DNA from: Acidobacteriota bacterium
GTDB taxonomy: Bacteria; Acidobacteriota; Terriglobia; Terriglobales; Acidobacteriaceae
NCBI GenBank assembly: GCA_028876335.1
Contig: JAGWSG010000187.1
Coordinates: 2,362 to 66,361 of the forward strand
Direction: 5' to 3'
Length of the DNA: 64,000 bases
Positions within the stretch are counted from its first letter, which is position 1, and every line of letters begins with the position of its first letter. Both the position numbers and the translations under genes were made by a program. The notes beneath the pieces are model-generated. The model worked only from the letters and a program-made list of their open reading frames with translations, made no database searches and was not told where the DNA came from. This document shows, one piece after another, positions 1-64,000 of the stretch.

Positions 1-186
1 GCGAGTGTGTCATGCCCTTGAGATTACGAGGAAGTAGTTCTAAATTCCAAGTTGGGCAGAAGGCTTTTTCGGACCATACCGGGGTAGCAATCGAAATGCG
101 ATGGCAGGTTATTCTTTTGACTCTGCTAAATTGAAATTGCGGGTGATGCTCACGGTAAGTACATCCAGCAGAATCTGGCAGGGGCC

Positions 187-1227
187 ATGAAGTTCGATTC
201 GATTTTGCATAAAGCAAGCGGCATGTTTCAGTCCGGCAAACCATCTGTATTTGCCGCATTATCTCCCTTTTTGATTGAACCTCGATTTGTCACTCGGGTG
301 TGGGGTTACCAGGACCTTCGGCCGTGGTTCGACTACTCCTCTGCGAAGACGAGTGGTGAGCCAATTGGCGAAGTCTGGCTTACTGGTGACGAATGTGTAA
401 TTGCGAGCGGAACCTATAAAGGCGCAATGCTTGGTGAGTTGTTTGCCCATGCGCCGGAAGCTCTTCTGGGAAAAGGATGGCCAGCAAATGGATCGCCGCT
501 GTTGGTCAAGGTCATCTTCGCGAAAGAGAAGCTCAGTGTGCAGGTGCATCCGGACGATCGTCTGGCGCAGAAATATGGGGAACCGCGCGGCAAGACCGAG
601 TGTTGGTATGCGCTGGAAGCCGAGCCAAACGCTGAAGTTGCAGCTGGGCTGCGCGAGGGTGTGACGCTGGACGAGATTCGTGCCGGTATTCAAAACGGAA
701 CGCTGGAAAACTCCCTTGCTGTGCTGCCGGTGGATAAGGGCGATATGGTTCTGGTGGATGCGGGTACCGTGCACGCCATTTGGCCCGGGTCCATTCTGCT
801 TGAGGTACAACAGAACAGCGATCTCACCTACCGGATGTATGACTACGGGCGTCCCCGTGAATTGCATATCGAAAAATCACTGGAAGCAACGCGCTTGAAA
901 ACGCGCGCCGGCAAAGTTCCTGAGAAGAAGCTTGAAGATCGCACCATTCTTATCGACGAGGAGTACTTCAAGGTAGAACGCATTCCCGTGAATGTAAGCC
1001 GTGCAAGCACGACATTGCCGAGCGCCGAAGAATCCACTCCCGGCTTGTGTTATCTGTTTGCGGCATCGGGCAGCGGCAGGCTGGCCAGTACTGGCTTTGA
1101 AGGTTTCGATTTGCCCACGCGGGGTATTGTTGCCCTACCGGCCACCTCACCCGTCTTTGCCGTGCAGGATCTTGGCGGTCTCGACCTGATTAGGATCGTA
1201 CCGAAGTGGCCTGCGGCCGCGAAATGA
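187..1227 (+). CDS. manA: Mannose-6-phosphate isomerase, class I (cupin)
   Basis: Motifs GEVWL, PLLVK...LSVQVHPDD, KTECWY, GTVHAI, EVQQNSDLTYRMYDY. The true start may be downstream of 187. Confidence 0.9.
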   Translation: MKFDSILHKASGMFQSGKPSVFAALSPFLIEPRFVTRVWGYQDLRPWFDYSSAKTSGEPIGEVWLTGDECVIASGTYKGAMLGELFAHAPEALLGKGWPANGSPLLVKVIFAKEKLSVQVHPDDRLAQKYGEPRGKTECWYALEAEPNAEVAAGLREGVTLDEIRAGIQNGTLENSLAVLPVDKGDMVLVDAGTVHAIWPGSILLEVQQNSDLTYRMYDYGRPRELHIEKSLEATRLKTRAGKVPEKKLEDRTILIDEEYFKVERIPVNVSRASTTLPSAEESTPGLCYLFAASGSGRLASTGFEGFDLPTRGIVALPATSPVFAVQDLGGLDLIRIVPKWPAAAK

Positions 1228-1832
1228 GCGCAACCGGCTGGCGCGATTTGGTGGTCAATTACATCCGCGACGCTGCGCAGCCGGTGGACAAGTTTGGCCA
1301 CCAGCCCAGGCTCTATGCGCTCACTTTGGAATTGGGCAAGAATATCGACTATGACGACGATGTGGTCTTTGCAGCCGCCTGGATGCATGATCTCGGTATC
1401 TTCATCGGCCATAGGCCAGAGGATATTCAAGCACTTGCGGAATGGAATCACATTCAATACACAATCGAACGCACACAGGAATTGCTGCCCGCATGGGGCT
1501 TTCCCGGCGCGAAACTCGAAGCTGTCGCCGAGGTGATAAAGACTCATCAGCCGAATGAGCGTCCGCAAACGGTGGAAGGAATGCTGGTTCATGATGCGGA
1601 CATCCTTGAACAGCTAGGTGCGATTGCAGTTGTGCGCGCCTTTGCCAAGGTTGGCCGTGATACTCGTTACCGCGACTTCTCGTCGGTATTGGAGGTGCTG
1701 CGCAAGGCCTTGAGAGATTTGCCGGACATGTTGTGTTTGAGTCAATCCATGCAACTTGCAAAGCCACGTGCTGCGTCACTTCAAGAATTTATCGCGGCCC
1801 TTGAGTTCGAGGCAGGAGACTTACTGTTTTGA
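1224..1832 (+). CDS. HD-domain metal-dependent phosphohydrolase
   Basis: H...HD...H...D motif (GHQPR, WMHDLG, KTHQ, HDADILE). ATG at 1224 overlaps the manA TGA (ATGA). Confidence 0.85.
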   Translation: MSATGWRDLVVNYIRDAAQPVDKFGHQPRLYALTLELGKNIDYDDDVVFAAAWMHDLGIFIGHRPEDIQALAEWNHIQYTIERTQELLPAWGFPGAKLEAVAEVIKTHQPNERPQTVEGMLVHDADILEQLGAIAVVRAFAKVGRDTRYRDFSSVLEVLRKALRDLPDMLCLSQSMQLAKPRAASLQEFIAALEFEAGDLLF

Positions 1833-1904
1833 GGGAACTTCGCGCCATGCGTTCAGGCTTTGCAATGGAATGCATATGCCGGCCCGAACGAAAATCAATA
1901 CAAA

Positions 1905-2192
1905 GTCTCGAGGGAATCACCATCTTTTCCGCTCGACCTCAATTATCACCGGTCTGCTTCAAAAACGATGCTGCGTGAAGACACGCACCTTGCGGGATTC
2001 AGATAGGAATGGCAGCAGTATGAAGGTCTGCGTCCTTACGGTCGTGTGCTGGCCGGATACGGCGGGAATGTGTGGATAAAGGCTAACGATGAGTACCAGA
2101 TTTGGCCAACTCTGTTCACTACAGGAATTCACCCACAAGGGCTTACAGCGGGCGTGATGTACAACTTTCGCTCGCGCCGTAATGGACGCTAG
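1905..2192 (+). pseudogene. Decayed outer-membrane beta-barrel gene remnant
   Basis: Frame from 1968 reads MLREDTHLAGFR*EWQQYEGLRPYGRVLAGYG-GNVWIKANDEYQIWPTLFTTGIHPQGLTAGVMYNF, with an in-frame TAG at 2004-2006 and no start or signal peptide. It resembles the C-terminal strands of acidobacterial porin-family proteins. Confidence 0.5.
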
Positions 2193-4495
2193 AGAATAGG
2201 GCGTGGGTGAAAGAGCTGTGCTGGGTTGGCTGCGGGAGTTTCCTGGTGCGGCATGCAATGGCGTCTTGGCTGAAATCCGGCAGAGTAACCGCGCGTCACG
2301 TGCAGCCTGTCCATCAAAATGTAGCGAGTGCGCAAGCCATCCAGCGTGGCGGGCAGAGTTGACGGAACATCGCGCCGGTCTACATAGATCACCAGAGCCG
2401 CCTGCTGTGGATTATCGAAGCTTTGACCTACACCGACAGCAAAGTATCCTGAATGGCCTAATATCTCCGAGGCAATGTGCGACTTTACAGCTACGGCATG
2501 CGCCACTTCTGCTGCCGTAAGCAACGATGCGTCGTCGATTGGCGGAGTCATGGGAGCTGTTCCCATTGAGACCGCTCGCGCCGTGGATGGAACGACAACC
2601 GTGCGTACTCCGGAGATGATAGGAGGTACTTGAGCGATTAATCCGGAGCTCACGTAGACAATTACCGCCGCCTGTCCTGGCTGATCACTGCTCTTGCCCA
2701 TGGCCACACCCAGAACGCCATTGGATGGATTTATGAGCTGCCGCGCTGCCACCAGTGCCTGTTGTACGCGGGCAATCTGCTGGTCAGACAGCGCTTGTGC
2801 TTGAGCTGCCATGATTTCGGAATTGCCAAAACTCAGGCAACTGACCGGATGGTCCGCACCACCAACAAAGGTATAACTCATCCCCGAAACAAGCTGTGCA
2901 TTCAGTTCCCGTAAAACCTCAGGTGCAGGATTGGCCATGCCATGGCTGACACCTGCGGCATCGATTCCACCCGCAAAATAGAGTCCAACGGGTTCCGCAT
3001 TTGCCGTATCCACGATGAGCGACCCTGAATCGCCCGCGTCGGAAAACCGGTTACCGCTAATGGCAATCTGGTTGGTGAACCTCTTTGTCAGGTAAGGATG
3101 CGTCTCCGCGCAATCGGTGAAGTAGTCAACCTGCACGTCTACATCGATTGCAGATACCTCGCCGCAGGTGAGTCCCGTGGTGCGGCCGCTCTTGGCAACA
3201 CGAAGCGCAAGCGAAGCCGTTTCACCCATGCCATTGGTCGATGAAATTCCCGGAGGCGCGGCGGCAAGAGAACCGTCCGGCAAACGCGCGCCGAGTTCGA
3301 GAATGCTTCCGGATGGGTCCACGCTATGCGAGGCAACCTGCGCAATGGCTACGTCGACGTTGGTTTGGCTTGAGCTAATTGGAAGCCAGCCGGTAAGTGC
3401 GCCCACAGGGATGGTGCCGGGTCCATCGCCGTTGGGTGTGCAATTGTTATCGATGAGTCCTGGCTGTACGATTACATCGCCTACACTTGCCTGGTCGCTT
3501 CGGGCCAGAACGTGATTATTGCTGAGCAGGTATTGGCGTCCGTTCGAGTCCTTCACCAGCGCACCGAGAGTTCCACTGCAGCAGTCAACCACGGTGTTGT
3601 CCTTGGCGTCGAAGTCGTTATTGTTGCCGCCTGTGCTGCCGAGGAGCATTGGCGTGGCCATGGCGACCTGATGCGATTCAGGACTGCTTATGACGCCGGC
3701 TTGATTAATGAGGACCGCCGCTTCTGTTCTGGATTGTTGCAGGCGGCCTGTGGCAACAATATAAGCAACGCTGTTCGCAAGGATGCTTGCCGGTGCCGTG
3801 TACGTGACTGTGCAGGTGGTGAAAGACTTATCAGAACGTCTGCAACTGGCGGCTCCCAGCGCTCCCTGTGAGGAGCCTTTGCCATCTGGCAGTGCAGCGA
3901 GTGCAAAGTGCACTTCGTTGTTGCCGCCGATTTCAGCCAGAGTTGCTGTAACGGTGAACGTACCACCAGGACCGAGCGTTGCATTCTGCGGTGTGAGCGG
4001 TTGCACGAAGCCAGGTGTGACTCTCAAACGGGAACTCACCTTCTCCGATGGATCGGAGCGCAGAGTCGCCGTTACCTCCACGTCGACTTGATCGGTGGTC
4101 AAATAATTGGGCGGCGTATATTGCCCAACTGCGGTAATGGAGCCGGCACCGCTGACTGGATCTCCGCCAGAAACCGACCATACGACGCTGGCCGCCTTGT
4201 CGGAGGGAAGTGTAGCGATAAACTGCTCCACGGAAAGTCCATGATGACCAAGAGAGTTGCAGCCGGTGCAATTGGTATCAATGGTAGCGGGACCAGGAGA
4301 CAGAGAGAACGATGAAGCTGATTGCGAAGGGTTAGCCGATACCATGCTGCCGCCACAACCTGCCAACAGGAGCAGCGCAGGAGCAGTCAATCCCAGCAGG
4401 ACGAGCGGCTTGCAGAGCCGCGCAGCGCAACCATGGACCAGATGAATACCCGGTCGTGGGCGACCCAAAACGAAAGTTGGCTGTTCCTCTCGCAT
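2189..4495 (-). CDS. Lipoprotein with Ig-like domains, trypsin-like (S1/Nal1-type) serine protease domain and two C-terminal repeats
   Basis: Lipobox LLLLAG-C. Triad motifs SNNHV (His 3512-3514), VDVAIA (Asp 3353-3355), GDSGS (Ser 3026-3028), plus KSGRTTGLT. Confidence 0.8.
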   Translation of the reverse strand: MREEQPTFVLGRPRPGIHLVHGCAARLCKPLVLLGLTAPALLLLAGCGGSMVSANPSQSASSFSLSPGPATIDTNCTGCNSLGHHGLSVEQFIATLPSDKAASVVWSVSGGDPVSGAGSITAVGQYTPPNYLTTDQVDVEVTATLRSDPSEKVSSRLRVTPGFVQPLTPQNATLGPGGTFTVTATLAEIGGNNEVHFALAALPDGKGSSQGALGAASCRRSDKSFTTCTVTYTAPASILANSVAYIVATGRLQQSRTEAAVLINQAGVISSPESHQVAMATPMLLGSTGGNNNDFDAKDNTVVDCCSGTLGALVKDSNGRQYLLSNNHVLARSDQASVGDVIVQPGLIDNNCTPNGDGPGTIPVGALTGWLPISSSQTNVDVAIAQVASHSVDPSGSILELGARLPDGSLAAAPPGISSTNGMGETASLALRVAKSGRTTGLTCGEVSAIDVDVQVDYFTDCAETHPYLTKRFTNQIAISGNRFSDAGDSGSLIVDTANAEPVGLYFAGGIDAAGVSHGMANPAPEVLRELNAQLVSGMSYTFVGGADHPVSCLSFGNSEIMAAQAQALSDQQIARVQQALVAARQLINPSNGVLGVAMGKSSDQPGQAAVIVYVSSGLIAQVPPIISGVRTVVVPSTARAVSMGTAPMTPPIDDASLLTAAEVAHAVAVKSHIASEILGHSGYFAVGVGQSFDNPQQAALVIYVDRRDVPSTLPATLDGLRTRYILMDRLHVTRGYSAGFQPRRHCMPHQETPAANPAQLFHPRPIL

Positions 4496-5076
4496 AATTT
4501 ATCTGGCAAGGTTGAGCGCTTTAACTCCACGTAAAAAGAATTTCAGCTTAACTCAGGTTCTACTGTTTTGCATTGAATTGCAGATGGAGAATTCCTGAAG
4601 AATTGATGAACTGTTGAGTACCTCAAGATTCAGTTTAGAAGCAAGCTCGTAGTTTCAGTAGATTTAGACTCTCCATGAGGGGAGAAGTGTATTAAATAGA
4701 ATGACTTGGAGAGGGTTAATTTGCGGGACTCGGATGAGTATGAAAAGAGGACGATGCAATTGAGTGCCAGCTTGAGGCTGGTACTTTCGACGGATTTTAC
4801 TGAGACTCCTGAGGAAAGTATGTTCAGCCGCTCCCAATTCAGGTCCGTGGAATCTCCTATATGCTGACTTCAATGCCGGCGCTCCGTGACCGGTGAATTT
4901 CATCGGTATTAAAACCGCAGCATTCGAACAAGCGATTGCGCACTAGCAGACTAAAATCTGTCCGTCAGCATGTTCATGCCAAACCGTAAAACCTTCCTGG
5001 CAAGCGTGCGGCATTGTTCGTGGTCTGATGTCCTCCACCTCGTATTTCTACCAGTGCTGATGTAAAGTTGTCGGCA

Positions 5077-6987
5077 ATGGAATTCACCCCCTCAGGCAGC
5101 CTTGAAGAGCAGGTTGCAGACCTGCGCAGACGCGCTTTCCGACTGGAAGAGGCGCTGCTGGCGCGCGGAGCTTCACTGCCGGTGGAGGAACCAGCTAAAT
5201 CGTCTGCCGTGGCGCAATCGGTCGCACAGTCAATTCCATCTCCACAGGCACAGCCCGTTCAGTCAGCTTCCAAGCCAGCGCAAGCGGCGCCCACCCGACC
5301 TTGGACGCAGGCTCCCTTTACGGGACAATCCTCCGCAGGTGCCGCGTGGAACCAGCCGGCAAGCTCAACGCACGACGGCTCGCTTGAAAGCCGCATTGGT
5401 TCACAGTGGTTCAATCGAATTGGAATTCTCGCCGTGCTGATTGGCATGGCATGGTTTATTAAATTTGCCATCGACAATCAGTGGATTGGCCCGCTGGGGC
5501 GCATCCTAATCGGTCTCGTCGCGGGCGCAGGTTTGATTGCCTGGTCGGAGAAATTTCGTGGCAAGGGCTTCGTCATCTTTTCCTATTCGCTCAAGGCGAT
5601 AGGCAGCGGTGTTCTGTATTTGTCGTTGTGGGCGGCGTTCAGTGTCTATCAGTTGGTGCCTTCTGGCGCCGCATTCTTTGCGATGATTGTTGTCACAGCA
5701 TTCAATGGCCTCATGGCGTGGGTACAGGATGCGGAACTGCTCGCGCTTTATGCCATTGTGGGCGGCATCAGCACGCCAGTATTGCTCTCAACAGGCGAGA
5801 ACCACGAAATAACTCTCTTCAGTTATCTGTTGCTCATTGATCTCGCCGTACTGATCCTTGTGGCGCTCAAGCCCTGGTCGCGGCTGTTGTTTGTAGCTTT
5901 TGCTGGGACCATTTTGATGGTGACTGGCTGGTGGATTGGCTACTATAGTGCGGACCAACGCGCGCGTACGTCACTTTTCGTCGCGCTCTTCTTTTTGACA
6001 TTTGCCCTCGCACCTCGGCTGGTACGTATTGAATTGCAGGAAGGCGTGGAGCCATCCGGCTGGAACGCGCTGGCAATGTTGGTGTTGCCCGCGTTGAATG
6101 CCGGTCTTGGTTTTCTGGCTTTCTATGTGCTTTACGATCGTGCGGGGACGGAGTGGGCTACACCCTGGATTGCGGTCCTGTTCGCGGCGTTTTATTTGGC
6201 AATGCAGCGCCTGCCTGCGCAAGGCAAACTGCATGAAAGCCCCGCATTGCTTTCGGCCTTGCATCTTGCGGCGGCAGTTGCCTTTCTCACCATTGCCATT
6301 CCATTGAAGGCGCAGGGTCGTTGGCTCACGACGGGATGGCTGGCGGAAGGCGCGGCCTTGATGTGGGTTGCGCAGCGAATGGGAATGAGATTGCTGCGAG
6401 TGATGGCCATTGGGTGTTTTGCGCTTGGGCTTGGTGCTTTGCTCACCGTGAATCCAGCGGCGTCACAAACACCAATCTTCAATTCCCGTTTCGCCGCCTA
6501 CGCCTTCGCCATCGGGGCCTTTGGCTTTGTGGCGAGGCTGTCGCTGCATGCGGCCGAGCAAGAGCAGAATGACTCCGGCCTCTCTTGGTCGAGTTTGGCC
6601 GCAACATCGGTACTGCTTATCAATCTGCTGGCGCTGATTGCAATCAGTCTCGAAATTAATGCATTTTGGCAGGCGCGCAGTGTTCTAAACGACTACGAAA
6701 GCTGGCGTGCGAGCAGTATCTACGCGCAATTCAGTTATTCTGCCTTCTTTATGCTCTATGGGGCCATACTGCTTGCACTGGGATTCATGCGAAGGTCCAG
6801 CTTTCTTCGCTGGCAGGCACTTGTGCTTCTTGCCTTCTCCATTGGTAAGGTGTTTCTAGTGGATATGAGCGAACTCAGTCAGGGATTCCGCATCCTCAGC
6901 TTCCTTGTTCTTGGAGCTCTGCTTTTGGCGGTCAGCTTCGTCTATCAACGCGACTGGCTGTATCTACGCGGGGCAGGGAAGTCATGA
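5077..6987 (+). CDS. DUF2339-type polytopic membrane protein
   Basis: N-terminal coiled coil and Pro/Gln linker, LESRIGSQWFNRIG motif, many TM helices, C-terminal RILSFLVLGALLLAVSFVYQR. Alternative TTG start at 5068. Confidence 0.85.
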   Translation: MEFTPSGSLEEQVADLRRRAFRLEEALLARGASLPVEEPAKSSAVAQSVAQSIPSPQAQPVQSASKPAQAAPTRPWTQAPFTGQSSAGAAWNQPASSTHDGSLESRIGSQWFNRIGILAVLIGMAWFIKFAIDNQWIGPLGRILIGLVAGAGLIAWSEKFRGKGFVIFSYSLKAIGSGVLYLSLWAAFSVYQLVPSGAAFFAMIVVTAFNGLMAWVQDAELLALYAIVGGISTPVLLSTGENHEITLFSYLLLIDLAVLILVALKPWSRLLFVAFAGTILMVTGWWIGYYSADQRARTSLFVALFFLTFALAPRLVRIELQEGVEPSGWNALAMLVLPALNAGLGFLAFYVLYDRAGTEWATPWIAVLFAAFYLAMQRLPAQGKLHESPALLSALHLAAAVAFLTIAIPLKAQGRWLTTGWLAEGAALMWVAQRMGMRLLRVMAIGCFALGLGALLTVNPAASQTPIFNSRFAAYAFAIGAFGFVARLSLHAAEQEQNDSGLSWSSLAATSVLLINLLALIAISLEINAFWQARSVLNDYESWRASSIYAQFSYSAFFMLYGAILLALGFMRRSSFLRWQALVLLAFSIGKVFLVDMSELSQGFRILSFLVLGALLLAVSFVYQRDWLYLRGAGKS

Positions 6988-8249
6988 CCATCCGTTCGCT
7001 GGCGGCAATGCTTATTGTGATGGCCGTCGCCGCTCCACAGCAAAAGTACTTCCGCTATGAGCGGCCGCTCATAGCGCTTCCTGTTCAGAGCGGGCAGACA
7101 TGTGTGTCGCTCGACGATCAGGTATTTGCGCACTCTGAACGCAACCTGGCCGATGTGCGCCTCTACGAAGATGGTATTGAGACGCCATACGCGGTAAACA
7201 CTGCGTCTGCCGCGGAATATGTTCCTCAATTAATCCATCCTCTCAATGTGGGTGTCCGCGGTGGGCACACCGTCTTCGACGCAGAGATGCCGGAAGCGCC
7301 TTACAGCGACTTGGATTTGAACGTCACCGCACATAACTTCATCGCCACAGTGACCGTGACCGGCAGCCGCGCAGAAGATGGACACGCGATCACGAAACTG
7401 GGCGACTTCACCATCTTCGACTTTACGCGCGAGCGTCTCGGGCGTAGCACTGTGCTGCATTTACCGCTTTCAAACTTTGTTGTGCTGCATTTCAGCATCA
7501 GCGGCGGCATTGCGCCCGATGACATTACAGGCATTTCTGCGATGAAGGGCGCCCAGGAGAAAGCACGCTACATCACTGTGGCGCAGACCGATCAGGCGAC
7601 GGAGAAGGACCGCTCGACTGAATTTACCTTTACCGTGTCCGCGCACATTCCGGTTGATCGCGTGGTGTTCGTGCCTGGCTCGCAGCCGGCGCAGTTCAGC
7701 AGGCCGGTATCGATCATTGTGGAAGACGCCGCTCCGCCCAGTCAACCCAACACTCTTGGACTCTATTCCGTGGCCGGTGGCGGCAATCTTCTCCGCATTC
7801 ACAGCGTGCATAATGGGCGCCGCATCGACGAAGAGAATCTGGCGATTCCGGCTCCTCTGGTGACAGGAGACGGTGTCAGAAAGTGGACCGTTAGCTTGGA
7901 GAATGGCGATGACGCACCCATTCCCTTCCAGCAGCTTCGCTTGGAGATGCGCGAGCGCCAGTTGTGCTTTGATGCGGCTGCGGGTGCGAGCTACTCGCTC
8001 TATTACGGCGACAGCGTGCTCGATGCACCGCGTTACGACTACGCAACGCTCTTCGCTCTCCAGGACAACGCTCGGCAGGCTAAGCTCGGCCCGGAGATGG
8101 AAAATACAAAATACACGCCACGACCGGATGCGCGGCCGTTCACGGAGAAGCATCCTTCCTTGTTGTGGGCCGCACTCCTACTCGTGATCATGGTTCTCGG
8201 GCTGGTGGCTCTTCGAACTGTGAAGCGTCAGGCGAATCTGCGCCGCTGA
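6984..8249 (+). CDS. DUF3999-type exported protein with C-terminal TM anchor
   Basis: Signal peptide, LADVRLY...ETPY, IENGDDAP-like motif (LENGDDAPI), APRYDY, C-terminal TM LLWAALLLVIMVLGLVA. ATGA overlap with the upstream gene. Confidence 0.7.
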   Translation: MTIRSLAAMLIVMAVAAPQQKYFRYERPLIALPVQSGQTCVSLDDQVFAHSERNLADVRLYEDGIETPYAVNTASAAEYVPQLIHPLNVGVRGGHTVFDAEMPEAPYSDLDLNVTAHNFIATVTVTGSRAEDGHAITKLGDFTIFDFTRERLGRSTVLHLPLSNFVVLHFSISGGIAPDDITGISAMKGAQEKARYITVAQTDQATEKDRSTEFTFTVSAHIPVDRVVFVPGSQPAQFSRPVSIIVEDAAPPSQPNTLGLYSVAGGGNLLRIHSVHNGRRIDEENLAIPAPLVTGDGVRKWTVSLENGDDAPIPFQQLRLEMRERQLCFDAAAGASYSLYYGDSVLDAPRYDYATLFALQDNARQAKLGPEMENTKYTPRPDARPFTEKHPSLLWAALLLVIMVLGLVALRTVKRQANLRR

Positions 8250-8251
8250 AC

Positions 8252-9256
8252 TTATTTCAACTCCACGACCAGCTTTCCGAAGTGCGCCGCACTCTCCATA
8301 GAGGCAAGAGTATCGCGCGCCTGACTCCAATAATGGCTTTGGCATACAGGGCGAATCTCGTGTTGATCGAGAAACGCGTTCATGGCGAGGAAGTGCGCGC
8401 GTGATCCGACGTAGATGCCGTGAATGTGGAGTTGCTTGTGAAAAATGAGCGGCAGTGGAATTACGTCTGCTGCCCCGGTAAGTACTCCGATCTGTGCAAT
8501 TGTGCCACCGATTTTCACCGCGCGTAATGATCGCGGCAAGGTGCCTGCTCCGCCCACTTCCACAACCAGATCTACGCCCACGTCCCCCGTTTGCTCAAAG
8601 GCCCAACGTTCCCAGTCGGGCGTTGTGCGGTAATTCAATCCTTCGTCAAGGCCCAGCGACTTTGCGCGTTCAAGTTTCTCGTCACTACTGGAAATACCCA
8701 GAACGCGCGCTCCCATGGCCTTGGCCATTTGCAGCGCGAAGATGGATACGCCGCCCGTGCCTTGAATGAGCACCGTCGATCCAGGCCCCACCTTGCCTGC
8801 GGTCAGTGCATTCCACGCAGTCACGGCCGCACAGGGCAGTGTGGCAGCTTCGGAATAGCTGAGGTAAGGCAGTATGCCAACAATGCTTTTCGCGGGCAGC
8901 ACGACATATTCCGCGAGCATGCCGTCAATGTCGCCGCCCAACGCCCCTTTATTGGTTTCGGCTGTAGGTGGTCCATCCAGCCAGTTCTGCAAGAAGATGC
9001 CGTTCACACGGTCGCCGGGCTGCCAACTGGTTACGCCTTCACCTACTGCGATGATTTCTCCTGCCCCGTCTGAGCAGGGAATCCGCGGCCGAGTCATTTT
9101 TGGGTTGTAAAGTCCTTTGACTACAAGAAGATCGCGATAGTTGAACGACACGGCGCGAACACGAATAAGAACTTCGCCGGGGCCGGGATTCGGCACGGGG
9201 AGATCAACGAGTTCAAGGGACTCAAAGCCAAATTCTTTCAGCTGCCACGCGCGCAT
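8252..9256 (-). CDS. NAD(P)-dependent medium-chain alcohol dehydrogenase / quinone reductase family
   Basis: VRAVSFNYRD, IPCSDGAGE, GTGGVS nucleotide-binding loop, HFGKLVV C-terminus. Start set at MRAWQLKEF. Confidence 0.9.
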   Translation of the reverse strand: MRAWQLKEFGFESLELVDLPVPNPGPGEVLIRVRAVSFNYRDLLVVKGLYNPKMTRPRIPCSDGAGEIIAVGEGVTSWQPGDRVNGIFLQNWLDGPPTAETNKGALGGDIDGMLAEYVVLPAKSIVGILPYLSYSEAATLPCAAVTAWNALTAGKVGPGSTVLIQGTGGVSIFALQMAKAMGARVLGISSSDEKLERAKSLGLDEGLNYRTTPDWERWAFEQTGDVGVDLVVEVGGAGTLPRSLRAVKIGGTIAQIGVLTGAADVIPLPLIFHKQLHIHGIYVGSRAHFLAMNAFLDQHEIRPVCQSHYWSQARDTLASMESAAHFGKLVVELK

Positions 9257-9340
9257 AAATTTTCTCCTATTTTGTGGAAACGGCGCGACATGTTGCGCCG
9301 CGTGAGACGACCTTTGCAAAAAACCACTAGAATTCAAGAT

Positions 9341-9607
9341 ATGGCTCGCGGTTGGGAAAGTAAATCAGTGGAGGAGCAAATGGCCAGTGCCCTGGAGTCG
9401 CCACGACTCGAAACCGAAGGCAGCAAGACAACTGAGGAAGAGAAGCGCCGCGTGCAGCAGGAACGTGCGGCACGCGAACGGCAGAAGCAATCGCTGAATC
9501 TGCAAAAAGAACAGATTCTTTCTCAGCGAACTTCAAGCCCGCTCCGACGCCAGGCGTTGGAGGCTGCGCTCAATCACATTGAGTTGCAGTTGGAAGCATT
9601 GGATTGA
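9341..9607 (+). CDS. Small helical/coiled-coil hypothetical protein (88 aa)
   Basis: MARGWESKSVEEQ N-terminus, charged helical composition. It fills the gap between flanking genes. Confidence 0.7.
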   Translation: MARGWESKSVEEQMASALESPRLETEGSKTTEEEKRRVQQERAARERQKQSLNLQKEQILSQRTSSPLRRQALEAALNHIELQLEALD

Positions 9608-9712
9608 CACTTTCCGCCTCTGGGCGGATTTTTTAGTGCTCGAATTCCCGTCCGGCTCGCTGCATGCTTGCCGGCAGCTTGGCACGCCCTGCAATGATGG
9701 ATTGCGTCGACA

Positions 9713-10483
9713 CTATGCATCCCGTGCGAAAAGCAGGGAGTTAGCTTGCTGCGTGCACGTCATCAGCACACGTGCGATGTTCACATGCGCCGGTCGCGAG
9801 GCAACCCACACGATGGTCTCCGCCACATCCTCTGCCGTAAGCGGCTTGATGTTCTGGTAGACCTTTGCCGCGCGTTCCTCATCCCCTCGAAAACGTACAA
9901 CGCTGAATTCTGTCTCAACCATTCCGGGGTCCACGCTCGTTACGCGCACCTTGGTGCCCAGCAGGTCCTGGCGCAGTCCATCATTGATGGCACGCTCTGC
10001 GGCCTTGGTGCCGCAATACACCGCTCCATTGGGATAAGTCATTTCTCCGGCGGTTGAGCCAAGATTGATCACGTGACCGCTGCCGCGCTCTACCATGCCG
10101 GGAACCACGGAGCGGGTCACATAGAGCAGGCCCTTCACGTTGGTATCAATCATCTCTTCCCAGTCCTGAATGCTGCCTGCATAGACCTTATCGAGACCGC
10201 GACTCAGGCCCGCATTGTTCACGAGGATGTCGACAGCTGCCCATTCTGCCCGCAATTCAGCAATAGACTTTTCCACCGCCTTCTGGTCACGCACATCGAG
10301 CCCGAAGGTATGCACGGCTTCTGCGCCGCGCTCGAGTGCCTGCTTGGCCACAGATTCAAGCTTCTCGAATCGGCGAGCGGCGAGCAGAAGCTTTGCGCCT
10401 TCTGCCGCAAATGCCAGCGCGGTGGCTGCGCCTATGCCGGCGCTCGCGCCTGTAATGAAAACGACTTTTCCGTTGAGTCCCAT
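9713..10483 (-). CDS. SDR family oxidoreductase (YdfG-like)
   Basis: ITGASAGIG, NNAG, GSTAG, YCGTK (YxxxK), VDPGMVETEFS. Start set at MGLNGK. Confidence 0.9.
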   Translation of the reverse strand: MGLNGKVVFITGASAGIGAATALAFAAEGAKLLLAARRFEKLESVAKQALERGAEAVHTFGLDVRDQKAVEKSIAELRAEWAAVDILVNNAGLSRGLDKVYAGSIQDWEEMIDTNVKGLLYVTRSVVPGMVERGSGHVINLGSTAGEMTYPNGAVYCGTKAAERAINDGLRQDLLGTKVRVTSVDPGMVETEFSVVRFRGDEERAAKVYQNIKPLTAEDVAETIVWVASRPAHVNIARVLMTCTQQANSLLFARDA

Positions 10484-10541
10484 GTATCCATGGTACTCAA
10501 CGGTTTTCGGGAGCGTTGCGACTTGTGCAGAGGCGTGCTCG

Positions 10542-11420
10542 TCAGGCTTTGCAGCGCATCTGTGCCATCTTGTATTGGCCAACCGGCCAATCCGTCTCAC
10601 CCAGCCCGGCCTGCGCGGCCTCCACAAAGATTTCTGCCAGTTCATCGGCCAGCGTAATGCGAGTGCCTCGGCTGGCTGCGGCTGCGCGCAGCATGTTGAC
10701 ATCCTTCGCGCCCAGCGCAATCGTCGCGCCAGGCCTCTCGGGTGGATTCAAAATTACATTCGCATACGCCGAATAGAACGGCGATTGAAACAGCGCGCTG
10801 TTCACCGCTTCGAGAAATTTTGCCGGCTCGATACCTTGCGACTGGGCGTAGACAAACGACTCGGTCATGGTGTGAATCATGGCCGCGATCATGAAATTGC
10901 CGCCCAACTTCAGCGCGTGCGCCTGCCGCGGCTCGGTGCCAACGATTGAAATGCCGCGTGACATGGGCTCAAGCACTGGGCGCGCCTTTTCCACGGCCTC
11001 GTCTGACCCAGCCGCAACGATCCAGAGTTTGCCTGCCTCGGCGATATTTGGCCGTCCGAACACGGGAGCTGCCACAAAGTCGATGCCGCGTTTGGCATGC
11101 TCTTCCGTGAGTCGTTCGCTGAGTGTGGTGCTGATGGTGCTGCAGGAAATGTGAAGGCCTCCCGGTTCGAGTGCATCCATCAGGCCGTTTGCCCCAAAGA
11201 GCACATCCTCATGCGCCGCATCGTCAAACAGCATCGTCACAACTGCGTCTGCACCAAGTTCCGCTTCCGCTGGCGTTCCGGCGGCAATGGCACCCTCACG
11301 CAGCAGCGGTTCCGTGCGGCCCTCACTGCGATTCCAGACGCGCAATTCGTGTCCGGCGGCAATCAAACGCAGAGCCATTGGCGTTCCCATGGCTCCAGTG
11401 CCCAAAAATCCAATCTTCAT
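10542..11420 (-). CDS. NAD(P)-dependent oxidoreductase, 3-hydroxyisobutyrate/6-phosphogluconate dehydrogenase family
   Basis: MKIGFLGTGAMG, VWNRS, AAPVFG, LKLGGN. Confidence 0.9.
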   Translation of the reverse strand: MKIGFLGTGAMGTPMALRLIAAGHELRVWNRSEGRTEPLLREGAIAAGTPAEAELGADAVVTMLFDDAAHEDVLFGANGLMDALEPGGLHISCSTISTTLSERLTEEHAKRGIDFVAAPVFGRPNIAEAGKLWIVAAGSDEAVEKARPVLEPMSRGISIVGTEPRQAHALKLGGNFMIAAMIHTMTESFVYAQSQGIEPAKFLEAVNSALFQSPFYSAYANVILNPPERPGATIALGAKDVNMLRAAAASRGTRITLADELAEIFVEAAQAGLGETDWPVGQYKMAQMRCKA

Positions 11421-11493
11421 CTTGTATGCTCCTCTTCCGAATCCTTCAAGTTATGTGGCGCGGCGGCGGTAGCCGGATACACTGTTTCTTCAG

Positions 11494-12276
11494 ATGCTCC
11501 GAACAGTCCATGCGACGCGCTACGTGCTGCCCATGCGTGAGGGTGGCTCGCTCCCGGCCATTGTAGAGGCTGACGACCTCGGTCTCTACATCGTGAAGTT
11601 TCGGGGTGCAGGGCAGGGAAAACTCGCGCTGGTGGCCGAAGTAATTTGCGGCGAGATTGGCCGTGCACTTGGGCTGCGCGTGCCGGAGATCGTGTTTGTC
11701 GAGGTCGACTCCGCTCTTGGCCGCAATGAGCCGGATTATGAGATTCGCCAACTGCTGCAGGCCAGTGCCGGCCTCAATGTGGGACTCGACTATCTACCCG
11801 GATCGGTCATGTTCGATCCCGCAGCTCGCGATGCCGTGCCTGAGGATGAGGCTTCAATGGCGGTGTGGTTCGATGCCTTCACCATGAACGTGGACAGGAC
11901 GGCGAAGAATGCAAATCTGCTGCTTTGGCACCGCAAGCTATACCTCATCGATCATGGCGCAGCGCTTTACTTTCATCATGACTGGGACAACAGAATGGTG
12001 AAGTCCCAAGCTCCGTTCAAAGAAATTGCGCAGCATTTGCTATTGCCTTGGGCTGGAAGAATTGCTGCCGCAGGGGTTGAAGCCCACTCGAAGCTCACGC
12101 AGGAGGTGCTGCACGCTGTTGTGAGTGCAGTTCCGGATTCATGGCTGGAAGATGCCGCCGCCGGTGTAAGTGCTGAAGACCGGCGTTTGGGCTATGTGGA
12201 GTTCTTTACCCGTCGGTTGGAATCGGCCCAAATTTTCGAACAGGAGGCGATGGACGCCCATGCACGCCTCATTTGA
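11494..12276 (+). CDS. HipA-like Ser/Thr kinase
   Basis: REGGSLP glycine loop, YIVKFRGAGQG, NVDRTAKNANLL catalytic loop, LIDHG Mg-binding motif. Confidence 0.85.
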   Translation: MLRTVHATRYVLPMREGGSLPAIVEADDLGLYIVKFRGAGQGKLALVAEVICGEIGRALGLRVPEIVFVEVDSALGRNEPDYEIRQLLQASAGLNVGLDYLPGSVMFDPAARDAVPEDEASMAVWFDAFTMNVDRTAKNANLLLWHRKLYLIDHGAALYFHHDWDNRMVKSQAPFKEIAQHLLLPWAGRIAAAGVEAHSKLTQEVLHAVVSAVPDSWLEDAAAGVSAEDRRLGYVEFFTRRLESAQIFEQEAMDAHARLI

Positions 12277-12637
12277 TTACGCACTCTTGCGCGTGGTGCC
12301 GCGCGTGGAGCGGCAGGAATTTGTAAATGCCGGTGTGGTCGTCTTTTGCCGCGAGAAGCGCTATCTGGCCGCGCGTGTCCGCCTCGACAGAGACCGCGTT
12401 CGTGCACTCTGGCCGGATGCAGACCTCGACTTGATTGCCCTACACCTTGATGCGGTGGTTCGTATCTGTGAAGGCGACCCTGCAGCCGGTGCGATAGCGC
12501 AGCTTTCGCAGAGTGAGCGATTCCACTGGCTGGTATCACCGCGCAGCACCATCATTCAGCCCTCGCCGGTGCATACGGGCGTATGCGATGAAACCGGAAA
12601 TCTGCTGGATAAACTTGAAAAGCAGTTCTTCTCTTGA
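12260..12637 (+). CDS. DUF3037 domain protein
   Basis: FDYALLRVVPRVERQEFVNAGVV and ERFHWLVSPRSTIIQPSPVHTG. Overlaps the kinase stop by 17 nt. Confidence 0.85.
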   Translation: MHASFDYALLRVVPRVERQEFVNAGVVVFCREKRYLAARVRLDRDRVRALWPDADLDLIALHLDAVVRICEGDPAAGAIAQLSQSERFHWLVSPRSTIIQPSPVHTGVCDETGNLLDKLEKQFFS

Positions 12638-12649
12638 AGAACTGCTTTT
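12618..12649. terminator. Perfect 14-bp hairpin overlapping the DUF3037 stop; probable bidirectional terminator
   Basis: AAAAGCAGTTCTTC-tctt-GAAGAACTGCTTTT between convergent genes. Confidence 0.75.
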
Positions 12650-12689
12650 CAAATTGAACCCTAAGTTGAATTAGAGAAATGGAAGCTGT

Positions 12690-13352
12690 TTACTGCGGCG
12701 TCACCAGATGATGCGCAATGGCGAAGAGCGCCAGTTCCAGGCGCGTGGACACGCCCGTCTTATCGAAAATATTCGACAAGTGCCGCTTGACCGTCTCTTC
12801 GCTCAGCGAGAATTGCTTGGCAATATCGCGATTACTGCAGCCTTCCACAATACAGCCCACCACTTCAATTTCGCGTGGCGTAAGACCGTAGGTCTTGTGC
12901 GGAGGCGTGGCAGCTTGTGCCATCAGATCACGCAGTGCTGCAACCAGGTTCACGACGCGCTTGCCGCCAATCCAGTAGTCACCCGCGCAAACCGTGTGAA
13001 TAGCTTCCTGAAGTGCTCCTGCAAGCGCGTCTTTGAGGACTATACCGCGCGCTCCAATGTGCAGGGCTTCAATAATCTGCTGTGTTGTGATGGTCGATGT
13101 CAGCAGAAGAATCTTTACCGTGGGCGAGCCGCTCATGATCGCACGCATGGCCTCAAGTCCAGGCAGGCGTGGCATTTGCACGTCAAGCAGTAGGATGTCC
13201 GGCTTCAGGTCAAGCGTGAGGGTGATGGCCTCGTCGCCATCGTCCGCTTCACCCACTACCTCAAATCCGTCGTTCCGTTGCAACATGTTGCGCACGCCAA
13301 TCCTGACTACTGGATGGTCATCCGCAAGTACGATGCGAATTGGGTTATCCAC
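12690..13352 (-). CDS. NarL/LuxR-family response regulator
   Basis: REC domain (LADDHP, LLLDVQMP, K in VLK) plus LTPREIEV...SNRDIA...TVKRH HTH. GTG start with GGGAGGAG SD. Confidence 0.92.
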   Translation of the reverse strand: MDNPIRIVLADDHPVVRIGVRNMLQRNDGFEVVGEADDGDEAITLTLDLKPDILLLDVQMPRLPGLEAMRAIMSGSPTVKILLLTSTITTQQIIEALHIGARGIVLKDALAGALQEAIHTVCAGDYWIGGKRVVNLVAALRDLMAQAATPPHKTYGLTPREIEVVGCIVEGCSNRDIAKQFSLSEETVKRHLSNIFDKTGVSTRLELALFAIAHHLVTPQ

Positions 13353-13467
13353 CTTGAGAACTCTCCTCCCTGGCTATGCTTTCGAACCAGGGCACGCATA
13401 TACTCCTCAAAAGATGAGGGTTCAGGGTACCTTTGGTTCCCGGCGTATCTTTCACCGTAAACCGAGC

Positions 13468-14196
13468 TCAATCAGTAAATTCTCGCTCAAGCATACTCTC
13501 AAGGTTAGCAATAGCACCCGTCAAGTGGTTGAGGGACTTACCGCAGTAATCCAAATCATTACTCTTGGCTTCAAGTTCCGCCCCAATCTTCGCTGCTTCA
13601 AGGGCTCCGGCCATCCCGCATCCGCCTTTGATGGCATGGCCAATTTTGCCGATTTCCTCGCTGTTACGCGCTGCCAGCGCGGCTTCAAGGGCAACATGGC
13701 GCTTCTTCAGATCGGCCACCACGGCCGTGTAGATCTGATGCACAGTGGGCTCAGGCATCAGTTGGCGAAATTGAGCCAGTGTCTCTTGAAGAATGACAGG
13801 TGCAGCAGGTTCCGGGGGGTTGGCTGGGGCTCTTTCGGCAAGCAGGTTGCGCAGCGCATCGGGGTTGAATGGCTTCAGCAGAAACCCGTCGGTGGCTGAG
13901 GCTATGTCTTTAGGCAGTTCACTGCCGCTGATGGCCACGATGGAAACCTCAGTGTGAGTTCGAAGCTTCTGAATAAGCTCCAGACCGCTCAGACCCGGCA
14001 GCTGAGCGTCCATCAGAATGATGGACGGAAGGAACTCTCCGGCTTCCAGCGCTGATACGGCAGCATCGCCACTTTCCGCAGTGTGTACCTCGTAGCCCTC
14101 CATGGTAAGTACAGTGGCAATCACTTCGCGGCTTACAAGGTCGTCGTCGATAAGAAAGATAGCGGGCAGATTCTCGCGATCACCGATACCAAGCAT
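13468..14196 (-). CDS. Response regulator with C-terminal Hpt domain (REC-Hpt)
   Basis: LIDDD, ILMDAQLP, FLLKP in REC; GHAIKGGCGMAG matches the Hpt HxxKG motif. Confidence 0.85.
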   Translation of the reverse strand: MLGIGDRENLPAIFLIDDDLVSREVIATVLTMEGYEVHTAESGDAAVSALEAGEFLPSIILMDAQLPGLSGLELIQKLRTHTEVSIVAISGSELPKDIASATDGFLLKPFNPDALRNLLAERAPANPPEPAAPVILQETLAQFRQLMPEPTVHQIYTAVVADLKKRHVALEAALAARNSEEIGKIGHAIKGGCGMAGALEAAKIGAELEAKSNDLDYCGKSLNHLTGAIANLESMLEREFTD

Positions 14197-14228
14197 GTCT
14201 GCCGCACCCCATCAACGGCATTTATTCT

Positions 14229-16823
14229 CTAATTGTCGGCTACGCCGACCTCGTGCAGCCAACCGGGAGACTTCAGCAATTCACGTGGACGTGAACCGTC
14301 TGCTGGACCCACAAGGCCGTCGCGTTCCATCAAATCGATCAGATGCGCTGCGCGGCCGTAGCCTATGCGCAGACGCCGCTGCAGAAGCGACGTGGATGCT
14401 TTGCCAAATTCAAAAACCAGCCGTACCGCATCATCGAACATCGGGTCATTTTCATCTCCGTTGTCGCTCGATCCCTCTACGCTCGACTTTTCGTCGCGCG
14501 GCGACTCAAGGAAGCCCTCGGCATACTCGGCCGTTCCCTGGTTCTTCCAAAATTCGACAACCGAAGCAGTTTCTTTTTCGCTAACGTAAGGCGCGTGAAT
14601 ACGCATCAGGCGGCTGGTGCCCGGCGGAAGAAAGAGCATATCGCCGCGGCCCAACAAGGCTTCGGCGCCATTGGTATCCACAATGGTGCGCGAGTCCACT
14701 TTGGTGGCCAGACGGAAGCTTATGCGCGTAGGCACATTGGCCTTGATGAGTCCAGTGATTACATCGACGCTGGGACGCTGCGTGGCCAAAATCAAGTGGA
14801 TGCCTACGGCGCGCGCCATCTGTGCCAGGCGCGTAATCGACTCTTCAACGTTGGCGCGATCGAGCATCATAAGGTCTGCCAGCTCGTCAATGATGATCAC
14901 CATGTAAGGCAGCGGCGCTTCCGGCTCGCCCTCGTCAAAGAGTGAGGGCATGGTGCCTTCAAATAGTTTGTTGTACTGATCAATGTTGCGCACCGACCGC
15001 GACGCCAGGAGCTTGAGGCGGCGCTCCATCTCACGCACGGCATTGCGCAGTGCATTTGCCGCCAGCTTGGGCTCAGTGATGATGGGCGTGAACAAGTGCG
15101 GAATGCCCTCGTACATGCCTAGTTCCACCCGCTTTGGGTCCACAAGGATAAGTCGAACCTGCTGCGGCGTGGTGCGGAAGAGCAGGCTCATGATCATCGC
15201 ATTAATCGCTACGGATTTACCTGAACCAGTGGAGCCCGCGATGAGCACGTGCGGCATGGATGCCAGATCGGCCGTGACTATGCGGCCGTTGATATCCTTG
15301 CCCATGGCCATCGTGAGCCTTGAGCGGGCCTTTGCGAAGGTCTCGGACTCAAGTACATCGCGAAGGTGGATGGTTTCCTTCTCGTGATTTGGGACCTGTA
15401 TGCCGACCGTGCTTTTGCCTGCCATGCGCTCAATCAGAATGCTCTCGGCGCGCATCGCGAGGCACAGATCGTCAGCCAGGCCAGTCACACGGCTGTACTT
15501 CACGCCGGCTTCAGGCTTGAATTCGTACGTCGTCACCATCGGCCCGGGATTGATTTGCACTACCTGGCCGCGTACGTCGAATTCTGCGCACTTTTCCACT
15601 AGAATCTTTGCTTCTTCACGCAGGTCGTCTTCACGAACCTGCTGCGGACCAACGCCGGCGTTCAAAAGCGTACTCGGTGGAAGCTTGAAACCGCTCATGT
15701 TCTTTGGAGCGACGGTTGCGGATTTCACTTCCGCATCGGCACGCTCATGAATGGCAATGGTCTGAGCGGGCGCGGATGTTTCAACAGCCTTCACCGGTTC
15801 CGGCGCAGGCTGCGGCGCGCGCGCTTCCACCAGTCGCGGCGCGGCAAACGGCGTTGTTGCAACCGGAGACTCTGCAGTGCGGGCAGCAACTTCCGGTCGT
15901 GCAGGAGCACCCGCCGCATCTGTTTCCCAGATGCTTGCACGGCGATGCGTCACAACGGGTACATTCTCCGCTTCGGGCGTTGCGATAGTGCGCTGATACG
16001 CGGGGATGTCCTCAACCGGATCGATCTCCGGCATGTTCTTATTGCGCCGGAAAAGTCCGGCGAGAAAACTGGGCTTGCGCTCAACTGGAGGCTCATCCAG
16101 CACGTCATCGCCAACAGGAACAGGAGCATTCGTGAACAGCCGCTGATCGGGGCCAGGTGACTGCTGCTCGGCGCGAATCGCAGCCTGTTCCGCACGTGCT
16201 TCAGCGCGCGTCTCGCGCCAGTTCTGCCAGCGCTCGTACATGGAGACGGATCGAATCCACCACTCTTCCACGAAGGCCTTTACCTTGCGGAAGTTCACGG
16301 CGGAGCCGAAGTAGAGTCCCGTGGCAGCCAGTGCAACTGCAACCACCGCCGCACCCTGCACATTCAGGTAAACAATCAACTGCGTAGCAATGAGCTTTCC
16401 CAGCACGCCTTCAATCGGAACTGCGTGCATCCAATGCCAATGCCAGGGAAGCAGACCGAAGGAAGTTGGCGTGAAGACCAGCGCAAGCATGCAGCCGGAC
16501 CAGCGAAGCGCTGCCGAACCCGCCGAACGCGAGTGCATCCAGTCCCACGCAATGCCGCCCAGCCAGAAGGGAAGAATGAATGCGGTAATCCCGATGAACT
16601 GGAGCAGCAGATCGCTCCATGTCGCGCCAAAGAGTCCTACCCAGTTGTGCACCTGGTGCGGCGTAACCACATCGGTCGAGGTATTCAGCGAAGGATCGGT
16701 GGGATGGTAAGTGGCCAGTGCAAGAAAAAGCAGCACGGATACCATTGCCAGCAACGCTCCCAGAAATACGTTGAGAGCGTGTTTGCGCGTGGGCGAGAGA
16801 GCAATTGGAATGGTCTTCATCAT
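14229..16823 (-). CDS. ftsK: DNA translocase FtsK
   Basis: N-terminal TM domain, Pro-rich linker, Walker A GSTGSGKS, IIDELADLM, TQRPSVDVITG, gamma domain LLQRRLRIGYGRAAHLID. Confidence 0.97.
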   Translation of the reverse strand: MMKTIPIALSPTRKHALNVFLGALLAMVSVLLFLALATYHPTDPSLNTSTDVVTPHQVHNWVGLFGATWSDLLLQFIGITAFILPFWLGGIAWDWMHSRSAGSAALRWSGCMLALVFTPTSFGLLPWHWHWMHAVPIEGVLGKLIATQLIVYLNVQGAAVVAVALAATGLYFGSAVNFRKVKAFVEEWWIRSVSMYERWQNWRETRAEARAEQAAIRAEQQSPGPDQRLFTNAPVPVGDDVLDEPPVERKPSFLAGLFRRNKNMPEIDPVEDIPAYQRTIATPEAENVPVVTHRRASIWETDAAGAPARPEVAARTAESPVATTPFAAPRLVEARAPQPAPEPVKAVETSAPAQTIAIHERADAEVKSATVAPKNMSGFKLPPSTLLNAGVGPQQVREDDLREEAKILVEKCAEFDVRGQVVQINPGPMVTTYEFKPEAGVKYSRVTGLADDLCLAMRAESILIERMAGKSTVGIQVPNHEKETIHLRDVLESETFAKARSRLTMAMGKDINGRIVTADLASMPHVLIAGSTGSGKSVAINAMIMSLLFRTTPQQVRLILVDPKRVELGMYEGIPHLFTPIITEPKLAANALRNAVREMERRLKLLASRSVRNIDQYNKLFEGTMPSLFDEGEPEAPLPYMVIIIDELADLMMLDRANVEESITRLAQMARAVGIHLILATQRPSVDVITGLIKANVPTRISFRLATKVDSRTIVDTNGAEALLGRGDMLFLPPGTSRLMRIHAPYVSEKETASVVEFWKNQGTAEYAEGFLESPRDEKSSVEGSSDNGDENDPMFDDAVRLVFEFGKASTSLLQRRLRIGYGRAAHLIDLMERDGLVGPADGSRPRELLKSPGWLHEVGVADN

Positions 16824-16940
16824 GGGGCGCGTCATCCGCTCATTGGCCGCCGCACGCAACGTGCCGGCGCACCGGCAGTGCGGACGGAATCAACCCCAGA
16901 GCAGTCTTTATTATCCCCGCCGCAGGAAGCGTTTCCGGGC

Positions 16941-16981
16941 AAAAACCAGGCGGGGGGAACCATGGTGTCCACCCCCGCCTG
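16941..16981 (-). terminator. Intrinsic terminator after uppP
   Basis: On the minus strand, CAGGCGGGGG...CCCCCGCCTG stem followed by GTTTTT. Confidence 0.7.
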
Positions 16982-17003
16982 AATTACCTGATTGGTGAAA
17001 TCT

Positions 17004-17870
17004 TTACATTCCTGCGATATGCGAGCCGAAGACGAGCAGTGCGATTCCGATGAGGATGCGGTACACCGCGAAGATGGTGAAGCCGCGCCGGCGCACCCAG
17101 GCAAGGAACCACTCCACCACTCCCAACGCCACAATGAATGAGACAAGAAAGCCAATTGCCAGCACAACCCAGCGTTGGCTGTTCATGACTACATGTGCGG
17201 CAACAGCTCCATGTCCTGGCATGATTTCATGCTTCAGGTCCCACGCCGTAGCAGCCAGCATGGTGGGAATGGAAAGCAAAAAGCTGAACTCGAGCGCCGA
17301 AGGGCGGTCAAGGCTGGCAATCTGTCCGGCGGCAATGGTGGACATCGAGCGTGAGAGCCCTGGAAACACCGCCGACAGCGACTGGCATATGCCGATCCAT
17401 ATGGCCTGTCCCAGTCCCATCTCTTCCACATGCGTGGTGTTTGGCTCCGAGCGCGAAGCCCATACGTCTACCACCCACATCACAATGCCGCCAATAACCA
17501 GGGCCAACGCCATGGCCGTAATACTGCCTAAGTTCTTGTCGCTGAATTTGCGCAGCGCCAGCGCCAGTACTGAAGTAAACGCAAATGCAATGAGCGTGAG
17601 CGAAATGGGATGCGTGAGCCAGTTGCGGTCGCCGCCCTCGCCTTTAGGGAAAGTGCGAATGAAGTCGACGATACGCTTCAGGTAAAGCAGCACCAGCGCA
17701 AAAATGGCGCCAGCCTGGATAACGATGGAGTACATCTTCCAATACGCATCGTCCATGGGCAGATGCATCAGCGCCTCGGTGATCCGCAAGTGCGCCGTCG
17801 AGCTGACAGGCAGAAACTCGGTGAGTCCTTCAACTACGCCCAGAAGGACGGACTGCAGGTAGACGTTCAA
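17004..17870 (-). CDS. uppP: Undecaprenyl-diphosphate phosphatase
   Basis: GVVEGLTEFLPVSSTAH, IQAGAI, FPGLSRS, FSFLLSIP. TTG start assumed. Confidence 0.95.
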   Translation of the reverse strand: MNVYLQSVLLGVVEGLTEFLPVSSTAHLRITEALMHLPMDDAYWKMYSIVIQAGAIFALVLLYLKRIVDFIRTFPKGEGGDRNWLTHPISLTLIAFAFTSVLALALRKFSDKNLGSITAMALALVIGGIVMWVVDVWASRSEPNTTHVEEMGLGQAIWIGICQSLSAVFPGLSRSMSTIAAGQIASLDRPSALEFSFLLSIPTMLAATAWDLKHEIMPGHGAVAAHVVMNSQRWVVLAIGFLVSFIVALGVVEWFLAWVRRRGFTIFAVYRILIGIALLVFGSHIAGM

Positions 17871-17926
17871 GAAGCCTCCGGTAAACAAGGATCCGGTAAA
17901 GTGAAGTACTCAATCTATCGAAACAA

Positions 17927-18946
17927 TTATGGCTGGTCGATACCGTACACGGGAACGCCCTGATCCAATTTGAACACGAGTGCCGCTGCTCGCGCTGTGT
18001 AATCCGCGGTGGGGAAATCCGCCTTGAGTTCGGCGGCAAGCTCATGCGCATGCGCACTGGCTTTGGCGCTCTTGCCGTCATTCCCGTCAGCTTTGTACAT
18101 GTCCACCAGAACGGATTGACGATAAATGGCCTCATAGAGCGCCTTTGCAGTGCGTGGCCCCTTGGGGTGCTCTTTGGCGTATTTCTCGTAAACTTCAGAT
18201 TCCTTCTCCGGACACTTCTCCGTGCCTTGCCAGGAGCCGCACAATTTGTTGTCAATCAGGTCGAATGCGGCCATATCGGCTTCCGGCGTATCGGGATACA
18301 TCTTAATGACCTTTTTTAACCCGTCCTCATCCATCAATTCGCGCAAATAAGGTGAGCGCTCTTTGGCAGAGGGAAGCGTTGCCGCATCAGCCTTCTGGAT
18401 CTGCCACAAAATGTCTGCGGCGCGCCACGCAGCCTTGGGAGCAAGAGGCGAATTAGGGAACATTTCCGCCAGGCGTCGATAAAGCAGGTGCGCGGTGCGC
18501 GCGGCATTCACCGGCCCGCGCGGATCGGAAGCCAGTACTTCCTCCGTAGCCGCGGCACCCATCAGCACCTCGTCACCGTTCGGTGTGGATTCCTCCACAA
18601 TCCCGCGCGCTTCCATCCAGCCAGAGATAGGCGGCGGCGTGTCATTCGATCCGAAGATAGGTGTGTCGTTCGACTGTTCCTCTTCAATGTCCGTATTTGC
18701 GTAGACCCGCAGCCAAGGGCCACTGCGCTCGGCCACCACCAGTTCCCGGCCTGGCTGTACCTTCGAAATCTTCTGCGAGTGCAAATCCGGTGAAATATAC
18801 AGCCAGGTAACGCGCAGGGCTGTAGCGCGCGGCCCCGCCATGGGCTTCACAAGCTGGTCTTTCTGCTTCTTGTCTACGGCGTGCGCGGCAGAAAGAGAAA
18901 TCAGAAGCAACAACCCTGAAGCAATCGAGATGAGACGCTTGCGCAT
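17927..18946 (-). CDS. Exported protein with SH3b-like N-terminus and TPR-like (BamD/CpoB-style) C-terminus
   Basis: Signal peptide; LYISPDLHSQKISKVQPGRELVVAERSGPWLRV; repeated FPNSPLAPKA / YPDTPEADMA / HPKGPRTAKA / FPTADYTARA turns. Confidence 0.65.
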   Translation of the reverse strand: MRKRLISIASGLLLLISLSAAHAVDKKQKDQLVKPMAGPRATALRVTWLYISPDLHSQKISKVQPGRELVVAERSGPWLRVYANTDIEEEQSNDTPIFGSNDTPPPISGWMEARGIVEESTPNGDEVLMGAAATEEVLASDPRGPVNAARTAHLLYRRLAEMFPNSPLAPKAAWRAADILWQIQKADAATLPSAKERSPYLRELMDEDGLKKVIKMYPDTPEADMAAFDLIDNKLCGSWQGTEKCPEKESEVYEKYAKEHPKGPRTAKALYEAIYRQSVLVDMYKADGNDGKSAKASAHAHELAAELKADFPTADYTARAAALVFKLDQGVPVYGIDQP

Positions 18947-19034
18947 GATGATGTTCATCATAGTAGACGCGGGAGTGTGCAGTGCGTAATGGCTTGGAAG
19001 CCTTTATTACGCCGAAGGATGCTGCAACATTTCG

Positions 19035-20039
19035 CTATTCGCCAGGTTCCGTTAGGATTTGCGCCAGCATCTCCGGCGCCACATTACCGCCGCTGATCAC
19101 CGCAACAGCCTTGCGGTATGCCGGCAACTTGTCGCCGTGGAAAAGCAGTGCGGCCGTCGCAACAGCCCCGCTCGGCTCCGGAACAAGCCGCGTGGCCGCG
19201 ACAATCGCGCGCATTGCCGTGCGGATCTCGGCTTCCGTCACGGTGACAATGTTTTCGACGAATGCGCGAATATGCGCAAAGTTAAGCCTGCCCACACTCT
19301 GCGTACGCAATCCATCGGCAATCGTCCGGCCGGTCTGCTCCGCGGGCCACTCCACAATCTTTCCCGAGGCAAAGCTCTCTGCCGCATCGCCCGCAAGCTC
19401 GGGCTCCACTCCAATCACATGGGCGTTGGGCAGCAACTGCTTCACGCCCGCAGCGACACCGCTCAGCAGGCCGCCGCCGGAAACCGGTGCGAGAACTAAA
19501 TCCACATCCGGAATTTCTTCGGCGATCTCCAACCCGCACGTGGCCTGGCCCGCAATGATGTGCTCGTCATCATAAGGTGGAATCACCACGTAGCCGTGCT
19601 TGGCCACCAACTCCTGCGCCACTCGCAGCCGCTCCGTGGAAGCGTTGCCTACATCCACAACTTCCGCGCCAAGCGCGATGGTTGACGCGCGTTTGATGGC
19701 CGGCGCATTCTGCGGCATCACGATGACGGCCTTTGCCCCCACGGCACGCGCAGCGTAGGCCACGCCCTGCGCATGGTTGCCGCTTGAATAGGTGATGACC
19801 CCGCGCTTCAACTCTTCCGGAGTAAGCTGCAAAACCTTGTTGGTCGCGCCACGAATCTTGAAAGCGCCAATCGGCTGCAGACTTTCCGCCTTGAGCCAGA
19901 TACGGCGGTCTGTGCCGTAACCGCTCAGTCCAGGGAAGGCCGCTTCCACCAGCGGCGTGTGGACGGTAATACCCTGGATGCGCGCCGAAGCATCACGAAT
20001 GGTGGCGAGAGAAACGAGTTGTTCTGAATCAGTGCTCAT
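19035..20039 (-). CDS. PLP-dependent threonine/serine dehydratase family enzyme
   Basis: LKAESLQPIGAFKIRGA, SSGNHAQG, PVSGGGLLSG, EPSGAV, ISGGN. Confidence 0.92.
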   Translation of the reverse strand: MSTDSEQLVSLATIRDASARIQGITVHTPLVEAAFPGLSGYGTDRRIWLKAESLQPIGAFKIRGATNKVLQLTPEELKRGVITYSSGNHAQGVAYAARAVGAKAVIVMPQNAPAIKRASTIALGAEVVDVGNASTERLRVAQELVAKHGYVVIPPYDDEHIIAGQATCGLEIAEEIPDVDLVLAPVSGGGLLSGVAAGVKQLLPNAHVIGVEPELAGDAAESFASGKIVEWPAEQTGRTIADGLRTQSVGRLNFAHIRAFVENIVTVTEAEIRTAMRAIVAATRLVPEPSGAVATAALLFHGDKLPAYRKAVAVISGGNVAPEMLAQILTEPGE

Positions 20040-20084
20040 GGCAAACACGAGGCCGAAGTGGCAATGCAGGCAGTGTAGCGCGCC

Positions 20085-21740
20085 TTAGACTTCCATAATC
20101 ACCGGCATGATCATCGGCCGTTTGCCGCTCGACTTCTGAATGAGCTTCTTCAGGTCGGCACGAATCTTGTCCTTGACCATACCGTAATCCGACTTTTGTT
20201 CGCTGTTGAGCGAGTCCAGTGTCTTCAGCACTGCTTCGCGCGCCTGCTCGGTGAAGTCCGCACCGCCAAAGCCCCGCATAACAACTTCAGGTGCAAGCTC
20301 AAGTGCGCCCGTACGCTGGTTGATGGCCAGAATCACTACCACGAATCCGTCTTCGCTCAGGATACGGCGGTCGCGGAGGACCAGATCCTCAACAACCTCG
20401 ATGGACGAGCCTGAGTCGATAAGCACGCGGCCGGCCTGTACCTTGTCGAGCCTGCGCGCATTGTCTTTGTCGATCTCGAGCACATCGCCGTCTTCGATTA
20501 CGATGGCATGCTCCACCGCGCCCGTTTGCAGGGCAACTTCCGCATGGCGGCGCAGATGACGGTAATCTCCATGGACAGGGATGAAGTACTTGGGCCGCAC
20601 AAGATTGATAAGCAGCCGCGTCTCTTCCTGGCTCCCGTGGCCACTCACGTGGATTAATCCATGAGAGCCGTCGTCATAGATGACATTGGCATCACGACGA
20701 TACAGGTGATCGATGACGCGATAGATGCTTTTCTCATTTCCAGGAATGATGCGTGAGCTGAGCAGGACCGTATCGCCGGCTTCAATGCGCGCGTGCTTGT
20801 GGTTGTCCACCGCCGCACGGCTTAGCGCGCTCATCGGCTCGCCCTGTGTGCCGCTAATGAGCACCATCAGCTGATCGGGCGTATAGTCGCGCATCTGGCC
20901 CGGGTTGATCATCAGGCCCGGTGGAATATCGATGTAGCCCAGATCCTGCGCAATTTCCGTGCTCTCCAGCATCGACCGCCCTACAACCGCAACTTTGCGG
21001 CCATGCTGCCGAGCCAGTTCAAGCGCAATCTTGATGCGGTAAATGGATGACGAGAAGCAACTGAAGTAGAGCTTCCTCTTGGTTCTTGAAAAAATCTCAT
21101 CAAGCCGTGGGCGAACCGATGCTTCGGAAGGTGTATAGCCGGTGCGATCGATATTCGTTGAATCCTGCAGCAGCGCCAGCACGCCACGTTTGCCGTACTC
21201 GGCAAAGGTGTGAAGGTCAAACGGCTTGTCATCCAGTGGCGAGAGGTCGATCTTGAAGTCGCCCGTATGAATCACAACGCCGGCCGGAGTATCAATCGCC
21301 AGCGCCACGCAATCCACCAGCGAATGCGTCACGCGAATTGGCTCAATGGTGAACGGCCCAATAGAAAACTTTTCTTTCGGCGCAATCTCGATCAGTTCCG
21401 TCTCATCGAGCATCTGGTTCTCTTCCAGATTGCCTTCCACATAGGCGAGAGTGAACTCGGTGGCGTACACAGGAACCTTGAGTTCGCTCAAAAGCCATGA
21501 CAGGCCGCCAATATGATCCTGGTGGCCATGCGTGAGTATGATTCCCCGCACGAGCGCCTTGTTTTCAACAAGGTAGGTGATGTCGGGAACCACGATATCA
21601 ACGCCAAGCAGCTCTGACTCGGGGAACATAAGTCCCGCGTCAATAACGATGATGTCGTCGCCCCAGCGCAGGGCTAGGCAGTTCATGCCGAATTCGCCAA
21701 GGCCGCCAAGAGGGATGATGTGTAGTTTATTGGTGGGCAT
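20085..21740 (-). CDS. rnj: Ribonuclease J
   Basis: LGGLGEFGMN, THGHQDHIG, HTGDFK, GTQGEP, HVSGH, PVHGD. Confidence 0.96.
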   Translation of the reverse strand: MPTNKLHIIPLGGLGEFGMNCLALRWGDDIIVIDAGLMFPESELLGVDIVVPDITYLVENKALVRGIILTHGHQDHIGGLSWLLSELKVPVYATEFTLAYVEGNLEENQMLDETELIEIAPKEKFSIGPFTIEPIRVTHSLVDCVALAIDTPAGVVIHTGDFKIDLSPLDDKPFDLHTFAEYGKRGVLALLQDSTNIDRTGYTPSEASVRPRLDEIFSRTKRKLYFSCFSSSIYRIKIALELARQHGRKVAVVGRSMLESTEIAQDLGYIDIPPGLMINPGQMRDYTPDQLMVLISGTQGEPMSALSRAAVDNHKHARIEAGDTVLLSSRIIPGNEKSIYRVIDHLYRRDANVIYDDGSHGLIHVSGHGSQEETRLLINLVRPKYFIPVHGDYRHLRRHAEVALQTGAVEHAIVIEDGDVLEIDKDNARRLDKVQAGRVLIDSGSSIEVVEDLVLRDRRILSEDGFVVVILAINQRTGALELAPEVVMRGFGGADFTEQAREAVLKTLDSLNSEQKSDYGMVKDKIRADLKKLIQKSSGKRPMIMPVIMEV

Positions 21741-21816
21741 TCGTCAAGTTTGATGCTATCACCGGGGCCGATGGAACTGTGGTCCCGCGATCTCCAAAAA
21801 ATATCAATCTACCGTC

Positions 21817-21879
21817 CAATCCAAAACCGGAACTGATTCGTTCCTCCTGTGTTAGCGAGTTCTCTCGCAACACAGGAGG
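21817..21879 (+). promoter_or_regulatory. Candidate ECF promoter plus anti-Shine-Dalgarno hairpin
   Basis: CAATCC-N15-TCGTT at 21817-21842. Hairpin CCTCCTGTGTT(a)GCGAG-ttct-CTCGCAACACAGGAGG at 21843-21879 contains the SD for GTG 21886. Confidence 0.55.
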
Positions 21880-21885
21880 CGAATT

Positions 21886-22785
21886 GTGGAAAGAATCCAG
21901 GCACTGGATCGTACCTGCGTGTCACGGCGCAGGTTCCTCGGTGGAATGGCCGCCGGAGCAGGAACGGCCGCAGTGGCCACTTTGGCTGCGGGATGCGGTT
22001 CATCGAGCATGTCCATGTCTACCCCACCTGCGCAGACGCAGATTACCGATGCGGATGTGCTCAACTTCGCTCTAAACCTTGAGTATCTGGAGGCGGAATA
22101 CTATTTGCGCGCTGCAACAGGCACCGGGCTCTCCGATGCCGATGCCGGCACCGGAGCTGGCATGGTAACTGGCGGCGGGCAGGTGGTATTCGCAACTCCC
22201 GCCATTCAGCAATACGCGCTAGAGATTGCCAATGACGAACTGGCCCATGTGCGATTCTTGCGTAAAGCTCTTGGATCTGCTGCGGTCAGCCGGCCAGCAA
22301 TTGACTTTACCAACAGCTTCAACGCCGCCGCAATGGCAGCAGGAATTGGCAGCTCTTTCAATCCTTTTGCAGACGAGAACAGCTTTCTGGTGGGAGCATT
22401 CACGTTTGAAGACGTAGGCGTGACCGCGTATCACGGGGCCGCTGGACTGCTGCAAAGCAAAGCATACCTCAGCGCCGCCGCGGGCATCATGGCCACTGAG
22501 GCTTACCACGCTGCGGAAATTCGCACCCTCATTGCAGAACTTGGTGGCGCCTACCTCGATGCAGCCAACAAGATTTCAGCTTTGCGAGCGGCTGCTGGCG
22601 GCGGGGCGGAGGTATCGGTCTCAGGCAGCACCATCGTTGCGGCGGATTCAGATTCGATCGCTTTCGACCGGGACACAGATGAAGTACTCCACATTGTCTA
22701 TCTGAATGCGACCACTGGCGCAGTGGCGTCTGGCGGCTTTTATCCCAATGGAATGAACGGCGCAATCAAAGCCTCAACCAAATAA
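21886..22785 (+). CDS. Ferritin-like domain protein, predicted Tat lipoprotein
   Basis: SRRRFL Tat motif, LAAG-C lipobox. Di-metal ligands LEYLE, ELAH, FED, EAYH. Confidence 0.85.
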   Translation: MERIQALDRTCVSRRRFLGGMAAGAGTAAVATLAAGCGSSSMSMSTPPAQTQITDADVLNFALNLEYLEAEYYLRAATGTGLSDADAGTGAGMVTGGGQVVFATPAIQQYALEIANDELAHVRFLRKALGSAAVSRPAIDFTNSFNAAAMAAGIGSSFNPFADENSFLVGAFTFEDVGVTAYHGAAGLLQSKAYLSAAAGIMATEAYHAAEIRTLIAELGGAYLDAANKISALRAAAGGGAEVSVSGSTIVAADSDSIAFDRDTDEVLHIVYLNATTGAVASGGFYPNGMNGAIKASTK

Positions 22786-22797
22786 GGAGCGGCACAC

Positions 22798-23691
22798 ATG
22801 GAATCGACAGCAATTACAGGCAACAGGCCAGCTGAAGGTCTGCTGGGCCGCAGAGCAGCAATGGTACTGGGTGGGGCGGCCTTGGCTGGACTTGCATTTG
22901 GCAGCAGAGCCAATGCCCAATCCGCAACCGTAACCGATACAGACATCTTGAACTTCGCTCTGAATCTGGAATACCTCGAAGCGCAGTTCTATACCCTTGC
23001 AACAACCGGCATGACAATTGACCAGATTGGCATTGGCATCACCAGCGGTAGTGGCGCAGCCGGAGGCACCGTAACGGTCAAGTCCAACCCCCTTGTCCCG
23101 TTTACCACAACTCTGCTGCAGCAATTCGCGGCTGAGCAGGCGCTGGAAGAACAAAATCACGTCAAGTTCCTGCGCACTGCCCTCGGTTCAAACGCAGTCG
23201 CCATGCCGAATATCGACTTGATGAACAGCTTCAACGCACTTGCGCAGGCGGCCGGACTGGGCAGTTCGTTCGACCCGTTCGCCAGTGAAACGAATTTCCT
23301 GCTAGGCGCCTTCATTTTTGAAGACGTGGGAGTAACAGCATACAGCGGCGCGGCTGGTCTCATCAGCAGCAGTGCATATCTTGATAAGGCTGCAGGCATC
23401 CTCGCGGTGGAGGCCTATCATGCGGGCAGCATCCGGCTTCGCATCTTCCAGGCTGGACAGGCTGCAATGGACGCATCCGCCAAGATTGCGGCCGCGCGTG
23501 CATCGTTGGACGGCACTGGGAATGACGACATCGGCGTTGGATTAAGTGGTGGCGCGGCAACCATTGTTGATGCCGATGACAACGCCATTGCTTATAGCCG
23601 AACAACGTCGCAGGTTCTCAAGATCGTGTATGGAGGAGGAGCATCGGGCGGCGCGTTCTTCCCGAATGGTTTGAATGGAAATATCAAATAG
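22798..23691 (+). CDS. Ferritin-like domain protein, paralog 2
   Basis: RRAAM...ANA signal; LNFALNLEYLEAQFY, EQNH, FEDVGVTAY, EAYH. AAGGAG SD. Confidence 0.85.
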   Translation: MESTAITGNRPAEGLLGRRAAMVLGGAALAGLAFGSRANAQSATVTDTDILNFALNLEYLEAQFYTLATTGMTIDQIGIGITSGSGAAGGTVTVKSNPLVPFTTTLLQQFAAEQALEEQNHVKFLRTALGSNAVAMPNIDLMNSFNALAQAAGLGSSFDPFASETNFLLGAFIFEDVGVTAYSGAAGLISSSAYLDKAAGILAVEAYHAGSIRLRIFQAGQAAMDASAKIAAARASLDGTGNDDIGVGLSGGAATIVDADDNAIAYSRTTSQVLKIVYGGGASGGAFFPNGLNGNIK

Positions 23692-23715
23692 TTTGTTGTC
23701 CTACCCCCTGCCCAC

Positions 23716-23754
23716 GCAGCAGTCCGGGCCCCCGCCCGGCTGCTGCTCTTTTTT
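23716..23754 (+). terminator. Intrinsic terminator after the ferritin-like pair
   Basis: GCAGCAG-t-CCGGGC...GCCCGG-CTGCTGC stem followed by TCTTTTTT. Confidence 0.8.
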
Positions 23755-23838
23755 GTTGACGGCAGCGGAACATACGCCGAAGTTACATTGCATTCGCCAG
23801 GAACGGCCCATAGAATACGCTTGATTCAACGCCGCCGC

Positions 23839-24447
23839 ATGTTTGCAAAATTGCTCAATCCGATTCTCAAGCTGCTTCGTTCCGAAAGTGGCGGAACAAC
23901 TCCATCAACAGGGACCATTGCTGACGCTAGCGATGTGGCTCTGCTGGAGAGTGTGGCCGCGGGGCAGCAGCAGGCAATGGCGACGCTTTTTGATCGTTAC
24001 GGGGGAATGGTCTATTCGGTTGCGCTGCGTGTTTTGAATGACACGGGACGCGCTGAAGACCTGATGCAGGAAGTGTTCCTGCAACTCTGGCGGGAGCCGG
24101 GTAAATTTTCTTCAGGCAAGGGATCATTGGGAGCATGGCTTGCCGTAGTGGCAAGAAACCGTGCTGTGGACGTGCTGCGCGGGCGCAAGCCGAGTGACCC
24201 AGTGGATGAAGTGATATTGACGTCAAAGATGGACCTGTCGGTAGAAATCGAACGCGGTCTGTTGATGGAGAAAGTTCGCGCGGTGATGAAAGAGCTACCT
24301 GCCGAACAGCAGCGCTCCCTTGAACTGGCGTTCTTTGAAGGTTTGACTCACGCGGAAATCGCCCAGCAAACGGGCGACCCGCTTGGAACGGTGAAGACGC
24401 GCATTCGGTCAGCGTTGGGAAGTTTGAGAAAGGCAGTCGAGGCATGA
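23839..24447 (+). CDS. ECF sigma factor (SigK-like)
   Basis: AEDLMQEVFLQLW, WLAVVARNRAVD, FFEGLTHAEIA...LGTVKTRIRSAL. Confidence 0.92.
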   Translation: MFAKLLNPILKLLRSESGGTTPSTGTIADASDVALLESVAAGQQQAMATLFDRYGGMVYSVALRVLNDTGRAEDLMQEVFLQLWREPGKFSSGKGSLGAWLAVVARNRAVDVLRGRKPSDPVDEVILTSKMDLSVEIERGLLMEKVRAVMKELPAEQQRSLELAFFEGLTHAEIAQQTGDPLGTVKTRIRSALGSLRKAVEA

Positions 24448-25238
24448 CGGAACAACAGCACACCGCACAGGAAGAGTTGGCTCTCTTCGCCTTGCAGGCA
24501 TTGCCTAAGGCGGAGCAGGATGCCGTGCGCGCGCATGTGGCTGAGTGTTCGGTATGCCGTGAGGAACTCGCTCGTCTGCAGGGTGACGTGGCATTACTTG
24601 CGCTCTCCGTGGAGCAGCATCCACTGCCGGCTGGCGCTCGTGAGCGTCTGCTCGAGCGCATAGCAAATCAGCCGCAGAGCGCCAGCAATGTGGTCCACAT
24701 TGAATCAGGCAAGACGGCGAAGAAAATCTACTCTTCTGTCTCCTGGTCGCTGGCGGCCGCACTGCTCATCTTCTCGGTTGGCTCACTGCTCAAGGTCGGC
24801 CAACTCAACATGAAGATTCAGCAGCAGGCCGAGCAACTCAAGCAGCAGGAACAGGACACCGCACAGGCCACGCGCGCGCTGGACGTTCTGACCGCGAAGA
24901 ATGCACAGCACATCACGCTCACTTCGGCTCAGGCGCATCCCGAACCGGAAGGCCGCGCCGTCTATCTTGCTTCAACCGGTGGCCTCATCTTTCAGGCCTC
25001 GCATCTTGATCCCTTGCCTGCGGACAAGACCTATGAGCTTTGGGTGATCCCCGCGGACGGCAAAGCACCTATTCCTGCCGGTCTCTTCAAGCCCGATGCA
25101 ACCGGAAGTGCAAGCGTAGTTTTGCCACAAATTCCAGTTGGCGTGCGCGCAAAGGCCTTCGGAGTCACGATGGAAGCGGCCCAGGGCTCAAAGACACCGA
25201 CGCTGCCAATTCTTCTGGCCGGAGCAGCGGGCGAGTAA
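24444..25238 (+). CDS. Anti-sigma factor (RskA-like)
   Basis: N-terminal H...C..C zinc-finger remnant, one TM, RskA C-terminus (YELWVIP, AFGVTMEAAQGSKTPT). ATGA overlap with the sigma gene. Confidence 0.88.
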   Translation: MTEQQHTAQEELALFALQALPKAEQDAVRAHVAECSVCREELARLQGDVALLALSVEQHPLPAGARERLLERIANQPQSASNVVHIESGKTAKKIYSSVSWSLAAALLIFSVGSLLKVGQLNMKIQQQAEQLKQQEQDTAQATRALDVLTAKNAQHITLTSAQAHPEPEGRAVYLASTGGLIFQASHLDPLPADKTYELWVIPADGKAPIPAGLFKPDATGSASVVLPQIPVGVRAKAFGVTMEAAQGSKTPTLPILLAGAAGE

Positions 25239-25245
25239 TCCGCGC

Positions 25246-25716
25246 TCAGGACTTCGCCGCAGCTTCAAGAGCTGCAATATCCAGCTTCACCATGTTCATC
25301 ATCGCCTGCATGGCCTTCGGATGCTTGATCAGGTTAAAGATATTCGCAGGGATAATCTGCCAGTGCATGCCGAATTTGTCTTTCAGCCACCCACACTGTA
25401 TCTCCGTGCCGCCGGCGGAGAGTTCTTTCCAATAGTGATCGATTTCGGTTTGGTCCGCGCAATGTACCACCAGCGAAATTGCCTGAGTAAAAGGAAATCC
25501 CGGACCACCGTTAAACGCTGTATAACCGGCGCCACCCATCTCAAATCCGATTGTGACAACTTTGCCTTCTGGCCATGGCCCCGCCCCGGAACTGCGCATC
25601 GCATCCAGCTTGCGCGAACCTGGAAATATGCCTGTGTAAAAATCGACGGCTTCTTCCGCCTTATCTTCAAACCAGAGAAACGGAGTAATCTGCGCCGTGC
25701 GCGTAATGGTGGCCAT
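25246..25716 (-). CDS. VOC/PhnB-like protein (3-demethylubiquinone-9 3-MT family)
   Basis: QITPFLWF, AEEAVDFY, FNGGP.F.FTQAIS, QCGWLKDKFGMHWQI. GGAGA SD. Confidence 0.9.
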   Translation of the reverse strand: MATITRTAQITPFLWFEDKAEEAVDFYTGIFPGSRKLDAMRSSGAGPWPEGKVVTIGFEMGGAGYTAFNGGPGFPFTQAISLVVHCADQTEIDHYWKELSAGGTEIQCGWLKDKFGMHWQIIPANIFNLIKHPKAMQAMMNMVKLDIAALEAAAKS

Positions 25717-25795
25717 GGTCTTTCTCCTAACGTTGGGGAAGTCAATGCAAGACTGCGTCACAGTTTGCGTAGCGCAGGCAACATCCCAACATAAA

Positions 25796-25814
25796 TTACT
25801 TGCTATTTGCAAGC
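25796..25814. promoter_or_regulatory. Candidate HxlR operator (TTACTTGC-N5-GCAAGC)
   Basis: Pseudo-palindrome in the divergent gap between the VOC and HxlR genes. A second copy lies at 60382-60400. Confidence 0.65.
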
Positions 25815-25834
25815 GAGATTTATAATCAGCGGAG

Positions 25835-26296
25835 GTGGCAAAAAAGGCCATTCCGAAGAAACGCTCAGGATGCCCGGTCAGCATTGCGCTCGACCTGTTC
25901 GGCGACCGCTGGTCCCTCTTGATTGTGCGAGACATGATGGTGCGCGGTTATCGAACCTTTCGCGAATTCCAGAATTCAGGCGAGGGAATTGCGACCAATA
26001 TTCTCTCCGCGCGTTTGCGTCGCCTTAAAGCAGCTGGCATTCTCACCACCGAGCCCTTGAAGGACGACAAGCGCAGTCTGGCCTATCGGCTCACAGAGAA
26101 GGGAATAGCCCTCGCACCGGTGCTGCTGGAGCTTCTTATCTGGTCCGGAACGCACGAGGAAACGGCCGCCTCCAGGGAAATCATCCGACAAATGGAAACA
26201 AATCGGCAGTCCATCCTCGATGAAACTGTTCGCCGCTGGCGCGAGCATGATCACACACCGCTCATTCCACCCTTTGGCAAGCCAACCCAGGGTTAG
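25835..26296 (+). CDS. HxlR/DUF24-family winged-helix regulator
   Basis: RSGCPVSIALDLFGDRWSLLIVRD, GIATNILSARL, YRLTEKG. GGAGG SD with GTG start. Confidence 0.92.
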   Translation: MAKKAIPKKRSGCPVSIALDLFGDRWSLLIVRDMMVRGYRTFREFQNSGEGIATNILSARLRRLKAAGILTTEPLKDDKRSLAYRLTEKGIALAPVLLELLIWSGTHEETAASREIIRQMETNRQSILDETVRRWREHDHTPLIPPFGKPTQG

Positions 26297-26312
26297 AAAG
26301 GCAACTGCATTG

Positions 26313-26735
26313 ATGAGGACAAACACCTATCTCAACTTTGGCGGCAACTGCGCAGAGGCCTTTCAGTTCTATGCAGATCATCTCGGTGCAAAGGTTGAAG
26401 GCATGATGAAACACAGCCAGATACCCGGCGTGCGGGTTCCTCCTGAGCGTGCAAACGATGTTCTGCATGCGCGTATTACGATTGGCGACGCCGTCATCAT
26501 GGCCAGCTATGTGCCGCCTGAGCGATTCCAACCTATCCGCAGCGTTTACCTATAGCTTCGCGTGGATACCGACGCGGAAGCTGATCGCCTCTTTGAGATC
26601 CTCGGTCAAGGCGGAGAAGTCTACATGCCCATGCAGGAGACCTTCTTCGCATCACGTTATGTGCAATTCCGCGATAGGTTCGGCGTTTCGTGGATGATTA
26701 TCCATCAGAAGGCTATGGGTCCGCCGCCTGCTTAG
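26313..26735 (+). pseudogene. VOC/PhnB-like gene interrupted by one in-frame TAG
   Basis: TYLNFGGNCAEAFQFY...HARITIG...RSVYL*LRVDTDAEADRLFEILGQGGEVYMPMQETFFA...DRFGVSWMI. TAG at 26553-26555; the frame continues to TAG 26733-26735. Confidence 0.85.
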
Positions 26736-26757
26736 CGCGTCGCAAAGAGCAAGGGAT

Positions 26758-27747
26758 TTATTCACCGGGGAAGCGCACGCCGAGTGCAGCGCGTGCGCAC
26801 TCCAGCAGTTCGGCCATTCCAATGGAAAGCGCGTGGCTGATTTCCGTGCTTTCTAATTTGCCCTGGCAGATTAGATCGCAGAAATGCTCCGTCTCATAAT
26901 TGAAGCCGCCGTGCTCATACGGCACTTCCAACTCAACTTTTCGGCCCGATCCATATACAACCGTCGCGTGCACCGGATTCCACCAGTTCTCGTGAATCGT
27001 CACGTAGCCTGTGGTTCCGCAAATCAACGCGTCGCCGCGGCTTAGCAGGTCCAGACCCGTGTGCAATTGCGCCATGCCGTTCCGGTGCTCTGTCTGAAAG
27101 AGCGCGAAAGTATCCACGCCCGCAGCAGAGACGCGGCCCATTGTCTGCACATGGATTAGGGGTCCAAGCCAGTCCAGCGCAAGAAAGGCTTCATACGGGC
27201 CGATTCCCATAATGCCGCCGCCGCCAAGCTCGGTAAAGTGCAGGGGATAATCCGGCGCGCGACTGGAATCACAATGCCCCGCGCGCACATAGCCGACTGG
27301 CCCAATTGGATCGGCCGCAAGATGCGCGCGCAGTCGCTGGTAGAGGGGAAAAAAGGGGGGCTTCATCGCTTCCATGAAGAGCCGCCCGTGCTCCGTCGCC
27401 GTCTCCACAATGCGCCGTACCTGTGCTCCATTCAGCGCCGCAGGCTTCTCGCACAGCACATGCTTTCCGGCTTTCAATGCAGCGCAGGCCAACTCTGCAT
27501 GTGAGTCAGGATGCGTGGCGACATAGACAGCATCGATTGGCGATGCCAGCAGCTCTTCCAATGATTGAGCAACGAAAGGGACCGAAAACCGCTCCGCATA
27601 GCTCCGTGCGCGGTCACCATTACGAGACCATACCCCTGTCAGCGTTGCACCGGGTACTCCGCACAATCCTTCGGCAAAGCGAGCACCTGCGCGCCCCGGG
27701 CCAATGATGCCAAAACGAATTGTGGCGTCGCTTACGTTTGCCGTCAA
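26758..27747 (-). CDS. Gfo/Idh/MocA family oxidoreductase
   Basis: FGIIGPG, VYVATHPDSH, KHVLCEKP, GGG.MGIGPY. Confidence 0.92.
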   Translation of the reverse strand: MTANVSDATIRFGIIGPGRAGARFAEGLCGVPGATLTGVWSRNGDRARSYAERFSVPFVAQSLEELLASPIDAVYVATHPDSHAELACAALKAGKHVLCEKPAALNGAQVRRIVETATEHGRLFMEAMKPPFFPLYQRLRAHLAADPIGPVGYVRAGHCDSSRAPDYPLHFTELGGGGIMGIGPYEAFLALDWLGPLIHVQTMGRVSAAGVDTFALFQTEHRNGMAQLHTGLDLLSRGDALICGTTGYVTIHENWWNPVHATVVYGSGRKVELEVPYEHGGFNYETEHFCDLICQGKLESTEISHALSIGMAELLECARAALGVRFPGE

Positions 27748-27775
27748 AGAACTCTTTCAACGCTGCATACAAAAT

Positions 27776-28636
27776 CTAGCGCAGCAGGTCTTCCAGCGTT
27801 GTACTCAGGTCGGTCTTCTCGTCGCGGTACTTCACAATCACCGGCGCGTAGAGTGAGACACCCCATTCCGCCGCATTCGCGTGTGACTTCTTCTTGTTCA
27901 CTGCGCGCGAGCCCGGAACAACCACCGCGTTCGACGGAACGATCAATGGTCTTTCATTAGAGGCACGAATTACCTCGCCATTCACGAGGTCGAAGATTGG
28001 AGTGCCACGCGTGAGTATTGTTCCAGACGCCAGCACTGCACCCTTGCGCACAATGGTTCCCTCATAAACACCGCAGTTGCCGCCCACCAACACGTCATCT
28101 TCAACCACAACTGGATTCGCATTGACCGGTTCCAACACGCCGCCAATCTGCGCGGCCGCACTCAGGTGCACGCGCTTGCCAATCTGTGCACAACTGCCCA
28201 CCAGCGCATGCGAGTCCACCATCGTGCCTTCATCCACATACGCGCCCACATTCACATACATGGGCGGCATGCAGACCACGCTGCGCGCCAAAAATGCGCC
28301 CGACCGCACAGACGATCCGCCAGGCACCACGCGAATCCCTTCACCCGCCGTGAACTGACGCGCCGGATACGTATGTTTATCAACAAAAGAGAGCGCGCCT
28401 GAAGCCATCTCCTCAAGAGCACCGATTCTAAAGCCGAGAAGAATGCCGCGTTTCACCCAGGCATTCACGCGCCAGCCGTAAGAGTCCGCATCGCTCGGTT
28501 CAGCCGCTCGTATTTCTCCATTTTCGAGCGCGGTGCGCAATGCCAGAAATGCTTCCATCGTTTCGCCGTGCCCAACCGCAGCCGAGCCAGAGGCAAAATG
28601 CCGTTCAATTTCTTCCTGCAATTGTTGTGTGGTCAT
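27776..28636 (-). CDS. dapD: 2,3,4,5-tetrahydropyridine-2,6-dicarboxylate N-succinyltransferase
   Basis: [54 protein letters not shown]. Confidence 0.95.
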
Positions 28637-28809
28637 CGTGTTCGAGTTTATCAAGGAGCCAGAAAGTTCTCCGGCATGATCGTCCAAAAGAAACTTGCGC
28701 AACGTACATATTCGCTATAGGAGTATTGGGAGGCCCTATTCGATTCGAATAAAGCCTTGTGTGCACTCGAAGTATCAATTGCTCGAAGCAACCGTGAAGG
28801 AGTTTGGTC

Positions 28810-29808
28810 ATGTCCAAAATGGACCGCCGTGAGTTTGTGAAGGCAGCCGGAACTGTGGCAGGTGTAATGGCTCTGAACACCAAAGCGGGTGCGGAGTCGA
28901 AGAGTGAAATGATCTACCGCAAGCTCGGCCGCACGGGCGAGGAAGTTTCGGTCATAGGTTTGGGCGGATACCACATCGGTAAAGCCAGCCTGTCAGAGCA
29001 GGATTCTATCCAACTCATTCGCCAGGCAATCGACCGTGGTATTACCTTTCTGGACAATTGCTGGGACTACAACAACGGTGTGAGCGAAGAGCGCATGGGC
29101 AAGGCTCTAACCGGCGGTTATCGCAACAAGGTGTTCCTCATGACGAAAATCGACGGTCGTACCAAGGCTGCCGCCGCGCACCAGATCGATGAGTCGCTGA
29201 AGCGACTGCAAACCGACCACGTGGACCTGATGCAGCATCACGAAGTAATTCGCTTGGAAGATCCCGACCGCATTTTTGCCGAGGGCGGATCCATGGAAGC
29301 ATTGCTAGAAGCGCAGAAAGCAGGCAAGGTTCGCTACATCGGCTTTACCGGCCATAAGGATCCCTACGTCCATCTCCGCATGCTGGAAGAGGCAAAGGCG
29401 CACAACGTGCACTTTGATGCCGTGCAGATGCCCCTGAATGTAATGGACGCACACTTCCGTAGCTTTACGCATGAAGTGCTGCCCGTGCTCGAACGTGAAG
29501 GCATTGCGCCGCTGGGGATGAAGTGCTTCGGTGATCACCACATTCTCGACAGCAAAACAGTTACACCCATTGAGGCGCTTCACTACTGCATGAATCTGCC
29601 CGTTGCGGTGCAGATTACCGGCATCGACAGCCAGCAGATTCTGGATCAGGCATTTGAGGCAGTGCGGACCTTTAAGCCGCTGAGCAAGGATGAAGTTGCC
29701 CGCCTGCTCGATCGTACCCGGGCGGCTGCCATGAACGGTCAATACGAGCTCTACAAGACCACTGCGAACTTCGATGGCACCGCACACAGACCGCAGATGC
29801 TGGGGTGA
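28810..29808 (+). CDS. Aldo/keto reductase with Tat signal
   Basis: DRREFVK Tat motif; GITFLDNCWDY, MTK, SLKRLQTDHVDL, IGFTGH, VQMPLN. Confidence 0.9.
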   Translation: MSKMDRREFVKAAGTVAGVMALNTKAGAESKSEMIYRKLGRTGEEVSVIGLGGYHIGKASLSEQDSIQLIRQAIDRGITFLDNCWDYNNGVSEERMGKALTGGYRNKVFLMTKIDGRTKAAAAHQIDESLKRLQTDHVDLMQHHEVIRLEDPDRIFAEGGSMEALLEAQKAGKVRYIGFTGHKDPYVHLRMLEEAKAHNVHFDAVQMPLNVMDAHFRSFTHEVLPVLEREGIAPLGMKCFGDHHILDSKTVTPIEALHYCMNLPVAVQITGIDSQQILDQAFEAVRTFKPLSKDEVARLLDRTRAAAMNGQYELYKTTANFDGTAHRPQMLG

Positions 29809-29964
29809 GTGTGATGGAATCGTCGATGCGCAGGGCATCTGCAAGTATTGAAATCGTTATGGGGTAAATGTGAAGCCAGCTTAAATGCATTCTGTATCCG
29901 GCGACACGACACGGACAAACCAAAACCGTTACCCTAGATGGTTGATTACTTCGAGGGGTTTGTC

Positions 29965-31494
29965 ATGACCGTTATTCGCCAGCAGGATTTTATCGACTCC
30001 GTTGCCGGAGCGTTGCAATACATCAGTTACTACCATCCGGTCGATTACATCACGTCGCTCGCCAAAGCCTACGAGCGCGAGCAATCGCCTGCCGCGCGAG
30101 ACGCCATGGCGCAGATTCTAATTAACAGCCGCATGTGTTTTGAGGGACACCGCCCCATTTGCCAGGACACCGGCATCGTTAATGTCTTCGTCAAGCTCGG
30201 CATGGACGCGCGCTTCGAAGGTCCCGACCGCAGCGGGCCCACCATGAGTCTGCAGGAAATGGCGGACGCGGGCGTCCGCAAAGCCTATCTCGATCCCGAC
30301 AACACATTGCGTGCCTCGCTCCTCGCAGACCCAGCCGGCGCTCGCAAGAACACAAAAGACAACACGCCTTCGGTCGTTAATGTCGAGCTCGTCCAGGGCA
30401 ACACCTGTGACATCACTGTTGCAGCAAAAGGCGGCGGGAGCGAAGCAAAGTCGAAATTCGTCATGCTCAACCCGTCCGACTCCATTGTGGAGTGGGTACT
30501 CAAAACCGTGCCCACCATGGGTGCAGGCTGGTGCCCGCCCGGCATGCTCGGCATCGGCATCGGCGGCACGGCAGAGAAGGCTATGCTGCTCGCCAAGCAA
30601 TCGCTCATGGACCCCATAGACATCCAGGACCTAATCGCGCGTGGACCTCAAACCACCGCCGAGAAGCTGCGCGTTGAGCTCTATGACAAGGTGAATCGCC
30701 TCGGTATCGGCGCACAAGGGCTTGGTGGTCTTACCACAGTGCTTGACGTAAAAGTGCTCGATACACCCTGCCACGCAGCCAATCTTCCCGTCGCCATGAT
30801 TCCCAACTGCGCCGCCACGCGCCACGCGCATCTGGTGCTCGATGGTTCCGGCCCCGTCTATCTCGATCCTCCTTCGCTTGAAGACTGGCCAAAGCTGACA
30901 TACGACGTCAGCGGCGCAAAGCGAGTCAATCTCGACGCTGTCACGCGCGAAGAAGCTGCGACATGGAAGCCCGGCGAAGTGCTTCTGCTCAATGGCAAGC
31001 TCCTTACCGGCCGCGATGCCGCACACAAACGCATGACAGACATGCTGAATCGCGGCGAAAAGCTTCCTGTCGATTTCAAGGACCGCTTCATCTACTACGT
31101 TGGTCCTGTTGATGCGGTCCGAGAGGAAGTGATTGGACCTGCAGGTCCCACCACTGCCACGCGCATGGATAAGTTCACCCGCCAGATGCTGGCCGAGACT
31201 GGACTCCTCGGTATGGTTGGCAAGGCAGAACGCGGACCTGCAGCCATCGAGGCCATCAAAGAGTTTGGTGCTGTCTATCTCATGGCCGTTGGCGGTGCTG
31301 CGTATCTTGTTGCCAAAGCCATCAAGGCATCAAGACTGCTCGCCTTTGAGGATCTCGGCATGGAAGGAATTTATGAGTTTGAAGTCAAAGATATGCCTGT
31401 CACGGTCGCGGTTGATAGCAAGGGAACAAGCGTCCACATCACTGGCCCCGCCGAGTGGCAGCAGCGTATCGCCGGCATTCCGATCTTGCAGTAG
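29965..31494 (+). CDS. Class I (Fe-S) fumarate hydratase
   Basis: RPICQDTG, AKGGGSE, GWCPPG, IPNCAATRH, GRDAAH, GPTTATRM. Confidence 0.95.
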   Translation: MTVIRQQDFIDSVAGALQYISYYHPVDYITSLAKAYEREQSPAARDAMAQILINSRMCFEGHRPICQDTGIVNVFVKLGMDARFEGPDRSGPTMSLQEMADAGVRKAYLDPDNTLRASLLADPAGARKNTKDNTPSVVNVELVQGNTCDITVAAKGGGSEAKSKFVMLNPSDSIVEWVLKTVPTMGAGWCPPGMLGIGIGGTAEKAMLLAKQSLMDPIDIQDLIARGPQTTAEKLRVELYDKVNRLGIGAQGLGGLTTVLDVKVLDTPCHAANLPVAMIPNCAATRHAHLVLDGSGPVYLDPPSLEDWPKLTYDVSGAKRVNLDAVTREEAATWKPGEVLLLNGKLLTGRDAAHKRMTDMLNRGEKLPVDFKDRFIYYVGPVDAVREEVIGPAGPTTATRMDKFTRQMLAETGLLGMVGKAERGPAAIEAIKEFGAVYLMAVGGAAYLVAKAIKASRLLAFEDLGMEGIYEFEVKDMPVTVAVDSKGTSVHITGPAEWQQRIAGIPILQ

Positions 31495-31524
31495 CCAGAA
31501 GCAATATCCGTTACCGCAAAAGTC

Positions 31525-31561
31525 AAACCGGCCGAAGCGTTACGCTTCGGCCGGTTTATTT
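31525..31561. terminator. Bidirectional intrinsic terminator
   Basis: AAACCGGCCGAAGCG-tta-CGCTTCGGCCGGTTT followed by a T-run, between convergent genes. Confidence 0.85.
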
Positions 31562-31590
31562 TTCCGTACAGAAATGACTGCGACTCCTTC

Positions 31591-32331
31591 TTACCTCTTC
31601 CCAAACCGATACACAAACCCGTAGTTGAATCCGAACGAGTTCTGCATTGTTGAGCCGAATCCGGTATCGAGATAATCACCTGCCAGGCGCAGGCTGAAAT
31701 TGGGAGTGATGTTGGTCTCGCCGATAATCGACCCGTTAATGGCATAGGTGGTGCCGTCCGGGAAAAGTCCAAGATTCGCCGTTCCGAATCCGTTCGTGTC
31801 GCCGGAGAAGTTGCCCATCGCTACACCGCCCATCACGCGGCCCGCAATTGAATACTTTGGGTTAGCGATGAACCGATAAGTGGGACCCACAAGTACGTCA
31901 TACTGGCTAATGGCCGGGCGCGTAATGCCCGTAAAGTTCACACCAACAAACGGTGTACCGTAGTAGCCGCGCCCGTCCACAGTCACGCCCAGCTTATTGC
32001 TGAAGTTGCGGCTCAGCGCAGTATCGAACGAATAAAGAGTCACGTGCTGCAACTTGGGTCCTGGCTGGAAGCGCAGATAGCCGCCTCCCAGAAAAATCTC
32101 GTACTTATTGCCGTAGGTATCACGAATAGCCTGCGCACGGCGTGCTTCGCGACGTGCACGGATGCGAGCCTGTACGCTGAGCTCTCCAGGCGTAAGCTCC
32201 GGCTGCTGGCTCTGCTTCGCGGCAGGTGCCTCGGTGCTGGAACTGCTCGAACTGGATGATTGCGCCATTACGGCAGGTGCGGCGGGCAAAAGTAAAGCCA
32301 GCCCAAGGGCAAAAAACCGACAGGAAACCAT
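31591..32331 (-). CDS. Small outer-membrane beta-barrel protein
   Basis: Signal peptide, Ser-rich linker, alternating hydrophobic strands, C-terminal YGFVYRF. Confidence 0.7.
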   Translation of the reverse strand: MVSCRFFALGLALLLPAAPAVMAQSSSSSSSSTEAPAAKQSQQPELTPGELSVQARIRARREARRAQAIRDTYGNKYEIFLGGGYLRFQPGPKLQHVTLYSFDTALSRNFSNKLGVTVDGRGYYGTPFVGVNFTGITRPAISQYDVLVGPTYRFIANPKYSIAGRVMGGVAMGNFSGDTNGFGTANLGLFPDGTTYAINGSIIGETNITPNFSLRLAGDYLDTGFGSTMQNSFGFNYGFVYRFGKR

Positions 32332-32576
32332 TTCTTTCGGGATACCTCCACAACAAGACGGAAGCACCCGCAAAGAAGCGCTCCCCCAACTGGTATTAAA
32401 CCATTTCAGGGGTGGTGTCGGGGTGGTTCGCTGGTCATTGGACGCGTAAGAAGCTCATTCGCATCCGATGAGAGTGCTTTTCGAGCGTGCCGAATTCAGT
32501 GAAGGCGGGGCCGGTGATACCGTAGAACAGGGCGCACTTTGCTCAGGTACTACTATTTGCGGAGGAATCTTCCCAG

Positions 32577-33227
32577 ATGGGCCGAGTTTTCTTTGGGTTT
32601 CTCATTGGTGTGCTCGCTGTGATTGCTGGAGCAATCGCATGGCTTTCCTATGGCAATGTGCCGGTTGCGGTTACAGATGCTCCCTTTCCCATGGAGCGTT
32701 TTCTTACCCACATACCGCTCAATGACCGCATTCAGAAAGAAATGATCAAGATGCCGCCAGTTCTCGCCAACGAGCAGAACCTGGTGGCAGGCGCGCGCAT
32801 TTATGCAGACAAGTGCGCCGTATGCCACGGCCTCCACGGCAAACCCTCCAGCATTGGGGGAAATATGTATCCTCCTGCTCCGCCACTATGGGAGCAGCAC
32901 AAGAACAGCTCGGTCGTCGGCGTGAGTGATGATCCTGCAGGCGAAACATTCTGGAAAATCAAAAATGGCATCCGCCTTACGGGTATGCCAACCTATCGCA
33001 ATGAACTGACCGACACTGAGATTTGGCAAGTGAGCCAATTGCTGGCCAATGCCGACAAGCCCCTTCCGCCGGCCGCATTACAGATCCTGAGTGTTGCGTC
33101 CCCTGCGCACGACGCTAAAGCGAAGCCGTCAGATTCTAAGGATCCTGCATCTCCCTGGTGGAAGGACCTCAGCGACGGAGGCAAATCCGGCTCCGCTTCA
33201 ACCTCTGATTCGGCGGCCCCCCAGTAA
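32577..33227 (+). CDS. Membrane-anchored monoheme cytochrome c
   Basis: N-terminal TM, CAVCH heme motif, GIRLTGMP distal Met. Confidence 0.9.
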   Translation: MGRVFFGFLIGVLAVIAGAIAWLSYGNVPVAVTDAPFPMERFLTHIPLNDRIQKEMIKMPPVLANEQNLVAGARIYADKCAVCHGLHGKPSSIGGNMYPPAPPLWEQHKNSSVVGVSDDPAGETFWKIKNGIRLTGMPTYRNELTDTEIWQVSQLLANADKPLPPAALQILSVASPAHDAKAKPSDSKDPASPWWKDLSDGGKSGSASTSDSAAPQ

Positions 33228-33296
33228 AGTGACCAGAGAGGTTTATCCGGCAGCGCTGAAAGGCTTCTCAAATACAATTGCAGGAGGAGGAATTCT

Positions 33297-33407
33297 ATGA
33301 GCGTGATGGAAAGCCTGCGCAATGGCTTTAAGTTCTTCCTCATGAGTTTGGGCATTTCAACTCCCGCAAAGAAACCCCAGGCTGCGCCACCAGCAAAGCC
33401 TAAGTAA
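33297..33407 (+). CDS. Small protein (36 aa), not in the ORF track
   Basis: AGGAGGAGG SD, then MSVMESLRNGFKFFLMSLGISTPAKKPQAAPPAKPK*. Confidence 0.65.
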   Translation: MSVMESLRNGFKFFLMSLGISTPAKKPQAAPPAKPK

Positions 33408-33669
33408 GTCTCGCCTTCATATGTGCGGCTGCAGATGTGTCACGGCTCTTGCCTTATCAGGATTCCTGTTTCATGATGACGAGCCAATCTCCATAACGAG
33501 TGGCCATAAAAGTAGCACTATCTTTCTTAGAAGTGCGTGGGGCCATCTGCACAATATTCAAATGTTCCTTTCAGTTATTTGCTACCCGCTTAATCCTCCC
33601 TATGAAGGATGGTGACCTGTTAGCCTGTTGCGCGGATGCAGTGAGTCCTCCTGCCTTGGAGTTTTTCCG

Positions 33670-34755
33670 ATGAGTCTTTTTTTCGTGCGCCGCGTATTCG
33701 CCGCATCAGTCTTAATCGTTGCCGCTGTGCAGCTAGCAGCTCAGCAGAGTTATTTCACGAATTGGCCAGACGGCACCTCCCCTGAATTCATCGGCAAACA
33801 CTTGGCCGAGCATTTCGTCACCAGTCCGCACCAGTACACAAAGACAATTCACTATTCTGAAGTTGTCACCTGGTATGGGGCGCTCACTTTTGCACAGGTC
33901 ACGCATGACGATACTCTGCGCAATGAACTCATCAGACGCTTTGAGCCGTTAATGCCTCGTGGTGAGGAGTCGGATAGAAGGCCCCTGCGCCATCACGTCG
34001 ACGATTCCGTTTTCGGTGTTGTGCCTCTCGAAATTGCCATTCAAACGCATGACCCGAAATACCTGGCCGAAGGCAAATACTGGGCAGATCGCCAGTGGGA
34101 AGATCCACTTCCTGACGGCTTCTCGCGTGAGACGCGCTATTGGGTCGACGACATGTATATGTTGAACATGCTGCAGCTTGAGGCCTTTCGCGCCACCGGC
34201 GAACGCAAATATCTCGACCGCGATGCCAAAGAGATGGTGGCTTATCTCGACAAGCTCCAACAGCCCAATGGTCTTTTCTATCACGCGCCTGACGTACCTT
34301 TCTTCTGGGGCCGCGGCGATGGCTGGTTTGCCGCGGGCATGGCGGAAGTGCTGCGCACGCTTCCCGCGGATCATCCCGACCGCGCCCGCATTATGAAGGG
34401 CTACAAGAAGATGATGGCCGCACTTCTGCGTTACCAGGGCAAAGATGGTATGTGGCGCGAACTCATCGATCACCCTGAGGCATGGCCGGAAAGCTCCAGC
34501 TCGGCCATGTTCACTTTCGCCATGATCACAGGGGTCAAGAATGGCTGGCTTGATGCGGCAGAGTATGGTCCTGCTGCCCGTAGGGCCTGGATTGCCGTCG
34601 TTGGATATGTTGACCAGAACTGGGATGTCACACAGGTCTGCGAAGGCACCGGGAAAAAGAACGACCTTGCCTATTACCTTGCCCGTCACCGTCGAACCGG
34701 CGATTTTCACGGACAGGGGCCTGTACTCTGGGCCGCAACGGAACTGCTGCGCTAG
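33670..34755 (+). CDS. Glycoside hydrolase family 88/105 (unsaturated glycuronyl hydrolase)
   Basis: Signal peptide; WVDDMYM, FFWGRGDGW, ESSSSAMF, HGQGP. Confidence 0.9.
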   Translation: MSLFFVRRVFAASVLIVAAVQLAAQQSYFTNWPDGTSPEFIGKHLAEHFVTSPHQYTKTIHYSEVVTWYGALTFAQVTHDDTLRNELIRRFEPLMPRGEESDRRPLRHHVDDSVFGVVPLEIAIQTHDPKYLAEGKYWADRQWEDPLPDGFSRETRYWVDDMYMLNMLQLEAFRATGERKYLDRDAKEMVAYLDKLQQPNGLFYHAPDVPFFWGRGDGWFAAGMAEVLRTLPADHPDRARIMKGYKKMMAALLRYQGKDGMWRELIDHPEAWPESSSSAMFTFAMITGVKNGWLDAAEYGPAARRAWIAVVGYVDQNWDVTQVCEGTGKKNDLAYYLARHRRTGDFHGQGPVLWAATELLR

Positions 34756-34770
34756 TTCAATCCACTTCGG

Positions 34771-34795
34771 AGACCGCGGCGGATAGTCGCGGTCT
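34771..34795 (+). terminator. Hairpin after the GH88/105 gene
   Basis: AGACCGCGGC-ggata-GTCGCGGTCT with a weak U-tract. Confidence 0.5.
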
Positions 34796-34853
34796 TGAAA
34801 TCTGAATCCAGCCGTCGCAAAATCTGCTCCAATAGAGAGGGCAGGGTGTGGAT

Positions 34854-35030
34854 ATGGCAGATGGTCAACGTCGGGGGTTCTTCAGAGCATTCCTCGACTT
34901 CTTTATCCTCTTCAACGGCATCTCAACAGCTTCGAACCTCTCGCGCACGCAACGCGCTCCGGTCAAACGGCGTGGCTTGTTTCTCTTCCGTTCGAAGAAG
35001 GAAAACCGGCCAACATCGCCCGTTTCCTGA
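34854..35030 (+). CDS. Small basic protein (58 aa)
   Basis: Purine-rich SD (GAGAGGG/AGGG); MADGQRRGFFRAFLDFFILFNGISTASNLSRTQRAPVKRRGLFLFRSKKENRPTSPVS*. It fills the gap before mqnC. Confidence 0.55.
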   Translation: MADGQRRGFFRAFLDFFILFNGISTASNLSRTQRAPVKRRGLFLFRSKKENRPTSPVS

Positions 35031-35076
35031 CCTCCGTTTGCCTGACCCAGACCCCTGCTCCCTGTAGACTATAGCC

Positions 35077-36123
35077 ATGGCAATCACCCGCGAGCAGGCG
35101 CTCGAATACTTCGCATCTCCCGATCTCATTGGCCTCGGCATGGAAGCCGATTCCGTGCGCCGCCGTCTGCACCCCGAGCAGGTGGTCACCTACATCATCG
35201 ACCGCAACATCAACTACACCAACTTCTGCACTGAGTACTGCACCTTCTGCGCCTTCTACCGCCCGCTTAAGGGACCCAAGGCCAGCGAGGGCTACATCCT
35301 CGATTTCGAAACCATCTACCAGAAGATTGCCGAAACGGTCGAAATGGGCGGCACCGGCGTTCTGATGCAGGGCGGCATTCATCCCGATCTTAAAATTGAC
35401 TGGTTCGAGCGCCTCTTCACCGGAATCAAGCAGCGCTTCCCGCAAATCTGGCTCCATTGCCTCTCCGCGTCGGAAGTGCTGGCCATTGCCGAGTACTCCG
35501 AGCTCGATCTGCGCACTACCATTGCTCGCCTTCGCGATGCCGGCCTTGATTCCATCCCTGGCGGCGGAGCCGAAATTCTCGATGACGATGTGCGTAAACG
35601 CATCGCGCGCCTTAAGTGCCGTACAGAGGACTGGGTCAACGTCCATCGTACCGCGCACAAGCTCGGCATGCGCACAACGGCAACCATGATGTTCGGCGTC
35701 GGTGAAACCATGGACCAGCGCGTCAACCACTTTGAGGTTGTCCGTAACCTTCAGGAAGAAACTGGCGGGTTCACGGCCTTCATTCCCTGGAGCTTCCAGC
35801 CGAAATACACCGCACTCGGTGGCCGCGGCTGGGACGAAGCGACCAGCGTGGAATATCTCAAGACGCTCGCCATCTCGCGCCTCTATCTCGACAACATTGA
35901 GAACGTACAGGCCTCATGGGTTACGCAGGGCCTCAAGGTGCTCGAACTCGGCCTCCACTTCGGCGGCAACGATGTAGGCTCCGTCATGCTTGAAGAGAAC
36001 GTCGTCAAGGCCGCAGGCACCTCAAACTGCACCACCGAGGAAGAACTCCGCCGCATCATTCGAGACGCCGGCTTCAAGCCTGTCCAGCGCGATACGCTCT
36101 ACCGCACGATGTTCTTGAATTGA
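35077..36123 (+). CDS. mqnC: Cyclic dehypoxanthinyl futalosine synthase (radical SAM; futalosine menaquinone pathway)
   Basis: VTYIIDRNINYTNFCTEYCTFCAFYR (CX3CX2C), MQGG.HP, SIPGGGAEIL, TATMMFG, QASWVTQG, GSVMLEENVV. Confidence 0.9.
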   Translation: MAITREQALEYFASPDLIGLGMEADSVRRRLHPEQVVTYIIDRNINYTNFCTEYCTFCAFYRPLKGPKASEGYILDFETIYQKIAETVEMGGTGVLMQGGIHPDLKIDWFERLFTGIKQRFPQIWLHCLSASEVLAIAEYSELDLRTTIARLRDAGLDSIPGGGAEILDDDVRKRIARLKCRTEDWVNVHRTAHKLGMRTTATMMFGVGETMDQRVNHFEVVRNLQEETGGFTAFIPWSFQPKYTALGGRGWDEATSVEYLKTLAISRLYLDNIENVQASWVTQGLKVLELGLHFGGNDVGSVMLEENVVKAAGTSNCTTEEELRRIIRDAGFKPVQRDTLYRTMFLN

Positions 36124-36158
36124 GGTCGCATACTGGTTCTTTAAGCCCGCAACCCTAA

Positions 36159-37007
36159 CTACCAAAGCCCCGCTATCAGCAGCAGGCTATAAACAACCGA
36201 GAGCGCAAGGGCCTGCTGCCCAACCGTCTTGAGCGCCATCTGCAGAGACGCCGGAGTCTTCTGCCGGATCAGATCGTATCCATAGCCGACTGCCGCAATC
36301 GTCAGGGCCGCAGCGATCCAGGCACGTTCCCGCACAACCATTGCCACTGCGGCGCAAAGCAGCACCACCACCGCAACCTGCGCGGCACGGCGAAATTGCC
36401 GGCTCGCCGGTGACGCCTTGCGCAGCGCAATACGCGCATCCAGCCGTGAGTGCACCACCAGAATGCCCGCGCTGGCCTGCATGGCGATCAGCGCCCAGAA
36501 CCACCAGCACCAGGTCGCCACAGATCCAAGCGCGGAAATGCACGTTGCCAGCGAAGTCGACGTCAGCGCCGCGGCACTCACAATCTGGAAGAGCGTCGAG
36601 CGTTGCTTATTTTTGAAATTCACTGCAACGGCAATGCACCCAAATGCCGCAACTCCCGCCCCGATTGCCAGAAACGCCTTGAGCGGCCAGGTCACGAACA
36701 GAACAACAATGCTTGCGATAAGGATCGTCATCCAGCCAATCAGCCACCGCGCAGCACCCCGGGCTTCTGGGCTCCGCTGTTTCCACGTAAACCGCTGCCG
36801 CAACAGCAAAACTGCCGGGTCCTTTGCTGCCATTGCAGAAAAAGCTGCCGTCAGTACGGCAACCTCACTCCATTGCCATGTCCGCGCCAAAATCGCCACG
36901 CTGAAAATCGGAGTTAACAACATCGCAGTCGCCCCATGTTCGCGTGGAAGATACACTTTGGTTCGGTTCACATTCTCTGTCGAGTTCATCTGCATAGTTG
37001 TTCCCAT
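36159..37007 (-). CDS. YwiC-like membrane protein
   Basis: N-terminal LPREHGA motif, multiple TM helices. The start may be 36995 or 36989. Confidence 0.8.
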   Translation of the reverse strand: MGTTMQMNSTENVNRTKVYLPREHGATAMLLTPIFSVAILARTWQWSEVAVLTAAFSAMAAKDPAVLLLRQRFTWKQRSPEARGAARWLIGWMTILIASIVVLFVTWPLKAFLAIGAGVAAFGCIAVAVNFKNKQRSTLFQIVSAAALTSTSLATCISALGSVATWCWWFWALIAMQASAGILVVHSRLDARIALRKASPASRQFRRAAQVAVVVLLCAAVAMVVRERAWIAAALTIAAVGYGYDLIRQKTPASLQMALKTVGQQALALSVVYSLLLIAGLW

Positions 37008-37203
37008 GGCCGTCTCTCATCTTCTGGCACGCTGCACTCTTCCGCTGATTCCTGCACGCCCGATGCCATGAACATACCGGGAAGGCTATTTTAATGGCAG
37101 CGACTTTTATCACACGTCGCTCAATTAGGCGTTGGGAAAAGTGAGAGAAGGTCAAGGTCGCCGTGCCGCCGTATTGCTGAAATGGCCTTTTGTGCGCGAT
37201 GTC

Positions 37204-37252
37204 ACGCGCCAGAAAATAGCAGCCGGTGATATTCTGGCGCGTCCTATTTTTT
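37204..37252 (+). promoter_or_regulatory. Terminator-like hairpin directly upstream of a lipoprotein RBS
   Basis: ACGCGCCAGAA-N17-TTCTGGCGCGT, then CCTATTTTTT. The SD GAGGAGG follows, with GTG at 37271. Confidence 0.5.
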
Positions 37253-37270
37253 GCCTTGAGGAGGATAACT

Positions 37271-37804
37271 GTGAAAAAAGCTGTACTGCTGGTTCTCAGC
37301 GGGTTGCTGTTGGTGGCCGGATGCAACAGTGGCTCAAATAAATCTGCCGGCATTCCTGTTAAGCCCAAATGGAAGGGGCCGGCCTATCACATCGCCTTCG
37401 GCGACAAGCAAGCCAAACCTGATAAATCCGGTGTAACGCTGCCGAACGTCACGTGGGACGCCAATCCAGACGCTGTTGAGAGAAGAGCCACACTTGTAGT
37501 GCGCTTTGACTCGTCTGGTGTAAAGACCGACAAGCTGATCGTCAATCAAGTTGTCCTGGCTCCTTTTGATATTTCTGGCACAAAGGGATCGCTCCCCGCC
37601 GATGCCTTGAAGTATGCCGATGAAGGACTTGCACACCTGCTTACTTCCTATTGCGTAAATGGAAAAGTAAAAGTCCAGATTCGTCTGGAAAAGTCTTCGC
37701 TCAGTCCGCAACCCAGTGACGAAGGCATCAATGACAATGCACTCTCTGACTGGCTCTCCACTGAGATTGATTTCAAGAATCCCAAGAAGCACTGCACCAT
37801 CTAG
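37271..37804 (+). CDS. Hypothetical lipoprotein
   Basis: GAGGAGG SD; MKKAVLLVLSGLLLVAG-C lipobox. Confidence 0.8.
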   Translation: MKKAVLLVLSGLLLVAGCNSGSNKSAGIPVKPKWKGPAYHIAFGDKQAKPDKSGVTLPNVTWDANPDAVERRATLVVRFDSSGVKTDKLIVNQVVLAPFDISGTKGSLPADALKYADEGLAHLLTSYCVNGKVKVQIRLEKSSLSPQPSDEGINDNALSDWLSTEIDFKNPKKHCTI

Positions 37805-37905
37805 AGTCAAACTTCTGGGGCGGCATATTCATTGTGCCGCCTCTTGTATTTGCATACTCCATTTCCTCGAAACCCGTTGCCGCATTCTGCTAGACTTGCC
37901 CCGCC

Positions 37906-38784
37906 ATGAAAACCTACATCTTCCGCACGCTCTGTGCGTTCCTCGTCCTTGCAGGCGTCGCTTCAGCGCAGAAAGTCATCCCACTGTACCCAGGTACCGC
38001 TCCAGGATCGTCCGAGACAAACTACCCGGAGCAGCAGTATTTCACTAAGGCTTGGAACACTGAGATTGTCACCAATGTCACCAAGCCGACATTGACAGTA
38101 TTTAAGCCCAGGCCTGCTCTCAAAAATGGCACCGCTATTGTCATCTGCCCCGGCGGTGGCTTCATGGCACTCTCCATTAACAATGAAGGATATGACGTTG
38201 CCAAATACTTGGCCGCCAGAGGTGTAACTGCATTCGTTCTGAAGTATCGTCTCGCTTATACCAAAGGCGATGCGGCCGCAGAGTTCCAAAAACTATTTGC
38301 GGACCGCCCGAAGTTCAGCGTAATGCTGCATCAGATTGAGCCGCTCGCTGCCGAGGACGGCCTGGCAGCAGTCACCTATGTTCGGCAACACGCGGCGGAA
38401 TGGGGCGTAAATCCTGATCGAGTGGGCATCATAGGCTTTTCTGCCGGCGGCGAGGTTACCGCCGAGGTCGCCTTCCATTACAAGCCCGAAGGCCGTCCCG
38501 CATTTGTTGCCCCAATTTACGCCGGCTCCGTAGCAAAAGGCACGCCGGTCCCTGAAGATGCTCCACCCATGTTCCTAGCTGCAGCGACGGACGATTCTCT
38601 CGGTCTGATGCCACAAACTCTCGATCTTTACACTCGCTGGACTGAAGCCCACAAGCCCGCAGAACTGCACATTTATGAGAAGGGTGGACACGGCTTCGGC
38701 ATGCACAAGCAGGGGATTCCCACCGACCATTGGATCGAACGATTTACTGATTGGATGGCGATGCACGGCTGGTTGCAGAAGTAA
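37906..38784 (+). CDS. Secreted alpha/beta hydrolase (carbohydrate esterase-like)
   Basis: VICPGGGF, GFSAGG nucleophile elbow, TDD, GGHGFG. Confidence 0.9.
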   Translation: MKTYIFRTLCAFLVLAGVASAQKVIPLYPGTAPGSSETNYPEQQYFTKAWNTEIVTNVTKPTLTVFKPRPALKNGTAIVICPGGGFMALSINNEGYDVAKYLAARGVTAFVLKYRLAYTKGDAAAEFQKLFADRPKFSVMLHQIEPLAAEDGLAAVTYVRQHAAEWGVNPDRVGIIGFSAGGEVTAEVAFHYKPEGRPAFVAPIYAGSVAKGTPVPEDAPPMFLAAATDDSLGLMPQTLDLYTRWTEAHKPAELHIYEKGGHGFGMHKQGIPTDHWIERFTDWMAMHGWLQK

Positions 38785-38887
38785 CGTCGCTTCTGTGCGC
38801 GATGTTTTGCATGGCTTGATGACCAAGCGGTGTACGCTCAACGTTAACAGTGCCAATCTCTGATGGTGTACAACAGATTTCACAGAA

Positions 38888-40147
38888 GTGGCGCCTCCTC
38901 CTCTGCGTCACTTCCGTATGTTTCCTCCGGAGAGAGGTCTCGTGAACTCAAAGCCGCGCTGCCTTCCACCCATCTGGGTCATGGGCTTGACGAATGCCAC
39001 CTTCGGCTTGTGCGGGGGATTTGTCGCCGTCAGCGTGCCGGAAATGCTTGCAGCGCAGGGTATTCCAGCGGGCCACGTCGCCACCGCTGCTGCAGTCATC
39101 GTCTCACCCGGTTTCTGGGGTTTTCTCTTCTCTCCCATTCTCGATATGCGCCTCAGTCGTCGAACGTATGCGCTTGTCACGGGTCTTCTCAGCGCCCTCG
39201 CCATCGGCATAACTCAGGCCCATCACTCTTCGCTGCTCATGGTCCAAATTGTCATGACTCTTGGCTTTTTCTGCGCCATGCTCTACCAGGGAGCGGTAGG
39301 TGGTTGGATGGGCGCGCTCATCGACAGAGGCCAGGACAGCAAACTCGGTGTCTGGTTCACGGTCTCTAATCTCGGTGCTGGGGGCATCATGATGGTGCTG
39401 GCCAGTGAACTGATGCAGCGACTTTCACCGGTAATTGCAGGATTGGTGGTTGCCACGGTGGTGCTGTCGCCCATGTTGCTGTTTCTCGCGATTCCATCAC
39501 CGCCGCCCAGTGAGCATCAGGCACGCGAGTCGTTTGCACGCTTCTGGCGCGAGGCAGCATTGTTGATACGCCGTCGCGAGATTCAGATTGCACTTGTCCT
39601 TCTCGGTCTTCCTTCCGCCTCCTTCGCATTGACGAACGTGCTCGGTGGCACCGGAAAGGATTTCAACGCATCTGATCACTTTGTCGGAATCTTTGCAGGA
39701 TTCGGATGCATTGCCGCCGGCATCATCGGTAGCTTCCTCTTGTTTCCACTGGCAAAGCATCTGCCGCTGCGCCGTCTATATCTTGCCATCGGCATCGTAG
39801 GTGCTTCATTTACGTTTGGGCTCATTCTGCTTCCGCATGTGCCGTGGGTCTTTGCAGTAGCCATCACAGGCGAAAATATGTTTCAGGCCATGGCATTTTC
39901 TGTAAGCAATGCCATCACGTTTGAAGTCATAGGGCCTGACAATCCATTCGCCGCAACCATCTTCACGCTGCTCATTTCCACCAGCAATCTGCCCATCATC
40001 TATATGCAGTATCTCGATGGCCGCGGCTACGATGCCGGTGGACTCACGGGGAGCTTCCTCACTGACGCATTACTCACTGCGGCAACCTGTGTGCTGTTGT
40101 GGTTCTTGCTGGTAAGACGGCTTGTGCCGGCCAGGGCCGCAAACTAG
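38888..40147 (+). CDS. MFS transporter (AmpG-like)
   Basis: About 12 TM helices; FLFSPILDMRLSRR; FTLLISTSNLPIIYM. Confidence 0.8.
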   Translation: MAPPPLRHFRMFPPERGLVNSKPRCLPPIWVMGLTNATFGLCGGFVAVSVPEMLAAQGIPAGHVATAAAVIVSPGFWGFLFSPILDMRLSRRTYALVTGLLSALAIGITQAHHSSLLMVQIVMTLGFFCAMLYQGAVGGWMGALIDRGQDSKLGVWFTVSNLGAGGIMMVLASELMQRLSPVIAGLVVATVVLSPMLLFLAIPSPPPSEHQARESFARFWREAALLIRRREIQIALVLLGLPSASFALTNVLGGTGKDFNASDHFVGIFAGFGCIAAGIIGSFLLFPLAKHLPLRRLYLAIGIVGASFTFGLILLPHVPWVFAVAITGENMFQAMAFSVSNAITFEVIGPDNPFAATIFTLLISTSNLPIIYMQYLDGRGYDAGGLTGSFLTDALLTAATCVLLWFLLVRRLVPARAAN

Positions 40148-40156
40148 CTGTCGCAC

Positions 40157-41596
40157 TTAGCCTGCCTGCTGGTTTTCCGTCGTACGCAGATTAAATGGCC
40201 ACTCGCTCCGCTGCTTGGCACGCCACAGATAAATCAGCGTTCCGCTCACGCCTATGCCGGCCGCAACAAGCAGCCCTTCCAGTGCATTCACGCGTTTGGC
40301 CAGAATGAAGAGGAATCCAGCCATGGCCAGCAGTGGCGGCAGTGGATAAAGCGGCATCTTGAATGGCCTTGGCATATCGGGCCTCTTCGTTCGCAGCAGA
40401 ATTACCCCCACATGCTGCAGGAGAAATTGCAGCAGAATGCGTGTAATCACCAGCATCGTAATCACCTGCTGCAGGCTGAAGAAGCAGAAGCAGGTTGCCA
40501 CTGCGCCCAGCGCAATCAAAGAGCGGTGTGGGATGTGGAACTTGGGATGAATGGCCCCAAGGAACGAGAAGAAGTTTCCGTCACGCGCCGCAGCGTAGGG
40601 CACGCGACTATAACCAAGCAAAAGTGAGAAGACCGAAGCCGAAGCCGTCCAAATAATGAGCGCTGCAATTAATCGTCCCGCCCACACACCGAACGCAGAC
40701 TGCGCAATCTCCGCCACAAGCCGTATCCGTGAAGCGGCACTCTCTGCCACATGCTTAGCGGCGTCCTGCATGGAAGGCAGCGCGGCAAGGTTCATCAGCA
40801 AATACATTGCGGCCACAATCACCACGGAAAGCAGAATCGCGCGCGGAATTGTCTTCTCTGGCTCGCGCACTTCACTACCCAGAAACGTGATGTTGTAGTA
40901 GCCCCAATAGTCGTATGTTGCAATCAGCGTTGCTTGTGCCAATCCACTGGCTGCAAGCCCTGCGCTCAGCGCGGGTGAATGCGGCATGTGCCATCCGCCT
41001 GTAGCTGCGGCGTGCGCAAAACCAGACACAATCACGCCCGCCATCGCCGCTACTACTCCGGCAAACAAAATCCACGCGAGACGCGTTGTCGATTTGAGAT
41101 TCCGGTAAAGCAGTAACGTAATCAACACACACGCCCCTGCAGCCGCAAAGCTTGACCAGTGCACCATCGGTAGCGCGGCAATCGGCGCTTTTTCCAGCCC
41201 CGGCCAAAACCACGCCAGAAATCCCGAAAGCCCAATACATCCCGACGCAATCGACAGCGGTGCAGAAAAACTCAACTGCCACACAAACAAAAAGCCCAGC
41301 CAGTTGCCTGCGCTTGTCGGTCCGTAAATCTCGCGCAGAAACGCGTAGGATCCTCCCGCACGCGGAAATTCTGCACCCAATTCTGCCCATACCAGCCCGT
41401 CGCACACGGCAATCGCTGCGCCTAGCAGCCATGCCCACACGCTCAGGTGGTAGCCTGCTGCGGCAATGACCAGTGGCAAAGTGATGAAAGGCCCCACGCC
41501 GATCATCTCCAGCATGTTGAACAGAACAGCCGAGCGCAGACCGATGCGGCGATCCAGGGATGCACCGCTGTCGTGATGGGAAGTAGATTGATTCAT
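40157..41596 (-). CDS. APC-family amino acid permease
   Basis: MIGVGPFITLP, AELGAEFPRAGGSY, YDYWGYYN, SRVPYAAARDG, RPFKMPLYP. Confidence 0.9.
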   Translation of the reverse strand: MNQSTSHHDSGASLDRRIGLRSAVLFNMLEMIGVGPFITLPLVIAAAGYHLSVWAWLLGAAIAVCDGLVWAELGAEFPRAGGSYAFLREIYGPTSAGNWLGFLFVWQLSFSAPLSIASGCIGLSGFLAWFWPGLEKAPIAALPMVHWSSFAAAGACVLITLLLYRNLKSTTRLAWILFAGVVAAMAGVIVSGFAHAAATGGWHMPHSPALSAGLAASGLAQATLIATYDYWGYYNITFLGSEVREPEKTIPRAILLSVVIVAAMYLLMNLAALPSMQDAAKHVAESAASRIRLVAEIAQSAFGVWAGRLIAALIIWTASASVFSLLLGYSRVPYAAARDGNFFSFLGAIHPKFHIPHRSLIALGAVATCFCFFSLQQVITMLVITRILLQFLLQHVGVILLRTKRPDMPRPFKMPLYPLPPLLAMAGFLFILAKRVNALEGLLVAAGIGVSGTLIYLWRAKQRSEWPFNLRTTENQQAG

Positions 41597-41631
41597 AAGG
41601 GCAGCAGCGCTGACCGGATTGTACACTGTGC

Positions 41632-44475
41632 TTGAACATGAATCGCCTACGCTTGCTATCCATCGCCGCCACCTTCGCTCTAACTGCCAGTGCCGCAAGT
41701 CTTCTCATCGGACAAACACCTCCACGCGCATCGGTGTGGTTGCCGAGCACTGAGGCCTCTTCACATGCATTGCCTCTGCCGGAAGATCGCGGTGCAGCCC
41801 TGCTTGAGCAGGACATGAAGCGCCTGAATACCACAGCCAGTCTCCTGATGATCGTTGCGCATCCCGACGATGAAGACGGCAGCCTTCTCACTTATCTCTC
41901 TCGCGGCCTCGGTGTGCGCTGTACGCTCTTCACACTCACACGAGGTGAAGGTGGCCAGAACGTCATGTCTGCAGACACGTATGACGCACTCGGCCTCATC
42001 CGCACCAATGAGCTGCTCAAAGCAGACGAATACTACGGCGCAAAACAGCTTTGGGGCACCGAAGCTGACTTCGGCTTTTCGAAGACCCAGGAGGAAGCCT
42101 TCTCCAAGTGGGGACACGAGCGCGTTCTCTATGACGCCGTGCTCGCTGTGCGCCGTGAGAAACCTCAGATCATAGTCTCAACCTTTGTAGGCGGAGTCAC
42201 GGATGGACACGGCCAGCACCAGGTCTCAGGTGAAATCGCGCAGGAAGTTTTCAAAGCCGCTGCCGATCCAAAAGTTTTTCCAGATCAGCTTAAGCCCGTC
42301 AGTGAAGGCGGCCTGGGTCTAACTGTCTGGCAGCCCAGCGCTGTGTACAGTATGGTTCCATTCGCGCCCATCACAGGCAAGGGAATGTTTGATTACGCAA
42401 CCGGTAAGTGGGCGCCGGCAAAATTCAAGAACTATGTCACTGGTCAGTGGAGCACCACTGCTCCCTCAGCAGACGTCATCATCCCTGTTGGTACTCTCGA
42501 CCCCACACTTGGTCGCAGCTATTCGCAAATTGCACGTCAAGGCTGGGGCATGCAGAAGTCGCAGAATGGCGGCGGCAATCCCACGCTCAGCGGCCCGGGC
42601 AACACTCGCTACCACTTGTGGGCCGTGGCAACGGCATCCAAAGCACCCGCAGGAGAGAACGGTGACGACAGCCTTTTCAAGAATGCGAAGGTTAACGTCA
42701 ACACATCCATCTCAGGAATGGCAGCCCTTGCCGGAAAAACTCCACCCGACTGGCTTACACAGGCATTGTCCAAAATCGATTCACAGTTGCACGCCATAGA
42801 ATCACGCTGTCCCTGCAAGGCCGGAGTAGAAGTCGCACATGCCCTGGTGCCTGTCTATCGTGAAACCATTACCTTGCGTGGCAAGGTTGCAAAGAGCGAA
42901 CTGAGCAAGGATTCAAAGGCAAATCTTCTGTTCGCCCTGGACCAGAAGACGAATCAATTTCAGTCTGTTCTTGCTGACTTGCTCGGCCTCGATATGATCC
43001 CTTTCCGCACGCGTGACACCGGTGCGGAAATGCGTGGCTTCCGCGGCAACTCTGCTGATGAGACCTTGCCGTCCGTTGCGCCCGGAGAAAAATTCTTCGT
43101 CCGCATTCATACTTCACAGGCTTTCCCAAAAGAAACTCAGCTCGACCATGTCTGGCTCGAGAGCAACGGCACGCCATGGCCCAACGAGATGACCGCTGGC
43201 CAATTTACCCCGCATGCGCCTGAAGCCAATCCGGTTTTCACTGTCACTGTGCCGGAAAATGCAAAGCCCACCGCACCTTACTTCACGCGCCCCACAATCG
43301 AGCAGCCTTTTTACGATGTTTCAAATCCCCAGTTGCGTGACCGCTCCTTCGCGCCATGGCCACTCGCAGCCTGGGTGCAGTATTCGTTTGATGGTGTGCC
43401 CATCCGTATCGGCAAAGTCGTACAGACTCTCCATCGTGTCACAGGTCCTGGCGGCATTTATGATCCTTTGGTCGTCACGCCTCGCATCGGTGTCAGTGTC
43501 AGCCCTGAGGCACAGATTCTTCCCCTCGACGGCAGCGCGCTTCCCGTGCGCGTTACCGTGCATGCACAGCAATCTGCCGAAGGGACAATCACGCTGAAAA
43601 TGCCGGAAGGCTGGAGTGCGGAACCTGCATCCTCTTCCTTCAAACTTTCCGCCGCTGGCGATACGCAACCGGCGCTCTTCAAAGTCAAGCCTTCCGGCGC
43701 AGAAGCCGGCGCGTACTCCATTCAGGCCATCGTCACAAGCGACGGTAAAAAGTATGAGAGCGGTTGGCATAGCGTCGGATACGGTGGCTTGCGGCCCTAC
43801 AACCAATACCTGCGCGCCGAACTCAAGACCCGCAAAGTGGATGTAAGGATTGCTCCAGGCCTTCGCATTGGTTATGTGATGGGCCCCGGCGATCTTGTTC
43901 CCGACGCGATTGAAGCCATGGGCGGCCATGTAGAAATGCTCTCCGATAAGGATCTGAAGTCCGCCGACCTTTCCGGCTTCAACGCAATCGTCATCGGTAT
44001 TCGCGCCTACTCCGTTCGTCCGGCTCTTTGGAGCGAGCAGTCGCGGCTCAACGACTATGTCATCAACGGCGGAACGGTCATCGTGCAATATCAAAGCGCC
44101 ACATTCCCGGCGCCACTCAAACTCTCCATGGGTGATCGCACTCCCGAGCGCGTCGTAGACGAAACTGATCCTGTAAAGATTCTTGCTCCTCAAAACGCAC
44201 TGCTTAATTCGCCCAACGAAATCACATCTGCAGACTTTGATGGATGGGTGGAAGAGCGCGGACACTCTTTCCTCGATTCATGGGATAAGGGCTATACCGC
44301 GCTTACTGAAACCGCAGACCCTGGACAGGATCCGCAGGATGGCGGCTGGATAGTAGCGCATCCAGGAAAGGGAACATATATATATGTTGCTTACGCGCTC
44401 TATAGGCAATTGCCAGAGCTCGTGCCAGGTTCCTATCGAATCCTTGCTAATTTACTCAGCGCTGGAGAAAAATAA
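41632..44475 (+). CDS. Secreted PIG-L/LmbE-family deacetylase with NEW3-like and C-terminal glutamine-amidotransferase-like domains
   Basis: Signal peptide; AHPDDE, TRGEGGQN, ADFGFSKT, HGQH; C-terminal WVEERG...YRQLP. Alternative ATG at 41638. Confidence 0.88.
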   Translation: MNMNRLRLLSIAATFALTASAASLLIGQTPPRASVWLPSTEASSHALPLPEDRGAALLEQDMKRLNTTASLLMIVAHPDDEDGSLLTYLSRGLGVRCTLFTLTRGEGGQNVMSADTYDALGLIRTNELLKADEYYGAKQLWGTEADFGFSKTQEEAFSKWGHERVLYDAVLAVRREKPQIIVSTFVGGVTDGHGQHQVSGEIAQEVFKAAADPKVFPDQLKPVSEGGLGLTVWQPSAVYSMVPFAPITGKGMFDYATGKWAPAKFKNYVTGQWSTTAPSADVIIPVGTLDPTLGRSYSQIARQGWGMQKSQNGGGNPTLSGPGNTRYHLWAVATASKAPAGENGDDSLFKNAKVNVNTSISGMAALAGKTPPDWLTQALSKIDSQLHAIESRCPCKAGVEVAHALVPVYRETITLRGKVAKSELSKDSKANLLFALDQKTNQFQSVLADLLGLDMIPFRTRDTGAEMRGFRGNSADETLPSVAPGEKFFVRIHTSQAFPKETQLDHVWLESNGTPWPNEMTAGQFTPHAPEANPVFTVTVPENAKPTAPYFTRPTIEQPFYDVSNPQLRDRSFAPWPLAAWVQYSFDGVPIRIGKVVQTLHRVTGPGGIYDPLVVTPRIGVSVSPEAQILPLDGSALPVRVTVHAQQSAEGTITLKMPEGWSAEPASSSFKLSAAGDTQPALFKVKPSGAEAGAYSIQAIVTSDGKKYESGWHSVGYGGLRPYNQYLRAELKTRKVDVRIAPGLRIGYVMGPGDLVPDAIEAMGGHVEMLSDKDLKSADLSGFNAIVIGIRAYSVRPALWSEQSRLNDYVINGGTVIVQYQSATFPAPLKLSMGDRTPERVVDETDPVKILAPQNALLNSPNEITSADFDGWVEERGHSFLDSWDKGYTALTETADPGQDPQDGGWIVAHPGKGTYIYVAYALYRQLPELVPGSYRILANLLSAGEK

Positions 44476-44845
44476 TCAGCGCGCACCGCGCGGATATACA
44501 GGAATGTAATATTCGGTAAATCAGAAATCGCCAGTATTCATGCAGATTTGCGCACAATATTCATCTCGTTGTAACATGCGCAACCCGCATAACTTATGTT
44601 GTTAAAAATATGTGAATTAGTCATATATTCATCAAGTTCTGAGAGCCTCTTTCTTAGAAATCACCACCGCAGGTGGGAACGCGACAATCGGCCACTCTGG
44701 TCACGCTTGCCAAACCGACAAGCGGATTCCTGATGCCGGAGCTCAGAGTGTTCTCACCAGTGCCGCACAGATAGTTAAACAAGACTTGGAATGCGGCCGG
44801 TTGAGTGGGCAGCAAAGAATTTGTGAAGTAAAAGAGAGAGGCTCA

Positions 44846-46525
44846 ATGAAAACACTGAATGCGGTTGCCGCGGCACTTGTGGCAGCCAGTCTAGCCGGTA
44901 CGTTTGCCCTGGTGCCCCAGCCGGCGGCTGCTCAGACCAAACATACAAAGGCGAAGAAGGAGACCAAGCCTTCTGTCGAAGACCAGATTCAGGCGTTGCG
45001 TCAGGAGTTGCAAGGCCAGATCGACAGCTTGAAGAACGACCTCGCAACCAAGGACGCTGAACTGCAAAAGGCCAAGCAAGACGCAGCTGATGCAGAAGCC
45101 GCCGCCACCAAGGCTCAGGCAGCAGCTGATGCACAGCAGCAGGCGAACTCAGACAATGCAGCTGCGGTAACCACACTCAAGAGCACCGTTGACGACATGA
45201 AAGACGCCAATGCTGCAGTTGTTGCCACCGTGCAGGAAGATCAGGCCAAGGCCGTCAAGCGGTCCGAGCTGTCAGATCTGGCCATCGGCGACAAGATCAA
45301 AATTGGTGCCACCTTTTACGGTGACTGGACCTACTACACCAAGACCGGCTTCGGTCCGCAGTTCCTGACACAGATGAACGGTGAAGGCCCAGGCAACGAC
45401 GGTTTCAACACCTTCGACATCACCCGTACCTACTTGAACGTTCTTTACACACCCACCGATTCGATCACTCTGCGATTGACGCCGAATATCTATCGCGCCA
45501 TCAACACCAGCGCAGGCGCGCTCAGTGACGGCAGCGGTGCGCAGGTTGGCTCCAGCAACAACGGCAACCTCAGCTTCCGCCTGAAATACGCGTACTTGCA
45601 ATTCAACCACCCCTTCAAGGGCAGCAGCGCCTTTGGCAAAGGCAACATTCGCCTTGGCCAGACAATGAACCCCCTGGTGGACTGGGAAGAAGGTCTCTAT
45701 GGATATCGTTTCGTCAACCTCACTCCATGGAACTATCTGAGCTTGAGCTCAACTTATGTCGGTGCTGAAGTAAATGGTCCCATCATGGCTAACGGTAAGG
45801 AATACGTTGACTATCAGATCGGCGTCTTCAATACCGCCAGCTTCCACGCTATCGAGCAGAACGACAAGAAACAGATTATGGGACGCGTCACCTTCTATCC
45901 CATGGGCACCCACACTGACCGTACTGGTCTCGGTTTCACCATCTTCGAGAACTACGGCTACAACACTAAGACGCCTGACGCAAAGAGCACGCCGCTCAAT
46001 CGTCTTGCTATCCTCGGCCACTATCAGAGCCCCAAAAAGGGCTTCCTGATCGCCGGCGAATATGACCTCGGCCGTAACGCCATCAGCACGGGCCAGATGT
46101 TCTCCAGTGCTGCACCAACCTCCACAGGCTCCTACGCATGGCTGAACAGCCTGGCAGGTGCATTGCTCGCTGGAGATAAGACCCGTCAGCAGGGCTGGGC
46201 AGTGTTCGGTCATGCTGATCTTGGCAAGCCGCCCTTCACGGTCTTCGGCATGGTTCATGGCTTTAATTCCAACACCAAGATTCAGCCGCCCAACCCGCTC
46301 AACTGGGTTCGCACGGTCGCTGGTGTCAGCTACAAGTACAACAAGTATCTGACCTTCGCGGTGGACGATCAGAACCTTAACTACACCACCAGCCAGTACG
46401 ACATGACGGCCGCGCAGATTGCGACTTTCAGCTCTTCGCTGGCGGCGCAATACCCCAACGGCATTCCGAATGTCGTGCCGGGCGGCACCAACGCAATCAT
46501 GATCAACGCGCAGTTCAGCTACTAA
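44846..46525 (+). CDS. Porin-like outer-membrane beta-barrel with N-terminal coiled coil
   Basis: Signal peptide, heptad QALRQELQGQIDSLKNDL, amphipathic strands (FDITRTYLNV, FRLKYAYLQF), C-terminal QFSY. GAGAGAGG SD. Confidence 0.8.
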   Translation: MKTLNAVAAALVAASLAGTFALVPQPAAAQTKHTKAKKETKPSVEDQIQALRQELQGQIDSLKNDLATKDAELQKAKQDAADAEAAATKAQAAADAQQQANSDNAAAVTTLKSTVDDMKDANAAVVATVQEDQAKAVKRSELSDLAIGDKIKIGATFYGDWTYYTKTGFGPQFLTQMNGEGPGNDGFNTFDITRTYLNVLYTPTDSITLRLTPNIYRAINTSAGALSDGSGAQVGSSNNGNLSFRLKYAYLQFNHPFKGSSAFGKGNIRLGQTMNPLVDWEEGLYGYRFVNLTPWNYLSLSSTYVGAEVNGPIMANGKEYVDYQIGVFNTASFHAIEQNDKKQIMGRVTFYPMGTHTDRTGLGFTIFENYGYNTKTPDAKSTPLNRLAILGHYQSPKKGFLIAGEYDLGRNAISTGQMFSSAAPTSTGSYAWLNSLAGALLAGDKTRQQGWAVFGHADLGKPPFTVFGMVHGFNSNTKIQPPNPLNWVRTVAGVSYKYNKYLTFAVDDQNLNYTTSQYDMTAAQIATFSSSLAAQYPNGIPNVVPGGTNAIMINAQFSY

Positions 46526-46548
46526 CCCCGGAGAAATCCTCTGGAATA

Positions 46549-46577
46549 AAAGGGCAGCCACTCGTTGGCTGCCCTTT
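46549..46577. terminator. Bidirectional terminator
   Basis: AAAGGGCAGCCA-ctcgt-TGGCTGCCCTTT between convergent genes. Confidence 0.85.
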
Positions 46578-46599
46578 CCTTATTTAAGCCTGAGTGCGA

Positions 46600-48006
46600 T
46601 CAACCTGCGATCTTGGGTGCGCGATAACCAAACGCCGCATCAACAATCGCCGCAACACCCAAAGCAATTTCATCCTCATACGGTCTTGCTGCAATCTGCA
46701 CTCCAATGGGCAATCCTTCTGGCGATTGTCCCACTGGCACTACCGCTGCCGGCGCGCCCAGCACATTGAACCACTGGGTATGCCGCACCGCATCGAGATA
46801 TTCAACACTCCTACCTTCGATTACCCAGCTACGTTCACCATGCCGCCATGCAGGCACACTCGCCACCGGACAAAGCAAGGCAGGGTGCGCGCGCATTTCC
46901 TCAAGCATCTTCGCGCGTAAAGTGTCGAGCTCGGCCCACGCACTCAGTAGCTCGGTGGGCATCAACTCTTTACGCGTTCGCGCAATCGACAGGAACTCCG
47001 CAAAAATCGGACTTAACTCTCCTTCGCGTCCGCTATATAAGGGCCGGTAGAACATCTCTCCGCATTGCACAAACAGCTTCCACCACAACTGCCGCATTGG
47101 TTCAAGCACTTTTGGTCGAAACGACTCTACGCAAAATCCCGCCTCCCGCAATGCCCGCACCGCTGCCTGTACTGCCTCACGCGTCTCCGCGGTCACAGGA
47201 GCAATCTCGTCGTCCTCAAAAAATCCAATCTTCGTCGCGCGCAACTCATCCATGCTGCGCGCCCAATAGCAAACAGGCGCATGGGAGGGATCTGTCACAT
47301 CCTGTCCGCCTAGCGTTGCAAACATCAGCTCCACGTCGCGCAGACTTCGCGCCATTGGACCAATTGCGCCTAGCACGCTGAACGGCCCTACGCACGGCGG
47401 CAAATGCCCCGCGCCCGGAAAACGTCCCGGCGTAGGCTTCAGTGAACAGATACCAGTAAAGTGCGCCGGCACGCGTACACTTCCGCCGGAGTCCGATCCA
47501 AGTCCTGCCGCCGACATCCCTACCGCAATCGCAGCCGATTCGCCTCCGCTCGAGCCCCCCGGCGTCCTATCTAGGTCCCAAGGATTGTTCGTGCGCCCAT
47601 AGAGCAGATTTGCCGTTTCATACGCCATCAGAAATTCAGGACAATTCGTCGTCCCCAGAATCAGCGCACCTGCTGCACGCAACCGTGCTACCACAACGGC
47701 ATCGTTGGCGGGCACATCGCCACGCAGCAGCGTGCTCCCAATCTCGCAGTGATAACCCGCCGTCGCAATCGACGACTTCACCGTTACCGGCAGTCCGAAG
47801 AGCGGTCCGCGCACTCCCTCATAGGCATCCATCTTCCGTGCTTGAGCGCGCACACGCTCTGGATCGAAATCGGTGAACACATTGAGCTGCGGATTGAGCC
47901 GCTCAATCTGTGCCAGATGCTCTTCCGCCAGTTCGCTCACAGAAATCCGGCGCTCGCGCAGCATTGCCAATTGCGCAACCGCCGGCTCAAGTACCAGCTT
48001 GCTCAT
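46600..48006 (-). CDS. Amidase signature family enzyme
   Basis: GLPVTVK, PGGSSGGE, GSDSGGSVRVPAHFTG (Lys-cisSer-Ser triad present). Confidence 0.93.
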   Translation of the reverse strand: MSKLVLEPAVAQLAMLRERRISVSELAEEHLAQIERLNPQLNVFTDFDPERVRAQARKMDAYEGVRGPLFGLPVTVKSSIATAGYHCEIGSTLLRGDVPANDAVVVARLRAAGALILGTTNCPEFLMAYETANLLYGRTNNPWDLDRTPGGSSGGESAAIAVGMSAAGLGSDSGGSVRVPAHFTGICSLKPTPGRFPGAGHLPPCVGPFSVLGAIGPMARSLRDVELMFATLGGQDVTDPSHAPVCYWARSMDELRATKIGFFEDDEIAPVTAETREAVQAAVRALREAGFCVESFRPKVLEPMRQLWWKLFVQCGEMFYRPLYSGREGELSPIFAEFLSIARTRKELMPTELLSAWAELDTLRAKMLEEMRAHPALLCPVASVPAWRHGERSWVIEGRSVEYLDAVRHTQWFNVLGAPAAVVPVGQSPEGLPIGVQIAARPYEDEIALGVAAIVDAAFGYRAPKIAG

Positions 48007-51000
48007 TGCTCTGAGCCGTTTGCGGGTGGCGCAGCCGCTCCCTTAGTGATCGACCGATCCTGCGCGGGCGTTGAAGGAAGCGACTCGTAGTCGAAACGGT
48101 ACGATCCCACCGGATTACCCGAGTCGAATCGAGTATTGAAGTTCAATTCGTAATTCAATGCGTCCGTATCGTCCGGATATTTTTCCGTCTTCGGATACGG
48201 ATATGCGCTCATCTTGTGGAAAGGCAACTGTGCCACCGTGTATGGCGAAGCATCCCACCAATCCATATCCTTCACATATCCGTTGGCATAGAAGAAGTAA
48301 TCGCGCTTCCAGTGCGGTGGCAAGGTCGGCAGCGTGTACGTGTCAAACTCCGCAGCAATTTCCTCACCGCTTCCAAAAATCGCGAACTTGTCGTCAATGC
48401 CCTTCAATAGCGGCGTCACATCGCCGAAACGCGTGTAGTTCCCGCGCTGCCTCTGGAAGGGTCCCGTCAGGCTTACGCGGTTGTAGTCGTAGTTCAAATC
48501 GCCTGAACTCTTGCCCTCAATCTGCAACGGATATCCACGGAAGTGTTCCGTCGCGTGTGTAAGCTGCATCTCACTCGTGCGGAACTCGCCCGCTGGCTCA
48601 TTGTCGACCAGCACCTGATCCCAATAAATCTCCAGGTTCGATACCAGCCTGATCTTCTGCGTTCCACTTGGTAGCTTTCCTGTCAGGTCCACCACAATTG
48701 TCCGCTCCAGACCGGCAGGGAAGCCTGCCTCACCAGGAATGCGCTCCCACCTTCCGTTGGACAACTGTGCTTCCACATAGGGTGAAATCGGCTTGATCCC
48801 CGCTTGCCATGCCGCGTAGAGTGATGTCGCACTGAAGTAGTTCACGTAACCGGTCATCAGCAAATGCAACGGCTTCGACATATCTACTTGGCCCAGGTCA
48901 AGCGTCAGGTAGTGGGTATTCGCAAATCCGTCATAAGGCGTTGGTGTAAAGCCGCTGGCAAACGTGTGGTCGGCGTGGCTCAAAACACCAAGCACGTTGT
49001 GTCCATTACCATCCCAGGCGCCAAGCGGCAGCCGCGCCTGCGCCGAGGCAATCACGCGCCCGCTCGCAAAGGGAGGGTCGTCCAGGAACCGCTCATCCGG
49101 ATTCACTTCCACATTCTCCGGATGATCCACTGCAACGAGCCGAAGCTGGTCAATATAGTTCACTTCTTCCATCGGCTCAATAAAGCGGATGCTCATCTTC
49201 CCGTCCACGGGCGCAATGTCATTGCCGTTTACTTTGATCCATTCGCTCGGGTTGGGCGTATTGCGACGCGTGGGTGTAAACCAGTGCCCCAGCACGCCCG
49301 CGCCAATCACATCTGTCACCAGCTTGTACTTGTGCCCGTCCCACACAAACAGTACCGGGCAACTACTGCCGCGCCGGTCCGCCTCTTTCATGGAAATCAC
49401 CGGCGTATGCGGCAAATCAATCTCATCCTGCAGCACGCCCGTGGGCCATAGTATGCGAAGCAATTGAATATGGTCTGCCTTGCCGAGCCCGATAAGCAAT
49501 TGCTTCGGTCCTTGCGTTGCATAGCCTGAGGCTCCTGGCAGCTCCCACTTTTGCCACTGTCCTTCGGCGTAAATTTCCACCTTGCTGCCAATCGCCGTCT
49601 TGTTGTCCGCGTAGCCAATCAGGTTCAGCAGTACCGAGTGATTCTTGTTACCGCCAATGTTGCGCAGCAGAACAGGCGCAGCGTCCTTCTGCGTCACAAT
49701 CAGGTCCGCAGCTCCATCTCCGTCCACATCCGCTGCAATCAGTCCACGCGCGGCTTTCAGATGTACCTTATCCAATCCAAGCCGGGAGGAAATATTTTCA
49801 AACGTGCCGTCACCCTTGTTGCGCAGCACCACCACACGCGCGCCCGCGCTCGTCTCCACAATGGCCGCCAGATCGATCCACCCATCATTATCGATATCGA
49901 TCGGCGTCACCCCCCAGGCGCTTTTTACGCCCGTCAGGGGAAGTTGTACGCGCACAAACACTCTTCCCTTGTGATTCGGACCTTCCACATTCCGCCACAA
50001 CGTCAGCCCGGGAGCACCGTCGTGCGTAACGGCAATATCCATCCAGCCGTCTTTGTTGTAGTCCAGCACCGTTATCCCGCGCGACTCCGGCAACTTTTCG
50101 TCATACAAAGCCTGCGCCGGATATTTCCCCTCGCGCGGATTCACATACAGCGTGGGCGATGTGCTACCGCCCGTTACCGCAATGTCCACCGCGCGGTCAT
50201 TGTTGAAGTCAGTCAGAATTGCCGCATTGGTTTTTGACGTTCCACCCAGTGCCGCCTCCTCCGTCCATTCGGTAAACGTCTTGTTTCCATTGTTGCGCCA
50301 CAAAACATTGGCTTCACCGCCCGTCTGCAGCGGTGCCCCAGTGAGAAACAAATCCAGGTCTCCGTCATGATCGAAGTCGATGAACGAAATTCCTGTCGGC
50401 TTGTTCTTGGCGGTAATTCCCACACTCGCCGTCACGTTCTCGAACTTACCTTTGCCCAGATTGCGGAAGAACATCACTTTGTCGCTGAAGGCAACCGCAA
50501 GATCGTTCAACCCGTCTGCATCGAAATCGCCCACCGTACATGCCACCGCATCGCCAGAAGCTTGCAAGCCAAGATCGGCTTCGTTCAGTTCCGTAAATTT
50601 CCCATCCTTCTCGCGGTGATAGATACGAATGGCTTTGTTGCTATCGGACATCAGTACAAGATCCATTTGTCCCGCGCCGGTCGCGTCGAGCATGCAGGCG
50701 CCTCCCGTAGCCTCATGCAGTTCCGCATTGCCGCCAATCTCGCTGGCCTCAAACTTTACCGGAATCATCTCCGCCTGCTGTTCCTGCGGTTGTTCGACTG
50801 GAAGGACCGTCGAGTAGTGTCCCTGTTCTCCATAGGCCAGTCCAATCGGCGTTGAAATCTTGGTCGTCGAAAGATGGCGGAAAATGACGAAATGCTCGCG
50901 CGCCGCTGGTGTGTCTCCTGAGCGTTGCAGCGCGCGCGCCATCGCGAACTCTGCGGATGCATGCAGTGGCTGATTATCCAGCGCTTTCTTGAACATTGCG

Positions 51001-51509
51001 ATGGATTGCGCGTAGTCCTTCATCTCGCTCAGGCAAACACCGGCGAAGTAGTAGGAATCCGCGTCGTACGGATCGTACTTCACCGCATTCTGAAAGCTCT
51101 TCAGCGCCTCTGCTGTTTCATTGTTTGCGTGCTGTGCGAGCCCAAGGTTATACCAGGCCTGAGGATTATCTGGTGCAAGCCTCAACGCACTCTTCAGCGC
51201 TTCTTCCGCCTCGGGCAACTTCTGCAGATACATCAGCGCAATACCCTTGTTAATGGCTGCCTGTACCAGGTGCGGATCTTGTTCCAGCGCTTGAGTAAAT
51301 GCGGTGGCCGCTTTATCTGTGAACTGCTGACCCATTAAGGCAACACCGCGGTTATTGAGACGGATCGCCTCGGCTTCCGTCTTTGTCAGTGAAACTCCAT
51401 AGGCCGCATTCGCGCCAATGAGAGCCGCAAAACACACAGCTGCCAATCGAAAACCTCGCGTGTGTCCGCGCAGGCCTGAAAATTTGGTCAAAAGTCTCAT
51501 CAAAACCAA
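48003..51509 (-). CDS. Secreted TPR + FG-GAP/CRTAC1-like propeller + ASPIC/UnbV protein with a large C-terminal domain
   Basis: Signal peptide; about 5 TPRs; repeated DFDxDGxxD calcium-blade motifs; AIGSKVEI...GLG...ILWPTG; C-terminal SCPVLFVWDG domain. Confidence 0.88.
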   Translation of the reverse strand: MVLMRLLTKFSGLRGHTRGFRLAAVCFAALIGANAAYGVSLTKTEAEAIRLNNRGVALMGQQFTDKAATAFTQALEQDPHLVQAAINKGIALMYLQKLPEAEEALKSALRLAPDNPQAWYNLGLAQHANNETAEALKSFQNAVKYDPYDADSYYFAGVCLSEMKDYAQSIAMFKKALDNQPLHASAEFAMARALQRSGDTPAAREHFVIFRHLSTTKISTPIGLAYGEQGHYSTVLPVEQPQEQQAEMIPVKFEASEIGGNAELHEATGGACMLDATGAGQMDLVLMSDSNKAIRIYHREKDGKFTELNEADLGLQASGDAVACTVGDFDADGLNDLAVAFSDKVMFFRNLGKGKFENVTASVGITAKNKPTGISFIDFDHDGDLDLFLTGAPLQTGGEANVLWRNNGNKTFTEWTEEAALGGTSKTNAAILTDFNNDRAVDIAVTGGSTSPTLYVNPREGKYPAQALYDEKLPESRGITVLDYNKDGWMDIAVTHDGAPGLTLWRNVEGPNHKGRVFVRVQLPLTGVKSAWGVTPIDIDNDGWIDLAAIVETSAGARVVVLRNKGDGTFENISSRLGLDKVHLKAARGLIAADVDGDGAADLIVTQKDAAPVLLRNIGGNKNHSVLLNLIGYADNKTAIGSKVEIYAEGQWQKWELPGASGYATQGPKQLLIGLGKADHIQLLRILWPTGVLQDEIDLPHTPVISMKEADRRGSSCPVLFVWDGHKYKLVTDVIGAGVLGHWFTPTRRNTPNPSEWIKVNGNDIAPVDGKMSIRFIEPMEEVNYIDQLRLVAVDHPENVEVNPDERFLDDPPFASGRVIASAQARLPLGAWDGNGHNVLGVLSHADHTFASGFTPTPYDGFANTHYLTLDLGQVDMSKPLHLLMTGYVNYFSATSLYAAWQAGIKPISPYVEAQLSNGRWERIPGEAGFPAGLERTIVVDLTGKLPSGTQKIRLVSNLEIYWDQVLVDNEPAGEFRTSEMQLTHATEHFRGYPLQIEGKSSGDLNYDYNRVSLTGPFQRQRGNYTRFGDVTPLLKGIDDKFAIFGSGEEIAAEFDTYTLPTLPPHWKRDYFFYANGYVKDMDWWDASPYTVAQLPFHKMSAYPYPKTEKYPDDTDALNYELNFNTRFDSGNPVGSYRFDYESLPSTPAQDRSITKGAAAPPANGSEQ

Positions 51510-51676
51510 GTGTACGAGAGCCAGCCTCTGCTGCCCACCCCTCCCAAACTTGACTTTTCATTCATGAAAAGAGTTACCGCCATGGCACTCGTCGCATGGA
51601 AGTCACGTTCTGCATTTGCTTGCAAACTATTGCCGTGATACGTTCCTCAATAAATTGCCGTATATAGAGATTCTCC

Positions 51677-52882
51677 ATGAGTTCCAATCCGCAGGTCGAT
51701 TACTGGCACCGCGTTTATCTGCTCTCCGCATGGCGCAGGAGTTTGTACACCGTTCTTGGCTTTGTTCTCTTCGCGGCTGGTCTGTTCTTCTCACTCGCAA
51801 TGAGCGCTTCCAACGGCAAATTTCCAGCCGCAATCTCAGCGCTTTTTCTGCTCGGTACCGGGATTTATCTGCTGAGTTACGGTCTGCGCAGCCGCATCAC
51901 ACTGAATGGCACACGCATTACCGTGCGCGGACCGTTCCGTGAGCAGTCCGCGGATCAAAGCGAAATTGAAGGCATGCGTACCTACTCTGACCGAAGCGGC
52001 ACCTACACAAAACTCTATTTAAAGGAAGACCGCGGCTCCATCACCTTCCTCAATGGCTTTGAAACAGATGGTGACTTCGACACGTGGTTTCGCAACATTC
52101 CCAATCTCGACCAGCGTGACCGCGACGCCATTCTCGACCAGGTTGAGCGCGATGAATCACTTGGTTCCACCCCCGATGAACGCAAGGCCGCCTTGCGCTA
52201 TGCCATAGCCTGGGCCGTGTTGCTGCACGTCCTCGTCATCATGGCCGCGGCTGCTCTCAACTTCGGAGACGAATCGCTGCAGCAGGGCGCCGCGCTCATT
52301 GTCGCGCTCACGCCCATTGCGGTCATCGCACTCGTTTGGAAGTCGCCGCTTCTGTACACAGTCTTTCGTGCCAAAAAAGACCCCCGCAGTGAATTGGGCT
52401 TCGTTCTCTTAATTGCCGGCTTTGCATTGCTCATTCGCTGCAGAGGCATTCACATGGTCTCGCTCCAGAACGCCCTCGCACTTACTGCGTTGCTGACCAT
52501 TATCCTCATCGCTGCGCTCTTTAACACCATGCGGTCCGGAGCAGCCGTTTGGGGGCGTATGATCGCGCTCGTTTTCGCCCTCGGTATGTATGGCTATGGC
52601 CTCATCGTCGTGACTGACGCACTTTCTGACCACTCCAGTCCCACCAGTTACGCAACCATGGTGGTCGGTAAACACATCTCGCACGGCAAATCGACATCCT
52701 ACATCCTCGATCTCGCTCCCTGGGGGCCTGTTCAAGATCAGAACCACATCTCCGTCACTCGCCGTGGTTATTACGCTGCCCAATTGCGCGACCCCATCTG
52801 CTTCAACCTGTATCCCGGAGTGCTGCATCTCGCCTGGTATCAAGTCACTCCGTGTACCAGTCAGACCTACACTGCTCCTTGA
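51677..52882 (+). CDS. Hypothetical polytopic membrane protein
   Basis: Two TMs, a soluble PH-like segment, about six TMs, then a soluble C-terminus. No family recognised. Confidence 0.7.
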   Translation: MSSNPQVDYWHRVYLLSAWRRSLYTVLGFVLFAAGLFFSLAMSASNGKFPAAISALFLLGTGIYLLSYGLRSRITLNGTRITVRGPFREQSADQSEIEGMRTYSDRSGTYTKLYLKEDRGSITFLNGFETDGDFDTWFRNIPNLDQRDRDAILDQVERDESLGSTPDERKAALRYAIAWAVLLHVLVIMAAAALNFGDESLQQGAALIVALTPIAVIALVWKSPLLYTVFRAKKDPRSELGFVLLIAGFALLIRCRGIHMVSLQNALALTALLTIILIAALFNTMRSGAAVWGRMIALVFALGMYGYGLIVVTDALSDHSSPTSYATMVVGKHISHGKSTSYILDLAPWGPVQDQNHISVTRRGYYAAQLRDPICFNLYPGVLHLAWYQVTPCTSQTYTAP

Positions 52883-52909
52883 ACATGCCCCGCAATTTAT
52901 ACTTCAGTC

Positions 52910-54004
52910 GTGATGCCGCCTGAGGAAATGCTTGACTGGCACGCCTTTCTGGCGCGTCCTCCACTTGCGTCTCCCTCGCAGGAAACGCTTCGCGCACTCT
53001 CTCATCAGACCATTCTGATTACAGGGGCGGGCGGTTCCATTGGCTCTGCACTCGCGCTACGCCTTGCCCATACACAGGCCGCATCGCTGCTACTGCTCCA
53101 GTCATCTGAGTCGCATCTCGCCGCGCTCCAGAAAGCTCTGCGCAATTGCAGCATTGCGGTCGAACTTGAATTCGTTCTCGGCAATGCCGGCGACGCCGTG
53201 CTTCTCAACAAAATCTTCGCCACTCACGCGCCTCAACTCGTCTTTCATACCGCCGCGTACAAGCAGGTCCCGCTCCTTGAGTCGCAGCCTTTTGCCGCGC
53301 TTGAAAACAACGCACTCGTCACAAACACGCTCGCGGACATTTGCGCAAAGCACAAATCCACGCTCGTCCTGCTCTCCACAGACAAGGCAGCCGCGCCGTC
53401 TTCCATGCTGGGTGCCAGCAAGCGTCTCGCGGAGCTTTCTGTGCTTTCTTCTGGCGGACGCGCGGTCCGCTTCGGTAACGTACTCGGCTCGCGTGACAGC
53501 GTGACCCACATCTTTGCCCGCCAGGCGTTGCAGGGTGGCCCTCTCACCGTCACCGATCCTGAAGCCGAGCGTTACTTCCTCACCGTTGACGACGCCGTCA
53601 ATCTCCTGCTTGCCGTTGCCGCTGAACCTGCTCCCGGACTCTTCGCTCCCAGGCTTCAGACCTCGTACTGCATTGCCGATCTGGCGCGTTACATCGCAAA
53701 CACGCTCAAGCCTGAAAACAATCTCCGCATCGCATTTTCCTCGCTCCGCGCCGGAGAAAAGCTCATCGAGCAACTCTGGTCTCCCGATGAAAACGCCATA
53801 CCCGCATTGAATCCTGATCTGTATCGCATCGCAACACCGCTTCCCGCGCCTGCCAGGCTCGCACAAATCGTCGCAACTCTCGCGGCCGCGTGCAATGCGC
53901 GCGATCTCACTGCGGCGCTCGATGTAATCCGCGAAGCCATACCTGCATATGTGCCTGGCCCCACCGTTCTCTCATCGCAACCGTCAGCGCGGGTAACCCC
54001 ATGA
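52910..54004 (+). CDS. CapD/PglF-like NDP-sugar 4,6-dehydratase domain (soluble, short)
   Basis: ITGAGGSIG, HTAAYKQVP, LSTDKA, GASKR, VRFGNVLGSR, GEKL.E.L. Confidence 0.85.
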   Translation: MMPPEEMLDWHAFLARPPLASPSQETLRALSHQTILITGAGGSIGSALALRLAHTQAASLLLLQSSESHLAALQKALRNCSIAVELEFVLGNAGDAVLLNKIFATHAPQLVFHTAAYKQVPLLESQPFAALENNALVTNTLADICAKHKSTLVLLSTDKAAAPSSMLGASKRLAELSVLSSGGRAVRFGNVLGSRDSVTHIFARQALQGGPLTVTDPEAERYFLTVDDAVNLLLAVAAEPAPGLFAPRLQTSYCIADLARYIANTLKPENNLRIAFSSLRAGEKLIEQLWSPDENAIPALNPDLYRIATPLPAPARLAQIVATLAAACNARDLTAALDVIREAIPAYVPGPTVLSSQPSARVTP

Positions 54005-55194
54005 GCCAGCCAACCGCAAATAAACGCCGCATAGGCGTCGTCACCACGTCGCGTGCCGACTACAGCCACCTCTACTGGCCACTGCGTGAACTCGCCGCGC
54101 GCAACGACATCGAACTCGGCGTCTTCGTCCTCGGCCCGCATCTCTCTCCGCTCTACGGCAACACGATTGCCGAAATTGAGCGCGACGGCTTTCCCATCAA
54201 AGCCCGCATCGAGTGCTTGCTCAGTTCCGATACAGACACCGGTATGGCCAAAACCATTGGCATCGCCATCGTCTCGCTCGCTGACGCGCTCACCGCCTGG
54301 CGCCCCGACATTCTTCTCCTCATCGCGGATCGCTATGAGATGCTCGCCCCTGCCGCCGTTGCCGTCGCCATGCGTATTCCCATCGCGCATATTGAGGGCG
54401 GGGAAGTAAGCCAGGGCGCAATCGACGACCAGATTCGCAACGCCCTCACCAAGCTCGCGCATATCCACTTCACGTCCACTGAGACAGCGCGCCGTCGCGT
54501 CATCTCCATGGGCGAGGAACCTTGGCGCGTCCATCACGCCGGCGCACCGTCCCTCGATCACATGCGCCGCTCCACACTGCTTGATCGAACAGCGCTCGAA
54601 GGCGAACTGAAAATCACTCTCGCCTCACCCACACTCCTCGCCGCTTGGCATCCGGTCACCATTCTGCAAAATACCAATGCGGAGGCAGATGCGTTTTTCG
54701 CCGCGCTCGCGCAATGGCACGGGCAACTGCTCTTCGTCTTCCCCAACTCCGACGCCGGCAGTCACGCGCTCATCGACCGCACCCGTGCCCTCGCCGCCTC
54801 CCGGGCAGATGCACACATTTTCGTGAACTTGTCCGCAGTCACCTATTGGAGCCTCTTGGGTCAGGTCGATGCCATGATTGGAAACTCTTCCAGCGGCATC
54901 ATGGAGGCAGCCTCCTTCGCTCTTCCCGCAATCAACGTTGGCATGCGCCAGCAGGGTCGCGAACGCGCCGCCAACACGCTGGATGCACCCGCTGACGCGG
55001 CAGCCATTTCCGAGGCCCTCAACCGCGCGCTCAATCCTGCCTTTCGTACATCACTCCAAGGCATGGCCAATCCCTACGGCAACGGCACCGCCGCCGAAAC
55101 CATCGCCCGCGTGCTTGCATCAGTTCCGCTCGGAAATATTCTCATCAAGCAACCTACCCCCGTACCGGAGCATGTAAGGGAGAAAGGCGCATGA
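54001..55194 (+). CDS. neuC: UDP-N-acetylglucosamine 2-epimerase (hydrolysing)
   Basis: VVTTSRADY, GPHLSP.YG, ADRYEML, HIEGGE.SQGAIDD.IRNALTKLAHIHF, GNSSSGIMEA, RQQGR, NPYGNG. Confidence 0.92.
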   Translation: MSQPTANKRRIGVVTTSRADYSHLYWPLRELAARNDIELGVFVLGPHLSPLYGNTIAEIERDGFPIKARIECLLSSDTDTGMAKTIGIAIVSLADALTAWRPDILLLIADRYEMLAPAAVAVAMRIPIAHIEGGEVSQGAIDDQIRNALTKLAHIHFTSTETARRRVISMGEEPWRVHHAGAPSLDHMRRSTLLDRTALEGELKITLASPTLLAAWHPVTILQNTNAEADAFFAALAQWHGQLLFVFPNSDAGSHALIDRTRALAASRADAHIFVNLSAVTYWSLLGQVDAMIGNSSSGIMEAASFALPAINVGMRQQGRERAANTLDAPADAAAISEALNRALNPAFRTSLQGMANPYGNGTAAETIARVLASVPLGNILIKQPTPVPEHVREKGA

Positions 55195-55823
55195 TTGGCT
55201 CGCAGGAAATGCTCCGGAAGGGGGCGCGCATCATTGAGCCTGTACTTCAACCGTGGGGCTTTGAGTTTCGTCATTTCGGCGCAGGCGCTAGTTCTGGCGG
55301 GCAATTCGCGAGCGGTGAATTCTTTCGTTTGAACCGCAGTCTCGAACTGCATTTTCGAAATAGCCTCGGGCTCGTTACCTATTCAGCCGGTCAATTCAAT
55401 ACTTCCCATGAGACATACATGCGTGAGCTGGGGGTCTGGAACGATTGTCATTACCCGGGCTTCTCGTCAGATCCGCTCCAGGCTTTCGCTGGACTTGCTC
55501 ATGATCTCCAGTTCGCTGAGGATTTTCTCCACGGCTCTGCGGAGGTGCTAGAGCGGGCTGCGGTGAATGAGGCCGCTTCCAACGCGCAAAAGACGGAAGC
55601 GGATATGGCTTCATACGTTGGAGATACTGCGCAACTGACAACTCTGCATGATGCCTTCTACGCGCGCGATTACAACCAGGTACTCGCGATTGCCGCAATA
55701 CTCAAATACCCTGATCGTTTGAGCAGAGCGCAGCAAACCATGATTCAGATAGCCCGTGACAGGTCAAATCCAGTTCAAGAGCATTCATTTTTCAAGCTGT
55801 CCAAAGATCAGGGGCGCAAGTGA
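55191..55823 (+). CDS. Hypothetical protein embedded in the sugar operon
   Basis: 210-aa ORF with ATGA overlap to neuC and GTGA overlap to the aminotransferase. No recognisable motif. Confidence 0.65.
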   Translation: MIGSQEMLRKGARIIEPVLQPWGFEFRHFGAGASSGGQFASGEFFRLNRSLELHFRNSLGLVTYSAGQFNTSHETYMRELGVWNDCHYPGFSSDPLQAFAGLAHDLQFAEDFLHGSAEVLERAAVNEAASNAQKTEADMASYVGDTAQLTTLHDAFYARDYNQVLAIAAILKYPDRLSRAQQTMIQIARDRSNPVQEHSFFKLSKDQGRK

Positions 55824-56959
55824 AAATCCCCCTCTCAGCTCCCGACATCACCGAAGCCGAAATCGCCGCTGTCACGCGTGTCCTCCGCACGCCTCATCTC
55901 AGCCTCGGCCCTGAACTCACCGCATTCGAGCAGGAGTTTGCCGCTTACCACCGCGTGCCGCACGCCGTCGCCGTCAGCTCAGGCACCGCAGGCCTCCACC
56001 TCGCACTTCTTACCCTCGGCATCGGCCCCGGCCACGAAGTCATTCTCCCCGCCTTCACCTTCGTCGCCGTCGCCAACGCCGTCCTTCAGGTAGGTGCAAA
56101 ACCTGTTCTGGCCGACATCGACGCCACCACGCTCAACCTCGACCCCGCAAGCGTCGAAGAAAAAATCACCCCGCGCACGCGTGCCATCATCGCCGTTCAC
56201 ACCTTCGGCATCCCTGCGGATATCGATGCGCTGCTCGACATCGCGCGCCGTGACAACCTCTTCCTTATAGAGGATGCGTGTGAGGCTATCGGAGCCGAGT
56301 GGAACTCGCCGGTCCACTCTGGTCGCGCCGGCAGTTTCGGCCATCTTGCCGTCTTCGGCTTCTACCCCAACAAGCAAATCACCACTGGTGAGGGCGGAAT
56401 GGTCCTCGCGCACGACCCCGTGCACGCCGACCGCCTTCGTTCCCTGCGTAATCAGGGCCGCCTCCCAGGGGCCGGCTGGCTCGACCATTCCGAGCCCGGC
56501 TATAACTACCGTCTCTCCGAGTTAGCCTGCGCACTCGGCCGCGTCCAGCTCACCCGGCTTCATGAGATTCTTCCCCTCCGCGCTTCCGCCGCCCAGTGCT
56601 ACAACAATCTGCTTGCCGGCGTTGACGATCTCATTCTTCCGCCCCTCGCCGTGTCCCATCGCACTCTCAGTTGGTTTGTGTATGTCGTACAAATTCCAAA
56701 TTCCATCGCGCGGCAAACCAACGGCCGTGCCCGCATCCGCCAGGCACTGGAAGAGCAGGGAATCGCGACCGGCCTCTATTTCCCGCCGCTCCATCGCCAG
56801 CCGGCATTGGGAGCTTCTGTCGGAGGCTCCGGTTTTCACCTTCCCGTCACAGAAAGCGTTTCCAGTCGAACCCTGGCCCTGCCATTCTTCACGCGCATCA
56901 CAACCGAAACGCAGAGCTTCGTCGCCCAGGCACTTCTCGCCGCCCTTCAAACAAAGTGA
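55820..56959 (+). CDS. DegT/DnrJ/EryC1/StrS PLP aminotransferase
   Basis: SSGTAGLH, IEDACEAIG, FGFYPNKQITTGEGG, GYNYRLSE, LALPF. Confidence 0.95.
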   Translation: MKIPLSAPDITEAEIAAVTRVLRTPHLSLGPELTAFEQEFAAYHRVPHAVAVSSGTAGLHLALLTLGIGPGHEVILPAFTFVAVANAVLQVGAKPVLADIDATTLNLDPASVEEKITPRTRAIIAVHTFGIPADIDALLDIARRDNLFLIEDACEAIGAEWNSPVHSGRAGSFGHLAVFGFYPNKQITTGEGGMVLAHDPVHADRLRSLRNQGRLPGAGWLDHSEPGYNYRLSELACALGRVQLTRLHEILPLRASAAQCYNNLLAGVDDLILPPLAVSHRTLSWFVYVVQIPNSIARQTNGRARIRQALEEQGIATGLYFPPLHRQPALGASVGGSGFHLPVTESVSSRTLALPFFTRITTETQSFVAQALLAALQTK

Positions 56960-57202
56960 TTTCCATCGCCACCATCGGAGCACCCTGACACTCTGATAAT
57001 GGACGTTCCAACGACTCACTGAAGAATTTTGATGGAACTTACGTGTTTTTAATAAGGCATAGATACCTTTCCGCCCTACACTACATCTAATCCAGTAACA
57101 AGCAGTTGCAGTTATCCAACCCCTGGGGCTTGGGTTTCTGCTTTCTCTCTTTGCAAACTTGTTCGTATCGCGAAAGCCTGCACGAAACGGCGGGCGTGTC
57201 GC

Positions 57203-57231
57203 TTGACAGGGGATAGAAACGAGCGCATCAT
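57203..57231 (+). promoter_or_regulatory. Candidate sigma70 promoter
   Basis: TTGACA-N17-CATCAT upstream of a structured leader. Confidence 0.5.
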
Positions 57232-57365
57232 CGTGCCAAATTGGGATCGGAAATCACTCTAATCCCGACGGCGAACTACGCAGTTCGCCGTCAAGGGCAA
57301 TGTTCTGCTACGACTTTCCTCAGCACCCTGGACTCACAAGAGTCTTTTCTCATGAGAAGGTGCCT

Positions 57366-57701
57366 ATGGTGGTTCGAACGCAATGCAAGGGTCGCACTTT
57401 TACAGGGCTCCATGTTGGAGTAACGAATGCACGCCGCTATTTTCCAAAGGGCACTCCGGCTGTAGATCTCTTTCTCGATCATCTCCAGATTCAATGTGCG
57501 CTTAAACCTGATTTCTGGGATGGTGAAGCAGACATCACCGACGCCCGGCTCAGTGCATGGCTTGAGGCAAAGCATCCAAACGGAACGCCGTGTCGACAGC
57601 CAATTGCGCTTGATCTGGTCCCCGCGGGAAATAATGCATTTCGGTTGCAGGCCATTTCTGCGCATCAAGTCAAAGTTGTCGTACCTCAGAATGCAGCCTG
57701 A
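57366..57701 (+). CDS. Small hypothetical protein (111 aa)
   Basis: GAAGG SD; MVVRTQCKGRTFTGLHVGVTNARRYFPKG...LSAWLEAKH. Plausible globular composition. Confidence 0.7.
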   Translation: MVVRTQCKGRTFTGLHVGVTNARRYFPKGTPAVDLFLDHLQIQCALKPDFWDGEADITDARLSAWLEAKHPNGTPCRQPIALDLVPAGNNAFRLQAISAHQVKVVVPQNAA

Positions 57702-57755
57702 CCTGTATGAGTCTCGATCGACAGCCTGCCGCAGCTTTCTGCTCAAGAGATAAGT

Positions 57756-57793
57756 GTATGTGCGATTTCAAATCAATTTGAAATCGCACATAC
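57756..57793. repeat. Perfect 17-bp inverted repeat
   Basis: GTATGTGCGATTTCAAA-tcaa-TTTGAAATCGCACATAC abutting the ribD stop. Confidence 0.9.
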
Positions 57794-58918
57794 CTATTTC
57801 CAGGGATCGTGCAGCAGGACGCCAATACCAATATCGTCCTCAAACTGCTCCACATCCACACTTCCCAGTCTCACAAATTCACTCAACGCGCCAAACGCTG
57901 GCCTCGCTTCTGATCCAAGCATCTTCGGTGCAACGTAAAGCTGCAGCCTGTCCACCAACCCCTCGTTCAGCAACGCCGTATTCAGCCGAGTTCCAGACTC
58001 TGTCATCAGCGAAAGAATCTCATTCGCGCCCAGCCAGTCAAGCACCTTTTCGAGAGGCACGCGTTCGCCTTCGGCCTCCAGCACTTCCACGCGCACTCCG
58101 CGTTCGCGCAAAGCCTGTGCACGCTCCTCATCGCTTGACACCGTAAAAACCACCACATCGCCTTCAACGGTATCAACCAGCTTCGCGTCCAGCGGCATCC
58201 GCAGCTTCGAATCCAGCACAGCTCTAAGTAGATTCCGCCGCCTCGGCAGTCCACTCCGGTCCGTCAGCAGCGGATCGTCCGCCAGAACCGTATCGATCCC
58301 CGTGATTACCGCATCCACTTCGTGGCGCATCCGCTGCACTTCAGCGCGAGACACTTCGCTTGTAATCCAGTACGGTGTACCCGCTGCATGCACGCCGGCC
58401 GCCGGCGCAATCCGCCCATCCAGCGTCATGGCCACCTTCATCCGCACAAAGGGCCGCTTCGTCCGAACCCACTTCGCGAATCCCTCGTTCAGCCGCCGGG
58501 CGCCTTCTTCACACACACCTACAGTCGTCTTAATCCCCGCGGCATTCAGCGCGGTAATCCCGCCGCTGGCCTCAGGATTCGGATCGCGCGTCGCAGCCAC
58601 AACCCTTGCAACGCCCGCCTCAATCAATGCCTGCGAGCACGGCCCCGTCCGGCCCCTGTGATTGCACGGCTCCAGCGTCACATACGCTGTCGCTCCCTTC
58701 AGCCGCTCCAGCGCATCCTTTTTCGCCTCTTTGATCGCAACCACTTCTGCATGATCCATTCGGTCATACTCGTGCCATCCTTCGCCAATCGCAAGGCCGT
58801 CGGCGTCCACAAGCACACACCCCACAACCGGGTTGGGCGAAGCCAACCCAACACCGCGCGCGGCAAGCTCCAGCGCACGCTGCATCCATTGGTTATCGAT
58901 TTCGTCGTGTGTGTTCAT
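57794..58918 (-). CDS. ribD: Bifunctional diaminohydroxyphosphoribosylaminopyrimidine deaminase/reductase
   Basis: SPNPVVGCV, HAEV, TLEPCNH.GRTGPC, KVAMTLDG, DDPLLTDR. Confidence 0.96.
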   Translation of the reverse strand: MNTHDEIDNQWMQRALELAARGVGLASPNPVVGCVLVDADGLAIGEGWHEYDRMDHAEVVAIKEAKKDALERLKGATAYVTLEPCNHRGRTGPCSQALIEAGVARVVAATRDPNPEASGGITALNAAGIKTTVGVCEEGARRLNEGFAKWVRTKRPFVRMKVAMTLDGRIAPAAGVHAAGTPYWITSEVSRAEVQRMRHEVDAVITGIDTVLADDPLLTDRSGLPRRRNLLRAVLDSKLRMPLDAKLVDTVEGDVVVFTVSSDEERAQALRERGVRVEVLEAEGERVPLEKVLDWLGANEILSLMTESGTRLNTALLNEGLVDRLQLYVAPKMLGSEARPAFGALSEFVRLGSVDVEQFEDDIGIGVLLHDPWK

Positions 58919-59026
58919 CGCAAGTGAAGAGAACTCTCAACTCGAATTGCATGCCAAAGTCAGACCGATTTCATTGGAACTCTGCACCGAATTAACCCAT
59001 TCCGAACGAATGGGATCGGCAAGTTG

Positions 59027-59215
59027 CTAAAGCGCACTCTTCGCTTTGCGTATCTGGAACAGAAAAATCAAATTCACCAGCGTTAGCAAAATCACCGCTG
59101 ACACTACCAGAGCAATCATGGGTGCTCCGCGAAAATACTGGTAAACCAGGCCCGCAATCACAGCCACGTTAATCAGCAAAATCCGGTTCGGCAGCGACAT
59201 CTTCTTCTTATCCAT
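59027..59215 (-). CDS. Small two-TM membrane protein
   Basis: 62 aa with two hydrophobic helices, co-oriented between ftsY and ribD. Confidence 0.65.
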   Translation of the reverse strand: MDKKKMSLPNRILLINVAVIAGLVYQYFRGAPMIALVVSAVILLTLVNLIFLFQIRKAKSAL

Positions 59216-59241
59216 GGCGCTCTCCAGCAGCGATACTCTAA

Positions 59242-60216
59242 CTACCCCAGCAGCGCCTCCACAAAATCCCCCGGCGCAAACTCCAGCAGATCCGTCATCT
59301 TCTCACCCACACCCACATAGCGCACCGGCAAATTCAGCTCGCGCGCAATCGCTACTGCAATGCCGCCCTTCGCCGTACCGTCCAGCTTCGTCAACACAAT
59401 CCCCGTCACGCCGGCACTCTCGGCAAACTGCCGCGCTTGCTGCAGCCCATTCTGCCCCGTCGTCGCATCCATCACCAGCAGCACTTCATGCGGAGCGCCT
59501 GGTACCAGCTTCGCCGCCGTGCGCCGCATCTTGTCCAGTTCGTCCATCAAGCCGCTCTTGGTGTGCAGCCGCCCCGCCGTATCCACAATCACTTCCTGCA
59601 CGCCGCGCGCCTTCGCCGCATGCGCTGCGTCATACAACACGGCTGATGGATCGCCGCCCTGCTTTGTCTTGATCATCTCCACGCCCGAGCGCTGCGCCCA
59701 CACTTCAAGCTGCTCAATGGCCGCCGCGCGAAACGTATCCGCCGCGCACAGAAGTACCGTCTTGCCTTCACCCTGCAGCCACGCGGCAAGCTTCCCGCTC
59801 GTCGTCGTCTTTCCTGCGCCGTTCACACCCACCAGAAAGGTCACCTTCGGCGGCGTCGCCGGCTCTGTCACAACCACCCGTGGAGCTTCCAGAATCGCCT
59901 GCAACTGCTCCTTCAGCAGCGTCCGCAACTCCGCCCCGCCCTCAATCTCCTGCCGCTTTGCCCTCTCGCGCAACGCATCCAGAATCGCGGTCGTCGTCGG
60001 CACGCCTAGATCACTGGTCAGCAGCACAGCTTCCAGGTCTTCCAGCGCACTTTCGTCCACCGTGCGCGTCATGGCCACAATGTCACCCAGCCGCGTTTGC
60101 AGTGAGTCCCGCGTCCGCGTTACAGCGTCGCGCATGCGCCCAAAAAATCCGCGCTTCTCTTCCGGTTCCTGCGCCTTTTCAGGCTCTTTGCTGCTGCCAA
60201 AAAGTGAAATCACCAT
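59242..60216 (-). CDS. ftsY: SRP receptor FtsY
   Basis: GVNGAGKTTT, DTFRAAA, DTAGRLH, DATTGQNG, TKLDGTAKGG. Confidence 0.97.
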   Translation of the reverse strand: MVISLFGSSKEPEKAQEPEEKRGFFGRMRDAVTRTRDSLQTRLGDIVAMTRTVDESALEDLEAVLLTSDLGVPTTTAILDALRERAKRQEIEGGAELRTLLKEQLQAILEAPRVVVTEPATPPKVTFLVGVNGAGKTTTSGKLAAWLQGEGKTVLLCAADTFRAAAIEQLEVWAQRSGVEMIKTKQGGDPSAVLYDAAHAAKARGVQEVIVDTAGRLHTKSGLMDELDKMRRTAAKLVPGAPHEVLLVMDATTGQNGLQQARQFAESAGVTGIVLTKLDGTAKGGIAVAIARELNLPVRYVGVGEKMTDLLEFAPGDFVEALLG

Positions 60217-60254
60217 CGCATTCGTCCAGTTTCCAGTCTAAAGCCCGCCACACG

Positions 60255-60290
60255 CGGGTGCCCGAACGCTACCTTTCCGTTGGGCACCCG
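60255..60290. repeat. GGGTGCCC-type inverted repeat in the ftsY leader
   Basis: CGGGTGCCC-N18-GGGCACCCG; REP-like palindrome. Confidence 0.55.
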
Positions 60291-60381
60291 GAATAAATCG
60301 AAACTCATCCGACCGCAGTATGATTTCTCCTCCACAGCCCTTCTGGCGCGTAAACGCCGCCTGCTGCATGCAATGCAAAAT

Positions 60382-60400
60382 TTACTTGCAAAATGCAAGC
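60382..60400. promoter_or_regulatory. Second copy of the candidate HxlR operator
   Basis: TTACTTGC-aaaat-GCAAGC, about 70 bp upstream of the BNR gene. Both arms are identical to 25796-25814. Confidence 0.6.
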
Positions 60401-60469
60401 CACTTGAGAAAAAATCCTTGAACGCGCCGGAAACCGGCGAAATGATTCCCCAAGGAGCGTCCCCCTTTT

Positions 60470-61642
60470 ATGAGCAAGGTCCGTGTTCTCGTCGGCACCA
60501 AAAAAGGCGCCTTTATCCTCACTGCAGATGGCAAACGCGACAACTGGGAGGTCAGTGGACCCTTCTTCGCCGGATGGGAAATCTATCACATGAAGGGCTC
60601 GCCCGTGGACACCGACCGCATCTACGCCTCGCAGACCAGCGGCTGGTTCGGCCAGCTCATTCAGGCCTCCAATGACGGCGGCAAAACCTGGCATCAGCCC
60701 GGCCTCAAGCCCGGCGAGCCGGAGATGCCCGCCTTCCCCGCCAAAGCGCCTAACCGCTTCGTCTATGACCAGTCCGGCGCGCCGCTCACCACTCATGCCT
60801 GGTATGACGGCACTCCGCACCCCTGGGAATTCAAGCGCGTATGGCATCTCGAGCCCTCCCTCACTGAAGCCAACACCGTGTATGCCGGCGTCGAAGACGC
60901 CGCCCTCTTCAAATCCACGGACGGCGGTGAAAGCTGGAACGAACTCTCCGGCCTCCGCGGCCACGGCACCGGCCCCCAGTGGCAGCCCGGCGCTGGCGGT
61001 CTCTGCCTCCACACCGTCATCCTTTCGCCCACCGATCCCGATCGCATCGTCGTCGCTATCTCCTCTTCGGGCGCCTTCCGTACAGACGATGGCGGCAAGA
61101 CCTGGAAGCCCATCAACAAGGGCCTCGTCTCCAACTTCATGCCCAACCCCACGGCGGAAATCGGCCACTGCGTCCACCACATCGCCATGAATCCCACCAG
61201 GCCCAACACACTATTCATGCAGAAGCACTGGCATGTCATGCGGTCAGACGATGCTGGCGACAACTGGACCAAAGTCTCCGGCAACCTGCCCACCGACTTC
61301 GGCTTCGTCATCGATGTCCACGCGCATCAGCCGGAAACTCTCTACGTTGTGCCCATCAAGTCAGACTCCGAGCATTTCCCCATCGGCGGCAAACTCCAGG
61401 TGTATCGTTCAAAAACCGGCGGCAATGAGTGGGAAGCCCTTACCAACGGTCTCCCGCAGGAGAACTGCTACGTCAACGTCCTTCGCGATGCCATGGCAGT
61501 CGACAAGCTCGACGATTGCGGCGTCTACTTCGGTACCACCGGCGGCCAGGTCTACGTCTCGCCCGACGCGGGAGACACCTGGAAGCCCATCGTCAGCAAC
61601 CTGCCAAGCGTCCTCTCTGTCGAAGTCCAGACGCTGGCATAG
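60470..61642 (+). CDS. BNR/Asp-box (sialidase-like) beta-propeller protein, no signal peptide
   Basis: Asp-boxes [40 protein letters not shown]; N-terminal [19 protein letters not shown]. Confidence 0.88.
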
Positions 61643-61658
61643 GGCAGAAACCTGTCAG

Positions 61659-61714
61659 CAGGGAACAGAGATGCTACTTTCTGTTCCCTGATCCCTCAAT
61701 CCTGTTCCCTGATC
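61659..61714. repeat. Intercistronic inverted plus direct repeat
   Basis: CAGGGAACAGA (61659-61669) pairs with TCTGTTCCCTG (61680-61690). CTGTTCCCTGATC recurs at 61702-61714. Confidence 0.8.
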
Positions 61715-61721
61715 TCCGAAG

Positions 61722-62030
61722 ATGAATAAACTCCCCATTCGCGTCGTTCTTCCATTTCATCTCCGCAACCTCGCCCAGGTCGGCGCGGAAATCACCGTCG
61801 AAGCCGAAGAGCCCGTCTCCGTCCGCACCATCATTGACGCGGTAGAACTCCGCTATCCCATGCTCCGCGGCACCATCCGCGACTACGAAACCCTCAAGCG
61901 CCGTCCCTTCCTCCGCTTCTTCGCCTGCCAGGAGGACTTCTCGCTCCTCCCACCAGAAACTCCGCTCCCCAAAGAAGTGGCCGAAGGCAAAGAACCCCTC
62001 CTCGTCGTCGGCGCCATCGCCGGCGGCTAG
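61722..62030 (+). CDS. MoaD/ThiS-family ubiquitin-like protein
   Basis: Beta-grasp pattern [22 protein letters not shown]-terminal GAIAGG di-glycine. Confidence 0.88.
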
Positions 62031-62060
62031 ATCCACTCTCTTTCGCACGCAGTGCAATAG

Positions 62061-62089
62061 AAAGGCCGCAACCCATCGGATCGCGGCCT
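62061..62089. terminator. Terminator between convergent MoaD-like and DUF3303 genes
   Basis: AGGCCGC-N13-GCGGCCT with an A-run on the left, i.e. a U-tract on the minus strand. Confidence 0.6.
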
Positions 62090-62105
62090 CTCACATCGTG
62101 CTGTC

Positions 62106-62384
62106 TTATTTCTTGAATCGCTCTGCCAGCACAGGCGCAGCATCGCCGTCTTCAATTACCGCCACAGTGGTAAGTTCCAACAGGTCGCCCCACTTGGCCG
62201 CGTCTTTGTATAGAGCCACGGCATCGTCGGTTTCATACAACACAAACCCTCCGCTGCAATCCACATTGTGCCAGCGGCCTAACAGCTTCACGCCTGCTTC
62301 TGGCGCGGCCTCACCCGCAAGGAATCGTTCTGCAGCTTCGGGGATGTTGCCCGTGGGAAAGGCCCATGTAATCATGAATTTCAT
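62106..62384 (-). CDS. DUF3303-type small protein
   Basis: MKFMITW...GVKLLGRWH...GGFVLYETDD...KWGDL. AGGAGG SD. Confidence 0.8.
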   Translation of the reverse strand: MKFMITWAFPTGNIPEAAERFLAGEAAPEAGVKLLGRWHNVDCSGGFVLYETDDAVALYKDAAKWGDLLELTTVAVIEDGDAAPVLAERFKK

Positions 62385-62588
62385 GTAAATCTTCCTCCTG
62401 TCATTTCTCTCTCGCGCGGAGGGAGTGATTGAAGTGAACGAGTCCTTCTCCACAACAAGGTGCCAAGTATAGCGCTGTTACGTGGCAGGTGCGGTCCGCT
62501 TCCGCATTGCTGCGTTTCCGTCATGCATACTTCCAACTCGCTTCAAGTCGTTCGACAAACCCATACTCCGGGCGTCGCTTTGTCACTG

Positions 62589-62603
62589 CACAAACGATTT
62601 ACT
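62589..62603. promoter_or_regulatory. Possible LacI-type operator
   Basis: AAACGATTT core, about 100 bp upstream of the last ORF. Weak match only. Confidence 0.25.
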
Positions 62604-62699
62604 AAGGGATCCCGCGCGCGTATACTTGGCGCGCGTTGTCGTCGGAAACTTGAATGACATCGAAATGCTATTCAGTTCCCACATCGCTGCATCCACGCC

Positions 62700-64000
62700 A
62701 TGGAGAAACGTAAAGTGTCCGCTCGCTTCCGCCTGCTTCTGCCCATTCTCATTGCGTTGTCCTGTCTTAGGCTCTCCGCCGCGCCTCCCGCGCACGATCA
62801 GTTTCACGTCGCCGTCTACATCCCCGTCGGCGCAGTCGAGCAGATGAAGGACCCCGCATGGCTTGAAAGCTCGTGGAAGCAAATCTCCAGCCAGGTCAAA
62901 GTCGATAAAGTCTACATCGAGACCTACCGCAGCGGACTTATCGCCGACGATGCCCTCATCGAGCGAGTCAAAAAGTTCTTCCTCAATCAGGGAGTTGAAG
63001 TCGCTGGCGGCATCGCATATGTCGGCGGCGGAGACAATGCCGGTCGCGTGGGCAACTTCAAAGAGACGCAGAAGGTTGAGCCCGGTCAGTTCATCTCCCT
63101 CTGTTATACCGACCCCGCGCAGCGAGACCTCGTCAAAAAAATGGCGGAACTCACCGCGCGCCACTTCAACGAAATCATCCTCGACGACTTCTTCTTCTAC
63201 AACACAAAGACCGCTTCCGACATCGCCGCCAAAGGCGACGAGAGCTGGACCAGCTTCCGTCTCCGCACCATGGACAAAGTCGCGCAAGACCTCGTCGTCA
63301 ACGCCGCCCGCTCCGTCAATCCCAACGTCAAGGTCATCATCAAATTTCCCAACTGGTATGAGCACTTCCAGGCCAACGGTTACGATCTCGACCAGGAACC
63401 CAAAATATTCAACGGCATTTACACCGGCACGGAAACCCGCGACCCCATCCACAACGATCAGCACCTGCAGCAGTATGAGAGCTACGAGATTATTCGTTAC
63501 TTCGACAACATTGCTCCCGGCCGCAACGGTGGCGGCTGGGTTGACACATACGGCACGCTCTATCTCGACCGTTACGCCGAGCAGTTGTGGGACACCATGC
63601 TCGCGAAGACGCCGCAGATTATGCTCTTCCAGTACAGCGACCTTCTCAAGGCCGCCGAAGCAGGCGACCGCAGAGCCTGGAGCACTCTGGACACCACATT
63701 CAAAATGTCCGATCTCCATAACTGGAGCACGCGCAACGGAGCCACGGGCGCGCCCAGCTACGCGGCCGCAGCTGGCTATGCGCTCTCCAGTGTCAACGCC
63801 GTCGTCGGCAAGCTCGGCAAGCCCATCGGCATCGCCAATTACAAGCCCTACCAGTCCATCGGAGAAGACTACCTCCCCAACTTCCTCGGCATGATCGGTC
63901 TTCCCATTGAGATGGTTCCGGAGTTTCCAACCGATGCAAAAACCGTCCTGCTCACTGAAGATGCAAAATTCGATCCGCAAATCGTCAGCAAAATCAAAGC
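62700..64000 (+). CDS. Secreted putative glycoside-hydrolase-like (TIM-barrel) protein, truncated by the window end
   Basis: Open frame of about 433 codons from ATG 62700, absent from the track because it has no stop: MEKRKVSARFRLLLPILIALSCL...KVYIETYR...EIILDDFFFY...IIKFPNWYEHF...GTETRD...GGGWVDTY. Strong C-ending codon bias. Confidence 0.8.
   Translation, partial: MEKRKVSARFRLLLPILIALSCLRLSAAPPAHDQFHVAVYIPVGAVEQMKDPAWLESSWKQISSQVKVDKVYIETYRSGLIADDALIERVKKFFLNQGVEVAGGIAYVGGGDNAGRVGNFKETQKVEPGQFISLCYTDPAQRDLVKKMAELTARHFNEIILDDFFFYNTKTASDIAAKGDESWTSFRLRTMDKVAQDLVVNAARSVNPNVKVIIKFPNWYEHFQANGYDLDQEPKIFNGIYTGTETRDPIHNDQHLQQYESYEIIRYFDNIAPGRNGGGWVDTYGTLYLDRYAEQLWDTMLAKTPQIMLFQYSDLLKAAEAGDRRAWSTLDTTFKMSDLHNWSTRNGATGAPSYAAAAGYALSSVNAVVGKLGKPIGIANYKPYQSIGEDYLPNFLGMIGLPIEMVPEFPTDAKTVLLTEDAKFDPQIVSKIK

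Follow-up and report, generated by a model that had tools for sequence, protein, structure and literature searches.

A possible SigK-like ECF promoter within a hairpin that masks the ribosome-binding site of a ferritin-like operon in an Acidobacteriaceae genome

The window analyzed here is a stretch of 64,000 nucleotides from an uncultured soil bacterium of the Acidobacteriota (Acidobacteriaceae; assembly GCA_028876335.1, contig JAGWSG010000187.1), and all positions refer to it. The locus of interest encodes two paralogous Ferritin_2 proteins, followed by a sigma factor and an anti-sigma factor (Table 1). In the first Ferritin_2 protein, SRRRFL constitutes a Tat signal and LAAGC a lipobox. The operon ends in an intrinsic terminator that a simple scanner missed, probably because of a bulged T (T23723). 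The gene upstream of the operon encodes RNase J (rnj) and is divergently oriented, and an HxlR gene lies 2 kb from the hairpin described below. A look-up of exact protein matches for contigs of the same strain returned no match.

The sigma factor contains regions 2 and 4 only (PF04542 and PF08281/PF04545), as in group-4 sigma factors. Its start was assigned to GTG 23935, since the longer open reading frame beginning at TTG 23788 would include the promoter of the gene. The locus resembles the Mycobacterium tuberculosis SigK-RskA system (ECF18/19) in that a PDB comparison of the sigma factor gives SigK itself as the top match (4nqw, E 4e-27), and in that the gene directly downstream of this group-4 sigma factor encodes an RskA-type anti-sigma factor, an arrangement expected of a SigK-RskA module. 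The anti-sigma factor combines zf-HC2 and RskA_C domains and scores above the cut-off of NCBIfam NF052375. These domain matches confirm the SigK/RskA-type pair that a preliminary description of this DNA had placed about 2 kb downstream of the leader. Unlike SigK, the protein falls below the cut-off of the NCBIfam SigK subfamily NF007228, its second-best match (138 bits, cut-off 226). Furthermore, a redox pair of cysteines is conserved in 94% of the sigma factors of ECF18 and in 56% of those of ECF19 (PMC7509140), and the 170-aa sigma factor encoded here lacks this pair because it contains no cysteines.

Table 1. Features of the ferritin-like operon leader and of the downstream sigma/anti-sigma genes (positions in the window).
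Feature	Position	Strand	Details
A-tract AAAAAATAT	21796..21804	+	ca. 13 nt before the -35 element
-35 element AATCC	21818..21822	+	motif conserved in orthologous leaders and before the sigma gene
-10 element CGTTC	21839..21843	+	scan anchored on CGT; spacer here 16 nt
Full hairpin	21843..21879	+	5' arm 21843-21859, loop 21860-21863, 3' arm 21864-21879
Anti-SD CCTCC	21843..21847	+	last -10 base and discriminator, 5' of the predicted start; pairs with GGAGG 21875-21879
Predicted ECF-dependent start G	21851..21851	+	conserved pyrimidine-purine step; alternative G21849
Hairpin part left in the predicted ECF mRNA	21851..21871	+	5'-terminal stem-loop GUU(A)GCGAG-UUCU-CUCGCAAC; fold from C+12 or C+10
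Shine-Dalgarno GGAGG	21875..21879	+	read from sequence; 6 nt before GTG 21886; AGGAGGC conserved in relatives
Ferritin_2 protein 1	21886..22785	+	Pfam PF13668, E 1.9e-45; start position common to orthologs
Ferritin_2 protein 2, paralogue	22798..23691	+	Pfam PF13668, E 1.5e-41
Intrinsic terminator of the ferritin-like operon	23716..23757	+	GC-rich stem followed by a T-run, read from sequence
Second promoter copy AATCC-N16-CGTTC	23857..23882	+	before the sigma gene; predicted start G23890
ECF sigma factor, SigK-like	23935..24447	+	Pfam region 2 and region 4 domains; probable start GTG, 170 aa
Anti-sigma factor, zf-HC2 and RskA_C	24444..25238	+	PF13490, PF10099; overlaps the sigma stop codon

The leader of the first Ferritin_2 gene shows exactly the succession of elements given in the preliminary description: CAATCC (21817-21822), 15 nt, TCGTT (21838-21842), a hairpin, a Shine-Dalgarno (SD) sequence and GTG 21886. 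The 5' arm of the hairpin, CCTCCTGTGTT(A)GCGAG, carries a single bulged base (A21854) and is separated by a TTCT loop from the 3' arm, CTCGCAACACAGGAGG, yielding a stem of 11 + 5 Watson-Crick pairs (16 bp). The folding energy of this hairpin is -30.4 kcal/mol, compared to a mean of -12.5 kcal/mol in shuffled sequences (z -6.8), and none of 200 shuffles was as stable. The GGAGG of the SD is wholly paired within the hairpin, its partner being the outermost CCTCC, and the fold thus contains the SD burial by CCTCC/GGAGG pairs that had been proposed on inspection.

Several conventional roles for this palindrome were considered and rejected. It lacks the U-run of an intrinsic terminator or attenuator, since the stem runs into CGAAUUGUGG on the plus strand and into AACGAAUC on the minus strand, and the terminator scan was silent. 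The 5' arm occurs only once in the 3.8-Mb assembly when up to two mismatches are tolerated, which argues against a repeat or mobile palindrome of the REP or MITE kind. An element of the rnj 5' untranslated region was discarded because adjacency to rnj is not conserved in the orthologs bearing a hairpin, and because a sigma-70-like candidate promoter on the minus strand would start transcription near 21791, with the hairpin lying upstream of this start. A CRP/FNR-like or Fur-like operator at TGTGT...ACACA, assessed by reading the sequence, was judged unfit in spacing and composition. An Rfam scan with E-values up to 1 returned only two chance-level matches, both to eukaryotic families.

The comparative analysis of orthologous Ferritin_2 leaders outlined an ATCC-N16/17-CGT(A/T/G) motif, present in 98 of 151 leaders and located about 45-65 nt before the start codon. 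Among matching leaders, an A precedes ATCC in 88%, CGT is followed by A or T in 87%, and C occupies the position after that in 75%. This conservation upholds in substance the CAATCC-N15-TCGTT promoter of the preliminary description and moves its register one base rightward, to AATCC-N16-CGTTC, which on comparative grounds is taken to be a genuine ECF-type promoter. In addition, 91 orthologous leaders anchored on ATCC are A/T-rich at -22 to -14, with a peak of 84% A+T at -18/-17. The A-tract at this locus may act as an UP-like element, or else form part of the divergent rnj promoter.

A second copy of the motif lies upstream of the SigK-like sigma gene, and 24 of 42 orthologous sigma genes also present it, indicating that the sigma factor is autoregulated. 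The sigma gene and its target operon hence appear to share a common autoregulatory promoter, with copies at 21818-21843 and 23857-23882 in this genome and likewise in orthologs. A genome-wide scan with the motif returned 34 matches, about the number expected from base composition, and only the sites at 21818 and 23857 precede a plausible target open reading frame at leader distance (42-52 nt). A control scan on the reversed sequence gave two matches, but TA depletion makes it a weak null model.

Matching leaders also present a conserved pyrimidine-purine step at positions C+11 and C+12, counted from the C of the -10 CGT (pyrimidine in 78% and purine in 91%, respectively), and the same pattern is observed in the promoters of the sigma genes. 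Together with the geometry of ECF promoters, this step 11-12 nt past the C of CGT places the predicted start within the 5' arm, at G21851, with G21849 as a possible alternative. The start at 21848-21849 anticipated earlier is within 0-3 nt of these positions, which are still 3' of CCTCC. For RNAs with either predicted 5' end (21849 or 21851) a 5'-proximal stem-loop is predicted, and the leader may accordingly resemble the stabilizing stem-loops of the ompA/aprE type.

The position of the 5' end determines whether the modeled RNA hides its SD. Opening the SD requires 13-14 kcal/mol in RNAs with a 5' end at or before 21843 and less than 1 kcal/mol in those beginning from 21848 onward. Loss of CCTCC (21843-21847) therefore lowers the modeled opening energy from 13 to less than 1 kcal/mol, and thermodynamic modeling reproduces the sharp switch with 5'-end position that had been suggested for this leader. 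Using 85 nt of upstream context, the SD of GTG 21886 ranks first for opening energy among the 1058 SD-bearing candidate gene starts of the genome, with 14.3 kcal/mol against a genome median of 2.9 and a 99th percentile of 10.3 kcal/mol. RNAs longer than the ECF transcript may exist. This genome presents no co-directional upstream gene, and the sole candidate source of a long RNA is a weak sigma-70-like promoter (TGGGCA-N17-TGcTATCAC, 21734-21762). Housekeeping genes on the same strand, such as cinA or purM, end 20-60 nt upstream in many orthologs.

Four close relatives share the same gene neighborhood, with 83-88% protein identity. In all four, as in this genome, RNA from the predicted +1 folds into a stem-loop near its 5' end, with different apical sequences. 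The 5' stem put forward earlier for the short RNA is thus predicted here and in these relatives, but the accompanying covariation check was weak, with an alignment yielding a single compensatory pair. Where this genome has CCTCC, the close relatives have CTGCC, CTGCA or CTGTC, and their SD opening energies (7.8, 4.0, 4.0 and 7.7 kcal/mol) are lower than the one modeled here. In the nearest relative (L176, 88% identity and identical synteny), the opening energy is 7.8 kcal/mol in the long RNA and 0.9 kcal/mol in the short one. Both changes with respect to the L176-type sequence strengthen the pairing (U.G to C-G, and a G x A mismatch to U-A), resulting in 11 uninterrupted pairs.

In a set of about 90 orthologs, the promoter core shows a modest enrichment in complementarity to the ribosome-binding site (RBS). 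The promoter core pairs with its own RBS better than with the RBS of other orthologs (p 1.4e-4), with no significant result for control regions, and part of this complementarity is inherent in the consensus, because CGT(A/T)CC(T) is itself anti-SD-like. Unrelated lineages present RBS-complementary sequences in the promoter zone, as CCTCC in L018 and L030, as CTGCTGT facing an ACAGCAG of the RBS in L124, as AGCTCC facing GGAGCT in the Edaphobacter group, and within the proximal spacer in L023. Two of the orthologs with this architecture belong to cultured strains, Occallatibacter savannae AB23 (L030), with CCTCC in the discriminator, and Edaphobacter modestus DSM 18101 (L028), whose anti-SD lies in the spacer. 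In models of the long RNA, the partners of the SD concentrate at C-10 to C0 and at C+4 to C+8. The opening energy is 5.3 kcal/mol in orthologs and 4.5 kcal/mol in dinucleotide shuffles (p 0.015), and the ortholog signal weakens upon de-replication by protein identity, from p 0.015 with 54 representatives to p 0.17 with 38. When a co-directional open reading frame ends within 65 nt of the -35 element, the difference between long and short RNAs is larger (3.9 vs 2.2 kcal/mol, p 0.011); the strand of the upstream gene had no effect on the opening-energy signal of the orthologs. The inverted repeats at the promoter site vary among orthologs in sequence, arm length and spacing, from 4 to more than 40 nt. 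The Edaphobacter group shows a sequence-conserved TGAAAC-N10-GTTTCA repeat across the predicted start, and some ortholog stems, as read from the sequences of L025 and L107, contain G-U pairs.

We consider that the best explanation for these observations, if one that falls just short of an even chance, is an RBS-masking hairpin that incorporates a SigK-like ECF promoter. Guided by the sigma factor encoded at this locus, itself under RskA control, RNA polymerase would recognize AATCC-N16-CGTTC (21818-21843) and initiate transcription at about G21851, within the 5' arm. The resulting mRNA would lack CCUCC and the next few bases, bear a terminal stem-loop of 8-10 bp and be translated, since the anti-SD is absent and GGAGG is left open. 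RNAs entering from upstream would keep the whole 5' arm, form the 16-bp hairpin and be effectively untranslatable. Through this start-site-dependent masking, the output of the Tat-exported ferritin-like pair would be tied to the sigma factor at both transcription and translation. The locus probably belongs to the class of start-site-dependent RBS occlusion, and the masking may have been selected rather than being incidental.

A quite possible alternative is that the function resides in the 5'-terminal stem-loop (21851-21871) alone, guarding the mRNA against 5'-end-dependent decay. The CCTCC extension would then have arisen incidentally in this lineage through two substitutions in a discriminator free of constraint, and the silencing of read-through RNA would be an unselected side effect. 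The folding of this stem-loop here and in the four close relatives, the replacement of the anti-SD in those relatives, the divergent upstream gene and the weak ortholog-wide signal after de-replication all fit this account. It sits less well with the gain in pairing, up to 11 uninterrupted pairs, to which each of the two departures from the L176-type sequence contributes, and with an SD occlusion that is the most extreme of 1058 in the genome. The presence of RBS-complementary sequence in the same promoter zone of several unrelated lineages and the thin covariation of the stem-loop, with one compensatory pair, also weigh against it. A broader reading, namely that Acidobacteriaceae SigK-like ECF promoters of Tat-exported Ferritin_2 operons habitually carry an evolutionarily maintained anti-SD in non-essential positions (proximal spacer or discriminator), such that in many lineages only sigma-started mRNA is translated and purM or cinA read-through is silent, appears rather unlikely.

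The palindrome might instead act as DNA, as the operator of a dimeric repressor or a cruciform-prone sequence over positions -8 to +29 of the ECF promoter, through which transcription would be controlled at a second level. An inverted repeat of 37 bp, nearly perfect, does span the -10 element, discriminator and start, its exclusively Watson-Crick pairs make RNA and DNA functions indistinguishable from sequence alone, and the Edaphobacter repeat is conserved over the predicted start. We nonetheless deem this improbable: the way in which ortholog repeats vary (sequence, arm length, spacing) is more consistent with RNA pairing than with a protein site, G-U pairs in some ortholog stems can function only in plus-strand RNA, no regulator gene is consistently linked, and 16-bp arms around a 4-nt center are unusual for an operator. 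It is very improbable, in turn, that the true start lies 5' of 21843, leaving the full hairpin in the normal mRNA to be opened in trans by heat, a small RNA, RNase III or a helicase. The start site is a prediction, RNase III might conceivably cleave a helix of 16 bp, and an RNA thermometer had been named as the alternative in the preliminary description, yet promoter geometry and the conserved pyrimidine-purine step put +1 at C+12, and the SD-masking pairs are not kept by close relatives. Known thermometers (ROSE and fourU families) depend on weak, mismatched stems. The stem described here, at -30 kcal/mol and with 11 + 5 pairs free of interruptions, greatly exceeds these in stability and has no Rfam match. 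The thermometer was rejected on account of this stability and of the absence of the anti-SD from the predicted ECF transcript.

The class of mechanism to which a promoter within an RBS-masking hairpin would belong is already known from phage T4 gene e, IS10 and Bacillus subtilis sigma-B isoforms. In IS10/Tn10 and IS50, Davis, Simons & Kleckner in 1985 and Krebs & Reznikoff in 1986 reportedly described a fold-back inhibition of read-through transcripts, in which sequence just 5' of the element's own start is said to pair with the transposase RBS, with only RNA from its own promoter being translated. Whereas that device shields transposase genes from outside promoters, the locus described here is not a mobile element, given that the hairpin is unique in the genome. 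In T4, hairpins on read-through RNAs of e (lysozyme), soc, 49 and I-TevI hide the SD or the start codon, and a late promoter of the alternative sigma factor gp55 lies in the DNA of the 5' arm, giving transcripts that lack the arm and are translated, with a reported effect of about 100-fold for gene e (PMC3014915). The leader analyzed here resembles these in combining a masking hairpin with an alternative-sigma promoter in its 5' arm, with start and masking both predicted, but T4 concerns phage temporal control with documented read-through early RNAs, whereas this is a chromosomal acidobacterial stress operon with a divergent upstream gene.

A further parallel is the 'dual induction' of B. subtilis sigma-B, by which a sigma factor turns on both transcription and translation through a start site inside an inhibitory structure (PMC8208050). 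In ctc, yvrE and other genes, the sigma-B start lies inside a structure that sequesters the SD of a longer sigma-A isoform, as demonstrated by Rend-seq, ribosome profiling and DMS-MaPseq, with translation efficiencies that differ up to 100-fold between isoforms, and the authors suggest that the same may hold for other alternative sigma factors (McCormick et al. 2021, PMC8208050). The start of a stress sigma factor is likewise predicted here to fall inside an SD-masking structure. However, sigma-B is a group 3 factor and the one encoded here is an ECF (group 4) factor, and the polycistronic long isoforms and long-range structures of B. subtilis are replaced by a compact 37-nt hairpin with its anti-SD in the discriminator. 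As for the regulon, M. tuberculosis SigK controls its own operon and an adjacent operon for exported proteins (PMC4105308), a small regulon like the one outlined here, although the SigK targets mpt70 and mpt83 are substituted by genes for Ferritin_2 proteins.

From the analysis, AATCC-N16/17-CGT(A/T)C, with +1 located twelve bases past the C, can be used as a promoter consensus, and two Tat-exported ferritin-like proteins together with the sigma operon form a minimal regulon, for an uncharacterized SigK-like system of the Acidobacteriaceae, which makes the system testable in cultured relatives. If real, the proposed mechanism would extend dual induction to the ECF sigma factors, which among alternative sigma factors form the largest and most widely distributed class, and to a poorly studied soil phylum, and would illustrate how compact such a gate can be, requiring only five discriminator bases. 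Were the anti-SD indeed a habitual feature of these promoters across lineages, an ECF sigma factor would for the first time be seen to gate translation, in a case that is evolutionarily maintained.

The hairpin that the preliminary description had proposed to bury the Shine-Dalgarno (SD) sequence of GTG 21886 was recovered with all its elements in place, in the 145-nt gap between this start codon and the divergent RNase J gene. The SD makes up the final five bases of the 3' arm, 6 nt from the GTG. The RNA fold of the hairpin (-30.4 kcal/mol, versus a shuffle mean of -12.5; z -6.8, with 0 of 200 shuffles equally good) is beyond chance, and the hairpin occurs once in the 3.8-Mb assembly. Among 1058 SD-bearing candidate gene starts of the same genome, each taken with 85 nt of upstream context, the masked SD was the hardest to open (14.3 kcal/mol; the median was 2.9 and the 99th percentile 10.3). 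The hairpin matched no Rfam family, and no U-run follows it on either strand. A smaller inverted repeat joins the promoter spacer to the -10 element; GGTTTTGG follows it on the minus strand, and a simple scan flagged it as terminator-like. The public gene call P0001 (279 aa) begins about 20 codons downstream of GTG 21886, losing the Tat signal (21886-21945), and the GTG start is backed by orthologs.

Features of the ferritin-like and sigma factor locus
Feature	Position	Strand	Remarks
RNase J gene (rnj)	20085-21740	-	divergent
CAATCC	21817-21822	+	
GGAAC-tgattc-GTTCC	21829-21844		small inverted repeat
TCGTT	21838-21842	+	15 nt after CAATCC
Hairpin 5' arm	21843-21859	+	CCTCCTGTGTT(A)GCGAG
Hairpin loop	between the arms	+	TTCT
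Hairpin 3' arm	21864-21879	+	CTCGCAACACAGGAGG
Ferritin_2 gene 1	21886-22785	+	starts at GTG 21886; Tat signal and lipobox
Ferritin_2 gene 2	22798-23691	+	paralogue of gene 1
Intrinsic terminator	23716-23757	+	after ferritin-like operon
Second promoter motif	23857-23882	+	before sigma gene
GTTCCG-N7-CGGAAC	23879-23897		inverted repeat in sigma-gene promoter

To analyze the promoter, 160 orthologous loci were gathered from species genomes and metagenomes and their leaders were anchored on the start codon. Of the 151 usable leaders, 98 contain ATCC-N16/17-CGT(A/T/G), typically 45-65 nt from the start, and the resulting logo reads (C)AATCC(A/G) ... CGT(A/T)C. Some 12-13 nt before the -35 element, at 21796-21804 and in leaders L016-L175, comes a conserved A-rich stretch (GAAAAAWWT) that peaks at 84% A+T at two positions (91 leaders) and is UP-element-like. 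Since the motif also precedes the sigma gene, here and in 24 of 42 orthologs, the sigma factor is likely to be autoregulated, such a copy being usual for autoregulated ECF factors. Ortholog conservation and this second copy support and refine the SigK-like promoter proposed upstream of the hairpin. The inverted repeat of the sigma-gene promoter spans its predicted start, with the 5' arm within the -10. Genome-wide, the strict motif yields 34 matches, near the expectation from composition, and only at the two sites of the ferritin/sigma locus does a plausible target follow at the spacing of a leader. A possible third site, on contig C48 of the same genome (minus strand, ~49585; AATCCAAAAC...CCGTTC), carries a pyrimidine-purine (Y-R) step 11/12 nt after the C of its -10 CGT (C+11/C+12). 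It precedes by about 190 nt the gene for a small secreted protein rich in Cys, Gly and Lys (MKNQLNAALLTAALAG...CKGKNDCKGQGGCK), which may be another regulon member.

The strong terminator divides the ferritin-like operon from a sigma operon comprising an ECF sigma gene and a zf-HC2/RskA_C anti-sigma gene (ending at 25238), the SigK/RskA-type pair anticipated downstream. The closest solved structure to the sigma factor is M. tuberculosis SigK (4nqw, E 4e-27), and the SigK subfamily is its second-best NCBIfam model, with a score under the cut-off. The protein contains no cysteines, and so cannot have the redox pair that ECF18/19 sigmas typically carry (PMC7509140); 'SigK-like', short of formal group membership, is a fair description. 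Its longest ORF (TTG 23788, 219 aa) encloses its own promoter, so the true start is probably GTG 23935 (170 aa), before which no clear SD was found.

The orthologous leaders show a pyrimidine at C+11 (78%) and a purine at C+12 (91%), a step repeated in the sigma-gene promoters; in the window, the C of the -10 CGT is 21839. ECF -10 CGT elements usually lie some 10-12 nt upstream of +1, in agreement with this step, and transcription is hence predicted to start at G21851 (alternatively G21849). This falls 0-3 nt from the 21848-21849 initially estimated and, like that estimate, downstream of CCTCC (21843-21847). The first transcribed bases, C+11 to C+17, are conserved in many lineages as TG(T/A)A(A/C)G(C/A) (TGTTAGC in the window). 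An inverted repeat of conserved sequence, TGAAAC-N10-GTTTCA, extends across the predicted start in an Edaphobacter group (leaders L028, L034, L035, L106, L108, L115 and L131), its loop containing the conserved motif YGTAAGYG. This repeat may serve as an operator or, in read-through transcripts, form an RNA stem.

The position of the 5' end, modelled with the 3' end held at 21900, determines the energy required to open the SD: 13-14 kcal/mol for 5' ends up to 21843, then 10.6 (21844), 7.6 (21845), 5.9 (21846) and 2.9 (21847), and below 1 kcal/mol from 21848 to 21851. RNA from 21849 or 21851 is predicted to retain an 8-10-bp 5'-terminal stem-loop, GU(GU)U(A)GCGAG-UUCU-CUCGCAAC(AC). The modelled drop makes the physical logic of start-dependent occlusion sound, in line with the proposal of an SD masked in longer RNA and exposed beside a 5' stem in the shorter one. 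Sigma-started RNA (from ~G21851) would lack CCTCC and leave the SD open, while in upstream-started RNA the hairpin would mask it. As modelled, this occlusion is physically compelling in the window genome.

Four close relatives (L176-L179, 83-88% identity), identified through protein search and contig look-ups, had their leaders aligned; L176 shows identical synteny, divergent RNase J included. The -35, the -10, TGTGTT, AACACAGGAGGC and the start codon are kept, whereas the discriminator, CCTCC in the window genome, reads CTGCC (L176), CTGCA (L177, L179) or CTGTC (L178). Modelled SD opening in long versus short RNA is 13.0 versus 1.0 kcal/mol in the window genome, 7.8 versus 0.9 in L176, 4.0 versus 0.6 in L177, 4.0 versus 2.0 in L178 and 7.7 versus 1.9 in L179. 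Given these differing discriminators and the weaker occlusion, perfect masking is specific to the window lineage. The stem-loop at the predicted 5' end folds in all five genomes, with differing apical sequences; the covariation sought in the preliminary description amounts to one compensatory pair (alignment-based count). Among these close genomes the modelled 5' stem-loop is therefore more constant than SD masking.

Across some 91 de-replicated orthologous leaders, RNA beginning 40 nt ahead of the -10 has a median SD opening energy of 5.1 kcal/mol, against 2.8 for RNA from the predicted start. Mononucleotide shuffling of the upstream part lowers the former to 4.0 (p 9e-6); dinucleotide shuffles reduce the excess (mean 5.34 real versus 4.51; p 0.015). 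When long RNA is modelled, the region preceding the predicted start supplies 57% of the SD pairing, its partner bases clustering at C-10 to C0 and C+4 to C+8. On average, the RBS region of the same locus is a better pairing partner for a promoter core (C-14 to C+11) than an RBS taken from another ortholog (mean rank 0.37, p 1.4e-4). Two control regions give no signal, and the effect fades when relatives are merged (p 3e-4 for 74 representatives, 0.015 for 54, 0.17 for 38). Individual cases fall on unrelated branches of the protein tree: the SD pairs with a CCTCC discriminator in L018 and L030; ACAGCAG, between SD and start, pairs with CTGCTGT in L124; the proximal spacer is used in L023 (13.7 versus 1.8 kcal/mol); and in the Edaphobacter group GGAGCT pairs with AGCTCC or GCTCCT directly 5' of the -10 (~10-11 versus 2-4). 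The RBS-complementary tendency thus appears real, if modest and patchy, and part of it follows from the promoter consensus, CGT(A/T)CC(T), being itself anti-SD-like; start-site-dependent occlusion is only weakly conserved.

A start inside an RBS-masking structure is a well-established class of mechanism, and fold-back inhibition against outside transcription is known from IS10 and IS50. In phage T4, hairpins masking the RBS of e, soc, 49 and I-TevI enclose late promoters, with a ~100-fold effect for gene e (PMC3014915). In B. subtilis, sigma-B starts lie within structures silencing sigma-A isoforms, translation efficiency differing up to 100-fold, and other alternative sigma factors were suggested to act likewise (PMC8208050). 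A gate of this T4-e/sigma-B type is, tentatively and at slightly under even probability, the best explanation of the modelled behavior. The constancy of the 5' stem-loop favors its main rival, in which that stem-loop is the conserved element and the masking extension is incidental and lineage-specific; this reading is a serious but doubtful one. A DNA-level operator is unlikely. It is very improbable that the normal leader is masked at full length and depends on an opener, the RNA thermometer raised in the preliminary description among them.

A co-directional gene lies directly upstream in 54 of 74 orthologs, as with cinA in L023 and purM in L035, at 34 and 49 nt from the -35, respectively. 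The strand of the upstream gene alone has no effect on occlusion among orthologs; loci with a co-directional gene within 65 nt have a long-minus-short difference of 3.9 kcal/mol, compared with 2.2 elsewhere (one-sided p 0.011, in a sample with several members of one clade). The divergent neighbor makes a working gate less likely here. A permissive plus-strand scan returned a single sigma-70-like candidate, TGGGCA-N17-TGcTATCAC (21734-21762, start near 21769), falling in a ~35-nt block beside the rnj start codon (21741-21775) that is nearly invariant in relatives whose neighboring protein is 83-88% identical. This block may serve rnj as a leader or autoregulatory element, or may act as a plus-strand promoter of sigma-70 type. 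Unlike the T4 e and sigma-B systems, the candidate gate, predicted from sequence and modelling, would use an ECF sigma factor and place the anti-SD in the discriminator; if true, the sigma class, the phylum and this compact design would all be new.

Follow-up and report, generated by a model that had tools for sequence, protein, structure and literature searches.

Organization of the two loci

The window, i.e. the whole 64-kb stretch of acidobacterial DNA that was analysed, contains two gene groups, one built around an HxlR/DUF24 regulator and one around a beta-propeller protein, each preceded by a copy of the same palindrome. The genes, together with the putative operators and candidate promoters discussed below, are as follows:

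25246–25716, minus strand: VOC1, a PhnB-like VOC protein (PF06983, 1.1e-37), divergent from hxlR
25796–25816, no strand assigned: putative operator 1, palindrome TTACTTGCTATTTGCAAGCGA, common to the divergent VOC1 and hxlR promoters (sequence match of 28.8 bits)
25800–25828, plus strand: candidate hxlR core promoter, with a -35-like TTGCTA (25800–25805) inside the left half-site
25835–26296, plus strand: hxlR, an HxlR/DUF24 winged-helix regulator of 153 aa (PF01638)
26313–26735, plus strand: VOC2, a glyoxalase/PhnB-like gene 16 nt past hxlR in the same operon, with an in-frame TAG at 26553–26555
60382–60402, no strand assigned: putative operator 2, palindrome TTACTTGCAAAATGCAAGCCA, 5' of the propeller gene (sequence match of 27.2 bits)
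60386–60415, plus strand: candidate propeller promoter, with a -35-like TTGCAA (60386–60391), an 18-nt spacer and a -10-like AAAAAT (60410–60415)
60470–61642, plus strand: BNR/Asp-box seven-bladed beta-propeller of 390 aa (Pfam Sortilin-Vps10 and BNR)
61722–62030, plus strand: ubiquitin-like (Ubl) beta-grasp protein of 102 aa ending in GAIAGG (from AF2 and Foldseek)

The window contains exactly two copies of the pattern TTACTTGC-N5-GCAAGC, namely TTACTTGCTATTTGCAAGC at 25796–25814 and TTACTTGCAAAATGCAAGC at 60382–60400, 34.6 kb apart, in agreement with the original prediction of two sites with identical arms and no further copy noticed in the intergenic regions read; the sole further match, at 9744–9762, carries two mismatches. 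The full palindrome around this core spans 21 bp, with the consensus T-N-A-CTTGCA-NNN-TGCAAG-T-N-A; it is perfect across CTTGCA-AAA-TGCAAG at operator 2 and has one asymmetric base (CTTGCt) at operator 1. Operator 1 lies between VOC1 and hxlR, and operator 2 ends 70 nt before the propeller ATG (60470), within the gap to the divergent ftsY.

Over all position pairs of 64 kb, a 14-base gapped match is by our estimate, which is not a computed figure, not rare, and the identity of the two sites could in principle reflect chance or the remnant of a duplicated segment. A weight matrix derived from 26 sites of other genomes, with no data from the window itself, scored operator 1 at 28.8 bits and operator 2 at 27.2 bits, and no other position of the window exceeded 7.9 bits. 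When the window was simulated 300 times with a first-order Markov model, the top score was 8.6 bits on average and 20.3 bits at most: the two-site match lies far beyond chance, which is excluded. The flanks of the two operators are unrelated, so the pair did not arise by duplication. Taken with the conservation of the site in orthologous promoters described below, the matrix scores refute this reading, to which we assign a negligible probability.

Conservation of the palindrome and gene linkage in relatives

Within 1.17 Mb of related loci, the matrix yielded 41 matches of at least 12 bits, 40 of them at the expected upstream positions and none downstream of a propeller start; a single 14.7-bit match aside, the motif was found only beside hxlR or in propeller loci. 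All 26 hxlR promoters of a propeller-centred set carried the palindrome, 13–39 nt before the start codon (64 nt in locus L076), as did 78 of 78 hxlR promoters of an hxlR-centred metagenomic set, mostly at -39/-40 from the start; together these represent the 104 hxlR relatives with enough upstream DNA. Four of the hxlR-centred loci have a second palindrome 41 nt upstream of the first.

Among 80 species-level propeller loci, 26 had hxlR beside the propeller and ubiquitin-like genes, often along with VOC genes, and the hxlR–propeller pairs were co-directional in 13 cases and divergent in 13. The metagenomic set likewise contained operons of the type hxlR–propeller–Ubl(–VOC1), in about 10 of its 80 loci. 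Twelve further loci display the arrangement of the window itself, in that the palindrome lies in the propeller promoter, about 90–200 nt before the ATG, and hxlR is absent from the locus. The closest relative with RibD–FtsY–propeller synteny (L166) retains operator 2, visible as a footprint block in a four-way alignment (A3). Neither palindrome nor hxlR was found in 39 of the 80 propeller loci, including the syntenic relatives L001, L002, and L012, indicating that the link is lineage-specific and labile; the betaproteobacterial propeller loci examined likewise had no HxlR and no palindrome. The regulatory link put forward in the original prediction implied a rare motif, conserved in orthologous promoters, and genes that adjoin in other genomes. 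These expectations hold for the 1.17 Mb surveyed, for the 104 hxlR promoters, the 12 propeller promoters and the closest syntenic relative, and for the many genomes in which hxlR, VOC1, VOC2, the propeller, and the ubiquitin-like gene are neighbours. It is thus well supported that the regulon is contiguous in many relatives and occupies two loci in this genome.

The same distributions bear on the identity of the binding protein. A different factor could recognise the palindrome, be it an unrelated regulator or a paralogous HxlR from another part of the genome, which might serve operator 2, the adjacent hxlR then being merely a target; our view of the genome spans 64 kb, and the 12 propeller promoters that carry the palindrome with no hxlR in the locus would suit such a factor. 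However, a palindrome at a fixed distance in 104 of 104 assessable hxlR promoters and a motif confined to hxlR or propeller loci, bar the one exception, are what is usually seen with a local regulator that controls its own gene, and no second HxlR-like gene was found in the 64-kb window. We therefore regard another factor as distinctly improbable.

Variation among the relatives' sites also indicates what kind of element the palindrome is. The sequence of the half-site cores, TTGC/GCAA, never varies, a single pair type occurs at arm positions 4–8, compensatory pair changes are absent, and uncompensated changes are seen at positions 4/18 in 32 of 103 sites and also at 3/19. The lack of compensation and the invariant cores point to recognition by a protein and not to a hairpin. 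A terminator scan did flag operator 1 on both strands, with a 6-bp stem and a T-rich tail, as would be expected if the inverted repeat were a terminator or RNA element, but it called no such element at operator 2, and both operators lie between divergently transcribed genes. Given arms conserved in sequence rather than in pairing, a hairpin appears extremely improbable.

Promoter architecture and mode of regulation

A -35-like hexamer of the TTGCAA type is found inside each half-site, and -10-like blocks are conserved 17–19 nt from the TTGCAA hexamers at all three promoter types. At hxlR, the -10-like candidates are TATAAT (25821–25826) or TAATCA (25823–25828), followed by the GTG start codon after about 7–9 nt, and the hxlR–VOC2 mRNA is, judging from this spacing, probably leaderless and begins at the GTG. 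Alignment of 79 hxlR promoters revealed a T-A-[AG]-G-A-T block at +7 to +12 after the 21-mer, with the GTG at about +20. On the VOC1 side, read on the minus strand, the candidates are a -35-like TTGCAA (25807–25812) and a weak -10 TGGGAT (25788–25783), and TG-n-TA-ag-AAT is conserved after the palindrome. The TTGCAA of the propeller promoter falls inside the left half-site of operator 2, and 13 orthologous propeller upstream regions, like alignment A3, retain the pattern [site]-N7-AA[AG]AAT. This promoter matches 8 of 12 consensus bases, which is why a strict sigma-70 scan makes no call there; the scan called no promoter at either operator, so that the promoter anatomy, and with it the term "repressor", is drawn entirely from conservation. 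The position of the -35-like hexamers inside the half-sites means that the operator would overlap the promoters, which fits a repressor.

HxlR might instead bind both sites as an activator and switch the genes on once modified. Both HxlR and HypR of B. subtilis are positive regulators (PMC3351151), the strict scan gives no promoter overlapping the operators, and the four loci with a second palindrome 41 nt upstream could be read in the same way. Against this, the conserved spacing of the -10-like block from the half-site TTGCAA at the three promoter types places the operator over the -35 element and spacer, and at hxlR only about 19 nt separate the end of the palindrome from the start codon, too short a stretch to accommodate a promoter beyond the operator. 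We consider activation unlikely.

We thus favour, as the likely explanation, a reading in which both palindromes are operators of one HxlR (25835–26296), a repressor released through Cys13, with a regulon split over two loci. Operator 1 would be the centre of back-to-back promoters serving hxlR–VOC2 on one side and VOC1 on the other, and in the promoter that drives the propeller/ubiquitin-like operon, operator 2 would cover the -35 element and spacer. An HxlR dimer on the palindrome would occlude RNA polymerase and repress the target genes along with hxlR itself. Modification of Cys13, possibly S-alkylation or S-thiolation by a quinone, aldehyde, diamide, hypochlorite, or another thiol-reactive compound, would release HxlR and turn all genes on together, yielding a PhnB-type VOC protein, a cytoplasmic Asp-box propeller, and a MoaD/Urm1-like protein. 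We infer HxlR as the binding protein, repression, the thiol-based switch, and joint action of propeller and Ubl, as well as electrophile or thiol stress as the inducing signal and a detoxification or conjugation pathway as the function of the products. Such a regulon would connect the two small VOC enzymes with the propeller/Ubl pair, which is very widespread but uncharacterised and for which the HxlR operators would offer a first experimental handle.

The HxlR regulator

The window HxlR matches PF01638 at 58.4 bits (cut-off 20.8) and 11 PDB family members at E ≤ 4e-4, the closest sequences being PA1607 (2F2E, 7.5e-19), YybR/HypR (4A5M), and YodB (5HS7). A hallmark of this family is a reactive Cys at the start of helix 1 (Cys14 of HypR, Cys6 of YodB). 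The N-terminal Cys to which the original prediction had drawn attention, in RSGCP, is Cys13, the sole Cys of the protein; it is present, followed by Pro14, in 106 of 106 relatives, and in PA1607 and YybR a Cys aligns with it. A second Cys is found in 78 of the 106 relatives at the position of window R114, resembling the two-Cys YodB type. In YodB-type switches, this C-terminal second Cys enters an intersubunit disulfide with the N-terminal one. Because R114 replaces it and the protein has no other Cys, the YodB-type disulfide switch cannot operate as such here.

VOC, beta-propeller, and ubiquitin-like proteins

A divergent VOC1 was found in about 52 of 80 hxlR-centred loci, and most of the 80 metagenomic loci have VOC2 3' of hxlR at the offset seen here. 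VOC2 reached only a sub-threshold score against PF00903 (17.3 vs 20.6 bits), and its orthologues encode S, T, A, or C at the TAG codon (29, 14, 12, and 7 sequences, respectively), with Ser in the closest ones. By its sequence, VOC2 is predicted to be inactivated in this genome. Of the two PhnB-type VOC proteins originally proposed, VOC1 thus stands on its PF06983 match, while VOC2 is cut short by a premature stop.

The propeller has no signal peptide and is 73–81% identical over 80 species. Its AF2 model (pLDDT 77, pTM 0.84) superposed on 3B7F with Foldseek TM-scores of 0.80–0.85, and this PDB entry is a full-length homologue (residues 4–385, 31% identity, E 1.6e-64). Cys/His motifs had been singled out in the original prediction; GHCVHH proved largely conserved (H233 in 79, C234 in 80, H236 in 80, and H237 in 68 of 80 sequences), but the Cys of GGLCLH did not (67 C, 13 G). 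The absent signal peptide and the Ubl partner argue against a secreted glycosidase role. The two-propeller cleft of GH74 enzymes cannot form, as there is a single propeller only. The name "exo-alpha-sialidase", which some annotations give, is automatic.

In 71 of 80 loci, the ubiquitin-like gene follows the propeller gene in the same orientation, and in 42 of these the gap is at most 150 nt. Its product was modelled by AF2 with a pLDDT of 92.9 (below 50 in the tail), and the top 15 Foldseek matches were all SAMP1, CysO, MoaD, Urm1, or MoaD-related (TM 0.62–0.84), at 11–25% identity to these solved carriers; the model thus predicts a MoaD/SAMP/Urm1-type fold. Searches gave no Pfam match at E ≤ 1 and no NCBIfam match at E ≤ 0.1, hence no ThiS/MoaD profile. 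In the tail, five residues (G97, A98, A100, G101, and G102) never vary among 32 sequences, and at least 90% retain I99; the protein terminates at GG in 21 of the 32, the others carrying 1–9 extra residues, and the GG is present in 54 of 54 aligned loci. An Arg-rich insert has R53, R60, R61, and R65 invariant. The notion of a sulfur-carrier-like protein with a C-terminal GG is therefore borne out by the predicted fold, though with no Pfam or NCBIfam match. No recurrent E1, JAMM, or sulfurtransferase gene was detected near the propeller/Ubl loci, and nothing E1-like was apparent among the 30 most recurrent neighbour families, some of which were scanned against Pfam; a housekeeping E1 may be encoded in another part of the genome.

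Comparison with characterized systems

QsrR of Staphylococcus aureus and YodB/CatR of Bacillus subtilis are repressors that act through a thiol switch on genes for the detoxification of quinones and diamide. The window HxlR shares with them the protein family, the N-terminal Cys, and a putative palindromic operator that, as predicted here from sequence, overlaps the promoter; most of its relatives also share with YodB the C-terminal second Cys, whereas the window protein has no Cys but Cys13. To our knowledge, characterised DUF24 members come from Firmicutes and Corynebacterium, whereas the window HxlR is from Acidobacteriota, and we know of no DUF24 regulon with beta-propeller or ubiquitin-like targets. 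The window operator is presumably unlike the YodB and QsrR boxes. The targets of YodB and CatR include an azoreductase, a nitroreductase, and the VOC-type dioxygenase CatE (PMC3351151), and VOC-superfamily proteins among the predicted targets are a further likeness. PA1607 of Pseudomonas aeruginosa, the closest solved sequence, has the C-P motif and, at 146 aa, likewise a C-terminal extension past the core of about 110 aa; it has no known function, operator, or regulon, and therefore does not help with the mechanism.

The window Ubl resembles MoaD, ThiS, CysO, SAMP1, and Urm1 in its predicted fold and its C-terminal Gly-Gly, which is exposed or, in relatives, followed by the few extra residues, as in carriers that need processing. 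NCBI labels relatives "MoaD/ThiS family". Unlike the MoaD, ThiS, and CysO carriers, its constant partner is the propeller and not MoaE, ThiG, or CysM, and it differs from known carriers in its Arg-rich insert and in matching no sequence model. Oxidants trigger the conjugation of Urm1, a process coupled to Cys persulfidation (PMC9574740); this would fit control of the Ubl by a thiol sensor.

For the propeller, the closest counterpart is Reut_B4987 of Ralstonia eutropha (3B7F), which has 7 blades and 5 Asp-boxes and a function described as "not known" (PMC2716378), and shares H40, H165, H181, H233, H236, H253, and H284 with the window protein. In Ralstonia solanacearum, the propeller homologue has a MoaD/ThiS gene immediately upstream. 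Ycf48/HCF136 and the Vps10 domain of sortilin are propellers of the same Asp-box type, although their resemblance to the window propeller is distant (TM 0.36–0.62, 12–16% identity). The flexible GG tail of the Ubl may be bound or processed by the propeller, and PDB entries of Ycf48 with a D1 peptide and of sortilin with a progranulin peptide provide a precedent for a propeller gripping a flexible tail.

Two palindromes and the genes around them

The original prediction was of a single operator shared by an HxlR-type regulator locus and a distant propeller operon, with copies at 25796-25814 and 60382-60400. A pattern search of the window returned TTACTTGCTATTTGCAAGC at the first of these positions (site 1) and TTACTTGCAAAATGCAAGC at the second (site 2). 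No further exact copy was found across the whole window, and the sole additional match, at 9744-9762, carries two mismatches. Written as palindromes, site 2 is the perfect CTTGCA-AAA-TGCAAG and site 1 is CTTGCt-ATT-TGCAAG, and both lie between divergently transcribed genes.

Genes flanking the two palindromes
25246-25716, minus strand: VOC1, PF06983 (PhnB-like VOC) gene flanking site 1
25835-26296, plus strand: hxlR, HxlR-family gene flanking site 1
26313-26735, plus strand: VOC2, glyoxalase/PhnB-like gene, 16 nt past hxlR
59242-60216, minus strand: ftsY, divergent from the propeller gene, with site 2 in the gap between them
60470-61642: propeller gene, BNR/Sortilin-type, 390 aa, flanking site 2
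61722-62030: Ubl gene, 102-aa ORF for a ubiquitin-like protein ending GAIAGG, next after the propeller gene

Two PhnB-type VOC proteins had been placed in the predicted regulon. VOC1 holds as a PF06983 member, but VOC2 is interrupted by an in-frame TAG at 26553-26555, where orthologues encode Ser, Thr, Ala or Cys (29, 14, 12 and 7, respectively) and the closest ones read ...SVYLSL.... Since the remaining frame is intact, this TAG either arose recently as a nonsense mutation, for which one change from TCG would suffice, or is an assembly error.

Two extra copies of the TGCAA half-site core lie directly upstream of site 2 (60366-60399, TGCATGCAATGCAAAAT), with AATGCAA repeated 21 nt apart; they are not kept in the closest syntenic relative, L166. 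Past the operon, the Ubl gene faces a DUF3303 gene (62106-62453, minus strand) in convergent orientation. Homologues of the DUF3303 gene also occur near the propeller in L002, L010, L043 and L166, and the window copy showed no sign of membership in the propeller/Ubl operon.

The motif is rare and recurs at hxlR and propeller promoters

We assembled 80 species-level loci around propeller orthologues with 73-81% protein identity, mostly from Acidobacteriota, with some from Chthoniobacterales, Gemmataceae, Manganitrophaceae and Binatia and one from an actinomycete. The pattern CTTGC-N5-GCAAG was present in about 30 of them, nearly always upstream of the propeller, compared to a chance expectation of about 0.016 per locus. 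This recurrence arises because an HxlR homologue, 45-67% identical to that of the window, adjoins the propeller in 26 of the 80 loci as mapped with tblastn, often along with VOC1 and VOC2 homologues. The best palindrome match (0-1 mismatch) was located 13-39 nt before the hxlR start in 26/26 loci (64 nt in locus L076).

A weight matrix was built from these 26 hxlR-adjacent palindromes, leaving out the window sequence, and yielded a 21-bp consensus of T-[CAT]-A-CTTGCA-NNN-TGCAAG-T-[GAT]-A whose information content is about 28 bits. In the window, site 1 scored 28.8 bits and site 2 scored 27.2 bits, followed by a third position at 7.9 bits, while 300 windows simulated with a first-order Markov model had best scores of 8.6 on average and 20.3 at most. 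Both window sites are thus almost certainly genuine members of the motif family. Across 1.17 Mb of propeller loci, the matrix gave 41 matches of at least 12 bits, 26 of them adjoining hxlR and 12 in propeller promoters with no hxlR in the locus. These 12 sit about 90-200 nt before the ATG, i.e. in the same arrangement as in the window. Two others were upstream sites where hxlR is degraded or missing, one was a stray, and none of the 41 was downstream of the propeller start.

A second sample of 80 metagenomic loci was centred on the closest relatives of the window HxlR (61-71% identity). A site of at least 14 bits was found in 78 of these, in most cases starting 39 or 40 nt before the hxlR start (39 nt in the window), and the two exceptions have less than 51 nt available before hxlR. 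Most loci share the window's order of hxlR then VOC2, and a divergent VOC1 was detected in 52/80, the upstream sequence being short in many of the others. About 10 of the 80 instead encode an hxlR-propeller-Ubl(-VOC1) operon. The rarity of the motif, its footprint in orthologous promoters, and the adjacency of hxlR, VOC, BNR and moaD-like genes in other genomes all agree with the original prediction. In four loci (L110, L144, L150 and L154), the propeller and Ubl genes come immediately after hxlR, and two palindromes 41-42 nt apart precede it, one at -79 to -84 and the other at -38 to -43 relative to its start. This spacing of about four helical turns hints at possible cooperative binding of two dimers.

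The nearest relative reached was a Terracidiphilus MAG with a 92% identical Ubl, in which the RibD-FtsY-propeller-Ubl synteny is kept. When the ftsY/propeller gap was aligned across four loci, the conserved parts were the ftsY-proximal end, the palindrome and the block after it, and the ribosome-binding site.

A protein-recognition palindrome overlapping putative promoter elements

Among 103 distinct sites, the TTGC and GCAA cores are practically invariant in sequence, positions 4-8 show a single base-pair type, and outer-position changes are uncompensated (32/103 at positions 4/18 and 46/103 at 3/19). Uncompensated arm changes and invariant cores speak against a hairpin or terminator, and by this pattern of variation the palindrome is of the protein-recognition type. 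The terminator-like call obtained at site 1 is therefore best read as a by-product of the palindrome.

Every half-site contains TTGCAA or TTGCAT, and a conserved -10-like block stands at a fixed distance in all three promoter types. In hxlR promoters this block is T-A-[AG]-G-A-T at +7 to +12 past the 21-mer, and a GTG start codon follows near +20. This implies an apparently leaderless hxlR mRNA beginning at that GTG. In VOC1 promoters it is TG-n-TA-ag-AAT on the opposite strand, and in propeller promoters AA[AG]AAT at +8 to +13.

Putative -35/-10-like pairs in the window
hxlR: TTGCTA/TATAAT
VOC1: TTGCAA/TGGGAT (weak)
propeller: TTGCAA-18 nt-AAAAAT

This layout rests on conservation, since a strict sigma-70 consensus scan called no promoter at site 1, at site 2, or after the Ubl gene. 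As laid out, the operator would cover the -35 element and the spacer, the position expected of a repressor.

Directly beside VOC1, and convergent with it, are genes for an ECF-type sigma factor and for an anti-sigma factor of RskA/zf-HC2 type (23788-25238, plus strand), and an anti-sigma homologue is also found upstream of hxlR in loci L152 and L153. We considered whether such a pair might be the origin of the shared promoter motif, and rejected this because the motif is palindromic and just 2 of the 80 hxlR-centred loci have an anti-sigma homologue close to hxlR; no link between the window pair and the palindrome was found.

The regulator is a one-cysteine HxlR variant

The window HxlR exceeds the PF01638 threshold, and its closest solved relatives are PA1607 (2F2E), YybR/HypR (4A5M) and YodB (5HS7). 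Cys13, which aligns with the reactive cysteine of the family, is kept in 106/106 relatives, and 78 of these have a second cysteine where the window protein has Arg114 (codon 26174-26176). Hence, while most relatives recall the two-cysteine YodB type, the window protein differs in being a single-cysteine variant. YodB and CatR repress azoreductase, nitroreductase and the dioxygenase CatE and lose activity on exposure to diamide and quinones, unlike HxlR and HypR, which act positively (PMC3351151).

The adjacent HxlR is very probably the protein that binds the palindrome, and it likely acts as a repressor. Given the conserved Cys13 and the precedent of diamide and quinones for YodB and CatR, a thiol-reactive inducer is a reasonable inference, to which we would give an even chance.

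The propeller and the ubiquitin-like protein

Ubl matched no model in Pfam or NCBIfam, and the fold search alone was informative: its confident AlphaFold model (pLDDT 92.9) best matches SAMP1, CysO, MoaD and Urm1. Within the C-terminal GAIAGG, G97, A98, A100, G101 and G102 are invariant and I99 is conserved in at least 90%, sometimes with 1-9 residues beyond the motif. The fold supports the original description of the protein as sulfur-carrier-like with a C-terminal GG. Its homologues form more than 8000 clusters at 90% identity, some named at source as "MoaD/ThiS family" or "sulfur-carrier protein".

More than 8000 clusters at 90% identity contain homologues of the propeller too, under the names "PSII stability/assembly factor-like" and "exo-alpha-sialidase" or as hypothetical proteins. 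The propeller is homologous over its full length to PDB 3B7F (Reut_B4987; E 1.6e-64, TM 0.80-0.85), a structure solved since 2007 without an assigned function and described as a seven-bladed Asp-box propeller of function "not known" (PMC2716378). Seven histidines (H40, H165, H181, H233, H236, H253 and H284) are conserved even in 3B7F. Of the two Cys/His motifs initially highlighted, GHCVHH is for the most part kept, with C234 invariant in 80/80 orthologues, but the cysteine of GGLCLH is not conserved. Candidate propeller-Ubl fusions among propeller entries of 455-486 aa proved to be three internal duplications and one over-extended N-terminus, with no fusion. The three duplications (P0122, P0124 and P0143) repeat about 65-95 propeller residues and are likely assembly chimeras.

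Of the 80 loci, 71 have the Ubl gene downstream of the propeller and in the same orientation, at a distance of 150 nt or less in 42 of them. Distant propeller homologues (30-39% identity), on Streptomyces, Marivivens, Ralstonia and Cupriavidus replicons, have neither HxlR nor the palindrome nearby; their sole informative neighbour is a MoaD/ThiS gene directly upstream of the 30%-identical propeller in Ralstonia solanacearum. The propeller and Ubl probably form a physical or functional pair. Recurrent neighbours of the propeller loci included small proteins (PF06983 VOC, glyoxalase-like VOC, RibD_C, DUF4760, YCII, GyrI-like and ArsR) and a 240-aa secreted protein, with no E1-like, JAMM or sulfurtransferase family recognised among the 30 most recurrent families. 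A defence-system role found no support, as searching all four proteins in PADLOC gave 0 matches.

In four loci (L020, L024, L026 and L033), a KaiC-like ATPase gene and a response-regulator/histidine-kinase-like gene, both read from the other strand, separate the propeller from Ubl, at about +1200 to +4400 relative to the start of the propeller. In these and in L008, Ubl is followed by a conserved 118-137-aa protein with no assigned family.

A proposed regulon and its lability

We propose that a single HxlR-type repressor with two operators would regulate itself and control the propeller/Ubl operon and both VOC genes, of which VOC2 is inactivated here. The regulon would be one cluster in many relatives and split in this genome, with its parts held together by the operator. 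A DUF24/HxlR thiol-switch regulator with a palindromic, promoter-overlapping operator is familiar. What is new is the unusual regulon content, in which an HxlR-type sensor would govern a cytoplasmic Asp-box propeller along with a ubiquitin-like protein of the sulfur-carrier type. Our literature searches (HxlR, MoaD and BNR; 3B7F/Reut_B4987; HxlR in Acidobacteria) found no description of it, the Asp-box survey (PMC2716378) being the only relevant result.

The regulatory link between the HxlR operator and the propeller/Ubl module is solid, and ties the pair to a putative thiol/electrophile sensor and PhnB-type VOCs. This provides the module's first testable induction condition and defined promoter/operator, and opens this very widespread module directly to experiments. 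Chemistry involving a thiocarboxylate or conjugation appears unlikely, and it is still less probable that the pair is a stress-induced bacterial counterpart of Urm1/SAMP with the propeller as the partner of Ubl. Under such a scheme, derepression through the thiol sensor would be followed by a housekeeping E1 turning the Ubl GG tail into a thiocarboxylate. The Asp-box propeller would be a dedicated Ubl partner, as enzyme or targeting factor, and the pair would protect oxidised or alkylated targets by persulfidation or conjugation, delivering sulfur to them or attaching Ubl; alternatively, the thiocarboxylate might itself neutralise the electrophile. If true, this would represent a new partner class for sulfur-carrier proteins.

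Neither the site nor hxlR was found in 39/80 propeller loci, and regulon membership is therefore evolutionarily labile; three loci (L001, L002 and L012) are FtsY-syntenic yet without the site. The system offers a clean example of a regulon that forms one operon in some genomes and is only operator-linked in others.

Across the propeller loci (L001-L080), the 73-81% propeller identity spans Acidobacteriota, Verrucomicrobiota, Planctomycetota, Nitrospirota, Binatia and Actinomycetota bins. This is unusually high for such distances, and suggests that the protein is very strongly constrained, that it has spread horizontally among soil bacteria, or that contigs were mis-binned. Two loci, L011 and L019, lack the HxlR site and have a different element, ATAAAATCGTATAAAATCGAT, which follows a TTGAC-type -35 and lies about 40-70 nt before the start of the propeller. 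Similar promoters in L006, L017, L021 and L025 suggest that another regulator may control the same operon in Sulfotelmatobacter/Acidiferrales-type genomes.
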